Shown here: positions 1-64,000 of the stretch, piece by piece | Numbering within the stretch: the stretch's first letter is position 1 | Layout: every line of letters begins with the position of its first letter | Source: a virus | Virus record (IMG/VR): IMGVR_UViG_3300036834_000211 | Location: 32,001-96,000 of that record | Strand: one strand, 5' to 3' | Length of the DNA: 64,000 nucleotides | The notes under the pieces: generated by a model | The model's database searches: none | Told to the model about the DNA's origin: nothing | The model's input: only the letters and a program-made list of their open reading frames with translations | Translations under genes and position numbers: made by a program

Positions 1-915
1 GGGAAGGTGGCCGACGACGACGGTGCTCGAGACAAGAAGCTCGTCGTAGACCTGGACGACGACGAGAACCAACTCACCAAGCTGCTGACCCACATCAAGG
101 AGACGGCCTCCGTCGGTCACTCGTTCGAGGTCGTGGTCGACCCGGAGGACCCGGAGCATCGGGCCAAGTTCTTCATCGACGGCGACGGCGCGTTCCGCAT
201 CAAGAAGGTGGAGCAGGCCGCCGACGAGCTGGCGATGGACTGGACCGGGACCGCGATCCTCAGTCACTCGCCGCCCTGCGAGCTGGGGCTCTTCGACCCG
301 AATGGACCAGTTCCACCTGTCTTCGACTTCGCCTACGACCGCGAGTCGGCCCGGCAGTACGATGCGGACGGTCACCTCCACGTCAGGGACGTGAACATCG
401 CCAAGGCGAGCGTCAACGAGTATCTCGGCGAGGAGATCCCGGACTGGGAGAAGCTGGGGCTGGACCCGAAGAGGAAGTACCGCCTGTGGCGACACCCGGA
501 CGAGCTGAAGAAGGCCGTTCCGACGGCCAACGGGAAGCCGATCCTGGACGACCACGCGCCGATCAACGCGGACACGCACGATCGAAAGATGGTCGTCGGA
601 TCGGTTGGCACCGACGCGAGGTGGGAGCCCCCGTTTGTGAAGTCCACCCTGTCGTTCTGGCCGGCTAAGGCCAGCCGGGAGATTGAGAGCAACCGGCGCC
701 GCGCCCTGAGCCCGGCTTACCGATACCGACCTGACATGACCCCGGGTCGTACTCCCGACGGCGAGCCTTACGACGGTGTGATGCGCGACATCTCCTTCTC
801 GCACCTGGCCCAGATCCCGGAGGGTCGCCAGGGACCGGACATCGTCGTCACGGACGAATTGTTCACGTGGTCGACAATCGAGCGGGCCCTGCAGGAGATG
901 ATGGTCTCGGGATGA
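1..915 (+). CDS. DUF2213-family prohead protease with N-terminal extra domain (5' end probably outside window)
   Basis: Motifs 'R.YDADGHLHV..VNIAKA.VN.Y.G.EIP', 'KPIL.DH', 'LSPAYRY.PDMTPG', 'YDG.MRDI...HLA....GRQG'; frame is open back to base 1. Confidence 0.8.
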   Translation, partial: GKVADDDGARDKKLVVDLDDDENQLTKLLTHIKETASVGHSFEVVVDPEDPEHRAKFFIDGDGAFRIKKVEQAADELAMDWTGTAILSHSPPCELGLFDPNGPVPPVFDFAYDRESARQYDADGHLHVRDVNIAKASVNEYLGEEIPDWEKLGLDPKRKYRLWRHPDELKKAVPTANGKPILDDHAPINADTHDRKMVVGSVGTDARWEPPFVKSTLSFWPAKASREIESNRRRALSPAYRYRPDMTPGRTPDGEPYDGVMRDISFSHLAQIPEGRQGPDIVVTDELFTWSTIERALQEMMVSG

Positions 916-2369
916 GCAGATTAGTTGACGCGTTACGTCGAAAGTACAAGACGCCGCAGGAGGCCGTGGAGGCACTGGGTCTCGATGCCGCGCTGCTGAG
1001 AGGTGATACCGCACTGGTCGGTGATGAGGAGAATAGCATGAGAACTCAGTTGACTCCGAAGGCAGCCCTCGCCGCAGGCGCGGTCCTGGGTTGGTACAAC
1101 GCCAACAAGTCGAAGAGTACCGGCATGGCGATGGACGCTGCCGCCGATCTGATCAATCCGATCTTCGCCGGCGTCACGTCCAAGAACTACGCCGCCCAGA
1201 TACCCGTCGTCTCAGCTGCCGTCCTCGCTGCCGTCAACGGCAAGTTGGCTAACGACGTCTCCATCGAGGACGTCACCACACTAATCTCGGCGCTCCAGGG
1301 GACGGAGGCGGGTGCCGACACTGGCACCGAGGCCAACGTCGGTATGCCGGCCCACATGATGGAGGATCCGGAGGATGCCGACGACGAGAGCGAGGAGGAG
1401 CGCAAGGAGGACGAGGGCTGGGACAAGCGTGCCCGGGACGCCCGCGACCGGCTCGGTCGAGACGAGAGTGAGGAGGAGGCGGAGCGCCGCGAGGAGGAGG
1501 AAGCGGACGACGAGATGAATCCGCTAACCGGTCACGTATCAGACCGCAAGGCCGCCCGCGACAAGAGGCGGGCCGACGACGCTCGCAGGCGCCTGGGTCA
1601 CGACGAGAGCGAGGAGGAGCGCGAGAAGCGTGAGGAGCGGGAATCAGCAGAGGATCGAGTCCGCGCCCGCGACCGTCGGCGCATGGGTCGCGACTACCGC
1701 AAGGCCAGGGACGCCCACATAGCCGCCCGCGATGCCCACCGGAGGGCTACGAACGACTGGCGTGCGGCCAAGGACGCGCACCAGAGGGCGATGGACGGAC
1801 GCAGTGCGGACGACGCCGTCGCCGCCGACCGCGCTATGAAGAAGGCTGACGACGAGGCCCGCAGGGCCCACGACGCCCTGGTCAAGGCCAGGGACGCCCG
1901 TCACAAGGCCCGCGACGCTCGCAGGGCCCACGACAAGCGGTTCGGGCGGGACGAGCCCCCGCCGTTCGAGGGACGGCCGAAGAACGGAGGAACAGTGGAC
2001 AAGGCAGCGATGGACGAGGCCATCAGAGTGAGCGTCGCCGACGCCTTGCGCGAGAACGACCGCCGACACGCTGCGATCGCCGAGGCTCTCCGCGTCGTCC
2101 GACCCAGGGTCGGCGAGCTGGCGATGGACAGTTCAATCTACGCAGCCTCGGACGTCTACGATCGCGCCCTAACCGTGCTGGGCGTCGACCACGCGGGGAT
2201 CCGCGATGCGACAGCCTTGAAGCGCCTGTTCGAGGTGGCGGCGACTGCCCGTCCTAGTGCCGATCGACCGGGCGACGGGTTTGCGCACGACTCCGCCGGA
2301 CCGACCGCCGACGCAGCGAGGAGCTTCGACTCGCTCTACCCCGGGGTGCGGAACCGCTATCAGAACTGA
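912..2369 (+). CDS. Capsid scaffolding protein (low-complexity, D/E/R/A-rich)
   Basis: ATG overlaps the protease stop (ATGA); lies between protease and decoration/MCP genes; long charged helical repeats. Confidence 0.7.
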   Translation: MSRLVDALRRKYKTPQEAVEALGLDAALLRGDTALVGDEENSMRTQLTPKAALAAGAVLGWYNANKSKSTGMAMDAAADLINPIFAGVTSKNYAAQIPVVSAAVLAAVNGKLANDVSIEDVTTLISALQGTEAGADTGTEANVGMPAHMMEDPEDADDESEEERKEDEGWDKRARDARDRLGRDESEEEAERREEEEADDEMNPLTGHVSDRKAARDKRRADDARRRLGHDESEEEREKREERESAEDRVRARDRRRMGRDYRKARDAHIAARDAHRRATNDWRAAKDAHQRAMDGRSADDAVAADRAMKKADDEARRAHDALVKARDARHKARDARRAHDKRFGRDEPPPFEGRPKNGGTVDKAAMDEAIRVSVADALRENDRRHAAIAEALRVVRPRVGELAMDSSIYAASDVYDRALTVLGVDHAGIRDATALKRLFEVAATARPSADRPGDGFAHDSAGPTADAARSFDSLYPGVRNRYQN

Positions 2370-2419
2370 GTTAGAACCCGGGACGTACTTCCGAGCAAAA
2401 GTGAGAGAGGATTAGTCAG

Positions 2420-3385
2420 ATGCCCTCAAGACAGCAGCAGGCCCTAGTCGTCCCGGGGATCGGGGTCGAGGGCGACTTCGCGGATATGAACCCGCGCTAC
2501 AGCGTCCTCGCCGGACCCGGGGCGCTAGTCTCCGGATCGGCCGGGGTCTTCGTCGGTAGGTTTGCCTGGCTGAGCCAGGCGGCCCTGGATCCGGACTACG
2601 CCGCTGCGATCGTCAACAACTTTGGTGTCGGCGTCCCGGATGGCTTCGTACCGCGCAGCGGCCAGCAGTCGCTGATAACCCAGTACCTCGCCGACAGCAC
2701 CCTGCTAATCCAGCAAGGTGCGCCGCTGTGGTTGGCGGCTGGGGGTGGCTTCTTGGTGCGCAATAGCGGCTCCAACCAGGCGCTCGTCTGGCCTGTGGCG
2801 ATGAAGGCATATGCCAACCTGGCCAACGGCCTGGCTACCTTCGCCGCGACCGGCTCCCCGACCACGGCCTCCCTGACGACCTCGTCGATCGCGGCGAATA
2901 CGACGGTCGCCGCGATCAGTATGACCGGGTCGATTACCAACAACGTGCTGACGGTCACGGCCGTCTCCACCGGCACGCTGTACCCCGGTACGATCCTCAC
3001 GGGTCCGTCCGGCGTTGCCACCGGCACGCAGGTCGTCGCGCAGCTCACCAGCACGGCCACCGGCGGCGCTCTCGGCGGCCTCGGTACCTACGCACTGTCG
3101 ATCGGCGAGCAGACCGTCGCGTCCGGTACCGTGGTCGGCACCTACGGCATCTTGACCGTCGGCGGTGGCGGCCCGCCCGTTTCCGGCAGCGTGCTATCGG
3201 GCACCGGAGTCACGACCGGGACGATCGTGTGGGGACAGCTTACCGCCTCCACCTGGGTCGTGTCACCGTCCCAGACGGCGGCGAGTACTACGATCACCGC
3301 GACCCTGAACGTCGAGACCAAGTGGGCCGCGCGCTCCAGCGGCGGTGCCGGCGAGCTGATCAAGATCAGCGAGATCGCGCAGTAG
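2420..3385 (+). CDS. Head decoration/cement protein with inserted Thr/Gly-rich beta modules
   Basis: N-term 'GVEGDFA..NPR.S.LAGPG.LV.G..GV.VGRFAW' as in PB1/Bcep781-like decoration proteins; upstream of MCP. Confidence 0.7.
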   Translation: MPSRQQQALVVPGIGVEGDFADMNPRYSVLAGPGALVSGSAGVFVGRFAWLSQAALDPDYAAAIVNNFGVGVPDGFVPRSGQQSLITQYLADSTLLIQQGAPLWLAAGGGFLVRNSGSNQALVWPVAMKAYANLANGLATFAATGSPTTASLTTSSIAANTTVAAISMTGSITNNVLTVTAVSTGTLYPGTILTGPSGVATGTQVVAQLTSTATGGALGGLGTYALSIGEQTVASGTVVGTYGILTVGGGGPPVSGSVLSGTGVTTGTIVWGQLTASTWVVSPSQTAASTTITATLNVETKWAARSSGGAGELIKISEIAQ

Positions 3386-3386
3386 G

Positions 3387-3599
3387 ATGGCCGGCTTCGC
3401 CTTCTCGAGGGTCTACAACCCGCTGGTCGACGACTACGAAATGATCGTCGCCGCCGCCCACCACCACGCCCTGGTCGGCGTGACGGTCTTCTCGCCGACC
3501 GCGGTTCGCCTGGACTTCGCCCCGTCCGACCTACCGGGCGCTCCGGCACCCGCGAAGGTGGTACTGCCCCCGTACATCGCCCCGCCGAAGCACCGCTGA
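3387..3599 (+). CDS. Small hypothetical protein
   Basis: ORF fills the gap between decoration and MCP genes. Confidence 0.5.
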   Translation: MAGFAFSRVYNPLVDDYEMIVAAAHHHALVGVTVFSPTAVRLDFAPSDLPGAPAPAKVVLPPYIAPPKHR

Positions 3600-3653
3600 A
3601 GACCTAGACATTTCCGGCCAGGAACCGGATTTAACTGAGGAGTTTACTTAATC

Positions 3654-4769
3654 ATGACACCACAAGAAGCGAGGGCCGAGTTCCTGGCGCACCGTCCCAT
3701 CCTCGTCGAGAGGGGGATCTCGTGGTACCCCGGTACGGAGCCGCGCTCTTACTGGCCGTCCGACTTCGCCCGAGTGGCGATGGACGCCGGGCTCACCATG
3801 GATGCCGTCCCAGCCATCGGCAGCAACGCGAATGCTGGCATCCCAGCGCTGTTCACCACGTACGTCGATCCGAAGGTCTACAAGTGGATCTTTGCCGCGC
3901 TGGCCATTGCCGACATCATCGGCGAGGAGCGGCGCGTCGCCGACTGGGCCGAGCAGACGGCGATGTTCCCAGTGTCGGAGCCGACCGGCGAGACGACCGC
4001 ATACAGCGACTACGCGGACGGCGGCCGTCCCTCCGACTACAACGCTAACTGGGCGCAGTTCCAGCAGTTCCTGTTCCAGGGCGTCATCGACTACGGCGAC
4101 CTCGAGGTGGAGAGGTTCTCCCGCGCGAAGATCAATGTGATCAGCGAGAAGCAGGAGTCCAGGGCGCGCAACCTGAACACGTTCTTGAACTTCATCTACG
4201 CCTTCGGCGTGGCCGGCCTGGCGAACTACGGGTTGCTCAACGATCCGCTGCTCTCCGCGGCACTGACGCCCGGTCCGAAGGCGTACGGCGGTACGGCGTG
4301 GCAGGTCGGGACGGTCACCCGGGCGACTCCGAACGAGATCTTCACCGACATCCAGTCGCTGATCACGCTCGGCGTCCAGCAGACCCTGGGCCGCGCCAAC
4401 ATGAAGAGCCGCATGACCTTGGCCCTCGGGCCGGTCAGCCACATGGCAATCACCGCGACCAATTCCTTCAACGTCAACACGACCGACCTACTGAAGAAGA
4501 ACTTCCCGAACCTGGAGATCAACGGCGAGGCCGTCCAGTACACGGCCCAGTCTTCGATCAACCCGCAGGGGATCGTCGGTGGCAACCTCATGCAGCTCGT
4601 GATCCACGAGATCGAGGGACAGCAGACCGGCTTCGCCGCGTACGGCGAGAAGCTGCGCACCTTCCCCGTCGTCCGTCAGCTGTCGTCCTTCCGCCAGAAG
4701 GCAGTGTCGGGAGGCTGGGGCTCCATAATCCGGATGCCGATGGCGATCGTGTCGATGTTCGGCATCTGA
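3654..4769 (+). CDS. Major capsid protein (DUF2184 family)
   Basis: 'AMDA....N.GIP..FTTYVDP', 'E.TG.T.AY.DY..G', 'YGLLNDP.L'; RBS GAGGAG. Confidence 0.9.
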   Translation: MTPQEARAEFLAHRPILVERGISWYPGTEPRSYWPSDFARVAMDAGLTMDAVPAIGSNANAGIPALFTTYVDPKVYKWIFAALAIADIIGEERRVADWAEQTAMFPVSEPTGETTAYSDYADGGRPSDYNANWAQFQQFLFQGVIDYGDLEVERFSRAKINVISEKQESRARNLNTFLNFIYAFGVAGLANYGLLNDPLLSAALTPGPKAYGGTAWQVGTVTRATPNEIFTDIQSLITLGVQQTLGRANMKSRMTLALGPVSHMAITATNSFNVNTTDLLKKNFPNLEINGEAVQYTAQSSINPQGIVGGNLMQLVIHEIEGQQTGFAAYGEKLRTFPVVRQLSSFRQKAVSGGWGSIIRMPMAIVSMFGI

Positions 4770-4783
4770 ATAGAGGAGAAGAG

Positions 4784-5392
4784 ATGTCAGAAGAGACCAC
4801 TCAGGTACTTAGGCGGCAATCGAGCCCGGCTCGGGTCGGGGGCTCCCCGCCGGCGGCCGGCACCGACACCGTCACCGTCGCGTGCAAGCTCCCGATGGGT
4901 GTACACATGGTGCTGTACGACGTCATCGTCGAGAAGCTCCGCGACCTCGGTGGCAACGAGCAGGAGTCGTTCAGGTCGTACCCCCGAACCGGCGCACCGA
5001 CCTTCATCCTCAACGGCTGCTCCGTCGACATTGAGAAGATGCGCAAGGGTGAGCTCCCGGATTATACGATCGTCCAAGGCTCCCTGCCCGGCACCGGATT
5101 CGGCCTGACCTCGGGCATCCCGCGGGACTTCTGGGAGGAGTGGACCAGGGCGCCGGAGTTCGCAGACGGCAAGGTGGTCACGCACCCCGGTCCGGGCTAC
5201 GACTTAGTCAAGACGGGCCAGGTGTTCGCCGCCGCAAACGACCAGCGCGCCGCGGCCGAGGCCAAGGAGAAGCGGGATGTCAGGTCCGGCCTGGAGCCGC
5301 TCAACCCGGCTGACCCGGGTCCTCGCGCCGGCCTGCCCACCGGATCAATACGTCAGAGCACGAAGGGTGCCGCGCAGACCCCGGACATCTGA
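4784..5392 (+). CDS. Conserved post-MCP protein (head assembly/packaging accessory)
   Basis: RBS GAGGAG then ATG 4784; 'TVTVACKLP.G', 'G.GLT.GIP.DFW..W', 'SGLEPL.P' as in genes following the MCP in this phage type. Confidence 0.65.
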   Translation: MSEETTQVLRRQSSPARVGGSPPAAGTDTVTVACKLPMGVHMVLYDVIVEKLRDLGGNEQESFRSYPRTGAPTFILNGCSVDIEKMRKGELPDYTIVQGSLPGTGFGLTSGIPRDFWEEWTRAPEFADGKVVTHPGPGYDLVKTGQVFAAANDQRAAAEAKEKRDVRSGLEPLNPADPGPRAGLPTGSIRQSTKGAAQTPDI

Positions 5393-5404
5393 TCTTCACC
5401 CAGA

Positions 5405-6148
5405 ATGGCCGACGACAGCAACGGGAGGGTTGATGCGGCGACGCTCCAGCGTCTCGAGAGCGACGTCACCGCATTTCAGAGGTCCCTCCAGCTGCTGCGC
5501 GAGGAGCAGATCACCCAGATCGGCGAACTCACGAGCCTGAAGGCCTCCGTCCAGACCGGCGAGGCCGAGACCAGCGCGGCCATAAAGACCATCAACGGCA
5601 AGCTCGGACCAAACTACACAGCCCTGGCTCTGTACGCCGCCCTGGTGATCGCCGTCGTGCCGGTGGTGTGGCTGATCGTCACCATGTACACTGGAGCGGC
5701 AGTCGACAAGGCGAGCAGCGATCTGACAAACAAGATCACCCCCGCGATCTCGGCGACGCAGGTCAACGGGGAGGCCATCAGGCGCCTGAGCGACGCCGTG
5801 TCGACACTGCAGCAGGTCTCTTCCGGCAGTACCGTCGCAGACGCTGCGTCGAGGGGAGACCGGGCTCAGATCAACGATCGGCTGGGGAAGGTGGAGTCAG
5901 GCCTCGCGAGCGAGGTGGCCGAGCGCCGGGAGTTCGCCGCCTCCGTCAGGGTTGCCGAGGCCGAGATCGAGACCCAGTTCTGTAACGCGGACGCGATACG
6001 CAACCTGATGCACAAGATGGACGCAACTGACATCTCGATAGTGTGGAGGAAGGTCCTTCCCGACTCGCCCATGCCAACTGACAACATGTACTATCCGGTG
6101 CTGTGCCACCGCGGTACCAATCCGACGCAGGCGTCAGATGCGCGATGA
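5405..6148 (+). CDS. Membrane-anchored coiled-coil protein
   Basis: One hydrophobic segment (ALALYAALVIAVVPVVWLIV) flanked by heptad-like regions. Confidence 0.55.
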   Translation: MADDSNGRVDAATLQRLESDVTAFQRSLQLLREEQITQIGELTSLKASVQTGEAETSAAIKTINGKLGPNYTALALYAALVIAVVPVVWLIVTMYTGAAVDKASSDLTNKITPAISATQVNGEAIRRLSDAVSTLQQVSSGSTVADAASRGDRAQINDRLGKVESGLASEVAERREFAASVRVAEAEIETQFCNADAIRNLMHKMDATDISIVWRKVLPDSPMPTDNMYYPVLCHRGTNPTQASDAR

Positions 6149-6639
6149 GCCTCCTCTGGAAGGCCATCCTGGGACGGGTCAACAGGCGCGCATTCGACTT
6201 CCCCGGCGCGGCCTACATCGCGATGATCTCGTGGATGCACGTCTCTCAGGCAATCTTCGTGCACCTGGATTCCCGGGCTGCGGACTTCCAGCACCTGCAC
6301 GGTGCGACGGACCTGATCGCCATCTTCTTGGCCTTCCACTACTTCGGCTGGGACATCGATGCCACGTTCCTGCAGGCGTTGATATGCTGCGCGTCCTCGC
6401 TGGCCGTCGTCGGGGTGGTATTCTCGGTCGGGTGGGTTCGCCTGGCCACGTTCGTGCCGCAGCACTTGGTACTCGGCGCGATGGGGTGGGGCGGGGTGCT
6501 GGCGGCCTGGCAAGGTCACTACCTCGACGGTACCCCCATGTCGTGGGGGCACATCGGTGCCGACCAGATCGGCTACATAACTCTATTCATCATCCACTCG
6601 TACGCCATCTGGCGTCGCTGCCGCTGGCAGGACGAGTGA
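6145..6639 (+). CDS. Multi-pass membrane protein (possible holin-like)
   Basis: About 4 hydrophobic segments, basic C-terminus; ATGA overlap. Confidence 0.5.
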   Translation: MSLLWKAILGRVNRRAFDFPGAAYIAMISWMHVSQAIFVHLDSRAADFQHLHGATDLIAIFLAFHYFGWDIDATFLQALICCASSLAVVGVVFSVGWVRLATFVPQHLVLGAMGWGGVLAAWQGHYLDGTPMSWGHIGADQIGYITLFIIHSYAIWRRCRWQDE

Positions 6640-6939
6640 ATGCCGGGCGGGGGCCTGATAGTAGCACTAGTCGGAGCAGGTACGGGTCTGCTGATCTTGT
6701 TCCTGATACTGGGAAGACGAAATTCCACCGCAGTCAGCACCAACGGGTGGCGGGCGACGGTTGCGCAGCAGCACAGGATCGAGGAGCTCACGCGCGAGAA
6801 CTCCAGGTTGAGGAGAGACCTCGTTACCGCGCAGGAGGACGTCATGACCATCAGGAGTGACCTCGCCAGGTCGCAGCAGGATGTGATTCGTTGGCGCCGT
6901 CGGTACGAGCAGGAAGTGAGACGAGGCAGTCCCGGATGA
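6640..6939 (+). CDS. N-terminal TM plus coiled-coil protein (possible lysis accessory)
   Basis: Hydrophobic N-terminus followed by coiled coil. Confidence 0.5.
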   Translation: MPGGGLIVALVGAGTGLLILFLILGRRNSTAVSTNGWRATVAQQHRIEELTRENSRLRRDLVTAQEDVMTIRSDLARSQQDVIRWRRRYEQEVRRGSPG

Positions 6940-6952
6940 CGAGGTATGTGAG

Positions 6953-7354
6953 GTGATCGCGCCGACAAACACGTTCGACGTCCTCGGCGACCTGGTCTCC
7001 AGGGTGCGGTGCAAGCCGGGGTGGGACTTCAAGCTGGTCGACGAGGACGGGGCGATGCGCCTGGTGATCACCGTGCGCGGTCGAGACTCGTACGACGAGG
7101 ACCTGCCGATGAACGTGCGACACTTCCTGCCGGTCCCGACGACGACGTACAACGAGAGGAGCTGGCGGCGGTGGGTGTTCGAGCAGTGCAGGCGCGTTGA
7201 GAATCACGAGCTGGGCGAGTGGTTCAGGATCGGCGACGAGCGCCCGTTCGCCCCGCTGCATGGTCCCGGCGAGGATCCGTACACCGTCCACGAGTTCCGC
7301 GACGAGGCGGACGCGCTGACTACCCAGGACGGGTCGATGCGGTCGAGGTCCTAG
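6953..7354 (+). CDS. Hypothetical phage protein
   Basis: ORF with GC3-rich codon usage and upstream GAGG. Confidence 0.6.
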   Translation: MIAPTNTFDVLGDLVSRVRCKPGWDFKLVDEDGAMRLVITVRGRDSYDEDLPMNVRHFLPVPTTTYNERSWRRWVFEQCRRVENHELGEWFRIGDERPFAPLHGPGEDPYTVHEFRDEADALTTQDGSMRSRS

Positions 7355-7359
7355 TTTAA

Positions 7360-7866
7360 GTGGGTGCGACCCCGATCACGTTCGACTACGCCAGGTGGAC
7401 CGCGCAGTTCCCGGAGCTGTCAGGCATCTCGTCGTCGGTCATCTACGGCGTTGACGCCTCCGGCCTCCCGTTCGGCTACTGGTCCGACGCGACGATGTTC
7501 GTGAGGAACGACGGCATCGGTCCGGTTGACGACCCGATCATGCTGGCCAACCTACTCTACCTGACCACTGCCCACATCGCCTTCATGTCGTCGCCGCGGA
7601 CCAACGGCGTGCCCACTACCGGTGGGCTCGAGCCACCCCCGCCCATCGTCGGTCGCATCGCCAGCGCCGCGGAGGGGAGCGTCAACGTTGCCACCGAGAT
7701 GCCGGACCAGCTCCCAGCCGCGGCGTGGTGGAACCAGACGCCGTACGGGGCGACGGCGTGGGCCATGCTGAAGCCGTTCCGGACGTTCCGCTACTTCCCC
7801 AGCCGGCGGCGTCGGACCTACAACCCGCCCCGCCGGTACCTGGGCGGCAACTTCGGCTACTGGTGA
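7360..7866 (+). CDS. Head-tail adaptor (DUF4054 family)
   Basis: 'FDY..W...FPEL', 'LL.L.TAHIA', 'VGRIASA.EGSV.V', 'WW.QT.YG...W....FRTFRY'. Confidence 0.85.
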   Translation: MGATPITFDYARWTAQFPELSGISSSVIYGVDASGLPFGYWSDATMFVRNDGIGPVDDPIMLANLLYLTTAHIAFMSSPRTNGVPTTGGLEPPPPIVGRIASAAEGSVNVATEMPDQLPAAAWWNQTPYGATAWAMLKPFRTFRYFPSRRRRTYNPPRRYLGGNFGYW

Positions 7867-7882
7867 GGGAGAGATTTGAATT

Positions 7883-8095
7883 ATGCCTATGAATATGTTC
7901 GTACCGTCCCTCGGAGACGTGGTGCTGGGAGTTATCTTTCCCAGGGCTGGCGTACCTAGCACAACGACACTCCTCGGCATCGCCGGGGTGGGCGATATGT
8001 ACGTTAACACGACGGCCGGTCCACCAGCGACACTCTACCTCTGTACCGCTGCGACGCCCACCGCACTGACGTGGGCGTCGGTCAGCGTCCCGTAG
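7883..8095 (+). CDS. Small virion-associated protein
   Basis: 'G.P.......GD.YVNT....LY.C......W' short beta motif seen in fibre/decoration proteins. Confidence 0.5.
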   Translation: MPMNMFVPSLGDVVLGVIFPRAGVPSTTTLLGIAGVGDMYVNTTAGPPATLYLCTAATPTALTWASVSVP

Positions 8096-8111
8096 GACTC
8101 CCCAGTGCCTA

Positions 8112-8214
8112 ATCGAGCCTGCGCCAGCCTGCGCGTGTCGTCCAGCTTGACAAAAGGCTTGGTAGCTACCGCTATAGCCTCCGGTACCCCACCGCGCGCA
8201 GCGCACGCGCAGGC
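8112..8214 (+). repeat. Dispersed intergenic element copy 1
   Basis: atcgagcctgcgccagcctgcgcgtgtcgtccagcttga matches the reverse complement of 62920-62958 at 35/39; 11-bp inverted repeat 8127-8137/8204-8214. Confidence 0.85.
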
Positions 8215-8223
8215 ACCTGCAAC

Positions 8224-8493
8224 GTGACCGTAGTCTTCAGCAACATCTCCGCGACGACGAGCCCGTTCGTCCTGCCTCCCGGCCAGTACGACATCGACGT
8301 TCACGCGACGTCCTACGGAACGGCGGTGACGTTGCAGAAGCTGGCGGCGGATGGGTCCACGTGGATGACCGCCCTGACAAACTTCGCGGCCGACGGCGTC
8401 ACGCCTGGGGTCTACTTATCTGGCACCTACCGAGTACTCGTCACCGGGGCTAGTGGTATCTATCTCAACATCGCGACGTTGGTTCAGTACTGA
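8224..8493 (+). CDS. Small beta-rich virion protein
   Basis: 'G..VTLQ.L..DGSTW' beta-sandwich-like; in structural operon. Confidence 0.55.
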   Translation: MTVVFSNISATTSPFVLPPGQYDIDVHATSYGTAVTLQKLAADGSTWMTALTNFAADGVTPGVYLSGTYRVLVTGASGIYLNIATLVQY

Positions 8494-8506
8494 GGAGATA
8501 GAGAGC

Positions 8507-8731
8507 ATGAAACTGGAAGAGATCGCCGAGATCGTCGGACGCGTCTGCCGGTGTGATCCCGACCGCGCGACCAATGCGGCAGCCGAGATCTTCGAGAAGG
8601 TGACCGCGGCGAGATGCGTCCTCACCGAGACCGTAGGTGAGGCGTCCGTGACGTTCTCCGCCCCCACCGTTGAGGAGCTGTACGGAGTCGCTGACGAGTA
8701 TCGCAGGCGCTATGTCGACCCGGGTACTTGA
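8507..8731 (+). CDS. Hypothetical protein
   Basis: RBS GAGGA, ATG 8507. Confidence 0.5.
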   Translation: MKLEEIAEIVGRVCRCDPDRATNAAAEIFEKVTAARCVLTETVGEASVTFSAPTVEELYGVADEYRRRYVDPGT

Positions 8732-9167
8732 GGGAGGCGAGAACCTCCGCCGCGCCCTGGCCTCGATCTCCATGGGGATACGACGCGGCGGCTCGCTGAA
8801 GGTCGGCTTCCTGAAAGGCTCCACGTACCCGGACGGCACACCCGTCGCCATGGTTGCCGCTGTCCACAACTACGGTGCCCCCAGCCGCGGCATCCCGCCG
8901 CGCCCGCACGGTAGTAACATGGTGGCGCGATACAGCCCCGAGTGGCCCGATGAGATCAGAGCGCAGCTTAAGGCAACCAACTACGACGCGCGGCTGACCA
9001 TGAACCGGATGGGCGCTCTCATCCGGGGGCAGTGGCAGCAGAGCATCCGCGACGGGCCCTTCGTCCCACTGAAGCCTGCGACGATCCGCGCCAAGGGATT
9101 CGATCAGCCTCTGATCGACAAGGCGCACATGATCAATTCGGTGGCGTTCGAGTACGAGGAGAGGTAA
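8712..9167 (+). CDS. Neck/tail-completion protein
   Basis: 'LKVGFL.G.TYPDGT.VA.VAA...YG.P..GIPPRP', 'PL...TI..KG..PLID...M..SV'. Confidence 0.8.
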   Translation: MSTRVLEGGENLRRALASISMGIRRGGSLKVGFLKGSTYPDGTPVAMVAAVHNYGAPSRGIPPRPHGSNMVARYSPEWPDEIRAQLKATNYDARLTMNRMGALIRGQWQQSIRDGPFVPLKPATIRAKGFDQPLIDKAHMINSVAFEYEER

Positions 9168-9196
9168 AATAGGACGCTTTCAGTAGGGAGGTCTCG

Positions 9197-9388
9197 ATGT
9201 CGTCGATCGTATATGATTTCCGCAACATGGAAGACTTCGCGGTGAAGAAGCCGGTCTACCTGTCTGACTTCGTCTCGATCCGACACAAGATCAACGAGCT
9301 GCTCAAGACCAGACTCGTCCCGGACGCCGCCGCGTCGCTGCACCCCGGCCTCGACCTCATCCTGCCCGGGACGTCGTCCGAGACGTGA
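9197..9388 (+). CDS. Small hypothetical protein
   Basis: RBS GGAGG before ATG. Confidence 0.5.
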   Translation: MSSIVYDFRNMEDFAVKKPVYLSDFVSIRHKINELLKTRLVPDAAASLHPGLDLILPGTSSET

Positions 9389-9447
9389 GGCCTACCGCCT
9401 TCGCCGAGGCCCTCGCCTCGGTCCTCTCCCCCGCCGATGGGACGGAC

Positions 9448-10209
9448 GTGAACCTGCACAGCATCGTCGCGCCCGTCGTCGGGGCCGTCAACGAGAATCA
9501 GATCGTCACGCTGATGCAGAATGTGAGATTCGTGACGAACGTCGACTTCTCGCGCTCTCCCGTCTACTCGACGTTCCGGATGAGGGCGCAGGTGCAGGGT
9601 CTGCAGTCCGACGACATCCGGGTCCTCAACGGCCTGGGCATCCAGGGAGAGCGCCGGAAGGTCTACCTGTGGGGGGCGTGGACCGGCATGGTCCGCAGCC
9701 TGCAGAAGGGCAACGACCTGATGATCCGCCCCGACGGCAGCCTGTGGAAGGTGGCCCACGTGTTCGAGGACTACGGGCACAACCTCGTCGGCACGGGTGG
9801 GTGGTGCAGCGTCGCTGCCGTACTGCAGAACCCGACGAGCGAGGACTACTACGTACCGAGACCACCAGGGCCAGATGACGTGACAACCATAAGCCTGACT
9901 TCCAGCTACAACGTGGCGTTCGCGGACAGCGGGACGTACTTCGACAACGACGCGGTCTCCGTACCGATCACCGCGACGCTCCCGCCGCCGTCGCCGGGTC
10001 TGAACTACCACTTCACCGTCACTAGCGCGCAGCTCTTCCAGATTAAGGCGTCGGCCGGGGTCTCGATAGCGATCGGTACGGTGGAGAGCGTGCCGGGCGG
10101 CAGCCTGAGCTCCAATTTTCTGTACTCGTCGGTCTACATCTACGCGCCGTCGGGAGTGAGTAACCAGTGGGTCGCCGAGAGCGAGACAGGAGGATGGGAT
10201 GTTAACTAG
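9448..10209 (+). CDS. Head-closure (stopper)-like protein with extra C-terminal beta domain
   Basis: 'MNLH.IV...V.AVN', 'AQVQ.L...D.....GL.IQG'; likely GTG start 9448 (ORF open from 9385); ~110-aa C-terminal extension. Confidence 0.7.
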   Translation: MNLHSIVAPVVGAVNENQIVTLMQNVRFVTNVDFSRSPVYSTFRMRAQVQGLQSDDIRVLNGLGIQGERRKVYLWGAWTGMVRSLQKGNDLMIRPDGSLWKVAHVFEDYGHNLVGTGGWCSVAAVLQNPTSEDYYVPRPPGPDDVTTISLTSSYNVAFADSGTYFDNDAVSVPITATLPPPSPGLNYHFTVTSAQLFQIKASAGVSIAIGTVESVPGGSLSSNFLYSSVYIYAPSGVSNQWVAESETGGWDVN

Positions 10210-11008
10210 CAAGATGAGGGTACTGCGGGCCGCGGGCGCGGTACTCGCGCTGGTACTGGCCCCCCTGGGGGCAGACGCGGCCACGTCGCTCGTGGGTCCG
10301 ATCCAGACCTACTCCTGCACGAATCAGGTGGCGACGGCGCTCGCCTCGGGCACCGCCGCGACGACCTGCTCGAACGTTACGGCAGCCATGTTCGGCTCGG
10401 CCATCGGTGCGGGCACGCTCTTCGGGAATCCGACGGGCTCAGCCGGGGCTCCGAGCTTCACGGCCGCGCCGGTCCTCGGCGTTGCCTCGACCACCGCCGG
10501 CACCCTGGGCCTCGCCAGCTCGACGCAGTCCGGGATCGTGCAGTTGGAGAACACGGGTGCCACCGCGTCCTGGCACCTGGACTTCCCGGCTACCGCCGGC
10601 TCCTCCAACGGCCAGGTGATGACGTGGCAGGGCGTCGACACCCCAATGACGTGGCAGAGCGTCGCGCTCGCCGCGGTGCCTATCCTCGTCGAGACGACGG
10701 GACCGGTGACGCTGACCAGCGCCCTCGACCGGACGGTATTCTACACGACTACCGCCGCCGTGACGTTTAACCTGACCGGCTCGGTAGTAGCCGGCGACAA
10801 CTGGTGCTTCGTCCAGACCTCCTCCAACGCCTGGACCCTCGCGGCCAACAGCGTTACCGGCATGACGATCACGGTGGCCAACTCTCCCGGTACCGCCACG
10901 ACGGGTACGCTGGTGTCGGGGGCGGCTGGCAGCCTGGTCTGCATCGACATGATCACGGCGACCAACGCCCAGGCGTACACGAGCAACGGCGCTGTGACGA
11001 ATAACTGA
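10199..11008 (+). CDS. Signal-peptide-bearing fibre-like structural protein
   Basis: N-term MRVLRAAGAVLALVLAPLGADA; Thr/Ala/Gly-rich with 'GNPTG....P.F' fibre-like motif. Confidence 0.6.
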   Translation: MLTSKMRVLRAAGAVLALVLAPLGADAATSLVGPIQTYSCTNQVATALASGTAATTCSNVTAAMFGSAIGAGTLFGNPTGSAGAPSFTAAPVLGVASTTAGTLGLASSTQSGIVQLENTGATASWHLDFPATAGSSNGQVMTWQGVDTPMTWQSVALAAVPILVETTGPVTLTSALDRTVFYTTTAAVTFNLTGSVVAGDNWCFVQTSSNAWTLAANSVTGMTITVANSPGTATTGTLVSGAAGSLVCIDMITATNAQAYTSNGAVTNN

Positions 11009-11520
11009 TGCGATACTCCCTATCCTACTGCCTGCTGGTCCTAGTCATCGTGTGGGGCGTAGGCGCGCACGCGCAGCAGCAGCCCCCGGGACAGGACATG
11101 TGCGCCGGACCCCTCCCGTACCAGGCCGACGCCCTCGTCGACCAGCGATTTCGGCTCCAGTGCTCCATCCAGAAGCTCATCGCCGAGCGAGCCGACGCCG
11201 AGAACCGCGCGACCGCCGCGGAGGTTCAGACCTCGGTCGAGGCGGCACACGCCAAGGCCCAGACGGACGCGCTCGACGCGGCGAATAAGAAATCCGCCGA
11301 GACGAGCGAGTACTGGAAGTTATACGTCGAGGGAGCCGACGCGCAGATAGTCGAGGACAACGAGAAGATCAAGGAGCTGTCCACCGAACTCTCCGAGGCC
11401 AGGAAGCGAGTTGAGATGTATACTCCGAGATTGACGTCGGCCGTCGACGCGTCGTGCTCCTGGCGCGGAGCGCTCAACGAGCCCACCGCGAGGATGTGTA
11501 GACTGTGGCAGAAGAGATGA
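11008..11520 (+). CDS. Signal-peptide coiled-coil protein
   Basis: Hydrophobic leader ending AHA; helical body with Cys pairs. Confidence 0.6.
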   Translation: MRYSLSYCLLVLVIVWGVGAHAQQQPPGQDMCAGPLPYQADALVDQRFRLQCSIQKLIAERADAENRATAAEVQTSVEAAHAKAQTDALDAANKKSAETSEYWKLYVEGADAQIVEDNEKIKELSTELSEARKRVEMYTPRLTSAVDASCSWRGALNEPTARMCRLWQKR

Positions 11521-12404
11521 GTTCAAGATTGCGCGGCGCGCTCGCCCTCCTCTGCTCCCTCCTCTGCTCCCTCCTCTGCTCCCTCGCGTGGTCGATCGCG
11601 TGGTCGATCGCGTCGGCCAGCGCCGGGACGTTCGTGTCCGGCCCCGCCGTCCTCGGCATCCAGAACACTCTGTCGGCGTGGAGCAGCGCTACGACGGTCA
11701 ACTCGACGCAGACCATCTTCTCGTCAGCCGGAGCTGCCGTCGCCGTTGTCCAGACCGACACTACATCTACGGTGACCGGGGGCGCGATTAGCTTCCAGGT
11801 GTCCTACGACGGCACGAACTGGGTTACCGTCGCTGCGGATCAGGTCCTCGACCCGGCTTCTGCTAACCTCGCGCAGATCTCGCTCCCCTACACGCTAGTT
11901 GCGAGCACGAACAAGACGTTCCTGATCCTGCCGCACGGCGCGCAGGGATTGCGGATCATCCTGACGACCGCGATCACCGGCACCGCCACGCTGACGCCGT
12001 ACTACGCGCTCTCCGGCACGCCCGGAGTCTACGAGGTAATCGATCCGGCCAACACCGCGGCCAACCCCGACTACGTCGCCCCGGGGACCGGGCAGACCTT
12101 CCCGATCGGCCCGCCGCCAGCCGCCGCCCGCAACACGCCGGGCTGCACGGTAGGCACGTCCTCGGCCCAGTGCCTCGCGGCGTCCACCGCCGTCTCCTTC
12201 CTGCAACTCCAGAACACTTCCGCGTCTGCTAACATCGCCTGTAACATCGTCGGCGGCACCGCCGTGCTCAACAGCAGTACCTCCGTCCAGCTCGGGGCCG
12301 GTCAGTCGGCGAGCTGGGGCGAGGGTACCGGGGGAGTTCCGTCCGGTGCGATCAACTGCATAGCTAGCGCCGCGTCCACGCCGCTCTACGTGGAGTGGAA
12401 GTGA
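11517..12404 (+). CDS. Signal-peptide beta-sandwich structural protein
   Basis: Leader ending ASA; 'FQVSYDGTNW' jelly-roll-like motif; C-terminal Cys-containing domain. Confidence 0.6.
   Translation: MSSRLRGALALLCSLLCSLLCSLAWSIAWSIASASAGTFVSGPAVLGIQNTLSAWSSATTVNSTQTIFSSAGAAVAVVQTDTTSTVTGGAISFQVSYDGTNWVTVAADQVLDPASANLAQISLPYTLVASTNKTFLILPHGAQGLRIILTTAITGTATLTPYYALSGTPGVYEVIDPANTAANPDYVAPGTGQTFPIGPPPAAARNTPGCTVGTSSAQCLAASTAVSFLQLQNTSASANIACNIVGGTAVLNSSTSVQLGAGQSASWGEGTGGVPSGAINCIASAASTPLYVEWK
11545..11613 (+). repeat. Tandem 12-bp repeats inside a signal peptide
   Basis: (ccctcctctgct)x3 encodes (LLCS)x3, then (cgcgtggtcgat)x2 encodes (AWSI)x2. Confidence 0.9.
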
Positions 12405-13363
12405 TGCCGCGCTCGATCGTCCTTGCCGTCCTCCTCTGCTCAGTGGCGGCGAGCGCTCTTGCCCAGATCGGACCGCCCCCCGGTGGGGGAGGCAGTGGCA
12501 TCTCGGGCCTGACGAACAACGTCGTGCCGAAGTCGAACTCCGCGGGGACTAACATCGTCAACGGGGCGGCTACCGACACGGGCAATACGTTCCAGGTCGC
12601 CGAGGGAGCCCTCGAGACCCCGGTCGCCCTCACCGACGGCTCGACGGTCGCGGTCAACTGCTACCTGTCGAACAACTTCACACTACAGCTCACGGCTAGC
12701 GGACACACGATCTCGAATCCGACCAACTGCACGGCCGGACAGCGACTCGACTTTCTGGTGCAGCAGCCGGCGTCCGGCGGACCCTACACGGTGTCGTGGG
12801 GCGCGGCCTACGTGTGGGTCGCCAGCGCCCCGGTGCTCAACACCGGCGCGAGCGCCTACACCGAAGCGGTGTGTAAGATCACTGCCACGACCCCGACAAT
12901 GATCTGCTACGCCCATGTCAACGGGGCCACCGGTGCGGCGTCAGTCGCGGCCCCTGCCGCGCCCGCGAGCACGTCTGCGTACCAGGCCCAGGGACTGTCG
13001 AGCGGTACCACGATCATCACACCTGTGACGACTGGCAACGTGGCGGTCACGATCTCGGGCACCTGCGAGACGACGGTGACGACGGTGACGGACGGCGCCC
13101 AGTTCTACATCATGCACGGGACCGGCAACGGAAACGCGAACGGCTCGACGACCCTCGGGACGCAGGACGGATCGGTCGAGCCGTGCCAGCCTGGTACGAC
13201 CCTGACGGCTGCGGCGGACTGGAAGTCACCCTGGTCGAAGACCTGGGTGGTGACGGGGCTGACGGTCGGGACCGCGTACTACTTCGACCTCGCCGGAGAG
13301 GCGATAGGGGCGTCGGCGGTCAAGCTCGTCAATGTGGACGTCGCCGCTTACGAGATCCAATGA
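12404..13363 (+). CDS. Signal-peptide tail-fibre-like protein
   Basis: Leader ending ALA; 'LTDG.T.AV.....NNF...LT....T..NPTN...GQ......Q...GG..T..WG..Y.W' tail-fibre domain motif. Confidence 0.65.
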   Translation: MPRSIVLAVLLCSVAASALAQIGPPPGGGGSGISGLTNNVVPKSNSAGTNIVNGAATDTGNTFQVAEGALETPVALTDGSTVAVNCYLSNNFTLQLTASGHTISNPTNCTAGQRLDFLVQQPASGGPYTVSWGAAYVWVASAPVLNTGASAYTEAVCKITATTPTMICYAHVNGATGAASVAAPAAPASTSAYQAQGLSSGTTIITPVTTGNVAVTISGTCETTVTTVTDGAQFYIMHGTGNGNANGSTTLGTQDGSVEPCQPGTTLTAAADWKSPWSKTWVVTGLTVGTAYYFDLAGEAIGASAVKLVNVDVAAYEIQ

Positions 13364-15132
13364 AGAAGCTATTTTTCTGTCTCTTGATGCTCTTCGTCGC
13401 GACCTTCGTCGTGGCCTTAGTCGACGTCGCGACCATGCCGGGATCTCGCGCCATCCTGATCGCCGGCGGTGGGGGAAGCGGTGGAGGAACAAGTACCATA
13501 ACTGGATTGTCCCTGTCGAGTACGACTTACACGTCAAGTACAGCGGGGACCAATGTAGGAACTCTTACTCTCGCAGGAACGAACAATGGTACGGCAACCT
13601 ACACGCTGAGCGGTCCGGACGCGGCGAGGTTTCAACTCAGCTCGTCCTGCACAGGGGCGTCGTGCAGCCTTCAGGCCAGCGGTAGCGAGCCAGACGGATT
13701 CCACGATGGTCGTTTTCTGGTGTTCGTTACGCCGACACTCGCCGGCGCAAGAGGAAGCGGCGTCGTTTATCCTTTTACTGTCAACGAGACAGTCACTTGT
13801 AATCAAACGGTTACGACAGGCTTCGCCGCATCGAACATCACGAGCGCCATAGCCGCCGCGAGCGCCGGACAGAACATCTGCATTCAGGGCAGCGGGACTG
13901 TAGCTAGTAACGTGGCGGTCAACAAGGGCGTTCGAATCACGGGAGTCAACAGTACCTCTAACCCATCGATCACGGTATCGGGGCAGATAGTCGCGTTCAA
14001 CGTCACCGCCAATGCGGCTCAGATCGACCATTTGACGGCGTCCGGAACGATACCAGGGTCGCCAGCGACGAACGTTTGCAATAGCACGCTGTCTGGCTTC
14101 GTCAGCACAGGCACAGGCATCAGCGGCTTCACCGCCACGTACAACAAGACCAGCTCCTTCATGTGCGACTACGTGTACGGCGACACGACGACTGGATTGA
14201 GTGGTTTGGTGCACAAGTACAACTACAGCTCTGGCAGCGGGTACGTCGGGGTGGCGTGTGACATCTGCGTGGGAGGCAGCAACGTCGTCAACAACAATAC
14301 TTGGAAAGATGGCGCCCCCGCCACTGGCGAGGTCAATCTATATCCATTCGCCATAAGTGGAGACGCAATATCGGTGGGGGTGTCGTTTACGAATAACATC
14401 GTGATCAATAATACTCTCTGGGAGTGCTACGACGCACACGGTGGTACGGACATCTACTGGACCAGCAACTATGCGTTGGCGTGCAATGCTCACGGCAACA
14501 GCTCGGCCTTGGCCGTGGGTCCAATCTCAGGGCGGAATGCGACTCGCGATCGGGTCAACAGCAATTACATCGACGCGGGAACAGCCGGCAGCTGTTGCGA
14601 CGCGATCGTTGATGAGGCCGTCTCGGGAACCTCGCTGATCTGCACTGGTGGAGACGGACAAGGCTGCCAAGTCGAGAACAACACCGCTTTGGTCAGTGGC
14701 GCGTCCTGCTCCGGCTGGATCTTGACGGGAGCCGCCGGCGGCACGTTGACGGGCACGCAGACCGTGAGCGGAAATGTCTGTACTGGCGCTCCGGCGACGA
14801 TGGCCGCTCCGGTACTGACGACCGATCAGCCGTCGAACGGGTTTGTGGCCGGCCAAGCGAATGGAGTCATCGGCAAGATCACGGTGGCGATGACGCCGGC
14901 ATTTCCTGCGTGGGTAGGTAGCTGGCCATACGCCAGTGGCTGGCCAGGGACATTCTCAGTCGGCGGCACAAATTCCGGGGGTTTCGTGATTTGCGTCGAT
15001 GGCCAGCACCTTTGTCAGAGTGCCACCGGAACGCCGGCAGGAACCTATAATGATTTTACGATCACCGGCACCTTGACTGGGCTCAGCAACTCGCCGCAGA
15101 CATCCGGTACACAGACCGTGACGGGCACTTAA
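13360..15132 (+). CDS. Large Cys-rich adhesin/tailspike-like protein (cadherin/Ig-like plus right-handed beta-helix) with N-terminal hydrophobic leader
   Basis: MKKLFFCLLMLFVATFVVALV; 'TYTLSGPDAARF' cadherin-like; Asn-ladder repeats. Confidence 0.6.
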   Translation: MKKLFFCLLMLFVATFVVALVDVATMPGSRAILIAGGGGSGGGTSTITGLSLSSTTYTSSTAGTNVGTLTLAGTNNGTATYTLSGPDAARFQLSSSCTGASCSLQASGSEPDGFHDGRFLVFVTPTLAGARGSGVVYPFTVNETVTCNQTVTTGFAASNITSAIAAASAGQNICIQGSGTVASNVAVNKGVRITGVNSTSNPSITVSGQIVAFNVTANAAQIDHLTASGTIPGSPATNVCNSTLSGFVSTGTGISGFTATYNKTSSFMCDYVYGDTTTGLSGLVHKYNYSSGSGYVGVACDICVGGSNVVNNNTWKDGAPATGEVNLYPFAISGDAISVGVSFTNNIVINNTLWECYDAHGGTDIYWTSNYALACNAHGNSSALAVGPISGRNATRDRVNSNYIDAGTAGSCCDAIVDEAVSGTSLICTGGDGQGCQVENNTALVSGASCSGWILTGAAGGTLTGTQTVSGNVCTGAPATMAAPVLTTDQPSNGFVAGQANGVIGKITVAMTPAFPAWVGSWPYASGWPGTFSVGGTNSGGFVICVDGQHLCQSATGTPAGTYNDFTITGTLTGLSNSPQTSGTQTVTGT

Positions 15133-15953
15133 TGGCGATTACGCACGTTAATGGCGTAATTGGCGCTGATGGTTCAGCCACCGGAGCGACCAGCGGCACT
15201 GCGCCGTCTTTCACTGCCTCGGCCGGCAATCTCGTCTGTGGCGGAGTGACGTTTAGTAACGCCACCAATGTCTTGACATCGGTCAAGATTGGCTCACTTA
15301 TAGCGACGCTTGGAACAGCAATAAACAATACCAACAATGCGACATTTTTAGTACCATATCATTTTCCTGGCTCAATTCTTACGGGGGGTGCCGCAGTAAT
15401 CACCGCGGCATTCTCCGCGGCCGTCACCTACATAAGGATCATAGGCGACGAATTTGCGGGCGTTCAGGTAAGCTCGCCGCTCGATCAAGCGACTGGCCAG
15501 TATCAGCCGGCGCCATCTGGGGGTCCCTCGTCCGGCAACGTCACGCCGCTGCACAATGGAGAACTGATCTACGGCATCGTCGACGACGGCTCGCAGGGCG
15601 GCGGAACGTGGACGGCGGGCAGTGGCTTCACGCTGCTCGAACAGAATGCCAGCGGCAATGCCGTTACGATGGCGAGTGAGTGGCGGGTGCAAGCCACCGC
15701 TGCCGCGATAGCCGCAACGTTCACCGAGAGCTTCGGCAATACTACGGACAGTTTCGAAACCGCGATCATGACATTCCAGGCGGCGGCCTCTAGCGCTTCT
15801 AGTAGAGGTTGCATCAAGGGGTCAATCTTGCTATTCGGTTGCGGCATCTGGGCGGCAAAGAAGATCGAGAAGAATGAGATCGTCACTAGGCGGTCTCTCA
15901 TCTTGCCAGGTCGCCGAGGTCTGATCGACCACAACGGCGGTCCCTCCCGATGA
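15132..15953 (+). CDS. Beta-rich virion/receptor-binding-type protein
   Basis: Ala/Thr/Gly-rich, 'EF.GV....PLDQ', lower GC than neighbours. Confidence 0.55.
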   Translation: MAITHVNGVIGADGSATGATSGTAPSFTASAGNLVCGGVTFSNATNVLTSVKIGSLIATLGTAINNTNNATFLVPYHFPGSILTGGAAVITAAFSAAVTYIRIIGDEFAGVQVSSPLDQATGQYQPAPSGGPSSGNVTPLHNGELIYGIVDDGSQGGGTWTAGSGFTLLEQNASGNAVTMASEWRVQATAAAIAATFTESFGNTTDSFETAIMTFQAAASSASSRGCIKGSILLFGCGIWAAKKIEKNEIVTRRSLILPGRRGLIDHNGGPSR

Positions 15954-16735
15954 GTAGCGGTCCTCCCGGTATCACGATCTCGCTGACCGAGGCCCAGGGC
16001 TTCCAGGCGCTCGGTCAGTTCCTCCAGGCGGTCTGCTCACCCTCCCCGATTACGGTGGTGCGCGGGCTCGGCTCCACAGCACCGGGCAGCAACGTACGCG
16101 TGCCGGAGCCGGTCGCGGGCGACTTCGTGGTGATGTCCAGCCTGCGCATCGCGCGTCTGGAGACCAACGAGATGACGTTCAGCGACAACGTCTGCGTGGG
16201 GTCGATATCCGGTACGACGCTGACGGTGACGGTCGCGACGCGGGGAGCGCTGGCTCCGGGCAACCTGCTGATCGACTACAACTACCCCGGCGGACTCATC
16301 CTACCCAACACGACGATCGTGAGGCAGCTGACTGGAGCGATCACCGGCGGTCCGGGTACCTACCAGGTCGGCGTCAGTCAGACACTCTCGAGCGAGACCC
16401 TGTACGCTGGTACGAGGTCGGACCAGGTAGGCACCGAGTGGACCGTACAGCTCGACGTGCACGGTCCCAACAGCCTCAACAACGTCAACGTGATCGAGAC
16501 CCTGTTCCGCAGCGATTACGGCGTCGACTTCCTCGCTGCCACGGGGTTCTGGATCGCACCCCTCCACATCGACACGGCCGGCCAGATGCCGTTCGAGAAC
16601 GCCGAGGGAGAGGTTGAGTATCGGTGGGTTATGGAGGCCCACCTGGAGATCGTCCCGATCGTAACGACGCCGCAGCAGTTCGCCGACCATGTCCAGGTTG
16701 AGACCGTCGAGGCTGGAGTCATCTACGTGCCGTAG
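15950..16735 (+). CDS. Tail terminator/neck protein with inserted beta module
   Basis: 'NVRVPEP..DFVVM', 'VQLDVHGP.S......IETLFRS', 'QMPF.N.E...E.RW'. Confidence 0.75.
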   Translation: MSSGPPGITISLTEAQGFQALGQFLQAVCSPSPITVVRGLGSTAPGSNVRVPEPVAGDFVVMSSLRIARLETNEMTFSDNVCVGSISGTTLTVTVATRGALAPGNLLIDYNYPGGLILPNTTIVRQLTGAITGGPGTYQVGVSQTLSSETLYAGTRSDQVGTEWTVQLDVHGPNSLNNVNVIETLFRSDYGVDFLAATGFWIAPLHIDTAGQMPFENAEGEVEYRWVMEAHLEIVPIVTTPQQFADHVQVETVEAGVIYVP

Positions 16736-16741
16736 ATAGGT

Positions 16742-16912
16742 TCACCTGGACAGGATCGGCAGTGCGCGTTTGAGAAGTCCCTGCCACTCGTCATCCTCGA
16801 TCATCAATATGATGACCCTGAGCCATGTCCAGTGGAGCATCTCGACGGGGTTAATCAGCTTGTTCTTATGGTCATCTATCAACTTTAGGGCGTCGTCCTT
16901 CGTCATCTGCAT
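16742..16912 (-). CDS. Small hypothetical protein (antisense insertion)
   Basis: RBS AGGAG before ATG; MQMTKDDALKLID... Confidence 0.55.
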   Translation of the reverse strand: MQMTKDDALKLIDDHKNKLINPVEMLHWTWLRVIILMIEDDEWQGLLKRALPILSR

Positions 16913-17106
16913 TATCTCCTGCTTGCGAGGTCGCGGATCCATCGATCCAAGGCAGCCTCGTACTTCCTGCGGTAGTGGCGCGTGTTGCGCCTGGGATTGG
17001 TCTCGTGGAGAGCCGCTGCCACAGCTATGAGACACAAGCACTCGACCTCCACGTCGGTGATGTTTGGCTCGGGGATGAGCGAGGGCGTTACCCAGACGAG
17101 ATCCAT
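16912..17106 (-). CDS. Small hypothetical protein (antisense insertion)
   Basis: ORF coupled to the next minus-strand ORF. Confidence 0.4.
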   Translation of the reverse strand: MDLVWVTPSLIPEPNITDVEVECLCLIAVAAALHETNPRRNTRHYRRKYEAALDRWIRDLASRR

Positions 17107-17129
17107 GGTCTAATATACGGGAATAGCCG

Positions 17130-19172
17130 ATGCCGACAAATGTGATACCAGCAATTCCCGCTAGTCAACTCGTCGACGTCGTCCCGAGCGTACTGGCAGC
17201 TGGCGGCAACCCGCTGCAATTCTGGGGTCTACTCGTCGACTCCAACATCGGCGCCAACGGCTACCCACTGATGCCGATGGGCGAGGTCCTGCTCTTCTCC
17301 GGCTCGACGGACGTGAGCAGCTACTTCGGGGCGGTGAGTCAGGAGGCCGGTCTCGGCAACGTCTACTTTACCGGCCCCACCAACTCCACCCGGTCGCCGA
17401 GCGGCCTGCTGGCGGTGCAGTACGCGCTGAATGCCGTCCCCGGATACCTGCGAGGCGGCAACGCCTCCGGCATGACGCTCGGCCAGCTGCAGACGGTCAA
17501 CGCCCCGCTGACGGTGTCGATCGACGGCGCGGCGCCGATCACGGCGACGGTCAACCTGGCCGCCGCCACTAGCTTCTCGAACGCCGCCCAGCTGATCGGC
17601 GCGGCGCTGGGCATCAGGGGCATCCAGAAGGGCACCTTTCAGGCCTCGCTCTCCGGCAACGCGATGACGGTGTCCGCGTTCGCGACGGCGAGCGCCAACG
17701 GACCGCTCCAGGCCACCTTCACGGCGAGCCTGTCCGGCACTCAGATGGTGGTGACCTCCGTCGCCGGCGGCTACCTGCAGCTCGGCCAGGTCCTCGTCGG
17801 AACGGGCATCGCGCTCGGCACGACGGTCGCCTCGTACTCGGGCGGAGGGCAGCCCGGCGGCGTCGGTACGTACGTGCTGAGTCAAGCGGCGACGACCGAG
17901 CCGGCCGAGACGATCAGCGCCTACGCGCCGCTGCCGACGATCCTCCTCGGCGACGTGGTCGTGGGCACCGGCATCCCGGCCAACACGTACGTCGCGAGCC
18001 AGTCTGGCGGCACGATCGGCGGGGCCGGCACCTACGTACTGAATCAGAGCGTCACCACCGAGTCCGCGGAGGCGATCAGCCAGTACGCCGCCGGCTGCTC
18101 GTACAGCTCCATCCACGGGGCCTTCGACATCCACTCTGGGACGACGGGGGTAAATTCCAGCGTCTCGTTTTGCACGGGGGCGGCGGCTGCTCCTCTGTTC
18201 CTGACGCAGGGCCTGGGTGCCGTACAGTCCCCCGGAGCTGCCGCGTCGTCCCCCACGGCATTCATGAACGGCGTCATCGCACAGACCCAGAATTGGGTCA
18301 GTTTCATGACGACCTGGGAGCCGACTGACGCCGACAAGGCGACCAATACTGCGTCGAGCTTCGCGGGATGGAACAACGCTCAGGGCAACTCCTACCGCTA
18401 CTGCATGTGGGAGACTAACGCCGTTGACACGGCGATCGGTGGACCGTCGGCCGCCGCGACGCAGATCAACAACGCTGACCTGAGCGGCACCGTGATGATC
18501 TACACCAACCCAGCGATCACCACGCTGCCCGGGGAGAAGGCGGCGTTCTCCATGGGCTGGGCCGCGGCGCTCGACTTCCCCAGGCTGAACGGCCGACAGA
18601 CGGCGGCGTTCAAGTCCTACGTCGGGGGCCTGCCGGACGTCACCAACGGCACGATCGCGCAGGTCCTCGCGGGCTCGCCGCAGAGCGGAACTTTCGGATA
18701 CGGCATCAACTTCTACGGAGACTACACGACTCGCAGTCAGGGGTTCCCCGAGTACCAGCGCGGCCTGGTCTCGGGCCCGTTCGTCTGGGACGACAGCTAC
18801 ACCAACCAGATACAGCTGAACAACGCCCTGCAGAATGCGATAATGATCGGACTGTCGGCCGCCAACTCGGTCCCCTACGCCAATCCGGGCTACGCCCAGA
18901 TCGAGTCCTGGTGCCTCGATCCGATCCTCGCGGCGCTGAACTTCGGATCCATCGTGCCGGGAGTGCAGCTCAGCCAGGCGCAGACGCAGTCGGTCAACCA
19001 GTCCGCCGGCATCGACATCGCGACCACACTGTTCCAACGGGGCTGGTACTTACAGATCAGCCCGGCATCTGCCGCGACGCGCTCCATCCGAGCGAGCCCG
19101 CCGTGCACGCTGTGGTACGCGGACGGGGGGAGCGTCCAGGCGATCACGCTGGCGTCGATCACCGTTCAATAG
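17130..19172 (+). CDS. Tail sheath protein (DUF3383 family)
   Basis: 'IPAS.LV.V.PSVL.AGG', 'QNW.SF.T..EP', 'NGR.T.AFK', 'N.YG.Y', 'WY.DGGSVQ.I.LAS'. Confidence 0.9.
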   Translation: MPTNVIPAIPASQLVDVVPSVLAAGGNPLQFWGLLVDSNIGANGYPLMPMGEVLLFSGSTDVSSYFGAVSQEAGLGNVYFTGPTNSTRSPSGLLAVQYALNAVPGYLRGGNASGMTLGQLQTVNAPLTVSIDGAAPITATVNLAAATSFSNAAQLIGAALGIRGIQKGTFQASLSGNAMTVSAFATASANGPLQATFTASLSGTQMVVTSVAGGYLQLGQVLVGTGIALGTTVASYSGGGQPGGVGTYVLSQAATTEPAETISAYAPLPTILLGDVVVGTGIPANTYVASQSGGTIGGAGTYVLNQSVTTESAEAISQYAAGCSYSSIHGAFDIHSGTTGVNSSVSFCTGAAAAPLFLTQGLGAVQSPGAAASSPTAFMNGVIAQTQNWVSFMTTWEPTDADKATNTASSFAGWNNAQGNSYRYCMWETNAVDTAIGGPSAAATQINNADLSGTVMIYTNPAITTLPGEKAAFSMGWAAALDFPRLNGRQTAAFKSYVGGLPDVTNGTIAQVLAGSPQSGTFGYGINFYGDYTTRSQGFPEYQRGLVSGPFVWDDSYTNQIQLNNALQNAIMIGLSAANSVPYANPGYAQIESWCLDPILAALNFGSIVPGVQLSQAQTQSVNQSAGIDIATTLFQRGWYLQISPASAATRSIRASPPCTLWYADGGSVQAITLASITVQ

Positions 19173-19386
19173 GGATGGTGAAGATCTCCCAGCTGTCAAC
19201 TGGGACGGCTTCTCCACTTAGAATCTTGAACCAAAACGCCATCCTCAGCTCGATGATTGCGGTCTGTCCAGTGCTCGGGTGTTGAAGCGTCATGCGCAGC
19301 TTGCCACCTTGCTGAAGTGCCTTGATCGATCCATTGTTCGCACTGATGACCTGCTTCTCGTCTACGTCCAGATCGGATATTTTCAC
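19159..19386 (-). CDS. Small hypothetical protein (antisense insertion)
   Basis: GTG start overlapping the stop of the 19383-19772 gene. Confidence 0.5.
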   Translation of the reverse strand: MKISDLDVDEKQVISANNGSIKALQQGGKLRMTLQHPSTGQTAIIELRMAFWFKILSGEAVPVDSWEIFTIPIER

Positions 19387-19772
19387 GTCTGATCTCCATT
19401 GGGGAACTCCGGCTCTGTGAGGTCGACCCAGCCGCGTGGTGCGAGCGGGGTCTCGAACTCCGAGTGAGCCTCGAACCACCAGTCTGGAATGACTGTCCAT
19501 GGACCCCAGCCCTCACCGCTCTCGTCCTCGTACACTCCGCCTCCCCAGACGGCTACGAAGTAGCCCTTGTCCTTCGTGTATCCCAGGCCCTCGCAGTGGG
19601 CACCGTAGATGGTCAGGATGGTTCTTTCTGGCGGGGATCTGAGATCCTCCGTCTCTATGTCCACATAGATACCGTCGTCGGGACGGGATTCGTAGTACGG
19701 GTCGCTGTCGTGGTCGTGCCAGACTAGGATCGGCCGGTCCGTCGGGGCATCCTTCATCGGTCTCAGCTTCAT
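19383..19772 (-). CDS. DUF551-like hypothetical protein (antisense insertion)
   Basis: 'RPM..AP.DRPILVW ... P..W..L.EP' pattern; RBS GGAG. Confidence 0.6.
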   Translation of the reverse strand: MKLRPMKDAPTDRPILVWHDHDSDPYYESRPDDGIYVDIETEDLRSPPERTILTIYGAHCEGLGYTKDKGYFVAVWGGGVYEDESGEGWGPWTVIPDWWFEAHSEFETPLAPRGWVDLTEPEFPNGDQT

Positions 19773-19807
19773 TCGGATCTCCCTATCAGGTCAGGAATAA
19801 ATATACC

Positions 19808-20266
19808 ATGGCGTTCAACACGATCACGTCGGCCTCCGCGACGTTCTACCTGACCATCGCCCAGGTCTACCCGCAGGGCGTCAACCTGATCGGATTCGGC
19901 GTGGACGACGCGTTCGTCGCCGAGACGGTAGACGCTGCGGAGACCCGGGTGGGCGTCGACGCGTACGGCGTGATGGGTTACAGACCGCGCGAGGTCCCGA
20001 TGTCGATCCGCTTCCTCGCGGCGTCTCCGTCCATAGTTGTGTTCGAGAACTGGTTAGCGGCCGAGGATCAGCTCAACGACAAGTTGCCGGCAACCGCTAT
20101 AATCACGCAGCCCGCGGTCAACCGCAAGTACGCGTGTGCCTTCGGCGCGCTGATGCGCGTCTCGACCCTGGCTGAGGCACGTCGCGTCTTGCAGGACCGG
20201 GAGTGGCGTATCACGTGGCTGCCCCAGGGGCCCGGCCGGCCGGCGGTCAGCGCGGCGCCGATGTAG
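19808..20266 (+). CDS. Tail tube protein
   Basis: 'TITSA.A...L....VYP....L.GF..DD.F', 'GVD', 'L.A.SPS...FE.W'; follows sheath. Confidence 0.8.
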   Translation: MAFNTITSASATFYLTIAQVYPQGVNLIGFGVDDAFVAETVDAAETRVGVDAYGVMGYRPREVPMSIRFLAASPSIVVFENWLAAEDQLNDKLPATAIITQPAVNRKYACAFGALMRVSTLAEARRVLQDREWRITWLPQGPGRPAVSAAPM

Positions 20267-20269
20267 CGT

Positions 20270-20497
20270 CTAGCGAGCCAGGTTCCAGGCCGGGACACTT
20301 CTCGACATGCACGCGTAGTACGGCAAGGCCGCGCCGGGTTCGACTGTCCCACCATTCGCATCGTTCATCTCCATGGCCTTCGCCTTGCAGGTACTCGCGG
20401 AGGGATGATTGGAAGTCGTCTCGTCCCACGGTATGACGCCCGTGCACGGCTGGTTGATGCCGTACCAGCATAGGAAGATCGCGTAGATCGTATTCAT
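20270..20497 (-). CDS. Small Cys-containing exported/membrane protein (antisense insertion)
   Basis: Hydrophobic N-terminus, 4 Cys. Confidence 0.45.
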   Translation of the reverse strand: MNTIYAIFLCWYGINQPCTGVIPWDETTSNHPSASTCKAKAMEMNDANGGTVEPGAALPYYACMSRSVPAWNLAR

Positions 20498-20578
20498 TTT
20501 ATCAGATCCTATCACTTCTCATCCGTGATGTAAGCGCGCTTGCGAAAATTTGCAAGACTCCACTGAGAGAAATGTTCA

Positions 20579-20794
20579 ATGCCACGTCGAATCTGTCCTA
20601 CCTGCCACGGGCTGCGTTCCGTCCGCTACGGTGCGGGAATCTATAGGTGTCCCACGTGTCTCGGATCGGGAGGTGTTCCGCTCGGATTGGCTCCCCTAGA
20701 CATCTCGCCAGTGGAGCGTCAGAGCGGTCTCAGTCGAGCCGACACCCACGTCTCCAGGGGCCGCCCCCCGCCCATACCGGGACCTCCCAGGTAG
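20579..20794 (+). CDS. Small zinc-finger protein (CxxCxG repeats)
   Basis: CPTCHG...CPTCLGSG. Confidence 0.45.
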   Translation: MPRRICPTCHGLRSVRYGAGIYRCPTCLGSGGVPLGLAPLDISPVERQSGLSRADTHVSRGRPPPIPGPPR

Positions 20795-20806
20795 TGGAGG
20801 AGCCTA

Positions 20807-21379
20807 GTGCTCAGTTCAGATTGGACCCGCCAGTATGGCAGTCGGAAGGTCAAGATCGTGACGATCCCCGGCGTCCGGTCCGAGCAGCCCGGACAGAGGG
20901 ACAACGGCAAGAGCTTCCTGCTGGTGGAGATGGCCGCGCGTCCAGCGGAGAAGTGGGCGAACCGCGCCTTCCTCGCACTGGCCCACTCCCGGGCCGACAT
21001 CCCACCCGGCATCGCCGAGAGGTACGCGAGGGTCCGAGGGGACATGCGTCAGATCGAGGCCATCGCCGGCCTGCTGGGACACATGCACTTTCCCGAGATC
21101 GAGCCCCTCATGGACGAGTTGATGGGTTGCGTCAGCTTCGTCATCAATTCCGGACCCCCTCCCGTCACCAGATTGCTGAACGATTCCGGCAGCGTGGACG
21201 ACGACGTCGAAGAGATCTCCACTCGCCAGCACCTGCGCGCGGAGGTCATCGATCTCCACGTGGGTTTTTCCGTGCCCGCCGCGGTCATCCTCTTGATCTC
21301 GGTGGGCTCGACGATGACGGAGATTTCGGAGCCGACCTCGTCGAGTACCCGAACGTCCCGCCGACGATCGCGGCGATAA
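20807..21379 (+). CDS. Tail assembly chaperone
   Basis: 'RD.GK.F...EM.A..AE.WA.RA.LAL', 'L.DELM.CV', 'D.EE.ST...LR.EV..LH.GF'. Confidence 0.8.
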   Translation: MLSSDWTRQYGSRKVKIVTIPGVRSEQPGQRDNGKSFLLVEMAARPAEKWANRAFLALAHSRADIPPGIAERYARVRGDMRQIEAIAGLLGHMHFPEIEPLMDELMGCVSFVINSGPPPVTRLLNDSGSVDDDVEEISTRQHLRAEVIDLHVGFSVPAAVILLISVGSTMTEISEPTSSSTRTSRRRSRR

Positions 21380-21528
21380 TCTCGTCGTCCTCTGGCAGGG
21401 CAATGGCGACCTTGCACGAATTGGATACGGTATACGGGGTCGAGGATCTCTACGACATGCTGGAGGTCCTGGAGGTGGATGCTCACAATAAGCGCATCGC
21501 GCAGGCTGCTCTGAACAAGAGAGACTAG
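21262..21528 (+). other. Programmed -1 frameshift site and extension of the tail chaperone (G-T type)
   Basis: Slippery G GGT TTT at 21262-21268 in the correct phase; -1 frame encodes 'Y.NVP.TI..I.S...ATL.EL.TVYGVEDLYD.LE' and ends at 21528, just before the tape measure gene. Confidence 0.75.
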
Positions 21529-21529
21529 G

Positions 21530-23257
21530 GTGGCTACGGTTATAGATGAACTCGTGGTCCGCCTAGGCCTCGACCCGACCGACTTCGACGAGGGCGAGGC
21601 CAGGCTCATCGCATCCCTGCGCAGGATGGAGGCCGCGGCCCAGCGCGGTGGTCGCCAGGTGACCGACACGGTCGGCAGGGACACGATCGCCTTCTTCCGC
21701 GCAGTCGAGAACCCGATCTCCGGGCTGCGACGGACCTTCGAGGGCATGGTACTCCAGACCGAGCGCACCCGCGAGAGCCTGCGGAAGACCGGCGAGGAGG
21801 GCGAGGCGTCCGGCGAACGCGTGGCCCGCGGTACGTCTGCCGCGACCGCGGCGATGCGCGGCCTCGGCGTCGCCGGCCTTGCCGCCTTCGCTGCGTACGA
21901 GGCGCTGAGCAAGACGCTCGGTGCAGTCACCGACGTCGCCGGGCGAGTGTTCGCCACCGGGATAGGTGCCGGTGCTGCCGGCATGGGTATCACCCAGTTC
22001 GGTGCGATCAGCCAGGCGCTGTTCGCTGGTGGCAACGTACCCCAGGCCGAGACTCAGAACTGGCTGGCCCAGTACTCCGAAATGCAAGGGCAGGCTGCCA
22101 GGGGTATCAGCCCCGGCATTGGCTTCATAACCAACCTGAACAAGCTCCTCAACCAGGAGACCTTCACTGGCATCGACCCATTCCGAGACTCGCCCGAGCA
22201 GATAATAACCAAGCTGGCCGCCCAGCTCTCCGCCATGCCGGAGGCCCGGGCGTACAGCGCCGGCAATGCCCTCGGGCTGAGCCGGCAGATGGTCTCGGGC
22301 CTGCGCGCGGAGGGTGAGCGACTCCCGGCCGACATCGCGGAGCAGCGACGCAGGGCCCCGACCGGCGAGGATCTGAGGGCCGCGCAGCGCCTGATTCTGG
22401 CCGAGGACAAACTGGCCACGGCGTGGGAGAAGCTCGAGCGCGACCTACTACTCAGCGGTATTGCCGAGGGCCTGACCAGGTTGGCGTCGTGGCTCGATAC
22501 GCTGATAGCCCCCGGATCCAACGACCCCCGCGGGTTCCTGGGGCGCTTCTTCGGCGGATCTCGCCCGGAGTACGGAGAGGGGGCAGTGGTCAGCGGAGGC
22601 TCCGGGGGACAACTGTCGCAGGTCGTCGCCGGCGGCCAGGCCGACCAGTTGGTCGACTACATCATCAAGCACGAGGGTCACTCCCCCACCGGCGTCGTGA
22701 ACAACCCGGGCAACATCAAGTTCACCGGCGCCGAGGGGCAGACCGACTCCGGCGTCCGCGCCACCGACGGCGGCACCTTCGCGTCCTACCCGACGCCGGA
22801 GGCTGGCCGCGCCGCCATCGCCGCTCAGATCAATAGGGCCGCGAGCGGACTGTCCACTGCGTACGGTCCCAATCCTACCGTCAGCAGTTTCTTGAGCAAG
22901 TACAGCGGCGGGGGATACAGCGGCTCGGATCTGGCCATCGCACCACCGCCACCGACGACTCCTCCTCCCGCTGGCAAGCCCAGTACGGTGCACGTACCCG
23001 ACCCGCTGGACTGGATACTGGGGCCGGTCGACCCGGTGGCGAAGGCTCCCATTCCCGCCAAGCAGGCTGCCCTTCGCTCCATCCAGATGGCAAACGCGAC
23101 GAATAACACGTCGACGACGCACAACTACGGTGACCAGCACGTCGACATCACCGTCAACGCCCCGACGAGAGAGGCCACCGCAATTGCCAACTCGGTCAGC
23201 GACCAGGTGAGGCAGCTTCCGCCCATGGCCGGACCGGCCAACACGGGTCTGGCGTGA
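21530..23257 (+). CDS. Tape measure protein with C-terminal muramidase-like domain
   Basis: 'ATVIDELVV.LGLD'; C-terminal 'E.....NNPGNIK...FA.Y.T.EAG'. Confidence 0.85.
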   Translation: MATVIDELVVRLGLDPTDFDEGEARLIASLRRMEAAAQRGGRQVTDTVGRDTIAFFRAVENPISGLRRTFEGMVLQTERTRESLRKTGEEGEASGERVARGTSAATAAMRGLGVAGLAAFAAYEALSKTLGAVTDVAGRVFATGIGAGAAGMGITQFGAISQALFAGGNVPQAETQNWLAQYSEMQGQAARGISPGIGFITNLNKLLNQETFTGIDPFRDSPEQIITKLAAQLSAMPEARAYSAGNALGLSRQMVSGLRAEGERLPADIAEQRRRAPTGEDLRAAQRLILAEDKLATAWEKLERDLLLSGIAEGLTRLASWLDTLIAPGSNDPRGFLGRFFGGSRPEYGEGAVVSGGSGGQLSQVVAGGQADQLVDYIIKHEGHSPTGVVNNPGNIKFTGAEGQTDSGVRATDGGTFASYPTPEAGRAAIAAQINRAASGLSTAYGPNPTVSSFLSKYSGGGYSGSDLAIAPPPPTTPPPAGKPSTVHVPDPLDWILGPVDPVAKAPIPAKQAALRSIQMANATNNTSTTHNYGDQHVDITVNAPTREATAIANSVSDQVRQLPPMAGPANTGLA

Positions 23258-23934
23258 GCGGATTACCTCCCCTGCTCCTGCTGACCCAGGATGATCTCAG
23301 CATACTGTCGGAGTTCGGTCCACCGCAGTGGGGCATCTTCGACGAGGGCGGGCAGCCCGTACTAATCTCGGAGTCTGTCGGAGAACTCGGGTACCACCGT
23401 GGGTACGACGTCTCAAACTATCCCCAGGAGATGGGGGCGTTCGCCAGCTACAACAAGGTTCAGATCCCCTACGACGCGAGGGTGACGCTGCTGTCCAGCC
23501 AGACGCGGGGACAGCTCCTCTCGATACTCGAGCCGGTTGCGGCGTCGCTCCAGTTGGTGGCGGTCGTGATGCCGGAGTACGGATACCCCAGCGCCAACGT
23601 GGTGGACTACGAATTCCGGCGCACGGTCAGGAGCGGCGTTACACTAATTGCGGTGGAGGTGAGGCTCAAGGAGATCCGGACCCCGACTACCTCCACACTC
23701 TCCAGTTCTCAAGGTAACTCCACCTCGCCCGCCGGAGCCGGAGCCGGAACCTCGAGGCCCGTCGGACAGGTGAGCAACCAGGCGCTGGGAGGTGGACTCA
23801 CCTCCAGCCTGTTCCCGTCGGCGACCAGCACCAGCTCGACGAATGCCGCTTTCCCGACTCAGAGCGGACCGGTCCAGCCGACGGATCGGTCGTCCCTCAC
23901 GTCGCCCTGGGTCGCCATCCAACCCCCGACCTGA
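23254..23934 (+). CDS. Baseplate/tube initiator protein
   Basis: 'QWGIFD..G', 'VS.YP.E.G.FASYNKV..P'; directly after tape measure. Confidence 0.75.
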   Translation: MSGLPPLLLLTQDDLSILSEFGPPQWGIFDEGGQPVLISESVGELGYHRGYDVSNYPQEMGAFASYNKVQIPYDARVTLLSSQTRGQLLSILEPVAASLQLVAVVMPEYGYPSANVVDYEFRRTVRSGVTLIAVEVRLKEIRTPTTSTLSSSQGNSTSPAGAGAGTSRPVGQVSNQALGGGLTSSLFPSATSTSSTNAAFPTQSGPVQPTDRSSLTSPWVAIQPPT

Positions 23935-23945
23935 GTGTAAAGTCG

Positions 23946-25190
23946 ATGCGCAGCCGACTCGGTCTCCTCCTCACGATCCTCCTCGTGCTCTCGCCCGCCG
24001 CGGCGAGGGCCCAGACCGCGTGCACGGTTCTCCCCCAGTCGTCCCTGCTCAATCTGTTCTCCGACGCCGCGCCGGTGGCCTCGATCGTCCCTGCCTACGT
24101 GCGCAACGCGATCTGTAGCTCTCTCAATCCGACGAATAATCTCTCGGACGTGGCGTCGCAGCAAACGTCGATAAATAATCTATTCGGACCTAATACTTAT
24201 TTGAAGATCCTGGGTAGTGGGGCATTATCCGTTCCGTCATATACATCATTGTCCACGCAGGGGACTCTGTCGGGAACGCCTGCGGGATCTTCGATTGATG
24301 TCAATTATGGGTCTACGACGCCACTCTCGACCATAGCAGTAATCAGCGATACTGCGACGAATCAGCTGTTGGGAGGAGTAATACCAGCTCTCAGCATAGC
24401 TCACACGTTTGGCGGTACTGGAGCCGGTCCAGGCGCTCGACAGGGGATTTTTGTTGATCTTGTCCAAAATGGAAATGTCGGTTCCGGTACGGGAGCCTTT
24501 CAAACTGGGATCTTTTCGAATGTGTGGGCCAGGAGCGGAACCGGCGGCGGCCAATTCTACGCCTATGCAGGACAAGTAATCGACGACCTAAACGTCTCTC
24601 ACTATGGTACGGTCGGTGGCGAGATCGACTTGGCATTGCACCAGCCTGGGGCTGGGATCAAAGAAGGATGGGCGGTTGCGTCCACCCCGTTGGGGAGCGG
24701 GAACGACACACAGCAAGGTACCAACTATTCGGCCGGCTATGGGCTGTGGGCCGGCGGCTCGTGCGGGAATGGTGCACTCGCCGGGGGGAGCGCCTGCGCC
24801 GGCTTCAACACAGGCATTTCGTTCGGCCGCTCCGATAGTTACTGGCCCATTTCCAACGCCGGTACGGTGATCGCCGCAACGCAAGGGGTCGGCACGATTG
24901 GTAATATGAAGGCGGCGCAGGGCATCGACATGCACAACGTCACCTTCAGCACTTACGCGCTGAATTTCCCTGGATTCCAAGTCACTGGCGACGGCAGCCT
25001 ATTTGCCGGCGGCGCATCGGGTCTCGGCGTGGCTAAGCAGTCGAGTGGTCCGGGTGCTGGACCGGGCGCCGCGGTCGTCAGGATAATTGCATTGCCGGGC
25101 ACAACGGGAGGCACCTGCAAACTGGTGGCCTATGCCGGCACGAGCACCACGGGTGTGCTCTTGGCTGATAACATTGGTAGCGGGTGCTGA
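23946..25190 (+). CDS. Signal-peptide Gly-rich fibre/spike-like protein
   Basis: Leader ending AARA; 'NNLSDVAS.......NL' fibre motif; Gly-rich beta repeats. Confidence 0.6.
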   Translation: MRSRLGLLLTILLVLSPAAARAQTACTVLPQSSLLNLFSDAAPVASIVPAYVRNAICSSLNPTNNLSDVASQQTSINNLFGPNTYLKILGSGALSVPSYTSLSTQGTLSGTPAGSSIDVNYGSTTPLSTIAVISDTATNQLLGGVIPALSIAHTFGGTGAGPGARQGIFVDLVQNGNVGSGTGAFQTGIFSNVWARSGTGGGQFYAYAGQVIDDLNVSHYGTVGGEIDLALHQPGAGIKEGWAVASTPLGSGNDTQQGTNYSAGYGLWAGGSCGNGALAGGSACAGFNTGISFGRSDSYWPISNAGTVIAATQGVGTIGNMKAAQGIDMHNVTFSTYALNFPGFQVTGDGSLFAGGASGLGVAKQSSGPGAGPGAAVVRIIALPGTTGGTCKLVAYAGTSTTGVLLADNIGSGC

Positions 25191-25194
25191 GTAG

Positions 25195-25845
25195 ATGAGC
25201 GGCAGCCCGTGGGGGAGTCAATTTGGTCCCCAGTTCGGGATCGGCATCCGTCCCGGTCCCTCGACGCTGCCGGTGCCTGGTGGGATCCCATACATACCGC
25301 CGCCGGCCGCGCCAAACCTCTCGACCGCCTACTCGATCGTCCCGACGAGCGAGGCGCCGGCCCAGCAGATCACGATAACGCTCGCCGGGCAGGCGTGCCT
25401 GATCAGACTGTACACGAAGAGCACCAACGTGCCGACGATCGACCCGGGGGAGATCCCGACCGACCCCGAGCCGCGCTACGAGAACATCAACCCATGCTTC
25501 GTCGACGTGTATACCGGCAGCGGGGCTAACTTGATCGTGGGCGGGGTCTACGTCCGGCAGGGGACGCTGATCGTGCGCGACGTCTACCTGGGATTCGTCG
25601 GCGACCTCGTGGTCGTCGACACGACAGGCGCGGCCGAGGACCCGCGCGGGGTGCCGGCGAGGCTGCCGCCGACCTACCTGAGGAATCAGACCCAGCTCGC
25701 CGAGTACCCACTGGCCGACGGCGACATGGCCCCACCGGCGGTGGCCGGCCGCATCCCCGGTATGGGGACTCGTTGGATACTGACGTACTGGCCGGTTGGT
25801 TCGTACGTGCCCGGATACTCCTTGCCGCGCTCGGTGGCAGCGTGA
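25195..25845 (+). CDS. Baseplate plug-like protein with N-terminal F-repeat extension
   Basis: 'VP....P.Q...ITL.GQ.C.I.LY', 'YLGF.GDL...DT.G..DP', 'G.G.RW.L.Y'. Confidence 0.7.
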   Translation: MSGSPWGSQFGPQFGIGIRPGPSTLPVPGGIPYIPPPAAPNLSTAYSIVPTSEAPAQQITITLAGQACLIRLYTKSTNVPTIDPGEIPTDPEPRYENINPCFVDVYTGSGANLIVGGVYVRQGTLIVRDVYLGFVGDLVVVDTTGAAEDPRGVPARLPPTYLRNQTQLAEYPLADGDMAPPAVAGRIPGMGTRWILTYWPVGSYVPGYSLPRSVAA

Positions 25846-26792
25846 GCAACGGCACCACTACCCTGCCGGACGTCTCGGTCACCGCCCAGGCTCCCTCGCC
25901 GGTCGTCACGACGCTCCAGGCACCCTACGCGGTCCGGAAGATCGACCTCACGTTCCAGATCGGCACGGGGGACTTCGGTGTGTCCGGAGCGGACCAGCTC
26001 ACCCTCACCGGCCTGCGCGTTTATGCCCACCTAGAGGCCGTCGTGTCTCCCCACATGGCCTCGGTCGCGTTGTTGCGCGTTTATGGTATGTCTCTCGACC
26101 ACATGAACGCCGTCTCGGTGGCTGGATTGCTGTACCAGAGTCGGAAGAACCTGGTCCAGGTCAGGGCAGGAGACGACGCGTCCGGCATGACGACCGTGTT
26201 CGACGGTCTTATCACCGAGGCCTACCCGAAACTCGACGGTGGCGCTGACGATCGTCACTTCTACGTCTACGCGACGCCGGCCACTGCCATCCAGCTCAAG
26301 CCGGTCTCGCCGTCGAGCTACCCCGGCTCGGTGCCAGCGTCCCAGGTCCTCAAGACCCTGGCTCAGTCCGTCGGCTACACCCTCCAGGACAACGGCGTCA
26401 CCGCCGTGCTACAGACTCCCTACCTGCCCGGCACGGTGTGGCAACAGATCCAGGCCGTCGTCGCAGCGGCGGACTGCTTCGCGTTCCTCGACAGCGTCAA
26501 CAAGGTGCTGATCACCTGGTCGAAGAATAGCAAGACGACACCTCCAGTGACGGTGATTGTGGGACCTCAGACCGGCATGATCAATTATCCGATGTTCCAG
26601 AATAAGCAGATCATCGTTCGCACGCTGTTCAGCCCGTCCATGGCCATCTCTCCGGGCACTACCGTGCTCGTGCAGAGTGAACTGAAGGCTGCCAACAATG
26701 CTAAGCTGACCCTCAACATGGTTACCCACGAGCTGGAGTCTCAAGAGCCAGGTGGTCCCTGGGAGACTATCCTGATTGGGTCGCCGCCGTGA
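25842..26792 (+). CDS. Baseplate hub protein
   Basis: 'R.ID.TF', 'A.LRVYGM....MN', 'V.AGD...GM..VF.G.I', 'TGMI.YP', 'H.LES..P.G.W.T'. Confidence 0.8.
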   Translation: MSNGTTTLPDVSVTAQAPSPVVTTLQAPYAVRKIDLTFQIGTGDFGVSGADQLTLTGLRVYAHLEAVVSPHMASVALLRVYGMSLDHMNAVSVAGLLYQSRKNLVQVRAGDDASGMTTVFDGLITEAYPKLDGGADDRHFYVYATPATAIQLKPVSPSSYPGSVPASQVLKTLAQSVGYTLQDNGVTAVLQTPYLPGTVWQQIQAVVAAADCFAFLDSVNKVLITWSKNSKTTPPVTVIVGPQTGMINYPMFQNKQIIVRTLFSPSMAISPGTTVLVQSELKAANNAKLTLNMVTHELESQEPGGPWETILIGSPP

Positions 26793-27532
26793 GCGACGCC
26801 GACACCTACGCCTATGTGGGGGCCCAGGATGCCGGCACCACCGTACATCCATTCAATACTACGGACTTCCACATCGACCAGGCCATCGCCGACGTCCGTA
26901 CGGCTCAGTACGCGAAGGTGATTCGGGGCGCCTACGACGCTAACGGAAACGACATCCCGCCAGGTACCATAGGACCGATAGGCTTCGTCGACGTCCAGCC
27001 GCTGGTCAACCAGGTGGACGGCAACAACGGGAACTCCACACCACACGGGACGATCTATAAGATCCCATACTTCCGGTACCAGTCCGCGCTCGGCGCGATC
27101 ATCTCGAACCCGAAGAAGGACGACATCGGGGAGATCATCATGCACGATCGGGACACCAGCGTCGTTCGGGCTACGGGAGCCCAGGGAAACCCGGGGTCGA
27201 GAAGACGGCACGACTTTGCTGATGCCGTATTTCACGGCTCGCACATTGACACCGGGACACCAACCCAGGGAGTAGCCTTCTCAGATACTGGCGTAAAGAT
27301 ATTCGACAAGAACCACAATACGGTCACGCTGGCCAACAACCTGATCACGATCAAGGTCGGAAATGCAACCTACACGTTCGATCAGAACGGGCTCTTTACA
27401 GCTAGTGGGAATGTTATTGCGGGCCAGGGCGGGTCGGATCAAGTGACGTTACAAGGACATCAGCATACTCAACCTAATGATAGTCATGGAGATACAGAAC
27501 AACCTACGAATGCTCCTACCGCAGGTACTTAG
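26789..27532 (+). CDS. Baseplate central spike (Gp138-like N-terminus)
   Basis: 'VDVQPLV.Q.D', 'PY.R.Q', 'P...D.G.....DRD.S', 'PGS.RRHD.AD', C-terminal HxH metal tip. Confidence 0.85.
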   Translation: MSDADTYAYVGAQDAGTTVHPFNTTDFHIDQAIADVRTAQYAKVIRGAYDANGNDIPPGTIGPIGFVDVQPLVNQVDGNNGNSTPHGTIYKIPYFRYQSALGAIISNPKKDDIGEIIMHDRDTSVVRATGAQGNPGSRRRHDFADAVFHGSHIDTGTPTQGVAFSDTGVKIFDKNHNTVTLANNLITIKVGNATYTFDQNGLFTASGNVIAGQGGSDQVTLQGHQHTQPNDSHGDTEQPTNAPTAGT

Positions 27533-27536
27533 GCGT

Positions 27537-27643
27537 AGCCTGCCAGCGACTGCGCGTGCACTCCAGCTTGAAGAAAAGGGCGGCCGCTATGCGAGTAGCG
27601 GTCAGTGGTACCATCAGGCTGGACGAGCCTTAGAGACGATTTC
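27537..27643 (+). repeat. Dispersed intergenic element copy 2
   Basis: agcctgc..ctgcgcgtgcactccagcttga, then 48 nt later tggacgagccttagagacgatttc (23/24 with 51086-51109). Confidence 0.8.
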
Positions 27644-27655
27644 TGAGACATACAC

Positions 27656-28225
27656 ATGAACACCCTCGCCCTTTCCACCCCCGACCAGGACGGCACCGGC
27701 TGGGACCTGGTCGTCGAGAACGGCACCCTCAAGGTGAACTCCGGTGGTATCGCACTCGCACAGGATGTGGCAAGCGCCGTCCGCACGTTCCGAGGTGAGT
27801 GCTGGTACGACTCGACGCTCGGCGTGCCGTACTTCCAGAACATCCTCGGCCTCCGCGTTAGCCTGCAGTTTCTGAAGCAGGCGCTTGTGACGGCTGGGCT
27901 GGTCGTCCCCGACGTGGCCTCGATCAAGTGCTTCCTGACCGGGCCGGGCTCGGGCCGAGAGATCGGTGGTCAGCTCCAGATCACCAGCTCGAGTGGGCAG
28001 GTCTCGGTGGTCGAGACCGGAAACCTGCTCGGCGTCGCGCCGTGGTGGGTGAGTGCGGTCTCGGGAGACATTGCCGCAACTCCTCCGATGGCCGGTGGAA
28101 GCGACTTCGGACCGCCGGACTTCGGACCGCCGGACTTCGTCCAAGGTGATGCTACTGCAACTCAGACTGTACTCACCGGAGGCGGGGTCCCACTTACGGG
28201 AGGGGGTAAGGTATTGACACAATGA
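27656..28225 (+). CDS. Baseplate wedge/sheath initiator protein with C-terminal repeat tail
   Basis: 'WDL....G.L......A.AQDVASA.RTF.GE.WYD.T.GVPY'; tail with DFGPP repeats. Confidence 0.8.
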   Translation: MNTLALSTPDQDGTGWDLVVENGTLKVNSGGIALAQDVASAVRTFRGECWYDSTLGVPYFQNILGLRVSLQFLKQALVTAGLVVPDVASIKCFLTGPGSGREIGGQLQITSSSGQVSVVETGNLLGVAPWWVSAVSGDIAATPPMAGGSDFGPPDFGPPDFVQGDATATQTVLTGGGVPLTGGGKVLTQ

Positions 28226-29937
28226 GGATCATCCTGCGCATCCTCGCCGCGTTCCTGGGTGCCGTCGCGGCTAGTCACTTGGCCCACTCGCAGCAGCAGG
28301 AGATAGAGGCGTACGTGTACGGCCAGTCCCAGGCGACTCAGCCGTACTCATCGGGTCTACTCATCCCGGCAATCCCCAACCCCAATCGATTCTCCCTGCT
28401 CAGCATTCCGGCGAATGCCTTCCTGTACACCAGTGGCGTGCCCAACGCTCCCTTCCTGAGCGGATCTGGTGGCGGCTTCCAGGGATTAACGGGATCTGCG
28501 GCGACGGCCCTACTCTCCCCCTGTACCTCGACGGTCCAAGGGGTCGTCCCCACCCCGCCGAACGATGCCACCAAGTTCCTAAATGGGAAGTGCTCGTTCG
28601 CTTCCTCCGGCTCCGTAAGTCCGGACGTCATGGGCGCCCCGCACAACGGGACGTCCGACGACTCGTCAGGCTTCAGCGCAGCGCTGGCGACCGGTATTCC
28701 GGTTCAGATGGTGTGCAACGGTACTCCCTACAAGCTGACGAGTAACGTCATCATAGCCACCCCGGCGCACCTGATGGGCTGCGGGACGATCCTGGGGTCC
28801 CCGATCAATCTATCCGGTGCGTCCGCGGGAATAACCATAACGTCGAGCGGAGTGATCGTCGAGAACGTCCACGAGGTCGGCGATCGCACTACTGGGCAAG
28901 TCGGCATAAAACTGACCGGCGGCAGCCGAGACCTCGTCCGCAATGTCCAAGTCGAGTTGGCCGACATCTGCTTCCAGCAGGGCGTGGGGGCCGGAGTAAT
29001 CAACAACTGGGAGCACATCTATGGCAGGAACTGCAAGAGCATCTTCGCGACCTTCCAGGACGGTATAGGACCGATCATCGACGAGGCACTTTACGACACC
29101 GACGTGGGCTCATACGCGGATCCCCAGGGTATAGTAGTCGAGACGGAGGGTGTATTCATGACCAGGGCCGACATCCTGGACACCACGTACCCGCTCATAA
29201 TACAGTGCAACGGGGCTCACCACGCGAACGGTCCGATATGGGGGGAGTACGGGCTCAACTTCTTCGACATCTCACAGCAAGGGGTCTTGATCACCAACCA
29301 GTCCGGTGGGGGATGTTCCGTGAGGGGAGAGCACTTCCACGGGACGTGGTTTGCCACCTCCACGAACAATGGTCTGACTGTCACTACCGACTCGCTGAGC
29401 AGCATCCAGACCGTGCTGTGCGACGGGTGCCAGATTCACAATAATGGGGCCCATGGCGTCAGTCTATCGGGTAACTCCAACGACATCATCTTCAACGGCT
29501 CCATAATCTCCGGGAACGGGAGCGCGAGCGGCAGCGCCTACGACAACGTCAAGATAGCCACCACCGCCCCGCTGGACACCATCGTGTTCAACGGTGGTAT
29601 AATTGGTAGGGCGGAGGGCGAGACCGCGCTTCCCAAGTACAACTTGGAGATAACGACTCCGTCGTACGTCCGGATAACCGGGACGTACTTCGATGTGGGT
29701 GGGGTGACAACCGCGAACATCGTGAACCCCGGAGGTGCCAACATACAGACGGACGGTCTCTCCGGATTCGAGACTACGGCATCGACGCTCGGTCCCTGCA
29801 CAACTGGCAACGCCGGGAACAGGACGTCGATATCCGACGCGACGTCGGGGACGTTCGGAGCCCCCGTGGGAAGTGGGGGCTCCCACCACGTACTGGCATA
29901 CTGCGACGTATCGGTATCTGGTTGGGTAGTCCATTAG
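28222..29937 (+). CDS. Signal-peptide tailspike/pectate-lyase-like beta-helix protein
   Basis: Hydrophobic leader; 'GA..NG..DDS..F..A' pectate_lyase_3-type start; parallel beta-helix repeats. Confidence 0.7.
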   Translation: MRIILRILAAFLGAVAASHLAHSQQQEIEAYVYGQSQATQPYSSGLLIPAIPNPNRFSLLSIPANAFLYTSGVPNAPFLSGSGGGFQGLTGSAATALLSPCTSTVQGVVPTPPNDATKFLNGKCSFASSGSVSPDVMGAPHNGTSDDSSGFSAALATGIPVQMVCNGTPYKLTSNVIIATPAHLMGCGTILGSPINLSGASAGITITSSGVIVENVHEVGDRTTGQVGIKLTGGSRDLVRNVQVELADICFQQGVGAGVINNWEHIYGRNCKSIFATFQDGIGPIIDEALYDTDVGSYADPQGIVVETEGVFMTRADILDTTYPLIIQCNGAHHANGPIWGEYGLNFFDISQQGVLITNQSGGGCSVRGEHFHGTWFATSTNNGLTVTTDSLSSIQTVLCDGCQIHNNGAHGVSLSGNSNDIIFNGSIISGNGSASGSAYDNVKIATTAPLDTIVFNGGIIGRAEGETALPKYNLEITTPSYVRITGTYFDVGGVTTANIVNPGGANIQTDGLSGFETTASTLGPCTTGNAGNRTSISDATSGTFGAPVGSGGSHHVLAYCDVSVSGWVVH

Positions 29938-29948
29938 TCGTGGCTTTC

Positions 29949-31229
29949 ATGGTTAGACTCCTCAAGTACTTCTGCACCATTGTCGTACTCGCCACTGCCA
30001 CACAGGTGCAGGCTCAGACTATTAAGACGCAGTCGGCGCTGATAACCGAGTGGCAGCCCTGCTCTGTGCTCGGTCAGCCAAGCGCGTGCCACGGCAGCTC
30101 GACGCAGATTCAGGACATCATTCAGTCGGTGGCTCCCTGGGCGTGGACGCTCAGTCCGAGCGGGCCGATCCCGTCGGCTCTGCTCTCCCCCTGCACTACG
30201 ACGGTCCAGGGGGCCGTACCAGCGCCGCCGAACGATGCCACCAAGTACCTCAACGGACAGTGTCAGTGGTCGGGGTTGGCGATTGAAGCTCCTAACTACA
30301 CGAATCCGTCTGGAGGATTGAATGGAGGATTTCGGGTTGAAAATATCGCTACTCTAGCACCGAGTAACCCTGGGGTAAACAATGCGATTAGCATCTCGGC
30401 GTTCATCGATAATCTGAATGGCCGTGGGTCGGGGGGTACATTGGCAAACCCTCAGCTCATCGAAGCGATAAATCCGCTCTGCAATCAGTTCGCTGTCGCC
30501 CAAGGAGGGTCGGTATCGGACGTACAGTGCGTCGAGAGTGATGTACTTCAGAGCTTCGCGCCAACTAATGTCGATGAGCCGTTCAATGCGAACTCTCCGA
30601 CAGTTTTTGCCTACTCGGCGACCGCCGAACGCAATACTACAGGAGCGACGCCACAGCGGCCAAATGGCGCCTACATGGTGGTATCGGCCAACACTGCGAA
30701 CACCAACGATTGGTTTGCTTATGGACTTGTCCTCAGCCGAGTACAATATGAAGGGATTAGGATCGAGGATTTCCCACTCGACACGCTCCACGGCTTCACT
30801 CATGCAGCCATCTCCGATTATAGCAACTCTGCGCGAGTGCTGAATATTAAGGGCACGCACGCGACTGCCATTGTCGACATGAGTGGGGAGGTTGGCATAC
30901 CAAATTTCATCCTAGGACCCTCTAGCGTAAGTGCGAATTTCGTGGTGGCGAATAGCGCAAATTTTAACACCGAGTGGAGTGTGGACTCCGGTGGTACCGC
31001 CGCGGAGTTCTCAATAATGGGATGGCGCGACCGCGGCGCAGAAGAGTATCAAATACTGAAGAACGCGTCCAACAACTTGCAATTTGTCGACTTTGTCCAC
31101 ACTGTGACGTTTATGAATTATGTACAATCGACGCAAGTATTGGAGATATCCCACATCCCCACCTCGTGCTCCGGACACCCGTCTGGGACTGAGTGGAATA
31201 ATGCTGGAGTGGTGAATATCTGTCCATGA
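29949..31229 (+). CDS. Signal-peptide fibre/spike-like protein
   Basis: Leader ending QVQA; shares the 'ALLSPCT.TVQG.VP.PPNDATK.LNG.C' module with the previous gene. Confidence 0.6.
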   Translation: MVRLLKYFCTIVVLATATQVQAQTIKTQSALITEWQPCSVLGQPSACHGSSTQIQDIIQSVAPWAWTLSPSGPIPSALLSPCTTTVQGAVPAPPNDATKYLNGQCQWSGLAIEAPNYTNPSGGLNGGFRVENIATLAPSNPGVNNAISISAFIDNLNGRGSGGTLANPQLIEAINPLCNQFAVAQGGSVSDVQCVESDVLQSFAPTNVDEPFNANSPTVFAYSATAERNTTGATPQRPNGAYMVVSANTANTNDWFAYGLVLSRVQYEGIRIEDFPLDTLHGFTHAAISDYSNSARVLNIKGTHATAIVDMSGEVGIPNFILGPSSVSANFVVANSANFNTEWSVDSGGTAAEFSIMGWRDRGAEEYQILKNASNNLQFVDFVHTVTFMNYVQSTQVLEISHIPTSCSGHPSGTEWNNAGVVNICP

Positions 31230-32662
31230 GCGACGGCTTCGTCACCGCCGTCCCCCAGCCGACCTTCGGTCCGAGGGGGGTCGTCCTCCCGACCGAAGAC
31301 GCGGCGCTCGCCGGCGTCCAGGTCGACATCAATGCTGCACTCGGCGGGGGCATCAACCCGCAGCTGACGAATCCGACGGGACAGATTGCGGTCACCGAGA
31401 CCGCGGTCATCGGCGACAGCTGGGCGCAGCTTGCGTGGTTCTTCTCTCAGATAGATCCGGCGCTCAACTCCGGTCGCGGTCAGGACGCGATCGGCCGCAT
31501 CTACTTCCAGGACCGGATCTCGGCGCAGCCGACCGTCCAGCCGTGCACCTGCGTCGGCCTTAACACCACGCCGATCGGCGTCGGCTCCCAGGCGCGGGAT
31601 CCCAACACGGGCCTGATCTGGCTCTGTACGCAGGCCGGCGAGATCGGGGTGTCCGGATCGGTCACGCTGGAGTTCTCCTGCGGGACGAGCGGCCCGATCG
31701 CCGCCCCGGCGAGCTTGAACATCTACCAGCAGATCTACGGGTGGGAGAGCGTCACACCGAGTGGACCGGCAGTGCTCGGGAACCTCGTCGAAACCCCCAC
31801 CCAGTACGAGCTCAGGCGGCAGCTCTCGGTCGCAGCCAACGCCATTCAGATACTTGACGCGATTCAGGGGACGGTGCTCGCGCTCCCCGGCGTCCTCGAC
31901 TGCTACTGCCTCGAGAACAATCTGCCCACGGTTGCGGTCGTCGGGGGTGTCACGATCGGACCAAACTCGATCTACGTCGCCGTCCTGGGTGGGAGTCAGA
32001 CGGCCATCGCCGCCGCAATTTACTCGAAGAAGGGACCGGGCTGCGGCTACAACGGCAATACCTTCACGACGGTCCCGGACCCAAATCCCGCCTACAACGC
32101 GCCGCCACCGCAGTACAGCGTTGGGTACACGGTTCCGACGATCGTTGCGTTCGTCGTACTCGTCACCCTGAGCAACAACCCGGGCGTACCGTCGAACGCG
32201 CTGGCGCTGATCCAGCAGTCAATCATCAACGCCTTCAACGGTCTTGACAACGGGCCTCGCGCTAAGATAGGCTCGCGCGTGCTCGCCAGTCGGTACTACG
32301 GTGGCGTGGCGTCCCTCGGGTCGTGGGCTCAGATCGTCGGCATCGACCTCGGCGTGCTCGGCAACGGGGCCTCATTCACCGGGTCGATATCCGGCACCAC
32401 CCTGACGGTGTCGACGGTCGCTGGCGGGACCCTGGCAGCCGGCCAGATCATCCAGGACGCTGGGGTCGTGTCGATGGGGACGTTGATCCAGTCTCAGTTG
32501 CCCGGTGGCACGCCGGGGGGCGTGGGGACGTACCAGGTTAGCATATCTCAGACCGTGACCCCCGAGTTGATGACGACGACCACCCTCGTGGACTCCACGA
32601 CGATGAACATCAACCAGGTCCCGGCCGTGTCCGCTCTAAACATAAATTTAATATTGGTATAA
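31226..32662 (+). CDS. Baseplate J-like wedge protein
   Basis: 'T.VP..TF...G...P.E...L.GV..D.NAA.GG', 'DP....GR.QDAIGRIYF..R', 'G...ET...YE.RR..SV'. Confidence 0.9.
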   Translation: MSDGFVTAVPQPTFGPRGVVLPTEDAALAGVQVDINAALGGGINPQLTNPTGQIAVTETAVIGDSWAQLAWFFSQIDPALNSGRGQDAIGRIYFQDRISAQPTVQPCTCVGLNTTPIGVGSQARDPNTGLIWLCTQAGEIGVSGSVTLEFSCGTSGPIAAPASLNIYQQIYGWESVTPSGPAVLGNLVETPTQYELRRQLSVAANAIQILDAIQGTVLALPGVLDCYCLENNLPTVAVVGGVTIGPNSIYVAVLGGSQTAIAAAIYSKKGPGCGYNGNTFTTVPDPNPAYNAPPPQYSVGYTVPTIVAFVVLVTLSNNPGVPSNALALIQQSIINAFNGLDNGPRAKIGSRVLASRYYGGVASLGSWAQIVGIDLGVLGNGASFTGSISGTTLTVSTVAGGTLAAGQIIQDAGVVSMGTLIQSQLPGGTPGGVGTYQVSISQTVTPELMTTTTLVDSTTMNINQVPAVSALNINLILV

Positions 32663-32663
32663 T
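32655..32663 (+). promoter_or_regulatory. Possible extended -10 promoter (TGnTATAAT)
   Basis: tggtataat in an AT-rich patch before the inserted ORF at 32694. Confidence 0.4.
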
Positions 32664-32693
32664 TATACGAAGAATGATAGATAGGAAAGTGGA

Positions 32694-33029
32694 ATGTCCA
32701 AGCTGTCAGAAGTAATATTGAAATCCGGTCAACTGCGCACCTACCTGAGTGAGGAAGAGCGAGCCATCCTGGGACTATACGGTGCGGCCTACAAGGTGGT
32801 ATTCGAGCGATTGAATCCAGACGGCTGCGGTACGGCCGAGTGGCCCGCGCTCTGTTCGACGGCGGAGGTCCTCCGCAAGTGGGCCGAGACCCAGGAGCCG
32901 CAGCTCCGCGAGGTCTACGAGCGGGCGATCGACGACAACGTGGAGCGTGCCCTCGGGCGGGTAGAGAACATGCGCCGGGCATTCCGCATGAACGAGGTCT
33001 ATCCAGACCTCCCAAAACCTCCAGTATGA
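32694..33029 (+). CDS. Hypothetical protein inserted between baseplate genes
   Basis: ORF with its own AT-rich upstream region. Confidence 0.5.
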   Translation: MSKLSEVILKSGQLRTYLSEEERAILGLYGAAYKVVFERLNPDGCGTAEWPALCSTAEVLRKWAETQEPQLREVYERAIDDNVERALGRVENMRRAFRMNEVYPDLPKPPV

Positions 33030-33194
33030 GGCGATGAACGAATCCACTTGGAATAGGACGATCGCGCAGCGCGCGCTGTCTATGGGTCGCAGTGCGAGCC
33101 GTCACATTAGTTGGCATGATGGCTTCGTAGTTGGCGTGTGGACGGGAGCTCTAGGAGTAGCGATTTTTATCGTTATCGCCAAGTTGCTTCTTGG

Positions 33195-33878
33195 ATGAAG
33201 AACTGGCGGCAGACGGTCCAGTCGGAGTACGCCAGTAGCCCGCGCCTGATGTCGCTGCTGACCGCGATCGAGGCGTGGCTGTCGCCGGACGCCAACTACG
33301 AGAACTTCTACCAGCTAGTCTGGAACGTCGACCAGGCCGCCGCAAACGACTCCACCTACGGCCTCGACGTGTGGGGTAGGATCGTCAACATTCCCAGGAC
33401 CGTGACGATCGCCGGCGGTGCCCCGACGTTCGGCTTCGGCGAGGCCGGCGACAGGGTCGGCTTTGGTCAGGGCCCGTTCTACGAGGCGTCCATCGGGGTC
33501 ACCGAGAACTTCGTGCTCGCCAACTCGGTCTACTACCAGCTCATCCTGGCGAAGGCAGCGTACAACATTACGAACGGTTCGACGCAGGCGATAAACGCCC
33601 TATTGATGAACCTGTTCGTCGCCCGCGGTAACTGCTGGGTGACCGACGGTCGCAACGTCCCTGGATCAACGTCGTTCGGCTTCGGCGAGGCTGGCGACCG
33701 GGTGGGCTTCGGCCAGGGGCCGTTCGGAGATCTGATCTACTCCACGCTGCCGGAAAACATGACGCTGACCTACGTGTTCACATTCCCGCTCGCGCCGTTC
33801 GAGAAGGCAATCGTCACATCTGGCGTTCTGCCCAAGCCAACCGGCGTGCTGGCAACCTGGGCATTCCTCGGGGGTTAG
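33195..33878 (+). CDS. Baseplate wedge protein (DUF2612 family)
   Basis: 'T..S.YA.SP.L', 'GLDVWGRIV.I.R', duplicated 'FGFGEAGDRVGFGQGPF', 'LPKPTGV'. Confidence 0.85.
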   Translation: MKNWRQTVQSEYASSPRLMSLLTAIEAWLSPDANYENFYQLVWNVDQAAANDSTYGLDVWGRIVNIPRTVTIAGGAPTFGFGEAGDRVGFGQGPFYEASIGVTENFVLANSVYYQLILAKAAYNITNGSTQAINALLMNLFVARGNCWVTDGRNVPGSTSFGFGEAGDRVGFGQGPFGDLIYSTLPENMTLTYVFTFPLAPFEKAIVTSGVLPKPTGVLATWAFLGG

Positions 33879-33884
33879 ACAAAA

Positions 33885-34586
33885 GTGCAGCTCAGCCAAA
33901 TCCCGACCAAGTTCCCGGCCGTCTGGGCACACGGCGCCGTCGCTCCGTACATCAACACGATCCCGGCGCCCTCCCAGCAGAGCGTCAGGAGCGGCGCGGC
34001 GAGTCTCTTCGACGGCTTCCCGCCGTTGTGCTTCGTGCCGATCGCGACCGGTGGTGCCGGGCCGTTTGGTGGGGATACCAACGGCATCCTCAACCAGATA
34101 ACCGGTGGCCTGCAGTGGCAGCAGGCCGGAGCCCCGTTCACATTCGACCCCGCGTGGGCCGCAGCTGTCGGTGGGTACCCGCTGGGCTCGCTGATCCCGT
34201 CGGACTCGACCCCTGGGCAGTTTTGGTACAGCACGGTCGACAACAACTCGGCCGACCCGGACACGGGCGGTGCCAACTGGCTGTCGTTCGCGATGCTGCT
34301 GGGCGGTACGACGAACGCACAGATCATCCAGACGGGACGCTCCCCCGCGATCAACCTGTCGGGTGGGGTCGGGCAGGTCACGACTCCATTCCCGAACGCC
34401 TTTCCTCACGCCTGCCTCGGAGTGATCGGCTGGGCCGATGGTATTGACCCGTTCGTAGTGGGTTCCGCGGTGGTCTTCGCAGGCAACACCTACACAGCCT
34501 CCAACTTCAACCTACTGGCGGCTACCCCAGCACAGCCCACCAGTACTGCGACGGTGCACGCCATCTTCGTAGCGGTAGGATACTAA
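33885..34586 (+). CDS. Short tail fibre (baseplate-anchoring N-terminus plus small C-terminal domain)
   Basis: 'AS..DGFPPL...PIA.GG..P.G.D.NGIL', 'GGYP.G', 'W.ST.DNN...PD'; 'FPNAFP.AC' C-domain. Confidence 0.8.
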   Translation: MQLSQIPTKFPAVWAHGAVAPYINTIPAPSQQSVRSGAASLFDGFPPLCFVPIATGGAGPFGGDTNGILNQITGGLQWQQAGAPFTFDPAWAAAVGGYPLGSLIPSDSTPGQFWYSTVDNNSADPDTGGANWLSFAMLLGGTTNAQIIQTGRSPAINLSGGVGQVTTPFPNAFPHACLGVIGWADGIDPFVVGSAVVFAGNTYTASNFNLLAATPAQPTSTATVHAIFVAVGY

Positions 34587-34588
34587 CG

Positions 34589-35125
34589 ATGACCCAGTAC
34601 GCGTACTTCGACCCGACCAAGCCCGACCCCAAGCCGGTACTCGGCTGGTACGACACGACGTGGGCACACTACCCGAACCTACCCGACGCGTCGAACCTCC
34701 TGGGGATGTCTCAGCAACAGTGGGCGGCGCGCCTGGGGGGCCTCTGGGCGGTGCAGGGTGGTACGCTCGTCCCCTACTCCCCACCGGTGCCGGCTCCATC
34801 ACTCGCGCAGCAGGCGGCGACGATGCTGGCCGGTGGCCTGATGGTATCTAGCTCGGGCGACGGTGCCCTCAACGCGACCTATCCCTGCGACTCACTCACT
34901 CAGCAGCACGTGTCCGCCGAGATCGTCAGCCTACTGCTGAACGGAACGTTCACTGACGGTGCGACGACGATCTCCTGGCTCGACGCAGCGGGGAATGCCC
35001 ACGCGCTCTCGATCGATCAGTACAAGTCCTTGGCGACCGCGCTTGCGGCGTTCGTGACGAGCTGCGTGAGGTGTATCAGCGGCCAGTCGACGACCCTCCC
35101 CTCGAACCAGGCGACGATCCAGTGA
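34589..35125 (+). CDS. Tail fibre assembly protein (DUF4376-like)
   Basis: 'YAYFD.....P.PV.GWYDT', 'W.D..G..H.......L'; follows the fibre gene. Confidence 0.7.
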   Translation: MTQYAYFDPTKPDPKPVLGWYDTTWAHYPNLPDASNLLGMSQQQWAARLGGLWAVQGGTLVPYSPPVPAPSLAQQAATMLAGGLMVSSSGDGALNATYPCDSLTQQHVSAEIVSLLLNGTFTDGATTISWLDAAGNAHALSIDQYKSLATALAAFVTSCVRCISGQSTTLPSNQATIQ

Positions 35126-36033
35126 CGATCGTCCTGCGCGATCCAGCCGGGGAGGACGCCAGCTTCGCGATCAACGCGGCGCTCCAGCAGGCTGCCGTGC
35201 TCGGCGGCAGCGAGGTCGTACTCTCGGCGGGGCGCTATCTGGTGCCGGCGACGTCCAGCATCAGGTGGCCGGCGAACGCCAACGGCGTTAGCCTGATCGG
35301 CGAGGGCCCTCTGGCCTCGGTGATCCAGGCCAAGGGAGGCAGGTACTCCGACCTGCTCGACCTGACCACCGGGAACCTGGCCCACGTCAGGATTGCGGGG
35401 GTCGGGATCTCGGCCCTCGGCGTCATCGGCTCCGGGGCGATGATCCACGCGGCCAACTGCTACGACCTGCTGATCGACCGCGTGCGGCTGGACGGGCCGT
35501 TTAATGACGGCATCGTGATCGACGGCGGACAGAACCAGTACCTCACTACGATCACTTGCGTCACGATGCCGGGGGACCCTCGCTCCTACCGCTGCCTGGT
35601 CATCGGAGAGAGCGGATACCCGCAGGATACGTACATCAACCTGTGCAAGTTCGCCGCGACTCAGTACGGGATATGGGTGCAGAACGCCGGAGGCGTCTAC
35701 CCGTCCTCAACGGAGACTCTCGGCCACGTCCAGCACGGGTTCATCACCTACCCCGGCGGCGGGCAAAATGTCGACTGGGTCCAGGCGACCCAACTCCTCG
35801 CCGACTCGTGCGGGGGAACTGGGATCTACCTCGGATCGGGCGGGGGAGCCGTCCGCGGCGTCTCGCTCTCGAACTCGTGGTCGTCGTCCAACACCAACGG
35901 GGTCGAGATTGCACCGGAGTGCGACGACGTCTGCTTCGACGCCACGACCCGCTTCCTCGCTAACCGCAACCGGTCGGTGATCGACTACGGCGGGACCAAC
36001 GTCAGGATCTCGGCCTGGATGGACAGGCCCTAG
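35122..36033 (+). CDS. Pectin-lyase-fold (beta-helix) depolymerase-like protein
   Basis: 'D...AINAAL......GG..V.L..G.Y', 'V.L.GEG...S.I'. Confidence 0.7.
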   Translation: MTIVLRDPAGEDASFAINAALQQAAVLGGSEVVLSAGRYLVPATSSIRWPANANGVSLIGEGPLASVIQAKGGRYSDLLDLTTGNLAHVRIAGVGISALGVIGSGAMIHAANCYDLLIDRVRLDGPFNDGIVIDGGQNQYLTTITCVTMPGDPRSYRCLVIGESGYPQDTYINLCKFAATQYGIWVQNAGGVYPSSTETLGHVQHGFITYPGGGQNVDWVQATQLLADSCGGTGIYLGSGGGAVRGVSLSNSWSSSNTNGVEIAPECDDVCFDATTRFLANRNRSVIDYGGTNVRISAWMDRP

Positions 36034-36356
36034 TGGACCGGATTACCACCATTCGGTTGAGAAGGCTGGGATGGTGGTGGCTGAGACTGGCCGTTAGCTA
36101 GCTCGGCCTGCTGCTTGTTGATGCCATCGACGTATTCTTTAATCCACTTGTCCTTCGCCGTGACTTGCTCCTGTAGCACCGCCAGTTGGCCCTCGGTCTG
36201 CCCCAGCTTGAACAGTAGCTGGGCGGTGCCTATGTGCTGCTGCGCCTCCGCTGAAAGCGTACTCTGCTGAAGCGTGACCTCCGGGGCGGTCTGGGCATTG
36301 GCCGACCACGCGATGAGCGTGCCGACGCCGGCTGCTAGGATCCTGTCGCGCATCAT
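36030..36356 (-). CDS. Signal-peptide coiled-coil protein
   Basis: Leader ending SANA; RBS GAGGAG; Gln-rich helix. Confidence 0.65.
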   Translation of the reverse strand: MMRDRILAAGVGTLIAWSANAQTAPEVTLQQSTLSAEAQQHIGTAQLLFKLGQTEGQLAVLQEQVTAKDKWIKEYVDGINKQQAELANGQSQPPPSQPSQPNGGNPVH

Positions 36357-36388
36357 TTCAAACTCCTCCTCACTTCCTGATGTAAAAT

Positions 36389-36415
36389 GAGCCCCTGCCT
36401 CGGGGCTCTTTTTTT
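36389..36415 (+). terminator. Rho-independent terminator ending the structural region
   Basis: gagcccc-tgcctc-ggggctc followed by T7. Confidence 0.85.
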
Positions 36416-36429
36416 GACATACCCAAGCA

Positions 36430-36921
36430 TTATACCGCCATTGACATCAACATCTCGGTCACGGCTGAGAAGGCCACGTTGACTCTCCCTTGCGACAATC
36501 CCAATCTCTTCCGAAAGTAGGCTCGGGCCTTGTGGGCAGTCAGGTCCATCGCCGCCACGTCGTTGAGTACCAAATCCACCATCACGCGCGCGTCCTCAGG
36601 CAGGTCGCGGATCAGCTCGGTCAGGAGCAGATTTCGATCTGGTGCTGGCATCGACCGATCTGGCATCCCCTCGTCGAGTTCGTGTGTAATGGGATGTACG
36701 CGCTTGTGCCGGTCGGTTATCCCACACAGGTGACGATAGACGCAGTATGTGGCAAACGTGTTGAATGACGACTTGCGCGGGTCGTACTCGACGTTACCGA
36801 GGACGCCCTGCTCGGCATTCCAGCGGGCTATCCGAGCCTCCTGCAGCAGGTCGTCGAGGTCCATACCGCTCGTGGTGGAAAACGAGTAGGCGTACTTGAG
36901 TACCGCCGGGTGGTCTTTCAT
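36430..36921 (-). CDS. Sigma-70-family (ECF-sized) RNA polymerase sigma factor-like protein
   Basis: Region-2-like 'D.DDLLQEA.I..W.A....YDP.K.SF.TFA...V...L'; region-4-like C-terminus. Confidence 0.75.
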   Translation of the reverse strand: MKDHPAVLKYAYSFSTTSGMDLDDLLQEARIARWNAEQGVLGNVEYDPRKSSFNTFATYCVYRHLCGITDRHKRVHPITHELDEGMPDRSMPAPDRNLLLTELIRDLPEDARVMVDLVLNDVAAMDLTAHKARAYFRKRLGLSQGRVNVAFSAVTEMLMSMAV

Positions 36922-37106
36922 TGAGATGCTCCAGAAGGCTCGGAGAATAACCATAGCGCCCACCCGCTGACGGCAATTATGCCACCGGCCTGGAATGTAG
37001 TGGGATCGTACTCGCACGCAGCTAGAGCAGCTAGGACAGCACCTCCGCCCGACAATGCGAATAGGGCTGTCCACGCCCACCACGGACGCCTCTGTGGCTT
37101 TGTCAT
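36918..37106 (-). CDS. Small membrane protein
   Basis: Two hydrophobic segments; coupled to neighbours. Confidence 0.55.
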   Translation of the reverse strand: MTKPQRRPWWAWTALFALSGGGAVLAALAACEYDPTTFQAGGIIAVSGWALWLFSEPSGASQ

Positions 37107-37282
37107 ATCTTTACACTCCTGATCTCAGCCTCTTTGGGGATGTGCTCGAAGCGGACCGAGCGCTTGGCGACCGATAGGGCAATCTCCTCGGTCGTTGCCA
37201 TCGTCTTGACGACCGTGGTGCGGGATAGGCTGGAGCCCGGCAGGCCCCACGTCACCTTGACGTCGAAGTTCTTGGAGGTCAT
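37103..37282 (-). CDS. Small hypothetical protein
   Basis: ATGA-coupled chain of minus-strand ORFs. Confidence 0.55.
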   Translation of the reverse strand: MTSKNFDVKVTWGLPGSSLSRTTVVKTMATTEEIALSVAKRSVRFEHIPKEAEIRSVKI

Positions 37283-37578
37283 TGATTCAGCCTCACACGA
37301 CGTCTGAGACGCTTGAACCGTGGCAGTTTGGCACACTCGTCGCAGAGGTGCCAGTTCTCAACACGTCCAACGGACCACATCGCCGGTCGAGCACATCCCC
37401 ATCTCTGGTTCGTCGACTTCTGCTCAGTTGCGGGTTCGTCCCTGAGTGGATTCCACTCACAGTCTTCGATCCTCGTCTGCGTTCCCCTAATCGCAGCGGA
37501 GTCTCGTCTCCACTGTAAGGCAAGATCCTTTTCTGTCAATCTCGATGGTGGTGTGGATTTGTTTACAGTCTTCCTCAC
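37279..37578 (-). CDS. Hypothetical Cys-containing protein
   Basis: C...C...'HLCDEC'; RBS GGAGG. Confidence 0.55.
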   Translation of the reverse strand: MRKTVNKSTPPSRLTEKDLALQWRRDSAAIRGTQTRIEDCEWNPLRDEPATEQKSTNQRWGCARPAMWSVGRVENWHLCDECAKLPRFKRLRRRVRLNQ

Positions 37579-37754
37579 TGCTTTCCTCCCAGTCGATTGA
37601 TTACTAAATCCATCGTCCGACGCAAGAAGTCAGCTGCTTCGACGAATCCTATGCGTCTTGCGATCTGCTCCAGATCGGCCAGCTGATCGAAGGCAGATTC
37701 CTGCGTCCGCTCCCGTTGCGGAAAACTTAGAATCTCATCTTCTGATAGAATCAT
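37575..37754 (-). CDS. Small hypothetical protein
   Basis: ATG after GGAAGGA. Confidence 0.5.
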   Translation of the reverse strand: MILSEDEILSFPQRERTQESAFDQLADLEQIARRIGFVEAADFLRRTMDLVINRLGGKQ

Positions 37755-38055
37755 AGTTGTCCTTCCACCTAATGATCCACTCGTCCCACTTTTCCGGGTC
37801 GAGTAGGGTGAACCTGCCGCTTGGCGCGACCGCGTAGATGCAGATGCCGAAGGTCCAGTCTCGTTCTCTCGCATAGCGCACTGCCCAAGGGAAGATCTTG
37901 AACCGCGTCTCCTTGCGTCCGTTGCGCAATTCGAAGACCGCGAAGTACGAGGCCCGGTCGAACACGGCGGCCATCCAGTCATACTGGGACTGTCCGAAGT
38001 CGTGCTCCGACCTGCCCCTGGGGGCTGTCAGTGGCTGTTGGTGGCTGGTGGGCAT
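37735..38055 (-). CDS. Hypothetical protein
   Basis: First ORF of the leftward block. Confidence 0.55.
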   Translation of the reverse strand: MPTSHQQPLTAPRGRSEHDFGQSQYDWMAAVFDRASYFAVFELRNGRKETRFKIFPWAVRYARERDWTFGICIYAVAPSGRFTLLDPEKWDEWIIRWKDNYDSIRR

Positions 38056-38059
38056 GTGC

Positions 38060-38190
38060 ATATAAAGGCCTGCCCTGCAGAAAATTGCAAGCGAAAATTG
38101 CACGTTTCCGCAAAAAAAAAATGCATCAAACCCCAAAATAGGGCTTGCAGTTTTCTGCAAACCTGCTACTATGCGGAGTCGGAAGGGAAT
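38060..38190. promoter_or_regulatory. Divergent control region with a sigma70-like promoter and palindromic operator
   Basis: TTGCAG-N16-TACTAT (38145-38172, with TG extension); palindrome TTGCAG-tttt-CTGCAA; repeated gaaaattgca; A10 tract. Confidence 0.65.
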
Positions 38191-38197
38191 TTGAAAG

Positions 38198-39286
38198 ATG
38201 CCAAGTCGGTCGGACGCATTATGGTATCGGAGGGAGTGGCAGCGGGAGGTGCAGCGGGCTCAGCATGTCGGCTATAGCTACTTCGGTCGTCCTCAATCAC
38301 CCGTCATCCCGTGGTACCAGGCAGAGATCGCATTCCTGAGGCGCCGGATCGAGAGCCTGGCCGTCAACCGCATCGCTCAGCAGCAGACAAGACCCGCACT
38401 GGATCTGCTGGCACACCCGGTTGCGGAAACGGCTCCCGTAGCACTCAATGTCCCATCGGAGCCGAGGCCGACGACGGATGTTCCGACGTTCGGGATTGAG
38501 ATCGAGTGCATCATGCCACAGTCGATGACCCACTCTCGATTGGCGGGCCTTCTAAGCCAAGTTGATGGGATCCAGGCCTCTGCAGAGATGTACAACCACC
38601 AATCCAGAGATTACTGGAAGATCGTAACTGACGGGTCACTGGGAGATTATAGCAGGGGTGCTGAGTTAGTCAGCCCGATCCTGCGGGGAGAAGAGGGCTT
38701 CGAGCAGGTCCGCAAGGTGTGCGGAATTCTCAATGCCAACAATGTCAAGGTAAATCGCCGGTGTGGCTTCCACGTCCACGTGGGCGCTCGAGATCGAGGA
38801 GTGTCGTTCTTCCGTAGTCTATTGATGCTCTATGCCCACTACGAGCCGGTGTTAGACACGTTGGTGTCCCCCAGTCGTCGGGCGAGTGGGAACACGTACT
38901 GCCGGTCGACAAAGGTCCTGGTTGACGGCCGCAGGCAGGAGATCGAGAGCGCGGTGGACATCGATGGGCTGACGAATGCCTATTCGAGGAGCGGACGTAA
39001 TGACCGCGGGGGTGACCACGGGAGACTTGTCAAACTTAATCTGGCCGCATACTGGCGTCACGGGACGGTCGAATTCAGACACCACCAAGGGACGGTGAAT
39101 GCTGAGAAGGCAGAGACGTGGATTCGGTTGTGCATTGCACTGGTGGAGGCCGCTGGTGCTGGCGTCGAACCCGGTGAGGAGACAATTGACGCACTGGCCG
39201 AGAAGGTTGGTATGGTTGAGACGCTACCGTACTGGCGGCGCCGGCAGTTGGAGCTGAGTCACATCCAAGTGACGGAGCGGACGTGA
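38198..39286 (+). CDS. Amidoligase (COOH-NH2 ligase type 2)
   Basis: 'TFGIEIEC', 'WK..TDGSL', 'ELVSPIL', 'CGFHVHVG', 'GTVEFRHH.GT'. Confidence 0.9.
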   Translation: MPSRSDALWYRREWQREVQRAQHVGYSYFGRPQSPVIPWYQAEIAFLRRRIESLAVNRIAQQQTRPALDLLAHPVAETAPVALNVPSEPRPTTDVPTFGIEIECIMPQSMTHSRLAGLLSQVDGIQASAEMYNHQSRDYWKIVTDGSLGDYSRGAELVSPILRGEEGFEQVRKVCGILNANNVKVNRRCGFHVHVGARDRGVSFFRSLLMLYAHYEPVLDTLVSPSRRASGNTYCRSTKVLVDGRRQEIESAVDIDGLTNAYSRSGRNDRGGDHGRLVKLNLAAYWRHGTVEFRHHQGTVNAEKAETWIRLCIALVEAAGAGVEPGEETIDALAEKVGMVETLPYWRRRQLELSHIQVTERT

Positions 39287-39534
39287 AGGAGAGTGAGATG
39301 TACAGGACGAATGATGGTGCAGTGTTACGATCGACCGAGCAGGTGGACATCGTCCGCGAGCTCCGTGAGATGTCCAACACGCCGACCGAATCTGACTCGC
39401 AGTTCATGCGGGAGACGGCCGATCGGATTCGGGCCAAGCTGGATCGGCGCGTCCGGTACCACAACGAGGTGGTGTTCGTAGCCGACCTGTTGGAGGCCGG
39501 TCTACTAATCGACGACGACAAAGGAGAAGGTTGA
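39283..39534 (+). CDS. Hypothetical protein in the amidoligase operon
   Basis: Translationally coupled between amidoligase and GGCT. Confidence 0.6.
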   Translation: MKESEMYRTNDGAVLRSTEQVDIVRELREMSNTPTESDSQFMRETADRIRAKLDRRVRYHNEVVFVADLLEAGLLIDDDKGEG

Positions 39535-40070
39535 TGTTGTACTGGGCCTACGGATCGAATCTAAGCGTCGAGGCGATGAAGAGACGCTGCCCCCGAGCCA
39601 GGAAGATCAGCAGTCTGATCCTCCCTGACGCCCGCCTGGTGTTTAGGCACGTTGCCGATGTGGAGTACCACAAGGGGGCCTCCTGCCCGGGCGGCCTGTG
39701 GAGGATCACCGAGCAGTGCGAGGCGGTGTTGGATCGCTACGAGGGAGTGCGAGGCGATCACGGACTGTACAGTAAGATCTACATCAAGCTCCAGTACAAT
39801 GGTAGGGAGCGGCGCTGTTTGATATACCAGATGAATGAAGATGGCATTGCCCCGCCGGGCGAGGGATACTTGGGAGTGATCGCACAGGGTTACATGGACT
39901 TCGACCTGGATCTGGCGCAGCTCGACGAGGCGGTGATGAGATCGTGGGGTGAGAAGAACAGGACGCCGGCAATCAACAGGCGCATTAGGAGGCGCAAGGA
40001 CAGGCCACTGGCTCGAGACGTGTTCGAGGTGGTGCTGGGCGACGGCTACGAGAGCCTAGGACGGGAATGA
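39531..40070 (+). CDS. Gamma-glutamylcyclotransferase family protein
   Basis: 'LY.AYGSNL....M..RCP.A', 'LDRYEG....Y', 'Y.M'. Confidence 0.9.
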   Translation: MMLYWAYGSNLSVEAMKRRCPRARKISSLILPDARLVFRHVADVEYHKGASCPGGLWRITEQCEAVLDRYEGVRGDHGLYSKIYIKLQYNGRERRCLIYQMNEDGIAPPGEGYLGVIAQGYMDFDLDLAQLDEAVMRSWGEKNRTPAINRRIRRRKDRPLARDVFEVVLGDGYESLGRE

Positions 40071-40071
40071 G

Positions 40072-40791
40072 ATGTCCCAGGCAGAAGCGACCGGGAGACT
40101 TAGACTGCTCAGGGCTGTCGTTGCCTCCCGCGCCGAGCTCACACACAAGATCCTGGATGCGCGCACACTCGATCGCGACGTCGAGTCCTTGGTCCGCCGG
40201 GGGTCTGAGCGTGGACGTCAGCGCGCCGCCGTTCGGCTCCGAGCCTTCCTCCCCGCGGTCTTCGAGTGGAGGCGGGTTACTAGTGGTCTGCTCGGGGCCT
40301 ACCTGGAGGCCGCTAGATATCCGATCATCCAGACGCCGTCCGACCCAGGACAGACCCAGCCCTCAGTGGCCGTGGCGTATCTCGTGCTGGGTACCGAAGA
40401 GATGCTGACCGCGACCGGGCTGTGGACCCTGGAGGTGCCGGACCACGCTCTCCGACGGGCGCTCGAGCGCGACCGCCCCGGCGACGTCGAGGGGAAGATC
40501 CGGGAGGCCCACGCGGCTCTCCTGAGGGCCTCGATCGACAGGAGGCCGCCAATCGGCGGCGAGTTCCTGATACCGACCTCCGGGCCTGGGGTGTTCGTGG
40601 CCGAGTGGATTCCAGGCAAGCTGAGGTCGAATGGCAAGCACATGGTGTACGCCCGCGCCCGAACTTGGCTGCACGACGACCAGCTCTCCTCGAGCCAGGC
40701 CCGCCAGGTGCTCTCATCCGCTGCGAGTGGGGAGGCGTCCCTGTACGACGCTGGACTGCTGACCCCGGTGGTACTTAGAAAGCAACTTTGA
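40072..40791 (+). CDS. Hypothetical protein
   Basis: Long ORF with coding-like composition; 'HALRR.LER'. Confidence 0.6.
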   Translation: MSQAEATGRLRLLRAVVASRAELTHKILDARTLDRDVESLVRRGSERGRQRAAVRLRAFLPAVFEWRRVTSGLLGAYLEAARYPIIQTPSDPGQTQPSVAVAYLVLGTEEMLTATGLWTLEVPDHALRRALERDRPGDVEGKIREAHAALLRASIDRRPPIGGEFLIPTSGPGVFVAEWIPGKLRSNGKHMVYARARTWLHDDQLSSSQARQVLSSAASGEASLYDAGLLTPVVLRKQL

Positions 40792-40887
40792 GGCTCTCAC
40801 ATGCAGATTAGGGTCCCTGCGTATGCAAGGTAGCACTCGTCTTCTCAATCAAGCTGGACGGCACGCTCCGTCCAGCGCTGGCTCGAT
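40778..40887 (-). repeat. Dispersed intergenic element copy 3 (inverted)
   Basis: 40822-40887 aligns ungapped with 62893-62958; internal hairpin gctggacgg/ccgtccagc. Confidence 0.85.
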
Positions 40888-40904
40888 CGTCGAGGTATCC
40901 TAAA

Positions 40905-41318
40905 TTGGAACGTTACGTTATCTACGAAATTATCGGACGAAAAGTAGGATGCTGTAAGAATCTTAAAAAGCGTATTCGATGGTACGAGAGGATAGAAGGT
41001 AAGGCTCCTAAGACTATAGTTCTAGAAATCTTCTATGGAAAAACAGACCAAGAAGCAGGTGATCGAGAATGGTATTGGGCTGATAAACGAGGTTACTCAC
41101 GCGGAAAACATTATTCAGTAAGAAATGGTCTTAATACCGGTATAGTCGGTAGAATTGGCGCTCGCCGTCTTACGGAAATAACAACTTCCAAAGAACGATC
41201 TAAATGGGCTCGTAAAGGAGGGTTTCGACAGAAAATACAATGTCCTAATTGCGGTAAGATAGGAGGATTAGCTCCTATGAAGCGCTGGCACTTTGACAAC
41301 TGCCAGCATAAGTACTAA
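40905..41318 (+). CDS. AT-rich putative homing-endonuclease-like protein (GIY-YIG-like N-terminus, C-terminal zinc finger)
   Basis: 'YVIY.....KVG.......R', conserved E; 'CPNCGK.G....MKRWHFDNC'; low GC. Confidence 0.6.
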   Translation: MERYVIYEIIGRKVGCCKNLKKRIRWYERIEGKAPKTIVLEIFYGKTDQEAGDREWYWADKRGYSRGKHYSVRNGLNTGIVGRIGARRLTEITTSKERSKWARKGGFRQKIQCPNCGKIGGLAPMKRWHFDNCQHKY

Positions 41319-42232
41319 TGAGTATTACAGACATCTATATTCGCTACGGTGTACCACACCGAATCGACGCAGGTCGGGGCGGGTGGGTCTCGACCCACTG
41401 TCCCTTCTGCACCGGCAGTGCCGACTACCACCTGGGATTCAGTCTCGAGCACTCGTACTTCCGCTGTTGGCGGTGCGGATGGCACGACGCTATCTCGACG
41501 TTGTCGAGCCTATGTCACGTAGACCGCAGCGCGGCGTTCGACATCTACCAATCAATCAGATCCGGTCCCAGCGGTCCCGTCCGCGGTGCCAAGGACAAGG
41601 AAGCGCAGGTCAGGGTCAACCTGTCCCTGTACAAGCGTCCCCCGGGCGTCGACTCGATGGCGACTAACCACCGACACTACCTCGAGGGTCGAGGATTCGA
41701 CCCAGATCAGATCGAGCGCGAGTGGGGGGTGATGGGGACGGGGCCGATGTCGTACCTCGACTGGATCGACTACCGATTCAGGCTCTTCATCCCCGTGCGG
41801 TGGAACGACGAGGAGGTGTCCTTCCAGACCCGCGACGTGACGGGCAAGTCCGATCGCAAGTACATCGCCTGCCCGACCGAGCGCGAGATCAAGCACCACA
41901 AGTACGTCCTCTACGGTCGGCAGGAGTGCTGGGGCGAGACCGGGATCGTCGTCGAGGGAGTCACCGACGTCTGGCGCTTGGGACCGAGGGCCTGCGCCAC
42001 ATTCGGCATCCAGTACACCGCCGAGCAGGTGGCCGTCATCGCCCGGGCGTTCCGGCGCGTCGCGATAGTGTTCGATTCGGAGCGTCAGGCGCAGGCGCAG
42101 GCGAGGAAGCTCGCAGCCCAGCTGCGCCTGTGGCTTGAGACCCCACCGATCGTGGTGGACTTGGGAGCAGGCGTTGACCCAGGATCTATGAAGCAAGATG
42201 ACGCGGATCACCTGGTGAGGGAATTGACATGA
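41318..42232 (+). CDS. DNA primase (zinc finger plus TOPRIM)
   Basis: 'CPFC...CWRCG', 'IVVEGVTDV', 'FD', 'DPG'. Confidence 0.85.
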   Translation: MSITDIYIRYGVPHRIDAGRGGWVSTHCPFCTGSADYHLGFSLEHSYFRCWRCGWHDAISTLSSLCHVDRSAAFDIYQSIRSGPSGPVRGAKDKEAQVRVNLSLYKRPPGVDSMATNHRHYLEGRGFDPDQIEREWGVMGTGPMSYLDWIDYRFRLFIPVRWNDEEVSFQTRDVTGKSDRKYIACPTEREIKHHKYVLYGRQECWGETGIVVEGVTDVWRLGPRACATFGIQYTAEQVAVIARAFRRVAIVFDSERQAQAQARKLAAQLRLWLETPPIVVDLGAGVDPGSMKQDDADHLVRELT

Positions 42233-42414
42233 ATGAAGATGTCTTAAAGGAGCACTTAACCAGAACTAGAGATCTGCTGTGCGAGGCGAGGCAGTATGTC
42301 GAGATCGTCTACAACGAGACGTCTCATGGCCCAGTCGGTGGCAGTGCTCGGCGGGACATGGAAATCTTATTGAGAAATATCGACGAGGCACTAGATAACC
42401 GGTACGGAGTGTGA
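42229..42414 (+). CDS. Small hypothetical protein
   Basis: ATGA overlap with primase. Confidence 0.5.
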   Translation: MNEDVLKEHLTRTRDLLCEARQYVEIVYNETSHGPVGGSARRDMEILLRNIDEALDNRYGV

Positions 42415-42415
42415 G

Positions 42416-42790
42416 ATGAATGTGGGTGGCATCGTCGGCCTCGGCACCGTCAGCCTGATCGTCGGCGGACTCTGTGCCGCCGTGCTATGGCCGGCGCTGC
42501 AGCAGCGGCACCGCGCGGAAACGCTACCTCCGTCGCCTCCGTACATCACGCAGTGGAGCAGTCGGCTGACCGATCCTGTAACCGCGAGCCTCATGGCTGA
42601 GTGGGAGTCTGCACACCAGCAGGATGTTGCGGACCATCCGGCGTCTACGTCTCGTGCTGACCCCTCGACGCTGAGGATGGTCTCGCGTCCGGGTCGCCAC
42701 CGCCGACATCATCCTCAGCAGTACTTCCCCCATGCCGCCCCCGGTCAGGATGCCGAGACCCGGAGACTGAACCTGGAGCAGGCAAGATGA
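42416..42790 (+). CDS. Membrane-anchored hypothetical protein
   Basis: N-terminal hydrophobic segment. Confidence 0.55.
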   Translation: MNVGGIVGLGTVSLIVGGLCAAVLWPALQQRHRAETLPPSPPYITQWSSRLTDPVTASLMAEWESAHQQDVADHPASTSRADPSTLRMVSRPGRHRRHHPQQYFPHAAPGQDAETRRLNLEQAR

Positions 42791-42852
42791 AGAACTCTAG
42801 ATGCGCTGGTGGGCTATTGCAACCCACTTCGTTTTATGCTTATCCTATACAT

Positions 42853-43370
42853 GCGAATGGCGCGAAGGTGTGAGCCTCCACGCCATTCTGGATCGATTTA
42901 CCGGACCGAACGGCGAATGATCCTGGGCAAATATAGCTTCCCCCTCCGGAAGTTGCAAGCCCCAAGGACCCCATTCAAAGTTAGGCTCGGTAGGTGGCTC
43001 CAAATCGATAGCCACTCTGGCGTGTTCAGATACGATCGTGCGAACGAATCGTTGGGGGAACGTAACGCGTGGCACCAGGCACACAAATGATCGCTCTCCT
43101 CACCCGAGAGCGGGCCGGAAGTCGTTCTGCTCGCGACGACCGGGGGACAAGCGTCATGGCGTACGTCCGGGGATCACTGCGACAGGTCCAACCTGCCAAA
43201 TCCTTGGAACAGCCAGGAGGGGGTGCATAAATGAGGTACAGCGTGACCGCCTCAACCGACCGGATTAAATTCGGCAACGGTGCACCTGGGAGCAGATTTG
43301 CTACTATTTTCAAATAGTTAGTAAAGACACCCTCTTCCGCCTTCGGGCGGAAGTGTGTGCTACTTTTCTT
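42853..43370 (+). ncRNA. Candidate large structured non-coding RNA
   Basis: More than 10 consecutive hairpins including GCGA and cUUCGg loops; upstream TTGCAA-N18-TATCCT; downstream T run; no convincing ORF. Confidence 0.5.
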
Positions 43371-43544
43371 AGCTTTCTAAGTAAGCTAAGCCTAGGCTTT
43401 TGATTGTATCACGCGCACGCGCGCGTCCTCAGTTTGCGAAATTCGACAATTTTTTCTTCGGTAGTCGGATTTTCTGGGCCGGCCACCGGTATATTCTACT
43501 GGGAAGTGGGCTGCGGTAGCCTGATTTTCGGGTGAGGTAGTGAG

Positions 43545-43766
43545 ATGATTAGGGACCAGTTCAATCGTCGACTCTGCAGGACGATCCAGGACTACTGGGC
43601 CCGTCGGGGATACGTCGTGAGGGTCGATCCAGTGAGTGGTCCCTACCGGTGCGCCGAGGGCTTCCCGATCGGGGAGATCGTTAGCGACCTGGGGCCGACG
43701 GGGTTCCCCAGCCGTCGGGTGCATCAGGCGGGTGGTGCCACCCTCGCGTTGAGAGCGGGTGACTGA
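43545..43766 (+). CDS. Small hypothetical protein
   Basis: RBS GAGG; 'I.DYW..RGY.V.V' pattern. Confidence 0.55.
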   Translation: MIRDQFNRRLCRTIQDYWARRGYVVRVDPVSGPYRCAEGFPIGEIVSDLGPTGFPSRRVHQAGGATLALRAGD

Positions 43767-44421
43767 GATGGTACTGTCCGACATCGAGATACTGACCAGG
43801 CGCGCGGCCGGTGAGATCGTCATCGACCCGTTCGACCCGGCCGACCTCGGTAGCGCGAGCTACGATGTCAGGTTGGGAGAGCACTACTACGAGGCGTCAA
43901 CAGACGTGAGTAGGATCTACAACATCTACAGCGAGTCCGACGTTAGGCGCGTCTGGGTCGGTCCCAAGATGGCCTGCGCGGTTCGCGATCTTAAGGACCT
44001 GTGTCCGGGCGCCGACTGGTCCAACATCCGCGACGACGATCGGATCGTCATGCTCGGACCCAGGGCCAACCTGCTGTGTCACACCCGGGAGTTCATCGGC
44101 GCGCGCCGCGGCAGTACCACGATGATGAAGGCTCGTTCGTCGATCGGGCGCAGTCTGGTTAACGTCTGCCAGTGCGCCGGGATGGGCGACGTGGGCTACT
44201 TCAACCGCTGGACGATGGAGATCCACAACCGGAGTGACTATTGGATCCCCCTAGTGGCCGGCCGGCGCGTCGCCCAGATCGTCTTCCTGGAGACCGGAGA
44301 GACCGAGAGGGTGTATATCAGCAAGTACCAAGGGACCGACGACCTGGAATGCCTCGTTCGATCGTGGGCACCGGAGTCGATGCTGCCAGGATTGGACAAG
44401 GATCGGGACGTCAGGTCGTGA
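43759..44421 (+). CDS. dcd: dCTP deaminase
   Basis: 'LSD..I', 'SYDVRLG', 'ARSS.GR', 'AG..DVGY...WTMEI', 'R.AQIVF'. Confidence 0.85.
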   Translation: MTEMVLSDIEILTRRAAGEIVIDPFDPADLGSASYDVRLGEHYYEASTDVSRIYNIYSESDVRRVWVGPKMACAVRDLKDLCPGADWSNIRDDDRIVMLGPRANLLCHTREFIGARRGSTTMMKARSSIGRSLVNVCQCAGMGDVGYFNRWTMEIHNRSDYWIPLVAGRRVAQIVFLETGETERVYISKYQGTDDLECLVRSWAPESMLPGLDKDRDVRS

Positions 44422-44448
44422 CTAGACCAATTTAAGGGAGGAAAAGAA

Positions 44449-44787
44449 ATGAGGAGGAGGGCTGCGCCGGAGGAGTACTGGATCCAGCGCGACGGCACCA
44501 AGATTGCCGTCGGCGACATGGACATCGGTCACCTCCGTAACACGCTGCGCATGATCATTCGGAAGGCGCGCAAGCACCGCGAGAGACAGCAGACTGTGGA
44601 CGAGATGTTCTGCTTCCCGGACCCCTCAATCTGGGACAGGCATTGGGACTACAAGGACGCCAGCGACGCCCAGGCGTATCGGGACCTGGCCAATCCGAAC
44701 GTCTTGTTCCCGCTGCTCGACGGTGGCGTTAGGGGTAGCCCTGCGCTACAGGCCAAGTACGGTAAGGGAGTGTTCGATCGCGACTGA
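44449..44787 (+). CDS. Hypothetical phage protein
   Basis: 'W...DG.KI.V.DM...HL.N.L.M' phage motif. Confidence 0.6.
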   Translation: MRRRAAPEEYWIQRDGTKIAVGDMDIGHLRNTLRMIIRKARKHRERQQTVDEMFCFPDPSIWDRHWDYKDASDAQAYRDLANPNVLFPLLDGGVRGSPALQAKYGKGVFDRD

Positions 44788-44799
44788 CTGGGGCTCCTC

Positions 44800-45519
44800 G
44801 TGCGCACGATCACGTCGTTTCCGAATCATCAGGTCCGCCGACGCGAGGAATTCCCCCGCACTGCCGACTTCGTACGCGACCGCTCGAGGATACTGGCTGC
44901 CGTGTGCGAGTCCCTCGCTCAGGCTAGACTTGCTCGTTTCAATCGATCCACTCCACCCGAGCACTCGGCTAGTTGCGTAAAGTACCTGGAGAAGCTGAGG
45001 AGCGAGTTGGGACCTCCCCACCCGCTCCTCCGGATTCTCGACGTGGTTCGGTGGTACGAGGCTCACTGGCACGAGGGTCTCGTGCCATGGGTGGAGGGTG
45101 GCCCATCTCTCTACTCAAAGTTTAGTCGCCTGGAGGCGATCATGCTCGACCGTACACGTCAGGAGCCTACGACTACGGTTGACGAAGTCCTGACCAATCT
45201 GTTCAACGGTAGTAAGATTGTATCCGAGGCGTTCAAGTCGGACATATTGGTCCGCGCTAAGAGACTGAGCCTCGGGAGCGTGAGTGAAGTCGACTTGATG
45301 ACCCGGTTGGGTGAGCTCTATGGTAGCATACGTGCCGCGCGCGTACCGGAGGCAGCCGGTCCGATAGATCTCCTGCGACGGTACATCAATTGGCTGAGCG
45401 AGAAGGATTGGCAGATGACGATGCGCGTGTTGAGCACTAGTAGTCCCGCCTTCCAGCAGTTCAGGCGCGAGGAGGCCTCATTGCATCCACTCGGCGCCGA
45501 TCCGCTGACTGGAAGATGA
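44800..45519 (+). CDS. Hypothetical protein upstream of helicase (possible loader/initiator)
   Basis: Coupled to the helicase start; function inferred from position only. Confidence 0.5.
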   Translation: MRTITSFPNHQVRRREEFPRTADFVRDRSRILAAVCESLAQARLARFNRSTPPEHSASCVKYLEKLRSELGPPHPLLRILDVVRWYEAHWHEGLVPWVEGGPSLYSKFSRLEAIMLDRTRQEPTTTVDEVLTNLFNGSKIVSEAFKSDILVRAKRLSLGSVSEVDLMTRLGELYGSIRAARVPEAAGPIDLLRRYINWLSEKDWQMTMRVLSTSSPAFQQFRREEASLHPLGADPLTGR

Positions 45520-47096
45520 ACCTCGAGCGTCGAATCATCACCGGCCTGATAGTCAGTGCCGACTTCCTCCAGCGCGTCTCGCCGTTCTGGTCCGACGAGC
45601 TGATAGAGGCTCCAGAGTTTCGTCGAATCGCGCGCTGGTGCCTGTCTCACTACGAGCGGTACCAGCGCGCTCCAGATCGCGACATCGAGCAGATCTACCT
45701 GTCGGCGATCCGAGATGAGTCCATTCCCAAGGCCGAGGCCGAGCTGATCGAGGGGATCCTGAGCGCGGTCTCAGACGACTACGAGCGCGGTGATCAGTTC
45801 AACTCGGCGTACCTGTACGATCAGACGGTGAAGTTCCTCCGCGAGCGCGAGCTGGCTCAGCACAACGAGCGCGTGGGAGATCTGATCGAGCGCGGGCAAC
45901 TGGAGGAGGCCGAGGCACTGGCCTCCGAGTTCCGACCCCGCAGCTGGGCAACCACCCGCGGTCTCGACCTCGGCACCGAGGCTGGCTACGCGGCGGTCCG
46001 GGCCGCGTTCGAGCAGGCTAGTGCGCCGATACTGAGGTACCCCGGTGCGCTGGGGGAGATGCTCAATCGCCACCTGATCAGGGGAGGTTTCGTCTCGCTT
46101 GAGGGGCCCGAGAAGCGCGGTAAGACGTTCTGGCTGACCGACATGGCGTTCCGGGGACTGCGTCAGAAGTGCAACGTCGCCTTCTTCCAGGCGGGGGATC
46201 TGACCGAGAGTCAGTACCTGCGCCGCATGGCGGTGCACTTGGCCAGGTGCTCCGACGACCCCGAGTACTGCGAGGCCCACTGGCGTCCAGTGGGCGACTG
46301 CGCTCACAATCAGTTCGACCTGTGTCGCCGGTCGGACCGCAACTGCGACTGCGGCATCTACGACGAGTCACGCTACGAGGAGTTCAAGGAGAATCCGAAC
46401 GAGTTGCAGCAGTTGTCCAAGCTGGTCAAGTTGGCCCAGTTGAATCCGAGCTACTCGCCGTGCGACAGCGCGTCGTGCGACGAGCGCTGGCCCGTCGTGT
46501 GGCTCGAGTCCGTACCGTCGAGGGAGCCACTGACCGGCGACCGCGCGGCCCGCATCGTCCGGGCGTTCTTCGAGCGGTATAGACGCCGCTTCCGGCTGGC
46601 GACGTACCCGAACGGGACGCTGACGACCGACGAGATGCGCTCGTGCTTGGACGAGTGGGAGCGGGAGGACTTCGTCCCGGACATAATTGCAGCAGACTAC
46701 GCCGACATCATGTCCGCGCCCGACCGGGAGTACCGGCATCGGCAGAACGCAATCTGGATGGGGCTCCGCGGGATTAGCCAGGAGCGGCACGCGCTGGTGG
46801 TTACCGGGACCCAGACCGATGCCGCCAGCTACCGGTCGGAGCTGCTCGGGATGGGCAATTTTACCGAGGATAAGAGGAAGCGCGGACACGTTACTGCGTC
46901 GTTCGGATTGAACCAGGATCCTCAGGGCCGCGAGAAGACCTTGGGTATCATGCGGATCAACACGATCGTGGCCCGTGAGGGTGATTTCAACCCGACGCGC
47001 GTGGTCACCGTGCTGCAGCACCTAGCTGCAGGCCGTCCCTTCGTGGAGAGCTTTCGCGAGAGCAATTCGCGACTTCGCGCTGTATCTGGAAATTAG
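45516..47096 (+). CDS. dnaB: DnaB-like replicative helicase with Cys-rich insertion
   Basis: Walker A 'GPEKRGKT', Walker B 'IIAADYAD', 'TGTQ', 'EDKRK..HV'. Confidence 0.8.
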   Translation: MNLERRIITGLIVSADFLQRVSPFWSDELIEAPEFRRIARWCLSHYERYQRAPDRDIEQIYLSAIRDESIPKAEAELIEGILSAVSDDYERGDQFNSAYLYDQTVKFLRERELAQHNERVGDLIERGQLEEAEALASEFRPRSWATTRGLDLGTEAGYAAVRAAFEQASAPILRYPGALGEMLNRHLIRGGFVSLEGPEKRGKTFWLTDMAFRGLRQKCNVAFFQAGDLTESQYLRRMAVHLARCSDDPEYCEAHWRPVGDCAHNQFDLCRRSDRNCDCGIYDESRYEEFKENPNELQQLSKLVKLAQLNPSYSPCDSASCDERWPVVWLESVPSREPLTGDRAARIVRAFFERYRRRFRLATYPNGTLTTDEMRSCLDEWEREDFVPDIIAADYADIMSAPDREYRHRQNAIWMGLRGISQERHALVVTGTQTDAASYRSELLGMGNFTEDKRKRGHVTASFGLNQDPQGREKTLGIMRINTIVAREGDFNPTRVVTVLQHLAAGRPFVESFRESNSRLRAVSGN

Positions 47097-47099
47097 ATG

Positions 47100-47128
47100 T
47101 TGACTTTGAGCGGCAGATGTTGTATAAT
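47100..47128 (+). promoter_or_regulatory. Sigma70 promoter
   Basis: TTGACT-N17-TATAAT. Confidence 0.85.
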
Positions 47129-47167
47129 GTTCACGTTCGAGATTTTTCTCATTGGAAGGAGGTAGAG

Positions 47168-47635
47168 GTGTTGAAGGTCACCAGGGGCACACTCGTTGAC
47201 GCGGCCAAGGATCTCAACAAGATATTGGATCCCGACCCACCGATCGACGTCAAACTTGGGGTACCCGAGCTGCAGGAGCAAGTCCTTGCGGCAGCGAACT
47301 TGTTGAAGGAGGGGGATGCCGTGAAGGGTTCCACTCGAGAGGTGGTGGATCTGCTACGCAGTGGTGGTGAAGACGGAGGTGAGGATAAGGGCGAGGCAGC
47401 CCCGACCACGGCCCGGCGTTCCGGCTCGTCGCTCCCAAATCGATACGAAGGCTCGTCTGCGCAGAGGCTCGACAACGCCCTTCTAAAGGGTGGGAAGATC
47501 GAGAAGATTGCGGATGATCTGGGTATGAACAAGGGTCAGGTCAAAGCGCACGCCAAGTTCCGCGCTAGGTCGGGCAAGTTCTCCCTGAGAGAGGACGAGG
47601 ACGGTACCCTGAAGTTGACCAAGGTCGCTGCATAG
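47168..47635 (+). CDS. Putative DNA-binding protein (C-terminal HTH-like)
   Basis: RBS AGGAGG then GTG; 'IEKIADDLGMNKGQVKAH'. Confidence 0.55.
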   Translation: MLKVTRGTLVDAAKDLNKILDPDPPIDVKLGVPELQEQVLAAANLLKEGDAVKGSTREVVDLLRSGGEDGGEDKGEAAPTTARRSGSSLPNRYEGSSAQRLDNALLKGGKIEKIADDLGMNKGQVKAHAKFRARSGKFSLREDEDGTLKLTKVAA

Positions 47636-47642
47636 AATCGTA

Positions 47643-47779
47643 GGGATGACGGCTTCATTTCCTAGGAGCCGTCTTTCCCCTTATTCCAGCCTTGATTTCG
47701 TCTGATCCGGTACCGAGCGGAGTCACCAACCACGAGGCCGGGAGGTTGCGAGGTCAAGGCTGGAATAAGGGGAGGGAGG
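47643..47779 (+). promoter_or_regulatory. Structured RNA leader upstream of folE
   Basis: 25-bp stem 47676-47700/47749-47773 (2 G-U pairs), two internal hairpins, competing hairpin 47643-47679. Confidence 0.6.
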
Positions 47780-47783
47780 TTGA

Positions 47784-48353
47784 ATGGATTGGGATCGAGT
47801 TCGCACCGGCGTAGTCGACATCCTGGTGGGTCTAGGCTGCGACTTGAGTGATCCGAACTTCCTTGGCACCCCCGATCGGGTCGTCGAGTCTTACAAGGAG
47901 ATCTTCGGCGGCCTCGACGAGGTGTCTCAGAAGATTGAGGACATCCTGAGCAGTTCGTTCCCGTGTAGTCACGATCAGCTCGTCGTCGCACGAGGTATGG
48001 AGGTGTACGGGGTCTGTCCTCATCACCTACTACCGGTTCGGTACTCGGTCGTCGCGGCCTATCTCCCCGGGTCCGCACCCGGTGGACGCGTTGTTGGGTT
48101 GAGTAAGATCTATCGGCTCGTCAAGCTGCTGGCTGGTAGGCCCGTTCTACAGGAGCAGATGGTCAACGACGTTGCCGAGGCGTTGATGCACATCCCTGGT
48201 TGTCAAGGATCGGGGGTCGTCGCCCACGGCGAGCACTTGTGTGTTCGGATGCGCGGGGTACAGCAGGTCGACAGTGTCGTGACGACGAGCAGCCTGCGCG
48301 GTGTCTTCCTCAGTGATGGTGACGTCCGAGCCGAGTTCATGTCCCTGCGTTAA
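47784..48353 (+). CDS. folE: GTP cyclohydrolase I
   Basis: 'TPDRV', 'CPHHLLP', 'GLSK..RL', 'RP.LQE', 'HLC..MRGV'. Confidence 0.95.
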   Translation: MDWDRVRTGVVDILVGLGCDLSDPNFLGTPDRVVESYKEIFGGLDEVSQKIEDILSSSFPCSHDQLVVARGMEVYGVCPHHLLPVRYSVVAAYLPGSAPGGRVVGLSKIYRLVKLLAGRPVLQEQMVNDVAEALMHIPGCQGSGVVAHGEHLCVRMRGVQQVDSVVTTSSLRGVFLSDGDVRAEFMSLR

Positions 48354-48366
48354 TGGGGGTTTCCTG

Positions 48367-48561
48367 ATGATAGTGACCTTGATTGTTTTCGTCTGCAGCC
48401 TATATTCTGCAGGTGAGTGCAAGAACGTTGAACATTCCGAGTCGTTCCCAAGTTTTGAGGCGTGTCAGTCCAGGATTGACGAGCTTCAGGAGCAGGACTC
48501 TCCGATGCCAGACGTGAAGGTAATTGGTTACACCTGTCGGGATGTGACTGATGAAGACTGA
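48367..48561 (+). CDS. Small Cys-containing protein with hydrophobic N-terminus
   Basis: MIVTLIVFVC...C...C...C. Confidence 0.5.
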   Translation: MIVTLIVFVCSLYSAGECKNVEHSESFPSFEACQSRIDELQEQDSPMPDVKVIGYTCRDVTDED

Positions 48562-49237
48562 CGAGCGTTTCGTTGTGACGGGGGCGTCTTCTGGTCTTGG
48601 CAGGGAGATCTATCAGTACCTCACCTGTCGATATCAGACTTCTCAAGTCATTGGGGTGTCCCACCACGGGCCCGACATCGTGACCGACTTGTCCAATCAG
48701 ATGGGCCTCCTGTCGGTAGTTGCGGAGCTGGTGTCGTGCTCACCGCCACATCTGTCGAGACCCATCCGCTGCCTGGTGAACTGCGCTGGTGTGCTGCACC
48801 TCGGAGATGGCGACGATGCGAATGCGGATCAGATCTTCAACGTTAACTTCTGGGCGCCGTATCACTTGTCGATGAATCTCAGGGAGTGCTTTGTGTCCGG
48901 TGAGAGCAGCGTCATAAACGTGGCCTCGGTCTCCGGTATGATCGCCGATCCTGACACACCCGTCTATGGATCAAGTAAGGCTGCTCTCATCTCGCTGACT
49001 AAGAGCCTGGCGATTAAGTGGGCTCCCCACGTCCGAGTGAATTGCATCTCTCCTGGATTCTTCGATACGAATCTAGTCCCCGAGCCCACCCCGCAGCATC
49101 TGATCGATCGAGTGCCGCTGGGCTTCGAGGCCTCGACTGGGATGATAATCTCTGCGGTCGAGATGCTATTGAGCTGTCCGTACGTGACTGGTTCGAATGT
49201 CGTGGTTGATGGAGGACTGTCGTGCAGGGCAGTGTGA
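48551..49237 (+). CDS. Short-chain dehydrogenase/reductase
   Basis: 'TGASSGLG', 'NCAG', 'YGSSK', 'RVNCISPG'. Confidence 0.9.
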   Translation: MKTDERFVVTGASSGLGREIYQYLTCRYQTSQVIGVSHHGPDIVTDLSNQMGLLSVVAELVSCSPPHLSRPIRCLVNCAGVLHLGDGDDANADQIFNVNFWAPYHLSMNLRECFVSGESSVINVASVSGMIADPDTPVYGSSKAALISLTKSLAIKWAPHVRVNCISPGFFDTNLVPEPTPQHLIDRVPLGFEASTGMIISAVEMLLSCPYVTGSNVVVDGGLSCRAV

Positions 49238-50280
49238 CACCTCGGTACAGTTGCATCTTCATCTCGCGTGCCTGTCCGCGTGCCTGTTCGTACTGTCTCA
49301 GCAAGGACGTCCGCGGTGCAGGATCACTGCTCACACCGAAGGGGTGGGCCGATGCCTTGCGCATACTCGAGTCCCACGGCATCGTCTTCCACCTGATACT
49401 CGGGAACGAGCTGTTCACCTACCCGGATCCGGTGGGATTAGTCGAGGCGCTGAGGCCGTTCTGGGGCCGCTACGCAATCTACTCGACCTTCCCACCCGGC
49501 TATGCGAAGCGGTACCTGGACCCTTGCATCGAGGCGGGTCTGTACAACATCTCCGGTGGAGTGGACGTCCCGGCGGGTATGAAGACTGGCGATCGTCACG
49601 TTGATCGGAAGAGCAGTGAGGTGCTGTACTGGCTCGACTACTGTCACACCCACGGTGTGCCAGACGTCCAGGCGACCGTGACGATCCACCGGCACAACTA
49701 CGATAAGCTGGAGCCACTCCTGGACTACTGCACGGAGCGAGACATCTGGGTCGGATGCAGTCTGGTTGAGGCGAGTCCCGATGGGAAGCACGACTTCTAC
49801 GGTTCGGTCGACTCGATGCGCGACTGGTTGATTCCAGAGAACGAGCGCGGCAGGTTTAGGAGTGCGATGTCCCGACTCGCCAGCCAGGTTTCGTCGGGTC
49901 GGTGGAAGATGCAGGTTCCACCGTCGTACTTCGAGGAGATGGGAGAGCGCGAGGTCGATCGAGATCCGTGGCACTGCAGCCTCCCTTTGCTGATCCACGT
50001 GGAGGAGGACGGTGTCCTCCGCGCGTGCTCCTACCGGGGTGGACTGGACGAGCGCTACACCGTGTTCGACCTGCGCGAGGGCGGCTCCTTGTCGATGTCG
50101 CGGTATATTGAGATGCAGCAGAGGAAGACGAGACAGTGCCCGGGCTGCGGGGTCGGCGGGGGAGCGTGGAGCTACTGGTACATGGCAGAAGAATGGCAGA
50201 AGGGCCTCGTCGAGCTGGGCGACCAGGTGTTCCAGCGGCACGTTCCCGGTTACGAATTTGAGAGGACGAGGCAGAAATGA
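49222..50280 (+). CDS. Radical SAM protein with C-terminal SPASM/twitch-like cysteines
   Basis: 'CPRACSYC', 'GNE'; C-terminal 'WHC..P...H...DG.LRAC...CPGC'. Confidence 0.85.
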   Translation: MQGSVTPRYSCIFISRACPRACSYCLSKDVRGAGSLLTPKGWADALRILESHGIVFHLILGNELFTYPDPVGLVEALRPFWGRYAIYSTFPPGYAKRYLDPCIEAGLYNISGGVDVPAGMKTGDRHVDRKSSEVLYWLDYCHTHGVPDVQATVTIHRHNYDKLEPLLDYCTERDIWVGCSLVEASPDGKHDFYGSVDSMRDWLIPENERGRFRSAMSRLASQVSSGRWKMQVPPSYFEEMGEREVDRDPWHCSLPLLIHVEEDGVLRACSYRGGLDERYTVFDLREGGSLSMSRYIEMQQRKTRQCPGCGVGGGAWSYWYMAEEWQKGLVELGDQVFQRHVPGYEFERTRQK

Positions 50281-51011
50281 GTGATCCTATCATCTACGTG
50301 TTGCTGAGCGGAGGGATCGACAGTGCCACCGCACTGGGCCTCGCCGTTGAGAAGGTGGACGAGGTGCGATGCGTTACGATCGACTACGGACAGCGTCACC
50401 GCCGCGAGATCGAGGCTGCCGCTGCCCTGGCTGAGATATACGACTGCGAGTACGATCTCATCTCGATGCCGATGGGACGGACGATGCTGACCGATCCGAC
50501 GATTGAGGTGCCCGACGTCGACTATAGCGAGATCATCGGCGTATCACCCACCTACGTCCCATTTCGCAATGGTCTCATGCTGTCGACGGTGGCTTCTTAC
50601 ATTGCGGGTCGGCATCACGACCTATCTCAAAGGTTTATCGACCCTGGTGATGGCGGCATTGGAAAGCCACTCAATCCTGATTACGACCGAGACTGTTTGA
50701 TCTACTGGGGGGCCCACGCTGAGGATGCAGCCGGCGGGGCGTATCCGGACTGCACTGCCGAGTTCGTGGGTGCGATGTCGTGCGCGATTGCCATCGCAAC
50801 GTCGCATAAGGTTAGATTGGTGGCACCCTTCGTCGCGATGTCGAAGGCCGAGGTTGTCGAGCGAGGGTCCCTACTGGGCGTGTCGTATCGGTGGACGTGG
50901 AGTTGCTACAAAGGGGGTGAGAAGCACTGTGGGGTCTGTCCTACGTGTCGAGCTCGCAAGAGGGCCTTCCTCGATGCGGAGGTTGCGGATCCGACTGAGT
51001 ACGCCGAGTAG
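50277..51011 (+). CDS. queC: 7-cyano-7-deazaguanine synthase
   Basis: 'SGGIDS', 'YGQRH..E', 'TYVPFRN', 'YPDC', 'TWSCY.G...HCGVC.TC..R'. Confidence 0.95.
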   Translation: MSDPIIYVLLSGGIDSATALGLAVEKVDEVRCVTIDYGQRHRREIEAAAALAEIYDCEYDLISMPMGRTMLTDPTIEVPDVDYSEIIGVSPTYVPFRNGLMLSTVASYIAGRHHDLSQRFIDPGDGGIGKPLNPDYDRDCLIYWGAHAEDAAGGAYPDCTAEFVGAMSCAIAIATSHKVRLVAPFVAMSKAEVVERGSLLGVSYRWTWSCYKGGEKHCGVCPTCRARKRAFLDAEVADPTEYAE

Positions 51012-51013
51012 CC

Positions 51014-51109
51014 GCCTGCGCGTGCCGTCCAGCTTGACAAAAGTATTTTGGGCTATCGCTATAGCCTCCAGGCTCCTCGCTGGGATGGACGAGCCTTAAA
51101 GACGATTTC
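51014..51109 (+). repeat. Dispersed intergenic element copy 4
   Basis: gcctgcgcgtgccgtccagcttgacaaaag...gctatagcctcc (as copy 1) plus tggacgagccttaaagacgatttc (as copy 2). Confidence 0.85.
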
Positions 51110-51122
51110 CTAGGAGAGCAGT

Positions 51123-51494
51123 ATGACTGAGACTTTTACTCGTTTGGTGGACAAGCATCATTCTCCATTGATTTTAAGGAAATATACGAAATGGGGCTTT
51201 CCTGTTTATGTGTCGATCATTGCCGATAACGATTTGAGTGACTTTGATGAAGTGGTAGTTGGGTATGTTGAGGAACATAAGGTTGAGGGGTGGGTTAATG
51301 ATATTCAGAGATTGCGTAATCTTGCTGGTGAATTAACTGAGTATTTGTGTCGAAAATATGATAAAACTGAGGGGGTAGGTGTGATGCTCTACGTCGACAA
51401 ACTGTTTGTGGTCTCTCTATTCGGGGATCATATGAATCATGGTTCGTGCAAACAAGAATTCTATGATTTAGTAAAGATATCTGCCCATATTTGA
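51123..51494 (+). CDS. AT-rich hypothetical protein within the modification cluster
   Basis: RBS AGGAG; low GC. Confidence 0.6.
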   Translation: MTETFTRLVDKHHSPLILRKYTKWGFPVYVSIIADNDLSDFDEVVVGYVEEHKVEGWVNDIQRLRNLAGELTEYLCRKYDKTEGVGVMLYVDKLFVVSLFGDHMNHGSCKQEFYDLVKISAHI

Positions 51495-51504
51495 GGTCAC
51501 CAGG

Positions 51505-52164
51505 ATGAGAAAAGGGTACAAGCAGACATTAGCACATCGAATTTCTCGATTGGCTTGGTTGAAAGATAGTGAGAAACTTAGACAAGCGATTGAGAAGTCG
51601 TCGACATCGCAGCGAGGTATTCGACGCCCTTGTATATCCGGAAGCAGACATCCAAATTATGGTAATATTGGTCATTTGTCTGATCGCAAGTGGGTGACTA
51701 ATGGGATTGAGAATAAACGGATTTATATTAATGAAGAGATTCCATTGGGTTGGCGGTCTGGGATGTTATTAAAGAAGAAGAGTAGTAAAGTACACCGTTG
51801 TTTAGTTGGTTCATTTACGAATATTGAATGGGAGGGATTAAAGCGATACTACGATTTTAGATGTCATTGCTGTCGAAAACAAGAACCGGAGGTTAAACTT
51901 GAGAAGGATCATATAGTTCCGGTCAGTCTCGGGGGATTGAATATTATTGAGAACATTCAGCCTCTTTGTGTTCGATGTAATCGGATTAAGAAAGCCCGTA
52001 TTATTGCTTATAGAGTTAATAGGTTTCATAGTCTAGTTCGTATGCGAGAACGACTAGAGTCTATTCTAAGGAAAAGAGCTGCGTTAGGTTTGCTTGATAT
52101 TGAGTTTACTAGAATGCTGGCCTTCGAATTGGGGGTGCAGCTTCCGACGTCGATTGGTATTTGA
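51505..52164 (+). CDS. HNH endonuclease with NUMOD-like N-terminus
   Basis: 'CHCC......LEKDHIVP.S.GG.N...NIQPLC.RCN'; 'HPNYG', 'KWVTNG' motifs; low GC. Confidence 0.85.
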   Translation: MRKGYKQTLAHRISRLAWLKDSEKLRQAIEKSSTSQRGIRRPCISGSRHPNYGNIGHLSDRKWVTNGIENKRIYINEEIPLGWRSGMLLKKKSSKVHRCLVGSFTNIEWEGLKRYYDFRCHCCRKQEPEVKLEKDHIVPVSLGGLNIIENIQPLCVRCNRIKKARIIAYRVNRFHSLVRMRERLESILRKRAALGLLDIEFTRMLAFELGVQLPTSIGI

Positions 52165-52649
52165 TGTCTTCCATCTCCATCTGGGCACCCCACCCCGACG
52201 ATGAGATAATCGGATGCTGGTCCGCCCTGCATCTAAAGCACCGAGTTGATGACATATCGGTGATCTACTTGTCGGGTGTTGGTGATCCCGGTATAGAGAG
52301 ATCACAGGCGAGGTTTGGTTTTCGATATCTGTACGCAGGATACGCGAATATGGAGGCGGCTGGGCCATATAGTACCGTCTTGGCACCCGATCCTGCGTCG
52401 GATTGGCACCCGCTGCATCAGCGGGTCGGTCAGGTGGCCCAGCATATGTTCCGCGACGGTAAGATCAGGCGTTTGATCATGTACACGACGAGGATGTTGG
52501 CTCCGTACGTATTCGAGGTGGCGAACCCAGCGGCGAAGCGAGCGGCGTTGAACGATTGCTATCCCGAGAAGAGCAGCCTTTGGGAGTCCGATCACAGGTT
52601 CTTCCTGTTCGAGGGCTACTGCTCCTGGTTGCGCCCCGGTGAAATATGA
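52161..52649 (+). CDS. PIG-L/LmbE-family N-acetylglucosaminyl deacetylase
   Basis: 'APHPDDE.IGC' and 'HP.H' metal-binding motifs. Confidence 0.85.
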   Translation: MMSSISIWAPHPDDEIIGCWSALHLKHRVDDISVIYLSGVGDPGIERSQARFGFRYLYAGYANMEAAGPYSTVLAPDPASDWHPLHQRVGQVAQHMFRDGKIRRLIMYTTRMLAPYVFEVANPAAKRAALNDCYPEKSSLWESDHRFFLFEGYCSWLRPGEI

Positions 52650-52686
52650 TTACGTAAGAAACGGCCAATGATCAGGAGAACATAAA

Positions 52687-53622
52687 ATGGGAAGACTAAT
52701 AGTCGTACCTCAGTATCCCGCCAGACTTAGGTATCAAGAGTGGTATCCGCAGCGGATGCGAGAGTATGCCAATCACTTTGACGAGGTCATCTTCCTCAAG
52801 CCCGACACTGAAGCCCTGCTTCCACCATTGGGTGGATTCTCTCCCGTCGACTTGGCATTAGACTACGAGCTCTGTCAGATCAGGACGTACCTCGATCTGA
52901 CACTCGAAGATGAAAACGTGCTGTTGCTGTGCGACCTCAGCTTCCCCGGGCTGTTCGCCTCCGTCCTGTACCACAAGCGCCCCAGTCGTTGCTTTACCAT
53001 CTGCCACGGGACGTCGAGGAACAAGCACGACTACTTTGCCGACTGTCGATCCAGTAAGTGGAGCGTCGAGGGCGGGCACAGTGAGCTGTTCGAAGGGGTA
53101 TTCGTCGCGACTGAGTACCACCGCCGGAAGTTGGGTTGGTCCAACTGCCACGTCGTCTCCTTCCCACTCCCTCGAATTAGCGAACTGGGGGATCTTCACC
53201 CTTCCATCGTACGTGCGTACCGACCGAGTCGTATCGTCAGCGTTGCCCGACCCGGCCTGCAGAAGGTGAATCTGGAGGTCGAGCAGGAGATCGAGGAGAT
53301 GACGGGCAGTCGGATCGTCAGGTTCCACGAGACGGGTGGACGGACTTGGTCCGACTATTACTCGTTCCTGCGGGACGCTGACTTCCTGCTGGTCTCGTCG
53401 AGGGAGGAGACCTACGGCTACCAGGTAATTGACGCGCTATCGGTGGGTACGGTTCCCATTGCCCCCCGCGCGTTGTCGTACCCCGAGTTGCTGCCAGCTC
53501 GCTGTCTGTACGAACCCGGCAGTGCAGTGGATGCGGTCGCTGTGATGGAGCGGTATCCCACTTGTCCGGCCTTGTGGGAAGATACATTCATCAGGGACAC
53601 TGCTCGTATAATGCAAGCATGA
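52687..53622 (+). CDS. Glycosyltransferase (GT-B fold, GT4-like)
   Basis: 'R...QK', 'S.REETYGY...DA...G..P.AP..LSYPEL'. Confidence 0.85.
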   Translation: MGRLIVVPQYPARLRYQEWYPQRMREYANHFDEVIFLKPDTEALLPPLGGFSPVDLALDYELCQIRTYLDLTLEDENVLLLCDLSFPGLFASVLYHKRPSRCFTICHGTSRNKHDYFADCRSSKWSVEGGHSELFEGVFVATEYHRRKLGWSNCHVVSFPLPRISELGDLHPSIVRAYRPSRIVSVARPGLQKVNLEVEQEIEEMTGSRIVRFHETGGRTWSDYYSFLRDADFLLVSSREETYGYQVIDALSVGTVPIAPRALSYPELLPARCLYEPGSAVDAVAVMERYPTCPALWEDTFIRDTARIMQA

Positions 53623-54950
53623 CGAAGAGATTCATCTTCATGCTCGACAGTGGTGCCTACTCGGTGTGGGCTCGATCCAATTCGAACCCGCATCGATTGG
53701 AACTGCGTCGTCGAGTGCTCGAGGCGTTGAAGGTCCACGGGAGCAAGAAGAGAGCGGCTGAAGAATTGGGTATCCCTCTAGGTCTGGTCCAGACCGTATC
53801 CAGTGACGAGGTCGAGCGCAGAGTGACGCTTGAGAACTATGCCGAATTCGTGAGTGGACACAGACACCTGTTCCGCGGTGGTGTGTGGAATTTTGACGTC
53901 ATCGGGTCCGACAAGGGCAGTTATGAGAACTGGCTCGAGTTGCGGCGTCTCGGTGTGGACACCATCCCCGTGCACCACGTCGGCGATGACGTATCGTACT
54001 TGACGAAGTATCTCGACGAGTGCGAATTCGTCGGGATTGGTGCCATTGCCAAGATGGATACGAACAGTAGGATACACGGTCTCGATGACGTGTGGAAGTC
54101 TCACTTGTTGACGGGCGACGGATCCCCCCGCTGTCGAGTCCACGGACTCGGCTTGACTGACACTTCGATCGTCTTGAGGTACCCTTGGTACTCCGTCGAC
54201 AGTACGAAGACCATTGCTGCGGCTGCGTACGGTTCGGTCCTGATCCCAAACTTGAGTAGATCCGAGATCTCATACGACGACCTCATCCCCGTCTCGATAA
54301 GTAATCAGTCGAGGAGGGTCGAGTTGCCGAAGGGCAGGTCATCGTCGAGTTCAAATTTCTACTTCCTTCCCCAGCGTACTCAAGAGGTACTGTACAAACT
54401 GACTGCGGATCTTGGATTTGGGATTAGTCGGACTCTAGAGGGTCGGGTCCTGCGATCGAAGATGACTTCTCGTAAGAGGCAAGATTCGGTATGGGTCAAT
54501 GGATTGGGTATCGAAGCTGCTGTCGAAGTGCAGGAATCTGAGGTTTCGAACAACTTGTCGTCGAGTTGGCGGGCTAGGTATGCTTTTAATCTGCTGATGG
54601 TTGATCGGTTTGTCGAGCATTGGCGTCAACTCGGTCGAGCAATTCGGATCTACAACGTGGCGGGCGGATCTCACGTGCTCGACGTCTTTACTTCTGTGTC
54701 GGACAGTCACCCGGCAAACAGGTCACTCGTCAGTTTCGCTAAGATGTCCGACAACCTGGTAACCAGATTGGAATGTGCGATCAATGGAGATACAGAGAGA
54801 AGTACTATTGTCGGCAATCAAGCTCGTACTGCCGGCGATGGCTCAGAAGGAACTCTTCGACCAGTCAAACAAGATCGCGTTCGCCGGCGGGAAGGTGGTG
54901 GCGTTCAACGACGCCGTCGCAATACTGCATCCCCTTCCTGGCGGCCTTGA
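53619..54950 (+). CDS. DpdA/TGT-like 7-deazaguanine DNA transglycosylase
   Basis: 'LDSGAYS', 'DVIG', 'IPV.H', 'GIG', 'VHG.G.T......YPWYSVDS'; clustered with folE and queC. Confidence 0.7.
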   Translation: MTKRFIFMLDSGAYSVWARSNSNPHRLELRRRVLEALKVHGSKKRAAEELGIPLGLVQTVSSDEVERRVTLENYAEFVSGHRHLFRGGVWNFDVIGSDKGSYENWLELRRLGVDTIPVHHVGDDVSYLTKYLDECEFVGIGAIAKMDTNSRIHGLDDVWKSHLLTGDGSPRCRVHGLGLTDTSIVLRYPWYSVDSTKTIAAAAYGSVLIPNLSRSEISYDDLIPVSISNQSRRVELPKGRSSSSSNFYFLPQRTQEVLYKLTADLGFGISRTLEGRVLRSKMTSRKRQDSVWVNGLGIEAAVEVQESEVSNNLSSSWRARYAFNLLMVDRFVEHWRQLGRAIRIYNVAGGSHVLDVFTSVSDSHPANRSLVSFAKMSDNLVTRLECAINGDTERSTIVGNQARTAGDGSEGTLRPVKQDRVRRREGGGVQRRRRNTASPSWRP

Positions 54951-55812
54951 CCTCGAGGGGGCAGTTGATGGTCAGCATCTGTATCGTCTCCTCAACAAGC
55001 TGTCTGCCGAAGTTGTCAATCTGACTGTTGACAACGACAAGATCCACCTGCGCGCCGGTCGGAGTACGGCATCGTTCAACATACTGCCAGTGACACTACC
55101 CATCGACTCGGTCGACATGACGGGGCAGATGGTCGAGTTACCCAAGACCTTCGTCGATCAATTGAAATGGGTCAGTTCGAGTTGTGCCCGCGACATGAGC
55201 CGACCTGCACTGACCTGCGTCCTGGTCGAGGGTGGATGGATGCAGGCCAGCGATTCGTACCGAATCAGTCGAGTCCACCACGGTGACAGCACCACCGGTG
55301 CTTGGGACCTCCCTCGATTGATGCTTCCAATTACGCAGATCGAAGTGCTGGTGGACTATCCGGTCAAGCGCGTGGCACTGTCAGACGGAGGTGAATGGGC
55401 TCGATTTGAGACCGAGTCTGGGACCACGTTGTGCGCCAGGTCGCGGTCCGGTGAATTTCCGAACTTGGCGTCGATGTACGACGTTGAGGGGCATGAGATC
55501 CAGTTGACCACCGCACTGGCTCAGGTGATCGAGCGGGCTCAGATCTTCTCTCGGCGCGAACACTCGATCGACGAGGAGATTCGGATCTCCATGAGGCCCA
55601 ACCAGATTACGATATCGGCGCAGTACGATGGTGGCAAGTTCTCCGAGGTGGCTAGATGCGAGGGAGCGGTCGACGGGATCGAGTTCGTGATCCACCCAAA
55701 ATTCTTATCCGCCGCCCTCGAGTCCGGGACACGATGCGTATTGGGTGAGAATAGAGTGAAGTTCAGTGGGACGGATTGGGACCACGTCGTCGCGTTGAAG
55801 GTAATGAAATGA
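54784..55812 (+). CDS. dnaN: DNA sliding clamp (DNA pol III beta-like)
   Basis: ~340 aa; 'D.SRP.LT.V......ASDSYR', 'G.FPN'. Confidence 0.75.
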   Translation: MEIQREVLLSAIKLVLPAMAQKELFDQSNKIAFAGGKVVAFNDAVAILHPLPGGLDLEGAVDGQHLYRLLNKLSAEVVNLTVDNDKIHLRAGRSTASFNILPVTLPIDSVDMTGQMVELPKTFVDQLKWVSSSCARDMSRPALTCVLVEGGWMQASDSYRISRVHHGDSTTGAWDLPRLMLPITQIEVLVDYPVKRVALSDGGEWARFETESGTTLCARSRSGEFPNLASMYDVEGHEIQLTTALAQVIERAQIFSRREHSIDEEIRISMRPNQITISAQYDGGKFSEVARCEGAVDGIEFVIHPKFLSAALESGTRCVLGENRVKFSGTDWDHVVALKVMK

Positions 55813-55834
55813 AATCGGATCGGAGGTAGGATGA

Positions 55835-56020
55835 ATGTACTTCCATTGCGTAGGTCCAGTACACTGCGCGGAGCAGGGTTTGGTGCAGTGCGAATACTGT
55901 GAGTGGAGTGATCGAGAGAAGGGTGATCTGCTTCGTCTGTCGTCTTTAATTCCGACACTGATTAGTCTGGGTATCTTTGCTTGTCTTTGTGGCGCTCGTC
56001 TGGTTAACCCGCTGATTTAG
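55835..56020 (+). CDS. Small hypothetical protein
   Basis: Cys cluster plus hydrophobic C-terminus. Confidence 0.35.
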   Translation: MYFHCVGPVHCAEQGLVQCEYCEWSDREKGDLLRLSSLIPTLISLGIFACLCGARLVNPLI

Positions 56021-56025
56021 TATCG

Positions 56026-57423
56026 ATGTCCGTTCGACCACTCTTCGACCTGACTCCGGTTCTCGACGTGCCCGAGCGCGGGCGCACGCTGTCGTGCGTC
56101 AGCTGTGGCCTCTACCGGGATGTATTGACGCCGAGGATGCCGCCCCACGGCGAGAACCGTCGCTCCGTCATGGTCGTTGGCGAGGGACCCGGTGAGACTG
56201 AGGACGAGAGGGGCAGGCCCTGGGTCGGCCGCGCTGGTCGACTACTGCGGATGGCGCTCGACGACTTCGGACTCGACCTGGATCGCGATTGCGTCTCGCT
56301 CAACAGCGTGAATTGCCGACCACCGTCCAACCGCGCGCCGACCGGCCACGAGGTTGCCTGCTGCCGATCGAAGGTGGTGTCCCCCGCCGTCGAGCGGTAC
56401 ACTCCCCGAGTCATCCTGTTGATGGGTGGATCGGCCGTCACCAGCGTGCTGGGGCCGCTGTGCCCCGAGGCGCTCGGGGCGTCCTCCGGCAAGAAGAAGG
56501 CGCCCTCCATTGGCAAGTGGCGCGGGATGACCATCCCCGTCCCGGAGTGGGGGGCCTGGGTGTGCCCCACGCACCACCCGTCCTACGTCCTGCGAGAGGA
56601 GAAGCGCCCCGAGGTCGACACCGTGTGGCGCCAGGATGTCCGCCGAGCGCTCAAGCTCCTCGATACTCCCGTCCCTCCTCCGGAGGACCTCAGGAGTGAG
56701 GTCGAGGTGCTTCGCGTCGAGGTCGACATCCTGCGTGCGATCTACCACGCCCACGATGCTCAGTTACTGTCGTACGACTATGAGACGACCGGGCTGCGAG
56801 CCTCCCTCCACAAGATCGTGTGCGTCTCGTTTGCGACCTCGGCCGACAAGGCTTATGCGTTCATGATGCCCGAGTCGGGGCCGATCCGAGGAGCCTGGTC
56901 GAAGCTGATGGTCAGGCACCGGGTGGGCAAGATCTCGCACCACATGAAGTTTGAGAACGAGTGGACGATCGAGCACTTCGAGGTCGAGGAGATCAACTGG
57001 GCGTGGGACTCGATGCTCGCGGCGCACGTCGTCGACAACCGGGTTGGGATCTGCGGTCTTAAGCACCAGGCATTCTTGAACTTTGGGATCCGGAGCTGGG
57101 ACGGTCTGATCGCCCCGTACCTGGAATCCGTCGACGAGAAGGACCCGACCGCGCCCAATCGAATCTGGGAGTTCATTGAGCGCTATGGCGAGGAGGAGTG
57201 CCTGATCTACTGTGGGATCGACTCGCTCGTGGCCTTCCGACTGGCGATGAGGCAGAGGGAGATTATCGGTGTTGAAGCTCACCATGAAGGGGCTGATCAA
57301 TCTGCTCAATCTAGGTTATCACATCGAGGTGGAGAAGCCATCGGAGGAGGACAAGGTGGAGCGTCGCTCCCCTCGGATGACCATGTGGTATCTAGACGGG
57401 GAGACGGGGCTCGGCTCGATTAG
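56026..57423 (+). CDS. Family-4 uracil-DNA-glycosylase domain fused to 3'-5' exonuclease (N-terminal half of a split DNA polymerase)
   Basis: 'C..C', 'VGEGPG..ED..GRP.VG.AG', 'CRPP.NR.P...E..CC', 'HPSY'; Exo I 'DYETTG', Exo II 'H..KFE', Exo III 'YC..D'. Confidence 0.85.
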   Translation: MSVRPLFDLTPVLDVPERGRTLSCVSCGLYRDVLTPRMPPHGENRRSVMVVGEGPGETEDERGRPWVGRAGRLLRMALDDFGLDLDRDCVSLNSVNCRPPSNRAPTGHEVACCRSKVVSPAVERYTPRVILLMGGSAVTSVLGPLCPEALGASSGKKKAPSIGKWRGMTIPVPEWGAWVCPTHHPSYVLREEKRPEVDTVWRQDVRRALKLLDTPVPPPEDLRSEVEVLRVEVDILRAIYHAHDAQLLSYDYETTGLRASLHKIVCVSFATSADKAYAFMMPESGPIRGAWSKLMVRHRVGKISHHMKFENEWTIEHFEVEEINWAWDSMLAAHVVDNRVGICGLKHQAFLNFGIRSWDGLIAPYLESVDEKDPTAPNRIWEFIERYGEEECLIYCGIDSLVAFRLAMRQREIIGVEAHHEGADQSAQSRLSHRGGEAIGGGQGGASLPSDDHVVSRRGDGARLD

Positions 57424-57463
57424 TATCAAATCGATCGACGTGACGCCTGAGAAGGATGGATAG
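57269..57463 (+). CDS. Small ORF inserted between the two polymerase halves
   Basis: Third reading frame; RBS GAGGGAG; overlaps both neighbours. Confidence 0.4.
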   Translation: MLKLTMKGLINLLNLGYHIEVEKPSEEDKVERRSPRMTMWYLDGETGLGSISIKSIDVTPEKDG

Positions 57464-58841
57464 CCTCCTCGACGCCTACCAACTGTTTCACGACGGTGCG
57501 CTGGCACTCGCCGAGGTCGAGCGTGCTGGTATTAGAATTGATACTGAATATTGTCGTGAGAAGCTCGCCTGGTTGGACGAGCAGAGCAGCCGGTATGAAC
57601 GACGCCTGAGATTGAGCGAGCTGGGCCGGGCCTGGTTGGCTCGCTTTGGCAGCGCCGCGAGCTTCGGCAGTGGGCCCCAGCTCCAGGCCGTCCTCTACGC
57701 CGACCTGGGGGTCAAGCCGTTCAAGCAGACTGCGAGCGGCCAGGACAGCGTGGATGAGGAGTCTCTCAGGCAGACCGGGGTGGACGGGATCAACCACCTG
57801 CTCCGGTTGCGTAGCCTCAAGAAGATGAGTGACGTCCTCGGGGGGTTTCTCAGGTATCAGATCGCCGGGTATCTCTACCCCACGTTCTGCCTGCACACGG
57901 TGGTGACCTACCGGTCGTCCAGCCTCAAGCCAAACCTTCAGAACGTTCCAGTACGCGACAAGGAGCAGATGGACATCTGCCGGCGTGCGATCGTGCCGTC
58001 GCCCGGCAACGTGATACTGGAGATCGACAAGAGCGGCATCGAGGTATGCGTGGCGGCTTGCTACCACAAGGACCCGACGATGCTGGAATATCTCCATGAT
58101 CCTGCGTCGGATATGCACTCTGATGCAGCCAAGAAGTTGTTCTTTCTCGACGGTGCGGTCAGCGACCTGAAGAAGCTGGATGGGTTCTCGCCCGTGCTGC
58201 GTCAGGCCGGTAAGAATGCGTTCATATTCCCGGAGTTCTACGGTGACTACTACGAGTCGTGCGCCCCCGGCATCGCCTGCGGTTGGTGCAAGCTGCCCCG
58301 CATCGGCGACTGGACGGACTACGACGGAGCCTTGCTCGATGGGGTACCGATAGCTCGGCACCTGCGTCGGCACGACGTCTCCGGCTTGGTGGACTTCACC
58401 GAACACGTGAGGAAGGTCGAGGACTGGCTGTGGAACGAGCGCTTCCCCGTATATTCTAGGTGGCGGAAGGATTGGTACGCCAGGTATCAACGGAGGGGTA
58501 GCTTTCGGATGAAGACCGGGTTCGAGTGCAGCGGCGTCATGGGGAGGAACGAGGCGGTGAACTATCCCGTCCAAGGGCCCGCGTTCCACCTGCTGCTGAA
58601 GACATTGATCCTGGTCGTGCAACGCATCCGGAGTTGGCCGTCCAAGGTAGTCAGTCAGGTACACGACTCGTTGCTCATCGACACACCGCTCGACCGGGTT
58701 CCGGCGCTGGTGGAGATGGTCAGGCGCATCGATGCGGAGGAGCTGCCGCGGATCTGGCCGTGGATCATCGTGCCGCTGCGTGATGAGGCGAAGGTGAGCG
58801 AGGTGGACGGGAGCTGGGCAAATATGAGGGTGGTGGAATGA
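57456..58841 (+). CDS. polA: DNA polymerase family A, polymerase domain only
   Basis: 'T.RSSS..PNLQN.P', motif A 'D.S.IE', motif B 'R...K....F...YG', 'N.PVQG', motif C 'VHDS'. Confidence 0.9.
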   Translation: MDSLLDAYQLFHDGALALAEVERAGIRIDTEYCREKLAWLDEQSSRYERRLRLSELGRAWLARFGSAASFGSGPQLQAVLYADLGVKPFKQTASGQDSVDEESLRQTGVDGINHLLRLRSLKKMSDVLGGFLRYQIAGYLYPTFCLHTVVTYRSSSLKPNLQNVPVRDKEQMDICRRAIVPSPGNVILEIDKSGIEVCVAACYHKDPTMLEYLHDPASDMHSDAAKKLFFLDGAVSDLKKLDGFSPVLRQAGKNAFIFPEFYGDYYESCAPGIACGWCKLPRIGDWTDYDGALLDGVPIARHLRRHDVSGLVDFTEHVRKVEDWLWNERFPVYSRWRKDWYARYQRRGSFRMKTGFECSGVMGRNEAVNYPVQGPAFHLLLKTLILVVQRIRSWPSKVVSQVHDSLLIDTPLDRVPALVEMVRRIDAEELPRIWPWIIVPLRDEAKVSEVDGSWANMRVVE

Positions 58842-59047
58842 AAGAGCTGCGAACTGTCTTGACGTTCGAGTGCGAGGATTCCGTGTCGGCTATCGAGCTG
58901 AGGAGGTTCATCAAGGATGCGCTGGAGTCCTGGGGAGGCCAGCGACATCCCGACGATCACCTATTTGGATCGTTAGACAAGGTCCGGGTCGGTAAGTTCG
59001 AGCGCGCGGAGGTAGCTCGTACCGGTAATTACGTGCCCGTCGAATGA
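58838..59047 (+). CDS. Small hypothetical protein
   Basis: ATGA coupling; 'WGGQRHPDD.LF' phage motif. Confidence 0.55.
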   Translation: MKELRTVLTFECEDSVSAIELRRFIKDALESWGGQRHPDDHLFGSLDKVRVGKFERAEVARTGNYVPVE

Positions 59048-59216
59048 TCGGTCCTTACAAGACCGAGAGAGAGTTCGTTACTGCGGTGTCCGATATGGCC
59101 AGGCGCGTGTGGAAGTCCACGGAGGAATTTGGATCGAGTGTCGTCATTCGGGAGTCTTACGCGATAGATGATAGATGCGTGCAGATTGTTTGTGGCGTTG
59201 AGGAGATTGAAGAGCA

Positions 59217-60146
59217 ATGAACCTCTACGAGCGCGTCCGACCAGCTAGTTTCGACGAGGTCGCTGGCAACGACGACGTTGTCAAGGTACTGACGGTCCTG
59301 ACGGCCAAGGAGCAGCCTCCCCACGCGTTCCTGCTGACCGGCCCGCCGGGCTGTGGCAAGACGACCTTGGGTCGGATCGTCGCGCAGGCCATCGGCATCC
59401 GCCGTGAGGACGTCCTGACGCAGACTGGTGACTACCGAGAGTTGAATAATGCCAGCTTCCGGGGCATCGACACGATCCGGGAGATCATGGACGGTGCCGG
59501 CTACGTCGGTCTTCACGGGGCCAGGAGGGTCTGGCTGCTCGACGAGGTCCACGGCCTCCCCAAACTGTCCCAGGAGGCCCTGCTCAAGTTACTGGAGGAT
59601 CCGCCGCCCCACGCTTACTTCGTTCTGTGTACGACCGCTCCCGAGGTCCTACTGGAGACGATCAGGAGTCGGTGCTCGACTCACAAGGTGACCCCGCTCT
59701 CCGAGCAGCACATGGTTGCCTTACTCAACCGGGTCGCCAGGGGAGAGGGCGAGCGCCTGTCCCGTCCGCTTCTCGCGATGGTCTACGAGAAGACCGAGGG
59801 CAAGCCGCGCGCTGCCATAAACCTGCTTGAGAAGGTCCTTGCCGCCGCTCCTGATGATAGGGATGCGATCGTCAAGTCTGCCGAGGCAGTTAAGGAGAAG
59901 GTGGATGGTCTCGCACGAGAGCTGATGCGCAGGACCGGCTGGAGGGCCATTGCGCAGATCCTGGCCCAGGTCGAGGAGGAAGACGTGGAGTCGATACGAC
60001 GGGGCGTGGTAGGGTACTGCTCGGCAGCTCTGCTGCGCGAGGAGAACGACCACGCGATGGTCATCCTGGACCAGATGATCGAGCCGTTCTTCAGCTCGGG
60101 AAGGGCCGGACTGGTCCACGCGTGCTACACGATCTTGAGGTCTTAA
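59217..60146 (+). CDS. Clamp loader subunit (DnaX gamma/tau-like AAA+)
   Basis: 'LY...RP.SF.EV.G', 'GPPGCGKTT', 'LDEVH', 'ALLK.LE.PP', 'TIRSRC'. Confidence 0.9.
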   Translation: MNLYERVRPASFDEVAGNDDVVKVLTVLTAKEQPPHAFLLTGPPGCGKTTLGRIVAQAIGIRREDVLTQTGDYRELNNASFRGIDTIREIMDGAGYVGLHGARRVWLLDEVHGLPKLSQEALLKLLEDPPPHAYFVLCTTAPEVLLETIRSRCSTHKVTPLSEQHMVALLNRVARGEGERLSRPLLAMVYEKTEGKPRAAINLLEKVLAAAPDDRDAIVKSAEAVKEKVDGLARELMRRTGWRAIAQILAQVEEEDVESIRRGVVGYCSAALLREENDHAMVILDQMIEPFFSSGRAGLVHACYTILRS

Positions 60147-60147
60147 C

Positions 60148-60381
60148 GTGAGCGATCGTATGACGAGTATTGACCTTCCTGGGGTCCAGGGATCGGCGAT
60201 CGCCGATTGGGGCCAAAAGCCCATCTCCGCGATGATTAAGCTGATCCGTGCCAAGGCTCGGCACGACAAGGAGATCGCCGATGCCGTGCTCGCGGCGCCC
60301 GACCGCGCGTTTAGAGTAGAGACCCACCGCGGGATCCACGTCCGTCGCGGCCTCGTCGTTCTTCAGCAAGGCTTCGACTGA
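60148..60381 (+). CDS. Small hypothetical protein
   Basis: Tightly packed ORF. Confidence 0.5.
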   Translation: MSDRMTSIDLPGVQGSAIADWGQKPISAMIKLIRAKARHDKEIADAVLAAPDRAFRVETHRGIHVRRGLVVLQQGFD

Positions 60382-60644
60382 TGCCTCGTCCCAGCATCCT
60401 CGACGATCCCGATGCGATCCGCTCTCGCCAAGCCGAGATCGCCATTGAAGAGAGACGCGGGTGTGAGCGCTGTGGATCTGCGGCTGGCGTGTCGCGCGGC
60501 CCCCGCGGATGTGCTTACCACTACGAGGGTACAGAGGGCGACGCGAACGATCCGAACTACGCCAATCTGTGCCCGCCGTGCTGGGTAGAAGAGCGCGAAT
60601 ACTGGGACGAGATGTGGAAAGAATACTACAGTGGAAGGCTATGA
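60381..60644 (+). CDS. Small zinc-binding hypothetical protein
   Basis: 'CERC...LCPPC', 'YWDEMW.EYY'. Confidence 0.6.
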   Translation: MPRPSILDDPDAIRSRQAEIAIEERRGCERCGSAAGVSRGPRGCAYHYEGTEGDANDPNYANLCPPCWVEEREYWDEMWKEYYSGRL

Positions 60645-60647
60645 GAG

Positions 60648-61016
60648 ATGGGCACGAAGAACAATCCCGGGAAGTACGACTGCTACGCCAAGGCCGACCC
60701 CGACGAGGAGATATTCACGCTGAGGGCCAAGGACAGGCACGCGCCGACCTTAGTGTGGTTATGGTCGGCCCTTCGCGAGCTGGACGGCGAGGATGCGGAG
60801 TGCGTCGCGGAGGCACGAGCCTCCGTGGTCAAGATGCTTCAGTGGCAGGCGGATCACGAGCGGAAGGCGGTCGGCCTCGGGCAGGCCACCCTGGCCGGCG
60901 TCCTGGAGCTCATTCGCGCCGTTAACGGTCTGATGAAGTTGGAGGACTCTCTTACTCAGGCTACGGATCTGGAGGTCGTGAGGCGCTTCCTGGCTCAGAC
61001 GGAATTTGAGAAGTGA
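60648..61016 (+). CDS. Conserved phage protein
   Basis: 'MGTKNNPGK.DCY.KA.PDE..F.L.A.D..AP.LV..W'. Confidence 0.7.
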   Translation: MGTKNNPGKYDCYAKADPDEEIFTLRAKDRHAPTLVWLWSALRELDGEDAECVAEARASVVKMLQWQADHERKAVGLGQATLAGVLELIRAVNGLMKLEDSLTQATDLEVVRRFLAQTEFEK

Positions 61017-61594
61017 ACTACGAGGACGATATTGAGATTGATGAGCAGGCGTTGGATTGTGAGTGGCTCGACCAGCCGAAGCGGATGCGCGAGTACTGTA
61101 AGGTCGCTGCCGAGGCACACAGGCAGATGGACCTGGCGAAGGAGAACGTCGACTTCGTCAGGGCGACCGTCGAGAGGGCGGTCCGGTCTCGCCCCGCCGA
61201 GTACGGCGTCGCCCCGGGCGTCCGCGGTGCTGTCACGGAGGACTCGGTGAAGGCCGCCGTCCAGGTGCACGAGCAGTATCAGCTCGCCGTCCGGGAGTAT
61301 ATCGATGCGAAGTATGAGAACGACGTTGCCAATGGTACCATCCGTGCTTTTGATCACCGCAAGAGTTCTCTGGAAAGGTTGGTGCAGCTCCACGGTCAGT
61401 CGTACTTTGCCGGCCCCGCCGTGCCGAGGGATCTCGCCGCCGAGCGCTCTCGTCGAGACCAAGCAGTGCAGGCTCGTGTTAGGATAGGGTCTGTTGGGGC
61501 CATTGGAAGATCATTCAACGTGCCGGTTGGTCCGGAGCACGTGGACTTGGACGAGCAACGCCGACGAGAGCCGATGGTGAGACGCAGGAGTTGA
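61013..61594 (+). CDS. UvsY-like recombination mediator
   Basis: Helical 'I.IDE..LD.E...QP', 'TE..V.A.V', 'A...RK..LE.LV'; next to SSB and RecA-like genes. Confidence 0.6.
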   Translation: MNYEDDIEIDEQALDCEWLDQPKRMREYCKVAAEAHRQMDLAKENVDFVRATVERAVRSRPAEYGVAPGVRGAVTEDSVKAAVQVHEQYQLAVREYIDAKYENDVANGTIRAFDHRKSSLERLVQLHGQSYFAGPAVPRDLAAERSRRDQAVQARVRIGSVGAIGRSFNVPVGPEHVDLDEQRRREPMVRRRS

Positions 61595-61725
61595 GTGTGC
61601 ACTGGTTGTGGATCATTGTACCTGTGGTGGGTCCACTCTACGTGTACTACGTCTGCAAGCTCGCAGGAGCAGGGTGGATTGCTGGAGTTCAATTGTATAT
61701 TAAACGGCAGAAGGAGAGAAGGTAA

Positions 61726-62877
61726 ATGAATAAGTCTCGTCGGGGCAGCTTCCGAGGTAAGGTGTCCTACAACTCTACGCAACAGCGGTCCAAGGCCGCC
61801 AACTATGGGCACTTGTTGCTACCTCGAGGCATCAACATGTTTAAGGAGGAACCTGGTGGTCGAATTGCACTCGACTTCTTGCCGTACTTCGTAACCGATG
61901 CTCACCATCCCGATCGGGACGTCGAGCGCGAGATCGCGATCCAGGGATCGCTGTGGTATCGGCGTCCCTACAAGCTCCACCGATCAATCGGTGTGCAGAA
62001 TGCCTCTGTCATTTGTCCGAGCAGTGTTGGTAAGAAGTGTCCGATCTGTGAGTATCGTGCCAAGCAGTTAAGTGAGGGTGCGAAGTGGCAGGACGAGCAA
62101 ATTAAGGCAATGCGGCCGTCGGACCGCAACTTGTACTACGTGGTGCCCAAGGGGGACAGTAAGAAGTACGACGAGAAGCCGTACTTCTGGGACATTGCTC
62201 AGTTCCTCTTCCAGGAGGCCCTAAATAACGAGCTCGAGGAGAACGAAGATTTCGGTGAGTTTCCCGATCTCGAGGCCGGGTTGACACTGCGGATCAGGTT
62301 TAGTGAGGAGAAGTTTGAGAGGACTTCGTTCGCCAAGACCAGCCGCATCGACTTCGAGGAGCGCGACTACGCCTACGACGAGGCAGTGGTGCGAGAGCTT
62401 ACCTCTCTCGACGAGGTGCTTGACATTAAGGATTACCGAGAGGTAGAGCGCTTGTTCTTTGAGACCGACGGTGGGGATGAGGAGGGTGCGGATCAGCCTA
62501 CCGATCAACCAAAGACCGGAAGTGGTGGTTCTAGTGTATCACTAACTCGGCCAAAATCTGAAACGACCACCACCTCACCGCGTCAATCAAGTACTATTGA
62601 ATCCACTACTAGATCGACCATCACGCGCCCTCGCCAAGCTGCGGAACCTAGCCCAGGTGAGAGTCCTGGTGAGGCAACCCCCTCCACTGTCATCCGGCGG
62701 CGCTCCCTATCCTCGCCGACGCAGTCGGTGGAATCGAATAAGAACCAGAATGGCGAGGCTGACAAGTGCCCCTCGGGTTATCGGTTTGGGGTGGACACCG
62801 ATGCGAAGGACGAGTGCGAGAGGTGCCAGGTGTGGAATGAGTGCATGGACGCTCGCGAAGCCGCTGCTGCGCGGTAG
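61726..62877 (+). CDS. Single-stranded DNA-binding protein (T4 gp32-like)
   Basis: 'H........CP......CPICE' zinc site, 'F.D...G..L', acidic/disordered tail plus extra C-terminal Cys4 motif. Confidence 0.7.
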   Translation: MNKSRRGSFRGKVSYNSTQQRSKAANYGHLLLPRGINMFKEEPGGRIALDFLPYFVTDAHHPDRDVEREIAIQGSLWYRRPYKLHRSIGVQNASVICPSSVGKKCPICEYRAKQLSEGAKWQDEQIKAMRPSDRNLYYVVPKGDSKKYDEKPYFWDIAQFLFQEALNNELEENEDFGEFPDLEAGLTLRIRFSEEKFERTSFAKTSRIDFEERDYAYDEAVVRELTSLDEVLDIKDYREVERLFFETDGGDEEGADQPTDQPKTGSGGSSVSLTRPKSETTTTSPRQSSTIESTTRSTITRPRQAAEPSPGESPGEATPSTVIRRRSLSSPTQSVESNKNQNGEADKCPSGYRFGVDTDAKDECERCQVWNECMDAREAAAAR

Positions 62878-62892
62878 TAAGCGAATTCGGGT

Positions 62893-62958
62893 TATGCAAG
62901 GTATCACCCGACCTCTCAATCAAGCTGGACGGCACGCGCAGACTGACGCAGGCTTGAT
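62893..62958 (-). repeat. Dispersed intergenic element copy 5 (inverted)
   Basis: tatgcaaggta..tctcaatcaagctggacggcacgc..; ends 1 nt before the RecA-like ATG. Confidence 0.85.
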
Positions 62959-64000
62959 ATGATGGTGCGGCGCTCCTCCGCTCCTGCCGAGACCCTGTCC
63001 GATCAGGTGGCAACTAGGCTGTCCAGGGGACGGACTCGAGAGGCCATCGAGGCCGATCCCAGAGACAAGCTCGGGTATTCCACTGGGAAGGTGATCACCA
63101 CCGGCTCCACGCTCCTCGACCTGGCCATCTCTGGTGGCATCTACCCCGAGGGCGGGATCCCGCCCGGAATCATGGTTGAGATCTTCGGTCCGAGTGGATG
63201 TGGCAAGACAGTCTTGCTGTGCGAGATCGCTGGCGGTGTGGAGCGCCAGCACGGCGAGATCATGTTCCGCGATCCCGAGGGACGACTGAACAATCAGTTT
63301 GCCGCGCTGTTTGGATTTCACGTTGAGAACGCTGACTACAGTCGACCCGACACAGTTCCCGAGCTGTTCGAGCCGATCCGGAATTGGAATCCCAGAGCCA
63401 ACGGCATCAACGGAGTCTTCGCCGACAGCCTCGCTGCCTTGTCCACAAAGATGGAGATGGAGGGGGACGACAAGTATGGGACAAGGAGGGCGAAGGAGTT
63501 CTCCGAGGAGTGTCGGAAGACCTGTCGTGTACTGGCGAACCGTGGATTCCTCATGGTTTGTTCGAATCAAGTGCGGCAGAACATCGACGCTGGTCCGTTC
63601 GAGGAGAAGTACAAATCGCCCGGTGGCGAGGCAGTTGGCTTCTACGCGTCGCTGCGTCTGCGCTGTCACTCCCCGGTGAAGACCCCACGCGAGATCTCGG
63701 TGGGTGGGAAGAAGCACAAGAGGACCGTCGGGGTCCACACCAAGATCGAGGTGTACAAGAGCTCCATCTGGGAGCCATACCACACGGCTCCAGTCCACAT
63801 CCTCTACGATTACGGAATAGACGACATCCGGGCCAACTTGGAGTTTGTGAAGTCGGTGGTTGGAGGTACATTCTACATGCTCGACGAGACCTCTCGTCTC
63901 GATGCCGGGCTCGAGCGCAGTATAAAGATGGTCGAGGAGGGGGATTTGGATCTCAGGGTGAAGCGCTACACGATCCAGTTGTGGCACGAATTGGAGGAGA
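62959..64000 (+). CDS. recA: RecA/UvsX-like recombinase (runs off the window; absent from the ORF track)
   Basis: Hand translation: 'TGSTLLDLAISGG...GGIP.G..VEIFGPSGCGKT', 'DSLAAL', 'NQVR', 'PGGEA..FYASLRL'. Confidence 0.9.
   Translation, partial: MMVRRSSAPAETLSDQVATRLSRGRTREAIEADPRDKLGYSTGKVITTGSTLLDLAISGGIYPEGGIPPGIMVEIFGPSGCGKTVLLCEIAGGVERQHGEIMFRDPEGRLNNQFAALFGFHVENADYSRPDTVPELFEPIRNWNPRANGINGVFADSLAALSTKMEMEGDDKYGTRRAKEFSEECRKTCRVLANRGFLMVCSNQVRQNIDAGPFEEKYKSPGGEAVGFYASLRLRCHSPVKTPREISVGGKKHKRTVGVHTKIEVYKSSIWEPYHTAPVHILYDYGIDDIRANLEFVKSVVGGTFYMLDETSRLDAGLERSIKMVEEGDLDLRVKRYTIQLWHELEE

Follow-up and report, generated by a model that had tools for sequence, protein, structure and literature searches.

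Secretion leaders on fibre- and tailspike-like proteins encoded within the particle-building operon of an uncultured contractile-tailed phage

Commonly, the parts of tailed phages are taken to fold and to assemble in the cytoplasm. Phage-encoded morons and receptor-masking proteins, such as Lom and Bor of lambda, Llp of T5 and Cor of T1, phi80 and N15, are small outer-membrane proteins or lipoproteins, which are usually encoded by single genes, often have their own promoter and are expressed from the prophage. In bacteria, the MAT fibres of Bdellovibrio bacteriovorus combine a signal peptide and a conserved post-leader domain with a beta-helical shaft of phage-like type and with tips that vary, among them TNF-like sugar binders with disulfides, and many paralogues occur per genome (Caulton et al. 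2024, PMC10769870). Similarly, VexL is an exported, periplasmic beta-helix enzyme that degrades capsule in transit (PMC6003464), and WceF, an enzyme with a tailspike-like trimeric beta-helix fold which is exported by the Tat pathway, acts on the cell's own surface polysaccharide (PMC7949094). For phages of Porphyromonas gingivalis, proteins with Sec leaders obeying the Bacteroidetes Q-rule have been proposed to be host-surface modifiers (Matrishin et al. 2023, PMC10367356). We found no paper in the literature describing leader-bearing phage fibre-like proteins of the kind reported here.

The phage studied here is uncultured and contractile-tailed, with a genome of 114 kb and a GC content of 61%. 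Inside its particle-building operon reside about 15 leader-bearing genes for fibre- or tailspike-like proteins that resemble sugar-binding or sugar-cutting proteins and have paired cysteines, and about one tenth of the genome encodes fibre- or spike-like proteins with secretion signals. No tyrosine integrase was found in the phage, which is a myovirus with a probably lytic lifestyle. The stretch of DNA that was analysed, referred to as the window, comprises 64,000 nucleotides.

Leader-bearing genes and their leaders

The leader-bearing ORFs, named here by their start positions, and their neighbours in the window are as follows.

9385..10209, + strand: core head/neck protein gene, phiE131 GP012-like; left edge of the first insertion
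10199..11008, + strand: leader-bearing ORF, 269 aa, 4 Cys after the leader; opens a cassette of five leader-bearing genes
11008..11520, + strand: leader-bearing ORF, 170 aa, coiled-coil-like body, 4 Cys after the leader
11517..12404, + strand: leader-bearing ORF, 295 aa, 4 Cys after the leader
12404..13363, + strand: leader-bearing ORF, 319 aa, 6 Cys after the leader
13360..15132, + strand: ORF with a leader or signal anchor, 590 aa, 18 Cys after the hydrophobic segment
15132..15953, + strand: leaderless ORF, 273 aa, low GC3 like ORF 13360; closes the inserted cassette
15950..16735, + strand: core neck/tail terminator gene, phiE131 GP013-like; right edge of the first insertion
23946..25190, + strand: leader-bearing ORF, 414 aa, 6 Cys; between a phrog_1830 tail gene and the baseplate plug gene
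27656..28225, + strand: core gene for a gp25-like baseplate wedge protein; bounds the third insertion on the left
28222..29937, + strand: leader-bearing ORF, 571 aa, 12 Cys; between the gp25-like and J-like baseplate genes
29949..31229, + strand: leader-bearing ORF, 426 aa, 8 Cys after the leader, GC3 0.62; third insertion
31226..32662, + strand: core gene for a J/gp6-like baseplate wedge protein; bounds the third insertion on the right
33885..36033, + strand: leaderless fibre set comprising a phrog_12796 tail fibre of 233 aa with a Gp53-like C-terminal domain, a 178-aa DUF4376 protein and a 303-aa beta-helix protein
36030..36356, - strand: leader-bearing coiled-coil protein, 108 aa, Pro-rich tail, no Cys

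A sequence-only reading of the window had listed nine leader-bearing ORFs. All nine are real; the set is too small, as the region outside the window adds five further leader-bearing ORFs in a row as well as the largest fibre-like protein of the phage, a fibre of about 1170 aa that has a leader and is interrupted by the record ends. In a second cluster, a GH5-like ORF with a leader, located outside the window, is accompanied by a polytopic membrane protein and a fusion of glycosyltransferase and sulfotransferase.

We read the leader-bearing ORFs as real genes whose products derive from tail fibres and tailspikes and have a Sec (type I) leader at the position of the ordinary N-terminus of their leaderless relatives. 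Their codon usage matches that of the phage, homologues were found and two of the ORFs have confident predicted folds. The N-termini read as Sec-type leaders are present at all nine starts, and each is built of one to three Lys/Arg residues, an uncharged hydrophobic run of 10-18 residues and a small-x-small site. The sites bear out the A-x-A-like ends that had been described (ADA, AHA, ASA, ALA, ARA, AHS, VQA and ANA), that of ORF 13360 being poorer. Sec (type I) signal peptides are marked by a positive n-region, a hydrophobic h-region of 7-15 residues and small residues at -3 and -1. Leaders were called with a purpose-written rule and not with a trained signal-peptide predictor. The rule flags eight of the nine ORFs and misses ORF 36356(-), whose leader is yet clear by eye and conserved in a relative. 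Genome-wide, 13 of 83 ORFs of at least 150 aa are flagged, all 13 of them in the late arm (Fisher p = 0.003), compared with 0.70 +/- 0.79 in shuffled sequences (maximum 3 in 200), 1% of internal windows and 0/33 in Burkholderia phage phiE131, which has the same tail module.

In three gene pairs from G000 and the close relative G001, the leaders are 30-38% identical and the mature parts 60-87%; the form of the leader is retained while its sequence drifts, faster than that of the mature part. Homologues of three families, those of ORFs 12404, 28222 and 23946, also have leaders, in the last case 4/4 close homologues. Gln directly follows 10 of 17 predicted cleavage sites. No lipobox was found in the leaders inspected by eye, and a scan of ORFs of 45-250 aa yielded no convincing lipoprotein.

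GTG or ATG codons are present in frame 4-22 codons past the leaders, which would speak for an artefact, with the true starts located downstream or the ORFs not being genes. However, downstream starts would open coding-like gaps of 70-130 nt in an operon that has none elsewhere, homologues on unrelated contigs have conserved leaders, and both the cysteine parity described below and the confident predicted folds speak for the genes as read; such an artefact is very improbable. The leaders might also be uncleaved signal anchors, by which the proteins would be held at the inner membrane as periplasm-facing superinfection-exclusion or lysis-timing factors. Phage exclusion proteins with signal-anchor topology exist, and two of the ORFs would fit: in ORF 13360, a hydrophobic run of 18-20 residues with a poor cleavage site is ambiguous between leader and signal anchor, and the hydrophobic core of the ORF 11517 leader, lengthened by repeats, consists of two perfect 12-nt tandem repeat arrays (11545-11613). 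Most leaders, however, have short cores of 8-14 residues and good small-x-small sites, often followed by Gln, and the large fibre- or enzyme-like bodies are unlike known exclusion proteins, so that this explanation appears quite improbable.

Placement in the late operon

The genes are as tightly packed as had been proposed: starts overlap or abut the upstream stops, ORF 10199, for example, having a ribosome-binding site GGAGG and sharing 11 nt with the head-completion gene before it, and neither promoter-like sites (4 versus 3.9 expected) nor terminator-like sites (7 versus 7.6 expected) are in excess in the region. All nine ORFs had been assigned to the virion operon, which holds for the others and not for ORF 36356(-); on the minus strand, this ORF follows a sigma-70-type gene and belongs to a sigma-factor operon outside the virion operon. 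It is conserved in G001, where the leader has diverged and the mature part is 87% identical.

Synteny with phiE131 reveals that every leader-bearing ORF has been inserted into a myovirus module which is itself conserved. The gp25-like and J-like genes of G001 directly abut each other; the pair of ORFs 28222 and 29949 is missing there and also from the rest of the 57-kb contig. The leader-bearing repertoire varies between close relatives. In many uncultured phages, members of these families were found, some having a leader and others not; leaderless relatives have ordinary fibre or spike N-termini in place of the leader. GC3 is 0.62-0.69 in ORFs 13360, 23946 and 29949 and 0.84-0.88 in the four genes at 10199-13363, the latter equal to core genes, which suggests that these four are long-standing residents; a Mann-Whitney test gave p = 0.07.

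The translational coupling to neck and baseplate genes, without an excess of promoters or terminators, would also be consistent with virion appendages that mature in the periplasm. Exported, disulfide-bonded fibres or spikes would then dock on finished particles after holin opening or in the lysate, and part of the host-recognition gear would thus be assembled outside the cytoplasm. The leaderless DUF4376 protein that follows the ordinary tail fibre has a leader-bearing counterpart with 45% identity, so that a fibre partner would be present in both compartments. The largest fibre-like protein of the phage has a leader, and the conserved post-leader module of the 28222 family could serve as a docking piece. 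Elsewhere, leader-bearing ORFs of 783 and 857 aa occupy the same neck-to-sheath slot (locus L013), and in an unrelated Mu/P2-like phage (L009) a leader-bearing protein of 1579 aa is found in the tail-fibre slot, with no leaderless fibre between the baseplate genes and the endolysin.

On the other hand, the insertions relative to phiE131, the pair missing in a close relative and the presence of a leaderless fibre set indicate that the leader-bearing proteins are accessory in this phage. The 130 residues following the leader gave no match to leaderless virion proteins in the loci compared, and the leader itself occupies the N-terminus, the place of the domain by which virion fibres dock to baseplate, neck or adaptor. 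No cultured phages with homologues of the leader-bearing proteins were found, and docking this late would be inefficient through dilution at lysis. We thus consider virion appendages a possible, if doubtful, explanation. Slightly less probable still is a full two-compartment assembly, in which accessory fibres or spikes, and elsewhere even the main tail-fibre-slot protein, would be exported by Sec, oxidised in the periplasm together with an exported DUF4376 partner and joined to the particle once the holin has opened the membrane. To our knowledge, such a route has not been described for any tailed phage; as the unrelated Mu/P2-like phage has a leader on its tail-fibre-slot protein, joining of the virion after export keeps a small but real probability.

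Folds, cysteines and possible roles

The tail-fibre and beta-helix motifs noted earlier were recovered in ORFs 28222 and 12404; ORF 13360, likely a right-handed beta-helix, is a lead only, and the other leader-bearing ORFs have short fibre-type motifs only. Ig/cadherin motifs, also reported, were not confirmed by Pfam. In ORF 28222, the leader is followed by a conserved post-leader module, a fibre-type repeat, which is common to ORF 29949, and a tailspike-type right-handed beta-helix predicted for residues 130-510 with a pLDDT above 90; the modelled fold resembles the CBA120 and Sf6 tailspikes, AlgE epimerases and the RbmB lyase. ORF 12404 consists of leader, Gly-rich linker, beta domain and a C-terminal TNF/C1q-like jelly-roll knob of a type known from phage fibre tips and bacterial lectins, which in the model resembles the lectins PLTL and BC2L-C.

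Multiple cysteines had been claimed for the mature regions, and their content exceeds that claim, reaching 2.24% of the mature parts versus 0.66% in leaderless structural proteins. The count after the leader is even in 15 of 16 proteins of this phage. Among homologues elsewhere, it is even in 35/40 leader-bearing (p = 1.4e-6) versus 38/67 leaderless proteins (Fisher p = 0.001 for the difference), and the parity is seen only with the leader removed and only in leader-bearing members. Conserved leaders and even cysteine counts thus point to export and disulfide bonding, as the sequence-only reading had suggested; this part of it is well supported in silico by the conserved leader form, the leader-bearing homologues and the parity. 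Given secretion signals and paired cysteines, the leader-bearing proteins very probably mature outside the cytoplasm, the site of particle building.

For their role, we give about an even chance to exported glycan binders and cutters, free or located in the envelope, which would either work on the host envelope or leave the cell at lysis. The late operon would yield them alongside the virion proteins, from accessory cassettes inserted at gene junctions of the conserved myovirus module and not from genes for core particle parts. They would be threaded unfolded through SecYEG, lose their leader and fold in the periplasm, probably as trimers and with all cysteines paired. The TNF/C1q-like knob may represent the binders, and the beta-helices and the GH5-like enzyme outside the window the cutters. 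It might be speculated that the surface polysaccharide of the infected cell is cut or masked from the periplasmic side, or that stable disulfide-bonded enzymes and lectins act after their release by lysis; progeny might be freed and kept from sticking to debris, superinfection blocked and neighbouring cells stripped. In favour of this role are the gene content of the second cluster and the precedents of VexL and WceF. Against freely acting proteins, long fibrous shafts such as that of the fibre of about 1170 aa would be unneeded in a free enzyme. A Sec leader alone delivers a protein to the periplasm and no further, and neither an anchor nor a secretion signal for the outer membrane was found, Pfam giving no match to T9SS, PEP-CTERM or autotransporter domains. 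The GC3 of the four genes at 10199-13363 and the neck-to-sheath and tail-fibre slots in L013 and L009 likewise argue against free-acting, accessory proteins.

Anchored on or in the outer membrane, the proteins might instead form fibres on the infected cell that alter its binding to neighbours, surfaces or incoming phages, similar to MAT fibres. The repertoire differing between close relatives would fit, as would the architecture of signal peptide, post-leader domain, beta-helical shaft and variable TNF-like tips with disulfides; this likeness is one of architecture. As neither a lipobox nor one of the above anchoring domains is apparent, and late expression would leave little time before lysis, we regard surface fibres as unlikely. 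Of the two outcomes named in the sequence-only reading, attachment to virions at lysis is no more likely than remodelling of the infected-cell surface.

If the exported glycan binders and cutters act freely, phages would make a large class of lectins and depolymerases that has gone unrecognised, active on the envelope and built for stability outside cells, with bearing on host range, on biofilm release and on enzymes of this kind as tools. Should they join the particle instead, a second compartment would have to be added to textbook assembly, and infectivity would come to depend on Sec and Dsb of the host. Either way, pipelines labelling such genes plainly as 'tail fibre' overlook the leader.

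Comparison with known systems

The right-handed beta-helix body of ORF 28222 is like that of leaderless tailspikes (CBA120 TSP2/TSP3, Sf6) and the C-terminal knob of ORF 12404 like fibre tips (the cyanophage short tail fibre CBD, C1q-like fibre knobs). Distant sequence relatives of both ORFs are ordinary leaderless fibres or spikes. In contrast to these, the proteins described here have a Sec leader at the N-terminus and frequent, even-numbered cysteines, and their genes are inserted and do not encode the resident fibre. With MAT fibres they share, as an architectural analogy, the order of parts and the many paralogues in one genome, while MAT fibres are bacterial and used by the predator cell and the genes here reside in a phage late operon. 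By analogy, they may also be of the exported beta-helix glycan-enzyme type represented by VexL and WceF; those, however, are host genes in polysaccharide loci, WceF depending on Tat, whereas here the leaders are of the Sec type, the genes belong to a phage and the activity is putative.

Like Lom, Bor, Llp and Cor, the leader-bearing genes are accessory genes with signal peptides, inserted among tail genes, whose products would act on the envelope. As in morons, they lie between conserved neighbours, as seen in the synteny with phiE131, and are absent in the relative G001; unlike in morons, promoters and terminators of their own are not apparent (4 versus 3.9; 7 versus 7.6) and there is no tyrosine integrase. 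Llp and Cor further differ in their small size and in a lipobox with Cys at +1, whereas the leader-bearing proteins found here, about 15 and large, fibre- or enzyme-like, have no lipobox; those listed above for the virion operon are 170-590 aa long. Similar to the P. gingivalis phage proteins, an N-terminal Gln would be exposed at 10/17 predicted cleavage sites. The P. gingivalis proteins, in contrast, are few and of unknown function, belong to temperate phages and have not been described as fibre- or spike-like.

Morphogenesis module and leader-bearing ORFs

The record (G000) is linear, comprises 114,541 bp at 61% GC and is 94% complete; the window corresponds to its bases 32001-96000. Assignments with PHROGs and Pfam indicate that the plus strand carries the morphogenesis module of a contractile-tailed phage.

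Genes of the morphogenesis module (window positions; PHROGs and Pfam assignments)
912-2369, plus strand, protease
3654-4769, plus strand, major capsid protein
7360-9167, plus strand, neck proteins
9385-10209, plus strand, head/neck protein
15950-16735, plus strand, tail terminator
17130-19172, plus strand, sheath
19808-20266, plus strand, tube-like protein
21530-23257, plus strand, tape-measure/lytic protein
23254-23934, plus strand, phrog_1830 protein
25195-25845, plus strand, baseplate plug
25773-26792, plus strand, hub
26789-27532, plus strand, spike-like protein
27656-28225, plus strand, gp25-like wedge
31226-32662, plus strand, J/gp6-like wedge
33195-33878, plus strand, gpI-like protein
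33885-34586, plus strand, tail fibre

No tyrosine integrase was found, and the content of the remaining genome, replication and DNA-modification genes, makes a lytic life style probable. No tRNA genes were detected in the arms on either side of the window (L059 and L060). Several virion proteins and one 857-aa protein share an insertion domain of ~70 aa (45-49% identical), which may be a decoration domain spread across many virion proteins.

Occurrences of the shared insertion domain (window positions)
2420-3385, minor head protein
15950-16735, tail terminator
17130-19172, sheath
31226-32662, J-like wedge
-10675 to -8102, 857-aa protein

The sequence-only reading had described Sec-type leaders on nine ORFs (10199, 11008, 11517, 12404, 13360, 23946, 28222, 29949 and 36356(-)), and all nine N-termini are present in the sequence as stated. 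Its set of nine stands, while its extent fell short: five further leader-bearing ORFs (353, 179, 158, 484 and 498 aa) follow in a row outside the window (L059:2562-7553), of which one weakly resembles GH5 cellulases and the fourth and fifth are paralogues of each other. Furthermore, a single ORF is split by both ends of the record (window 81722-82540 and L059:1-2584). Joined with an uninterrupted 1033-aa ORF of the close relative G001, record IMGVR_UViG_3300036834_000217 (L004:12132-15233), as a guide, the pieces would form one leader-bearing fibre of ~1170 aa, of which ~40 aa are missing; an internal repeat probably broke the assembly.

Leaders were called by our own simple n/h/c rule, not a trained predictor. 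The rule was positive for 13 of the 83 ORFs of at least 150 aa in the genome, all of them within the late arm (Fisher p = 0.003), compared to 0.70 +/- 0.79 ORFs in composition-preserving shuffles, 1% of internal windows and 0/33 ORFs of phiE131, a Burkholderia phage with the same tail module. We regard it as barely credible that the leaders are an artefact. Export by the Tat pathway is not favoured, as the leaders are short and inspection by eye showed no S/T-R-R-x-F-L-K motif. With regard to a possible leaderless isoform of ORF 13360, no ribosome-binding site precedes its internal ATG. The hydrophobic leader core of ORF 11517 consists of LLCS and AWSI repeats, encoded by two tandem arrays of perfect 12-nt units (11545-11613) with 3.4 and 2.5 copies; this leader seems to have lengthened recently, and slippage could make its length variable.

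The small ORF 36356(-) lies directly downstream of a gene for a sigma-70 region-2 protein (36430-36921, minus strand), and their leftward operon and the late operon converge at the latter's end. A role of 36356(-) as anti-sigma factor was rejected since its hydrophobic segment is preceded by only ~5 residues. A spanin or lysis role was considered for the coiled-coil ORFs 11008 and 36356(-) but is not favoured: they neither adjoin the endolysin gene nor have a lipoprotein partner; a search for an o-spanin lipoprotein gave no convincing candidate.

Gene order, conservation and cysteine parity

Synteny between phiE131 and G000 is exact gene by gene, and in this comparison the leader-bearing ORFs appear as insertions: five of them, together with ORF 15132, fall between the GP012 and GP013 homologues, ORF 23946 separates the GP019 homologue from the baseplate plug gene, and ORFs 28222 and 29949 separate the gp25-like gene from the J-like one. 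The latter two genes abut directly in G001, and homologues of 28222 and 29949 are absent from its 57-kb contig, which begins at the spike gene, so that of the three insertions this comparison covers the third. G001 was the only related locus found by the J-like protein, and none was found by the sheath protein. At the usual place, G000 encodes a leaderless set of fibre, DUF4376 protein and beta-helix protein. Taken together, the insertions, the absence from G001 and the leaderless fibre set indicate that the leader-bearing genes are accessory cassettes in this phage. They are, however, not classical morons: there is no excess of promoters or terminators, their starts overlap upstream stops, and four have the GC3 of core genes. 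Among cultured phages, megablast with 25 kb gave no match, and tblastn gave one marginal match for 12404 and none for 28222. The gp25-like protein has 189 aa in G000 and 145 aa in G001; within the stretch that encodes its C-terminal extension lie 2.5 perfect copies of a 15-nt tandem repeat (28103-28139), just ahead of the 28222 insertion.

Three independent lines, namely conserved leader form, leader-bearing homologues and cysteine parity, argue that the leaders are functional. In three orthologue pairs of G000 and G001, the leaders are 30-38% identical compared to 60-87% for the mature parts, while the n/h/c form is retained. Among homologues drawn from collections of 5.8 and 1.8 billion proteins, leaders are present in 11/14 of the 12404 family, in the three closest relatives of 28222 and in all four close ones of 23946. 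With the leader removed, 15 of the 16 cysteine-containing leader-bearing proteins of G000 have an even number of cysteines, whereas leaderless G000 proteins divide into 25 even and 21 odd; the cysteine content is 2.24% in the mature parts and 0.66% in leaderless structural proteins. On other contigs, counts are even in 35/40 leader-bearing homologues (binomial p = 1.4e-6) and in 38/67 leaderless ones, which is not significant (Fisher p = 0.001 between the two groups). A bias towards even cysteine numbers is said, after work by Dutton and colleagues in 2008, to be an established mark of cell-envelope proteins oxidised by the Dsb system. We thus consider it very probable that the leader-bearing proteins are exported and fold oxidatively. 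True starts downstream of the leaders are unlikely, as they would open gaps of 70-130 nt in a gapless operon and leave conservation and parity unexplained. That the leaders persist as uncleaved membrane anchors appears very unlikely to us.

Predicted folds and leaderless relatives

None of the nine named ORFs had a significant match in Pfam, PHROGs or NCBIfam, and a PDB sequence search with 28222, 13360 and 23946 gave no match. Structure prediction for ORF 28222 (24-sequence alignment, pTM 0.72) yielded a right-handed beta-helix at residues 130-510 with pLDDT above 90, best matched by AlgE mannuronan epimerases, tailspikes 2 and 3 of CBA120, the Sf6 tailspike and the polysaccharide lyase RbmB. 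ORF 12404 is predicted to end in a C-terminal jelly-roll knob similar to the TNF-like lectins PLTL and BC2L-C, C1q heads and a cyanophage short-fibre binding domain; in a viral structure library, the knob matched many tail fibres. As a lead from the ESM Atlas, which held nothing usable for 23946, ORF 13360 is probably a second beta-helix. Knobs of the 12404 type occur in 53 IMG/VR loci (genes called by our own simple caller), about a quarter with a leader by rule and eye, the others being ordinary leaderless fibres. Similarly, the more distant relatives of 28222 are spikes without a leader, and a fibre-type repeat common to 28222 and 29949 recurs in leaderless fibres. These relationships indicate that the leader-bearing ORFs belong to fibre and spike families in which the leader replaces the ordinary N-terminus of leaderless relatives.

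Possible destination of the probably exported proteins and known systems

Comparable genes occur in other phages, again by our own gene calls. In the related phage L013, the corresponding slot between neck and sheath genes holds two leader-bearing ORFs (783 and 857 aa), and the podovirus-like loci L032 and L034 each show a row of five to seven leader-bearing fibre-region ORFs. In L009, an unrelated Mu/P2-like phage, the hub and wedge W genes are followed by a leader-bearing insertion, wedges J and I and, in the tail-fibre slot, a leader-bearing 1579-aa protein that contains 28 cysteines; a lipoprotein-like ORF and an endolysin gene come next, and no leaderless fibre is in view. Leader-bearing fibre-region genes are thus general among uncultured phages. 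The same cases lend some weight to docking of the exported proteins onto particles once the inner membrane has been opened, as does a DUF4376 fibre partner that exists both with a leader (L059:2562-7553) and, 45% identical, without one directly after the ordinary fibre (window 34589-35125), as if supplied to both compartments. Nevertheless, we consider docking rather unlikely. The destination we favour, with middling confidence, is that the exported fibre- or spike-like proteins, once oxidatively folded, would act on glycans either free or located in the envelope, because they are accessory, lack a recognisable N-terminal anchor and are accompanied by surface-sugar enzymes, namely a glycosyltransferase-sulfotransferase fusion and the leader-bearing ORF with the GH5-like match. 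In addition, periplasmic beta-helix enzymes that cut surface polysaccharide in transit are known (VexL, PMC6003464; WceF, PMC7949094). Folding in the periplasm would yield disulfide-stabilised proteins suited to extracellular life after lysis. In the region adjoining the second leader cluster (L059:7656-11974), genes for a polytopic membrane protein, the glycosyltransferase-sulfotransferase fusion, a subtilase-like protein and a GH25 endolysin lie together and could allow the phage to modify surface sugars.

In the full-text literature searched, which covers few subscription journals, no account was found of tailed phages whose tail-fibre or tailspike homologues bear Sec leaders. Nearest is the work of Matrishin et al. 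2023 (PMC10367356), in which a small number of functionally uncharacterised proteins from Porphyromonas phages have signal peptides that obey the Bacteroidetes Q-rule. Here, Gln directly follows the predicted cleavage site in 10/17 leader-bearing ORFs, which may hint at the host lineage, yet the GC content is 61% and the tail module is closest to those of proteobacterial phages; a scan of genome contigs returned a single Bacteroidetes MAG and gave no host assignment. The mosaic adhesive trimer (MAT) fibres of Bdellovibrio have a phage-like shaft and carry signal peptides as well. Display on the infected-cell surface in their manner is, in our estimate, distinctly unlikely for the present proteins. 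Directly after the leader, ORF 28222 (residues 24-90, window 28222-28500) and four unrelated leader-bearing proteins of its family (P0048, P0051, P0054 and P0066) share a conserved module of ~65 aa. This module, which may serve docking or anchoring, recalls the conserved post-leader domain of the MAT fibres (PMC10769870).

Follow-up and report, generated by a model that had tools for sequence, protein, structure and literature searches.

The window analysed here is a stretch of 64,000 nt from a soil virus, namely bases 32001-96000 of its IMG/VR record, which has a length of 114.5 kb and an estimated completeness of 94%. The locus under study lies within a run of plus-strand replication genes, all neighbouring genes being encoded on this strand, and is interrupted by a gap between two small ORFs (table 1). 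The preliminary description had placed its element between a primase and a dCTP deaminase gene, and both gene identities were confirmed. Among cultured phages, the nearest primase match stands at 28% (tblastn, phage database), and DNA searches of the phage database with the locus returned no match; on sequence grounds, the lineage is one of uncultured soil phages of approximately 115 kb without a cultured relative.

Table 1. Features of the locus in window coordinates; L053 is the related locus with which the window is compared.
Feature	Position	Strand	Remarks
Primase	41318-42232	+	identity confirmed
61-aa ORF, then 124-aa ORF	between primase and gap (stop of 124-aa ORF at 42790)	+	
Non-coding gap	42791-43544	none	approx. 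750 bases, between the 124-aa ORF and the 73-aa ORF
Conserved block	42807-42985	none	approx. 180 bp; identity approx. 70-80%; only part shared with L053
Hairpin H0	42808-42828	-	stem GGTGGG/CCCACT, first TTGCAA (42817-42822) in loop; in both minus-strand folds
Promoter-like TTGCAA-N18-TATCCT	42817-42846	+	L053: TTGCAA-N18-TAGCGT
Hairpin H1	42855-42888	-	14-bp stem; loop CUCACA (minus) / UGUGAG (plus)
Hairpin H2	42887-42927	folds on both strands	GGATC/GATCC invariant at the base, middle part irregular, CCGA within the 7-nt apical loop
Promoter-like TTGCAA (42958-42953)-N17-TATATT (42935-42930)	42930-42958	-	L053: TTGCAA-N17-TATGTT
Hairpin H3, GCTTCC-N6-GGAAGT	42936-42953		within the minus-strand promoter spacer; L053: ATCCCC-N4-GGGGAT
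Middle stretch	42986-43297		non-coding, not conserved, not unusually folded (z -0.95/-0.40, folded whole)
Strong hairpin cluster	43298-43390	both strands	43298-43326, 43334-43353 (UUCG loop) and 43368-43390; z -3.4 to -5.4
Direct repeat 43456-43477 / 43511-43532 and conserved GTATATTCT (43489-43497)	43456-43532	+	ahead of the 73-aa ORF
73-aa ORF	start 43545	+	first gene after the gap
dCTP deaminase	43759-44421	+	identity confirmed
112-aa ORF, then 239-aa ORF	between dCTP deaminase and DnaB	+	
DnaB	45516-47096	+	

The protein database holds this primase in a 243-aa form only (P0001, 80% of the ORF); the public gene call probably starts too late, since relatives align from residue 1 of the 304-aa ORF, N-terminal cysteine pairs included. 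Directly upstream and abutting the primase, a 137-aa ORF (40905-41318) lies in an island of low GC content (window 40800-41320, 0.39-0.48, the genome averaging 0.61); neither Pfam nor PHROG has a match for it, and it gives the impression of a gene gained recently. Another low-GC island, longer than this one (0.36-0.45), occurs at window 51000-52100, inside the region of a 7-deazaguanine cluster. On the other side of the gap, the 239-aa ORF (window 44800-45519) matches only the C-terminal 180 aa or so of a 410-430-aa protein of distant relatives (25% identity, E 3e-18; L037 661-1923 and L028 5928-7229), the N-terminal approximately 160 aa being missing in the lineage of the window. The 239-aa ORF likely encodes a helicase-loader or initiator-like protein, for which there is no Pfam family. 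The gap is absent from more distant relatives, in which the primase is followed directly by the 410-430-aa gene and then by DnaB.

Homologues of the locus were sought by scanning viral contigs with the primase and the dCTP deaminase, and metagenome and viral contigs with primase profiles, which yielded 70 loci. A single one of these, L053, carries the element (L087 being the same contig, IMGVR_UViG_3300036834_000217). Its primase is 64% identical, its gene order is that of the window, and a non-coding gap of like size is found at approximately 6242-6985. IUPAC pattern scans of viral contigs and genome contigs gave chance matches only, besides L087, and the source soil DNA run, the one sequencing run listed as containing this DNA (no RNA run was among those listed), has contigs that comprise the source contig and an L053-like contig, with no third variant. 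Closer primases, 60-72% identical, are present in the protein database (P0002-P0019), outside the locus comparison. A DnaB scan also retrieved a much closer relative (L169, IMGVR_UViG_3300036821_000193; DnaB 86% identical), whose 14-kb contig ends approximately 800 nt short of the non-coding region.

That the gap does not encode protein, as first proposed, is borne out by several lines of evidence. Third-position GC periodicity, which reaches 0.8-0.95 in the neighbouring genes, is absent from 42791-43544; no ORF inside it matches Pfam; the longest ORF, of 93 aa, has no homologue among 5.8 billion predicted proteins; and none of its reading frames is conserved in-frame with L053, so that the search for a conserved protein-coding frame, which would have spoken against an RNA element, found none. 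A group I or II intron splitting a gene was also considered and rejected, as each of the flanking ORFs has a homologue of its own in L053 and no intron model matched. A small ORF at 43232-43318 behind AGGAGG was discarded likewise, being not conserved (L053 reads AUG-UGA at the corresponding spot).

The preliminary description had further taken about 520 nt of this gap for one discrete, densely folded RNA. Every helix that it quoted exists, at the coordinates given for it, and most appear in the minimum-free-energy fold. The 529-nt stretch 42847-43375 folds better than dinucleotide-shuffled versions of itself (z -4.09 for the plus and -3.79 for the minus strand), and a second run of the same stretch alongside 17 other 529-nt windows of the genome gave z -4.86, these background windows having a mean z of -0.67 (sd 1.4, minimum -2.76). 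As its z lies beyond all 17 same-genome windows, the excess folding is real. However, it does not extend throughout: when folding is scored in windows of 150 nt, an excess is seen at 42800-43010 (z -1.8 to -3.2) and at 43220-43430 (z -3.4 to -5.4) only, whereas values across 42980-43250 run from 0 to +1 and the middle stretch remains at shuffle level (table 1). The high score of the 529-nt stretch came from two short structured ends.

Conservation follows the same divide. In an nhmmer comparison, window 42807-42980 aligns to L053 6249-6422 (E 5.5e-10), and the covariance model of this block (R1) finds one copy in each of the two genomes (145 and 133 bits) and none in the remaining loci or in a 92-kb more distant relative. 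The conservation of these left 180 bp matches that of the flanking genes. The remaining 560 nt or so cannot be aligned: the local alignment score against L053 is 21 versus a shuffle mean of 20, and no collinear 12/14 blocks are shared between the window and L053 in the rest of the gap. The fold profile of L053 is nevertheless like that of the window: its left block is structured (z -2.3 to -3.0), its middle, of approximately 340 nt, is not (z about 0; -0.32/-0.23 for the counterpart of the middle stretch, of approximately 338 nt), and its right end carries a very strong hairpin (z -4.5 to -6.9), with arms of 31 nt, where an A+T-rich zone begins. In both phages, about the same length separates the conserved block from the terminal hairpins, and the intervening sequence is unrelated; this spacer of approximately 310-340 nt is T-poor (17-18% T) and non-coding in both.

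One discrete structured RNA of approximately 520 nt is thus not what the comparison shows, as only the left 180 bp or so are conserved and the middle is neither conserved nor more folded than shuffles; structure conserved along a length of more than 400 nt, as in large structured ncRNAs, was not found. What provisionally stands, from two genomes, is a smaller conserved RNA element outside all Rfam families. In Rfam 15, the whole window has no match at the gathering threshold, whether to ROOL, GOLLD, HEARO, RNAI, tmRNA and RNase P or to the group I/II intron, ribozyme and riboswitch families. With E values up to 10 on 42600-43650, the best match is tpke11, at 22.6 bits versus a gathering score of 43, and a tRNA/tmRNA scan found none. 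The element is hence unassignable to a known class, as initially stated, and the comparison with ROOL and GOLLD then put forward does not hold, since their covariance models match at no threshold.

Within the conserved block, two palindromic TTGCAA hexamers stand 136 bp apart, at 42817 and 42953, and each belongs to a promoter-like site facing the other. The minus-strand site is the only sigma-70-like site called in 42000-44200, and its predicted start falls near 42923, at the base of H2. The plus-strand site, reported as promoter-like at the outset, does exist, and L053 retains both its hexamers and its spacing; its -10, however, is weak, and poor in L053, and the consensus scan does not call the site. 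Of the hairpins, H0 reads GGAGGG/CCCTCC in L053, with one U-A to A-U swap; H2 has an apex shifted by one column between the two genomes; and H3 differs in four of its six stem pairs, a hairpin of 6-7 bp being found at the same place in both phages.

Sites of the form TTGCAR-N16-19-TAnnnT occur eight times in the genome versus a chance expectation of approximately two (a rough estimate). Five TTGCAR-type sites lie outside the locus, and the four that were read are all in promoter-like non-coding stretches. A supposed second copy of the element at genome position 104269 (TTGCAA...ATGCGAAC) turned out, on reading, to be an ordinary promoter ahead of an ORF, and a long-range inverted repeat (42812-42830 / 43503-43521), considered as the ends of an element, is not conserved as such in L053. 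Elsewhere in the genome, a near-identical promoter- or operator-like module (CTTGCAGTTTTCTGCAAACCTGCTA, accompanied by A runs and by additional TTGCA/TGCAAGC repeats) is present in three copies (window 38050-38200, genome 113020-113150 and genome 19280-19340), in divergent or operon-start regions. The copy at window approximately 38.1 kb coincides with the cumulative GC-skew minimum of the genome and may be an early-promoter and/or origin region.

At the right end of the gap, the hairpin cluster includes the inverted repeats I4 and I6 and stands at the start of an A+T-rich stretch, A+T-rich sequence being found at 43200-43500. The 31-nt-arm hairpin of L053 lies at the equivalent distance and is unrelated to this cluster in sequence. 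The UUCG hairpin, initially described as preceding a T run, does exist; it is not a canonical terminator, as the T run comes approximately 11 nt past the stem and the terminator scan did not call one. The repeat-bearing zone at 43456-43532 is probably the promoter/RBS zone of the downstream operon. A 10-nt match between an anti-Shine-Dalgarno loop (43098-43107) and 43528-43537 was discarded, approximately 0.6 such matches being expected by chance in the region (an estimate). At the place corresponding to 43456-43532, L053 has a duplicated 42-nt RBS/start module (7127-7168 and 7287-7328, 83% identical), of which the window retains only a 22-nt remnant repeat. This module leads into two ORFs starting MIRNSF/VIRDSF, the first of which encodes a strongly hydrophobic peptide of 37 aa; another small ORF of membrane type is located at L053 6987-7137.

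The pairing of H1, in which 8 of 14 pairs differ between the two phages, bears on the strand from which an RNA could be made. On the minus strand, 27 of 28 cells are paired and seven of the eight differing pairs are kept, three by double changes and four via G.U. On the plus strand, 19 of 24 cells are paired, the four G.U changes become A.C mismatches, and five of the differing pairs are mismatched in one or other phage. The minus-strand hairpin is more stable by 5.4-6.7 kcal/mol (-23.4/-24.5 versus -18.0/-17.8 kcal/mol). Likewise, an 81-nt minus-strand RNA from the predicted start folds with one topology in the two genomes (high ensemble frequency, 0.75 and 0.40; z -5.6/-4.1), and a 125-nt RNA takes the same three-hairpin shape in both (z -4.0/-3.1). 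The use of G.U in the outer pairs of H2 and in a helix P1 (UGCGA/UUGCA) favours the plus strand, and the minus-strand call depends mainly on the four G.U pairs in H1, a sign test of approximately 1 in 16 (an estimate). As two sequences enter the comparison, the covariation statistics are weak: the minus-strand score is reached by 62 of 500 shuffles, whereas for a plus-strand structure (see below) 6 of 500 reach the percentage paired and 33 of 500 the covariation.

Starting from what was computed, namely the conservation of the block and of its promoter boxes, the compensatory hairpins and the strand bias of H1, we infer transcription of either strand, the RNA ends and a mode of action as follows. 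With a probability that we put at roughly 40%, the conserved unit may be a small cis-antisense RNA cassette of approximately 180 bp at the left end of the gap, similar to OOP or to plasmid countertranscripts. Its main product would be a minus-strand RNA of approximately 75-120 nt, which would start near 42923 from TTGCAA-N17-TATATT and in which a conserved single-stranded linker would connect the stem-loops H2', H1' and probably H0'. Since all neighbours are on the plus strand, such an RNA would be fully complementary to any plus-strand transcript leaving the primase operon or starting at the weaker facing promoter at 42817-42846, in which case the two RNAs may form a sense/antisense pair. As with the countertranscripts of plasmids, lambda pO/OOP and P22 sar, action would be in cis, through duplex formation and nuclease cleavage or through the collision of converging polymerases. 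A cis target fits the search for trans targets, as no complementarity of at least 13 nt was found elsewhere in the genome. The outcome would be to limit or uncouple transcription into the 73-aa ORF, the dCTP deaminase, the helicase-loader-like gene and DnaB, and the remaining 560 nt or so of the gap would be a rapidly evolving spacer, with strong hairpins and the A+T-rich start zone of the next operon at its end.

As judged from sequence, the unit has a promoter of its own opposite to the surrounding genes, and in the two sequences its stem-loops are kept by compensatory change on the antisense strand. An intrinsic terminator at the 3' end was not found: in neither genome is H1' or H0' followed by a U tract, and the terminator scan calls nothing there. 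Two further observations are not accounted for by the antisense reading, namely the palindrome H3, which is part of the promoter spacer and so falls outside the RNA as proposed, and the unconserved spacer of approximately 310 nt, which has a similar length in both phages.

A plus-strand ncRNA starting near 42853 from TTGCAA-N18-TATCCT, in effect the transcript of the preliminary description with only its head under selection, is to our mind somewhat unlikely, and would be compatible with the antisense RNA. Its 5' domain would form a four-way junction of approximately 110 nt, in which UGCGA/UUGCA closes H1, H2 and H3, and a variable tail would run to the hairpins at 43298-43390. In this structure, 83.8% of cells pair versus 30-49% in slid controls, with four double changes, and the 113-nt domain reaches z -4.2 and -5.0. 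The retained promoter hexamers with their 18-nt spacing, the persistence of H3 despite its four differing pairs and the similar separation of the terminal hairpins from the predicted start (445-537 versus 468-536 nt in the two phages) also speak for a plus-strand RNA. Yet L053 has a poor -10 (TAGCGT), the plus-strand form of H1 contains A.C mismatches in both genomes, the minimum-energy plus-strand folds of the two genomes disagree, and H0 with its compensatory swap sits upstream of the start, while the tail is unconserved, unstructured and without a canonical terminator. Nor need an RNA structure be involved at all: the TTGCAA boxes and the inverted repeats (GGATC...GATCC, H3 and H0) might be promoters and operators, used by a phage regulator and the RNA polymerase of the host, that would mark where one operon gives way to the next. 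The density of TTGCA-type boxes in the other promoter regions of the phage, the location of H3 exactly between -35 and -10, the position of the block at an operon junction and the about equal folding of both strands overall would agree with such a control region acting as DNA. We nonetheless regard it as unlikely, since the 14-bp stem of H1 is kept through seven changed pairs, four via G.U, a pairing that matters for RNA and not for duplex DNA or a symmetric operator, and the stem sequences of H0 and H3 change with pairing kept.

The replication pre-primer suggested by the preliminary description can be formulated as a transcription-primed origin, in which a plus-strand transcript from 42817-42846 would act at the A+T-rich hairpins of 43290-43470, as a primer or in an R-loop, and the minus-strand RNA would be an inhibitor like RNA I of ColE1; this we hold to be quite improbable. 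The locus does lie within the primase/helicase module, A+T-rich DNA and strong hairpins follow approximately 450-600 nt downstream of the promoter in both phages, the transcripts of the facing promoters would overlap for approximately 70 nt over two stem-loops, and the helicase-loader-like protein is without the N-terminal 160 aa or so present in gap-less relatives. However, no iterons were found: the repeats are short and in two copies, rather than three or more direct repeats beside an A+T-rich element, although an A+T-rich stretch is present. The cumulative GC-skew minimum moreover lies at window approximately 37-38 kb, in a divergent promoter region some 5 kb upstream, the two phages have no sequence in common in the middle and 3' parts, and there is no RNAI-type match in Rfam. 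Taken further, the gap would be a complete RNA-controlled replication start unit, bringing the copy-control logic of ColE1 into a virus: a plus-strand transcript of approximately 0.5 kb would prime or open an origin where the A+T-rich hairpins lie, the minus-strand countertranscript would target the conserved stem-loops at the 5' end of this transcript, and RNA control would replace the DNA-binding half of an initiator protein lost by the lineage. This scheme we consider highly improbable. Finally, the gap could be leftover DNA without function, from a decayed gene or an insertion scar, with incidental hairpins, as its absence from more distant relatives and the lack of conservation over most of its length might suggest; this is hardly credible for a region whose left 180 bp are as conserved as the flanking genes, with structure-preserving changes, and whose architecture and length are the same in two phages diverged to 64% primase identity.

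The antisense reading can be set against several known systems. Lambda OOP is a 77-nt antisense RNA of the replication region, and its promoter pO converges with pR in a pR-pO dual promoter system (PMC3985674). The proposed cassette resembles lambda pO/OOP as a short RNA gene with its own promoter, opposing an otherwise one-directional operon of replication genes, and in its proposed cis action via a duplex with the converging message and/or promoter cross-talk. It differs in having no sequence or Rfam relation to OOP; OOP also overlaps the 3' end of cII, whereas the predicted phage RNA would overlap non-coding RNA, and OOP ends at an intrinsic terminator, whereas the phage locus is without a visible U-tract terminator and its transcript is predicted only.

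Plasmid countertranscripts offer a second comparison. These include RNA I/RNA II of ColE1, CopA/CopT of R1 and the attenuation RNAs of pT181 and pIP501, with P22 sar/ant as a comparable case. As in these systems, the two promoters stand face to face, and their predicted transcripts would overlap for approximately 70 nt across two or three stem-loops; as in the plasmids, this overlap would occupy the head of a long untranslated plus-strand stretch beside replication genes. In contrast to the plasmids, the host element is a 114-kb lytic-type phage, no Rfam model matches, loop motifs are not shared, and the locus is without a demonstrated origin, Rep leader peptide or attenuator. The likeness to the RNA-primed origin of ColE1 type is one of layout only, the GC-skew minimum of the phage being elsewhere. 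With ROOL and GOLLD, the locus has in common a non-coding, hairpin-rich stretch in a phage genome; the conserved structure is nevertheless of approximately 110-180 nt here, not 500-800 nt, and the interior is unstructured and unconserved.

The element is left unclassified and is regarded, provisionally, as a new example of a familiar element type. The call of a large ncRNA is corrected, a single relative having sufficed to reveal that selection does not act on most of the stretch. If transcribed, the conserved block would represent a new family of small RNAs in a lineage of uncultured soil phages of approximately 115 kb, and would place control by antisense RNA or convergent promoters between the primase and helicase genes, the logic of lambda and of plasmids thus being found in a very different virus.

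Follow-up and report, generated by a model that had tools for sequence, protein, structure and literature searches.

A phage 7-deazaguanine DNA-modification operon with a GT4-like glycosyltransferase and a PIG-L-like deacetylase, and a possible amino-sugar-bearing base

In a soil phage genome of 114.5 kb (record IMGVR_UViG_3300036834_000211), we found a 7-deazaguanine DNA-modification operon that also encodes a GT4-like glycosyltransferase and a PIG-L-like deacetylase. We tentatively propose, at slightly less than an even chance, that the deazaguanine base in the phage DNA carries a hexosamine. An amino-sugar-bearing deazaguanine in DNA would be undescribed, and its presence can be tested in cultured phages.

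Operon organization and preQ0 pathway

The operon spans positions 47784-54950 of the window, i.e., the whole stretch of 64,000 nucleotides analysed (positions 32,001 to 96,000 of the record), and all its genes lie on the plus strand (Table 1). An earlier sequence-only reading had listed seven co-oriented genes: folE, SDR, radical SAM, queC, PIG-L-like, GT4-like, and DpdA. Profile searches and a structure model recovered all seven in place and their families held up, while two open reading frames between queC and the PIG-L-like gene, coding for a T-fold protein and an HNH endonuclease, had been overlooked. The tight packing was measurable, with an overlap of 16 nt between the SDR and radical SAM genes and of 4 nt each between the radical SAM gene and queC and between the glycosyltransferase stop and DpdA start (ATGA).

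Table 1. Genes of the operon and associated genes (positions in the window unless stated otherwise)
Feature	Coordinates	Strand	Evidence or remark
172-aa protein	47117..47635	+	acidic linker; no Pfam or PHROG family
FolE, GTP cyclohydrolase I	47784..48353	+	Pfam PF01227, 155 bits
Classical SDR	48551..49237	+	adh_short, 92 bits
Radical SAM enzyme, non-QueE	49222..50280	+	Pfam Radical_SAM, 39 bits
QueC, preQ0 synthase	50277..51011	+	Pfam QueC, 172 bits
T-fold protein (u123), 123 aa	51123..51494	+	predicted structure
HNH homing endonuclease	51505..52164	+	Pfam HNH_5, E 1.5e-13
PIG-L/LmbE-type de-N-acetylase, ~160 aa	52164 (or 52161)..52649	+	motifs, profile matches
GT-B fold, GT4-like glycosyltransferase	52687..53622	+	AlphaFold model
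DpdA	53619..54950	+	phrog_887, E 2e-32
QueD	101603-102037 (genome)		beyond the window
QueE-like radical SAM enzyme	102889-103854 (genome)		beyond the window

The assignment to a 7-deazaguanine DNA-modification system is supported by FolE, QueC, and DpdA, together with QueD and QueE. As the latter two are encoded ~19 kb downstream of the operon, the preQ0 pathway is complete, and the SDR and radical SAM enzyme of the operon are extras. FolE scored 165.9 bits against NCBIfam NF006826 (cut-off 162) and QueC 148 bits against TIGR00364 (cut-off 150). The QueC of this phage is full length, with the C-terminal zinc-binding Cys motif SCY...CGVCPTC intact; the QueC of its relatives (~182 aa) ends short of this motif and lacks all four zinc Cys. 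DpdA shows ~30% identity to annotated phage DpdA/queuine tRNA-ribosyltransferase genes in 165 records, and its motifs DSGAY and SVDS are invariant. By homology, FolE would convert GTP to dihydroneopterin triphosphate as the first step, FolE, QueD, QueE, and QueC together would yield the free base preQ0, and DpdA would swap guanine of the phage DNA for a 7-deazaguanine.

The glycosyltransferase and PIG-L pair

Pfam alone cannot support the PIG-L and glycosyltransferase labels because the scores fall under the cut-offs: the glycosyltransferase on its own reached just 18-19 bits, and the PIG-L-like protein 23 bits (E 1e-4, cut-off 28). The pair is real on the basis of fold matches, invariant motifs, and a homologue above the Pfam cut-off. 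Indeed, the AlphaFold model of the glycosyltransferase (pLDDT 87) has a GT-B fold and matched, with a Foldseek probability of 1.0, MshA, BshA, glycogen synthase, TarM, and a pterin glucosyltransferase. Its best viral match is a GT1-domain protein of Acidovorax phage ACP17 (E 6e-17), and the homologue in phage BUDD clears the Pfam Glycos_transf_1 cut-off with 45.7 bits. In the PIG-L-like family, the PHxDDE and HPxH motifs are invariant in 17 homologues, eight of the 17 members match PIG-L and nothing else, and the profile matches PIG-L-type diacetylchitobiose deacetylases across both motifs.

Pairs of GT4 and PIG-L enzymes carry out GlcNAc transfer followed by de-N-acetylation in the mycothiol, bacillithiol, GPI-anchor, and paromamine pathways. 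MshA/MshB, BshA/BshB, PIG-A/PIG-L, and the paromamine enzymes share with the phage an adjacent GT4-type and PIG-L-type pair; moreover, MshA and BshA are among the structurally closest proteins to the glycosyltransferase model, and the PIG-L catalytic motifs are kept. Conversely, sequence identity with these enzymes is 12-14%, the phage PIG-L is a minimal domain, and the sugar acceptor is presumably a deazapurine instead of inositol phosphate, malate, or 2-deoxystreptamine. Unlike these known pairs, that of the phage is viral and tied to DNA modification.

SDR, radical SAM enzyme, and T-fold protein

The SDR translation contains the motifs TGASSGLG (TGxxxGxG) and YGSSK (YxxxK); its best solved relatives are generic ketoreductases, and sub-threshold matches include pteridine and dihydromonapterin reductases. 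The radical SAM enzyme was correctly read as non-QueE: no QueE model matched it, and its sole NCBIfam match is a weak one to PqqE. It has an invariant CX3CX2C motif plus C252, C269, C306, and C309, a C-terminal four-Cys region that is twitch/SPASM-like. Among solved proteins, the enzyme is most closely related to SkfB (profile E 2e-6). The two genes are part of this operon, as had been claimed, but they are not core to the module: among 42 representative related loci the SDR occurs in 10 and the radical SAM enzyme in 17, and neither is present in BUDD or the jumbo-phage versions. We consider them accessory tailoring enzymes; given their variable presence, their role may have nothing to do with the sugar.

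The T-fold protein is a new small family (102 representatives among 1.84 billion proteins). Its model (pLDDT 86, bb-aa-bb topology) gave VIA-align Z values of 12.6 with GTP cyclohydrolase I, 9.7 with QueF-like proteins, and 8-9 with dihydroneopterin aldolase, and no invariant Cys for QueF-like chemistry on a nitrile was found in the family. In related loci the protein is 46-61% identical, and its slot between QueC and PIG-L is conserved. It is probably a partner of QueC that binds a deazaguanine or pterin-like ring.

In metagenomic proteins, the T-fold domain is fused to QueC and to nucleoside-deoxyribosyltransferase-like domains; gene fusions thus link this cluster member to QueC.

The HNH endonuclease is a mobile insertion outside the pathway. 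No HNH gene was found at the T-fold/PIG-L position in any related locus examined, and here the T-fold and HNH genes form a GC island (39-40%) between flanks of 56-62% GC.

Co-occurrence across phage lineages

The glycosyltransferase family comprises 50 lineages of uncultured phages, and linkage was counted on the 42 loci flanked by 3 kb or more of sequence. All 42 have PIG-L, and 39 have deazaguanine genes (QueC, QueD, QueE, FolE, or DpdA); one of the three remaining loci has QueC elsewhere on the contig. The glycosyltransferase gene is the direct neighbour of DpdA in 17 loci.

More distant homologues of the glycosyltransferase are found in cultured phages, next to DpdA genes of divergent type, namely in Xanthomonas BUDD and X1, which have PIG-L, glycosyltransferase, and DpdA, and in Acidovorax ACP17 and Pseudomonas PA5oct, which have the glycosyltransferase without PIG-L (the PA5oct DpdA is a candidate resting on a motif only). 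The DNA of PA5oct reportedly has a modified G and resists enzymes with G in their site (PMC12191111). No link between the DpdA of our phage and those of BUDD and ACP17 emerged in the searches run, and the pairing recurs with different polymerases (PolA versus PolB); shared descent alone is therefore insufficient to explain it. Overall, co-occurrence of the pair with DpdA, on which the sequence-only reading had staked its proposal, holds in ~50 lineages and with three or more divergent types of DpdA.

The jumbo-phage versions have a DpdA-like gene nearby, and FolE is missing from some of their contigs. Some clusters hold cytidylyltransferase-like and pyrophosphatase-like genes (sugar activation). 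The genes around the module are always those of replication and nucleotide metabolism, and in no case those for structural proteins or lysis. The family itself is essentially viral: the search of 185,579 cellular species genomes returned a single match, located on a contig of 12 kb whose genes resemble those of phages.

Proposed modification and known systems

In the reading we tentatively prefer, the GT4-like enzyme would add an N-acetylhexosamine (in the simplest case GlcNAc, with UDP-GlcNAc as donor) to the deazaguanine itself or to the side chain at C7, and PIG-L would strip the acetyl group, leaving a free, positively charged amine. The T-fold protein may act as the partner of QueC, holding the deazaguanine ring. 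In loci that encode them, the SDR and the twitch-type radical SAM enzyme could alter the sugar further. A precedent is the radical SAM dehydratase AprD4 with the NADPH reductase AprD3, which deoxygenate C3' of paromamine (PMC5461906). The phage cluster likewise combines such a pair of enzymes with a glycosyltransferase and an amino-sugar deacetylase, a likeness of pathway logic only; the phage radical SAM enzyme differs from AprD4 in its twitch-like four-Cys region and its affinity to SkfB.

We slightly favour tailoring of the free base followed by DpdA insertion over T4-style glycosylation of DNA. This is hinted at by the T-fold fusions and, as a weak argument, by the pI of the glycosyltransferase, PIG-L, and T-fold families (5.5-7.1, like FolE and QueC; the median of the DpdA family is 9.3). 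If the proposal holds, the phage DNA would contain a bulky, cationic analogue of G, blocking the action of restriction enzymes and other nucleases. Two points of background count against a hexosamine on the base: the known DNA deazaguanines offer no hydroxyl for an O-glycoside, and a pocket of the TGT type normally recognizes the 2-amino group together with a small substituent at C7. Furthermore, the amino sugar cannot be general because ACP17 and PA5oct lack PIG-L.

Described phage Dpd systems consist of FolE-QueD-QueE-QueC and DpdA, with Gat-QueC, QueF, DpdL, DpdM, and DpdN as tailoring enzymes (PMC6884629; PMC10516641). They share with our phage the base pathway, the type of inserting enzyme, and a layout of core pathway plus optional tailoring genes in the replication module. 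Conversely, none of the tailoring set found here (GT4-like, PIG-L, T-fold, twitch-type radical SAM, SDR) is among the described Dpd tailoring enzymes, and no described DNA deazaguanine bears a sugar on the base. Our literature search found no paper describing a sugar-bearing deazaguanine in DNA, and none tying DpdA to a PIG-L enzyme or a glycosyltransferase.

A chemical likeness is huimycin, in whose biosynthesis HuiG puts GlcNAc on a preQ0 derivative; the glycosyltransferases of this gene cluster family carry PF13439 (bioRxiv 10.64898/2026.04.15.718813; PMC7439116). The phage enzyme is likened to HuiG by described function, and the SAM methyltransferase found in the clusters of some phage relatives adds to the likeness. 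However, huimycin is a free metabolite, and its clusters lack both DpdA and a deacetylase. T4-type alpha- and beta-glucosyltransferases are GT-B enzymes that, as proposed here, add sugar to a modified base of phage DNA against restriction, but they act after replication on 5-hydroxymethylcytosine, through a pyrimidine hydroxymethyl group. They were absent from the best structural matches of the phage glycosyltransferase, whose family, in contrast to them, is not notably basic.

Alternative explanations

The sugar could instead be joined through nitrogen. The glycosyltransferase and PIG-L would first make a free-amine glucosaminide. QueC, an enzyme that adenylates its substrate at the expense of ATP, and the T-fold protein would then couple this amine to the carboxyl or nitrile at C7 of the deazaguanine, giving an N-substituted 7-amido- or 7-amidino-deazaguanine and mirroring MshC/BshC, which acylate the amine freed by MshB/BshB. 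This would explain why an amine has to be freed, and it suits the gene order QueC, T-fold, PIG-L, glycosyltransferase; the short QueC of the relatives, with the T-fold next to it or fused, suggests a modified QueC reaction, and CDG-derived amides formed via adenylated CDG are known in natural products (bioRxiv 10.64898/2026.04.15.718813). We nevertheless regard it as unlikely, since it is pure inference, the QueC of this phage is canonical and fits ordinary preQ0 synthesis, the T-fold offers no invariant Cys, and the acceptor of the glycosyltransferase is still left unexplained. It is equally improbable that the modification is an ordinary dPreQ0/dADG-type one and that the pair, co-located in an early/replication operon, serves a separate target such as a host envelope precursor, a protein of the virion, or a different DNA base. 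Phages commonly encode glycosyltransferases that act on targets other than DNA, jumbo-phage loci have thymidylate-synthase-like and HD-domain genes nearby, and the polymerase of this phage carries a UDG domain, a fusion linked to phages with glycosylated thymidine derivatives (PMC13697223). On the other hand, no ThyA-like hydroxymethylase was found in the genome, which encodes only this one glycosyltransferase, translationally coupled to DpdA; the deazaguanine linkage persists over three cluster architectures and divergent DpdA types, and the constant replication setting also disfavours a separate target.

Finally, the product may be a diffusible small molecule acting on the host, either a huimycin- or aminoglycoside-like glycosylated 7-deazapurine or a solfapterin/tepidopterin-type pterin glucosaminide, in which case the FolE product would be worked on by the T-fold protein, SDR, glycosyltransferase, and PIG-L. 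GlcNAc-preQ0 conjugates do exist as metabolites, the tailoring proteins have the neutral-to-acidic pI typical of small-molecule enzymes, and the pterin option is in line with the T-fold likeness to GTP cyclohydrolase I and dihydroneopterin aldolase, the sub-threshold SDR matches, and the pterin glucosyltransferase (9v0l) among the structural matches. However, the 9v0l match is no better than MshA or BshA, and the SDR is missing from most lineages, as is FolE from some jumbo contigs. Validated 7-deazapurine metabolite clusters are without DpdA (7-deazapurine gene cluster preprint), which here is the immediate, overlapping neighbour of the glycosyltransferase, and we saw no gene for transport or resistance in the cluster. 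We consider this explanation quite unlikely.

Upstream of folE, the 172-aa protein is an uncertain member of the system, with a possible regulatory or accessory role; in several related loci its homologues occupy the same slot, in the QueE-FolE gap or just upstream of FolE.

Gene content and genomic setting of the operon

The window covers bases 32001-96000 of a single IMG/VR virus record, which is 114,541 bp long and has a GC content of 61% and a CheckV completeness of 94%, and no near-identical DNA was found among 50,697 phage records. Among sequencing runs, one DNA run from a soil metagenome contains the stretch and is its probable source, and no RNA run is listed as containing it. The seven genes named in the sequence-only reading (FolE, SDR, radical SAM, QueC, PIG-L, glycosyltransferase, and DpdA) were all found, in one orientation. 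The operon lies in the replication and nucleotide-metabolism module of the phage: on its 5' side there are a dCTP-deaminase-like gene and a DnaB-like helicase gene, and on its 3' side the genes for the sliding clamp, a UDG plus 3'-5' exonuclease protein, a separate PolA polymerase domain, the clamp loader, an SSB-like protein, and RecA. Several junctions overlap, by 16 nt between SDR and radical SAM, by 4 nt between radical SAM and QueC, and as ATGA between glycosyltransferase (GT) and DpdA.

Genes of the operon, with the evidence behind each label
Gene	Position	Strand	Evidence
FolE	47784-48353	+	Pfam 155 bits; NCBIfam score exceeds cut-off
SDR	48551-49237	+	Classical SDR motifs
Radical SAM	49222-50280	+	Without match to any QueE model
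QueC	50277-51011	+	Pfam 172 bits
T-fold protein	51123-51494	+	Without family match; T-fold model with pLDDT 86
HNH endonuclease	51505-52164	+	Lies between T-fold gene and PIG-L
PIG-L-like	52164-52649	+	Motifs and profile matches
Glycosyltransferase	52687-53622	+	Predicted GT-B fold
DpdA	53619-54950	+	phrog_887, E 2.2e-32; ~30% identity to annotated phage DpdA/TGT, 165 records

Co-occurrence of GT, PIG-L, and deazaguanine genes in uncultured phages

Co-occurrence of GT and PIG-L with DpdA in related phages had been named in the sequence-only reading as a test that could refute the proposal that this phage carries an amino sugar on a DNA deazaguanine. Scanning IMG/VR with the GT and with the PIG-L protein yielded 65 loci, corresponding to 50 GT lineages at 90% identity, and 42 representative loci were defined as those with at least 3 kb of flank on both sides. 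PIG-L was present in all 42, at most 3 kb upstream of the GT in 39, and the association held, with at least one of QueC, QueD, QueE, FolE, and DpdA found in 39/42 loci. Among the three loci without nearby deazaguanine genes, one has QueC elsewhere on the contig, and the contigs of the other two are 17-31% complete. The interpretation of a sugar on a deazaguanine passes this bioinformatic test at the level of gene association, whereas its chemistry is something that we infer.

Two arrangements were recognized. The type A order is helicase, QueD, QueE, FolE, (SDR), radical SAM, QueC, T-fold, PIG-L, GT, DpdA, clamp, UDG/exonuclease, and PolA. The jumbo-phage type (180-312 kb) has QueC, T-fold, PIG-L, sometimes a cytidylyltransferase-like gene, GT, UDG-PolB, QueE, and, where detectable, a DpdA-like gene. 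The GC content of the loci ranges from 24% to 54%, and this phage (61%) is therefore a GC-rich outlier. In a search of cellular genomes from 185,579 species, a single match turned up, and the 12-kb contig on which it lies shows the same phage gene order.

The DNA polymerase of this phage is split, with the UDG and 3'-5' exonuclease domains at 56026-57423 and the PolA polymerase domain separate at 57456-58841, and in the jumbo-phage relatives a UDG-PolB fusion stands in its place. UDG-polymerase fusions have been tied to phages with glycosylated thymidine derivatives (2026 paper, PMC13697223). No ThyA-like gene is present in the genome of this phage, which weakens a reading as thymidine hypermodification.

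PIG-L and GT assignments

Pfam alone was insufficient for these two labels, since the window proteins reach 23.1 bits against the curated PIG-L threshold of 28.2 and 18-19 bits against the Glycos_transf_1 cut-offs of 26-27, so both were checked by other means. For PIG-L, residues P10, H11, D13, D14, E15, H83, and H86 (motifs PHxDDE and HPxH) are invariant in 17 sequences, and both motifs align with the diacetylchitobiose deacetylases 3we7 and 3wl4 in the profile comparison. Furthermore, 8/17 family members match Pfam PIG-L (E<0.01, best 2.7e-6), and no other family was matched. The window protein keeps the PIG-L/LmbE metal-binding and catalytic motifs, and its label in the sequence-only reading is supported. 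The deacetylases of paromamine, mycothiol, and bacillithiol belong to the same PIG-L/LmbE family.

The GT model, built from 17 homologues, has a pLDDT of 87 and a two-Rossmann-domain GT-B fold, and Foldseek matched it with probability 1.0 and E-values of 1e-9 to 1e-7 to glycogen synthase, MshA, BshA, and TarM. The homologue in the Xanthomonas phage BUDD matches the family profile at E 6e-30 and passes the Glycos_transf_1 cut-off with 45.7 bits. Together, model and homologue uphold the GT4-like label, and the protein is predicted to be a GT-B enzyme closest to GT4 members. R188, K193, E240, and the stretch EETYGYQVxDA are invariant or nearly so among the homologues, and they may correspond to the GT4 donor-binding motifs (Arg/Lys pair and E-x7-E).

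DpdA

By tblastn, the window protein shows ~30% identity over ~200 residues to annotated queuine tRNA-ribosyltransferases (Vid5, NP1, PaMx25, and others), and no match was obtained in Pfam TGT or in a profile search of PDB sequences. On its homology to established DpdA/TGT proteins, we consider it a putative phage DpdA-type enzyme. Two Asp residues, D10 of DSGAY and D194 of SVDS, do not vary among 14 homologues and may correspond to the catalytic Asp residues of TGT, an equivalence drawn from the DSGGFQ motif rather than from a structural alignment. The DpdA frame enters the clamp gene by 175 nt (54775-54950), and the protein has 443 aa here vs 311-362 aa in relatives, the last ~55 residues being without counterpart; this could reflect either loss of the ancestral stop or a genuine long overlap.

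The preQ0 pathway and the additional radical SAM and SDR genes

QueD and a QueE-like radical SAM gene are located ~19 kb downstream of the operon, outside the window, so that FolE, QueD, QueE, and QueC are all encoded in the genome. FolE and QueD score above their curated cut-offs, and the best five NCBIfam matches of the genomic QueE are all QueE models (53-77 bits, each below its cut-off). The genome thus encodes the whole preQ0 pathway, to which the SDR and the radical SAM of the operon are truly extra. The latter, which had been read as a non-QueE enzyme, matches no QueE model at E<0.01.

This radical SAM protein has seven cysteines invariant in 12 sequences: C18, C22, and C25 (CX3CX2C), and C252, C269, C306, and C309, whose spacing resembles that of a twitch/SPASM auxiliary cluster. 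Pfam SPASM gave no match for the window protein; its best solved relative is SkfB, and its feature-based neighbours are viral radical SAM families, some with SPASM. Among the 42 representative loci, the radical SAM gene is present in 17 and the SDR in 10, and some relatives have a SAM methyltransferase or a pyrophosphatase-like gene, instead or in addition. Deoxygenation of the glucosamine of paromamine is carried out by AprD4, a radical SAM enzyme, together with the reductase AprD3, and the likeness of the radical SAM and SDR pair to them is one of pathway logic only (PMC5461906).

The T-fold protein and its tie to QueC

Relatives of the T-fold protein are 46-61% identical to it, and in every case the gene lies between QueC and PIG-L. 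This small family has 102 representatives among 1.84 billion proteins; tblastn found none in cultured phages, a profile search of PDB sequences gave nothing meaningful, and the ESM Atlas gave no usable match. The model has a bb-aa-bb topology, and its structural matches are GTP cyclohydrolase I (Z 12.6), QueF-like 5jyx (Z 9.7), dihydroneopterin aldolase (Z 8-9), and QueF 4f8b (Z 8.2). A role as QueF or QueF-like enzyme is ruled out because QueF forms the thioimide through an invariant catalytic Cys and no Cys is invariant across 14 homologues of the T-fold protein: C109 is absent in one, and the Cys of DKC is Leu in the window protein.

Metagenomic proteins exist in which the T-fold domain is fused to QueC or to nucleoside-deoxyribosyltransferase-like domains. 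Scans of viral contigs returned one unfused relative with the QueC-T-fold fusion as query and nothing with the fusion to the deoxyribosyltransferase-like domain. Moreover, the QueC of relatives, ~182 aa long, stops right at the point from which canonical QueC carries its four zinc Cys, and the window QueC keeps these Cys; the short form looks like a variant QueC. The fusions to QueC and the short QueC of relatives therefore link the T-fold protein with QueC and with free-base chemistry. An example of the short form is at 6519-7064 of the related locus L013, where, as in other related loci, a ~182-aa QueC without the four zinc Cys is directly followed by the T-fold gene; the two are fused in the metagenomic proteins P0021 and P0028.

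The HNH endonuclease gene between the T-fold gene and PIG-L is absent from that place in every related locus examined. The two genes (51123-52164) form a sharp-edged island of 39-40% GC between flanks of 56-62% GC, and the T-fold protein is 56-61% identical to those of low-GC contigs vs 46% to those of the phage's nearest relatives. The island and this closer kinship suggest a co-conversion event in which the T-fold gene was exchanged along with the homing endonuclease.

GT and PIG-L in cultured phages

The deazaguanine system with GT and PIG-L is widespread in uncultured phages and is also present in cultured ones. In BUDD, the gene order is FolE, a PAPS-reductase-like gene, PIG-L, a 143-aa gene, GT, an annotated queuine tRNA-ribosyltransferase, a 123-aa gene, and QueE. 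The BUDD PIG-L (7711-8523 of our extract L032) is annotated as a 215-aa hypothetical protein with the start called too late; the frame is open upstream, and the longer form matches the family HMM at E 6e-28 from the N-terminal motif on. Against the T-fold profile, the annotated 215-aa ORF gave no pairing and the 143-aa and 123-aa proteins no similarity, and the 143-aa protein showed none to the PIG-L profile either.

Using the BUDD GT as query, homologues were found in X1, Burkholderia BCSR5, Acidovorax ACP17, Sinorhizobium Phosso, Synechococcus BUCT-ZZ01, and the PA5oct group. The set in BUDD and X1 comprises PIG-L, GT, DpdA, and a DpdL-like gene. The ACP17 homologue is the best viral structural match to the window GT model (E 6e-17) and lies in the order FolE, 132-aa gene, DpdA, GT, 127-aa protein, and QueE. 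The 127-aa protein carries the HRHLF motif given for DpdL by Cui et al. (PMC10516641). In PA5oct, a 540-aa protein with DSGGFQ, a candidate DpdA on that motif, is followed by the GT and a DpdL-like gene. PIG-L was found in BUDD and not in the ACP17 or PA5oct genomes. In both of the latter (5332-9223 of L101 for ACP17, 5373-10701 of L102 for PA5oct), the GT sits between the DpdA (in PA5oct, the candidate) and the DpdL-like T-fold gene, and all three are annotated as hypothetical.

The ACP17 DpdA is 31% identical to that of BUDD, our searches did not link the window DpdA group to this BUDD/ACP17 group, and the PA5oct candidate showed no similarity. Simple inheritance with a single DpdA clade therefore does not account for the association with the GT. 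Expression of ACP17 dpdL and dpdA in E. coli did not yield dDG, and extra enzymes were suggested as possibly needed (Cui et al., PMC10516641). Several restriction enzymes reportedly fail on PA5oct DNA, in a pattern that points to a modified G, and this DNA is targeted by nucleases specific for hypermodified DNA; the same work names QueE and PTPS genes and gives no modification structure (2025 preprint, PMC12191111).

Proposed pathway and alternative explanations

To our knowledge, the described DNA 7-deazaguanines are all small (nitrile, amide, amidine, aminomethyl with its methyl and formyl forms, carboxyl, or unsubstituted), none bears a hydroxyl, and, among the bases of phage DNA, only pyrimidines are known to carry sugars. 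A search of the literature on LmbE or PIG-L with DpdA or deazaguanine returned nothing relevant. The tailoring enzymes described for phage DNA deazaguanines are Gat-QueC, QueF, DpdL, DpdM, and DpdN, with no glycosyltransferase or deacetylase among them (PMC6884629, PMC10516641).

A serious possibility, which we advance tentatively, is that the DpdA-linked GT4-like GTs mark an unrecognised class of sugar-bearing DNA 7-deazaguanines, in ~50 uncultured lineages and in PA5oct, ACP17, BCSR5, and BUDD/X1. The PIG-L subgroup, including this phage, would carry a free-amine hexosamine, maybe deoxygenated by radical SAM and SDR and assembled on the free base, which a DpdA with an enlarged pocket would then insert. 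Homology supports the conversion of GTP to preQ0 and the placing of a deazaguanine into DNA by DpdA. For the other steps, we infer that the GT would add an N-acetylhexosamine and PIG-L would free the amine of the sugar, the T-fold protein would help QueC and bind the ring, and radical SAM, SDR, or methyltransferase would provide further, lineage-specific tailoring. Weak pointers would put the tailoring ahead of insertion, at the free-base stage: the pI values of the tailoring families are 5.5-7.1, like those of FolE/QueC, vs 9.3 for DpdA; the T-fold protein is fused to small-molecule enzymes; and huimycin is a precedent, in which the glycosyltransferase HuiG puts GlcNAc on a preQ0 derivative, the family GTs carrying PF13439 (bioRxiv 10.64898/2026.04.15.718813).

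Other readings of the same genes can be considered. In a variant that follows the logic of mycothiol and bacillithiol synthesis, the freed amine would act as the nucleophile, and QueC with the T-fold protein might make an amide or amidine link. The product could possibly be a diffusible deazapurine or pterin glycoside instead, or the GT/PIG-L pair could have an unrelated target, but both possibilities fit the linkage data less well than a sugar on the DNA base does. The validated 7-deazapurine metabolite clusters are without DpdA (bioRxiv 10.64898/2026.04.15.718813).

If true, a hexosamine on deazaguanine would add a new type of base to those described in DNA, one that unites the 7-deaza ring with a bulky cationic sugar as two strategies of escape. 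It would bear on the modified G of PA5oct and on the failure to rebuild the ACP17 pathway from dpdA and dpdL, as well as on how restriction enzymes, CRISPR nucleases, modification-dependent nucleases, and sequencing chemistries act on such DNA. A deazapurine-acting GT and a DpdA that maybe accepts a bulky base would also be tools for site-specific DNA labelling.

Additional genes near the deazaguanine clusters

At 101603-104261 of the genome (5603-8261 of L004, the part outside the window), QueD, a ThyX-like gene, QueE, and a 136-aa xanthine/guanine phosphoribosyltransferase-like (Gpt-like) gene are grouped, and the neighbours of QueD/QueE include a class II ribonucleotide reductase. The phosphoribosyltransferase-like gene could serve the salvage of guanine freed by DpdA or the ribosylation of a deazapurine; PA5oct has such a gene near QueE too.

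The 172-aa protein encoded at 47117-47635 gave no family match. Its N-terminal part is helical, its linker is acidic, of low complexity, and much longer in relatives, and the motif EGSxAQ...KAHxKFR is conserved at the C-terminal end; in related clusters the slot of this protein is fixed between QueE and FolE.
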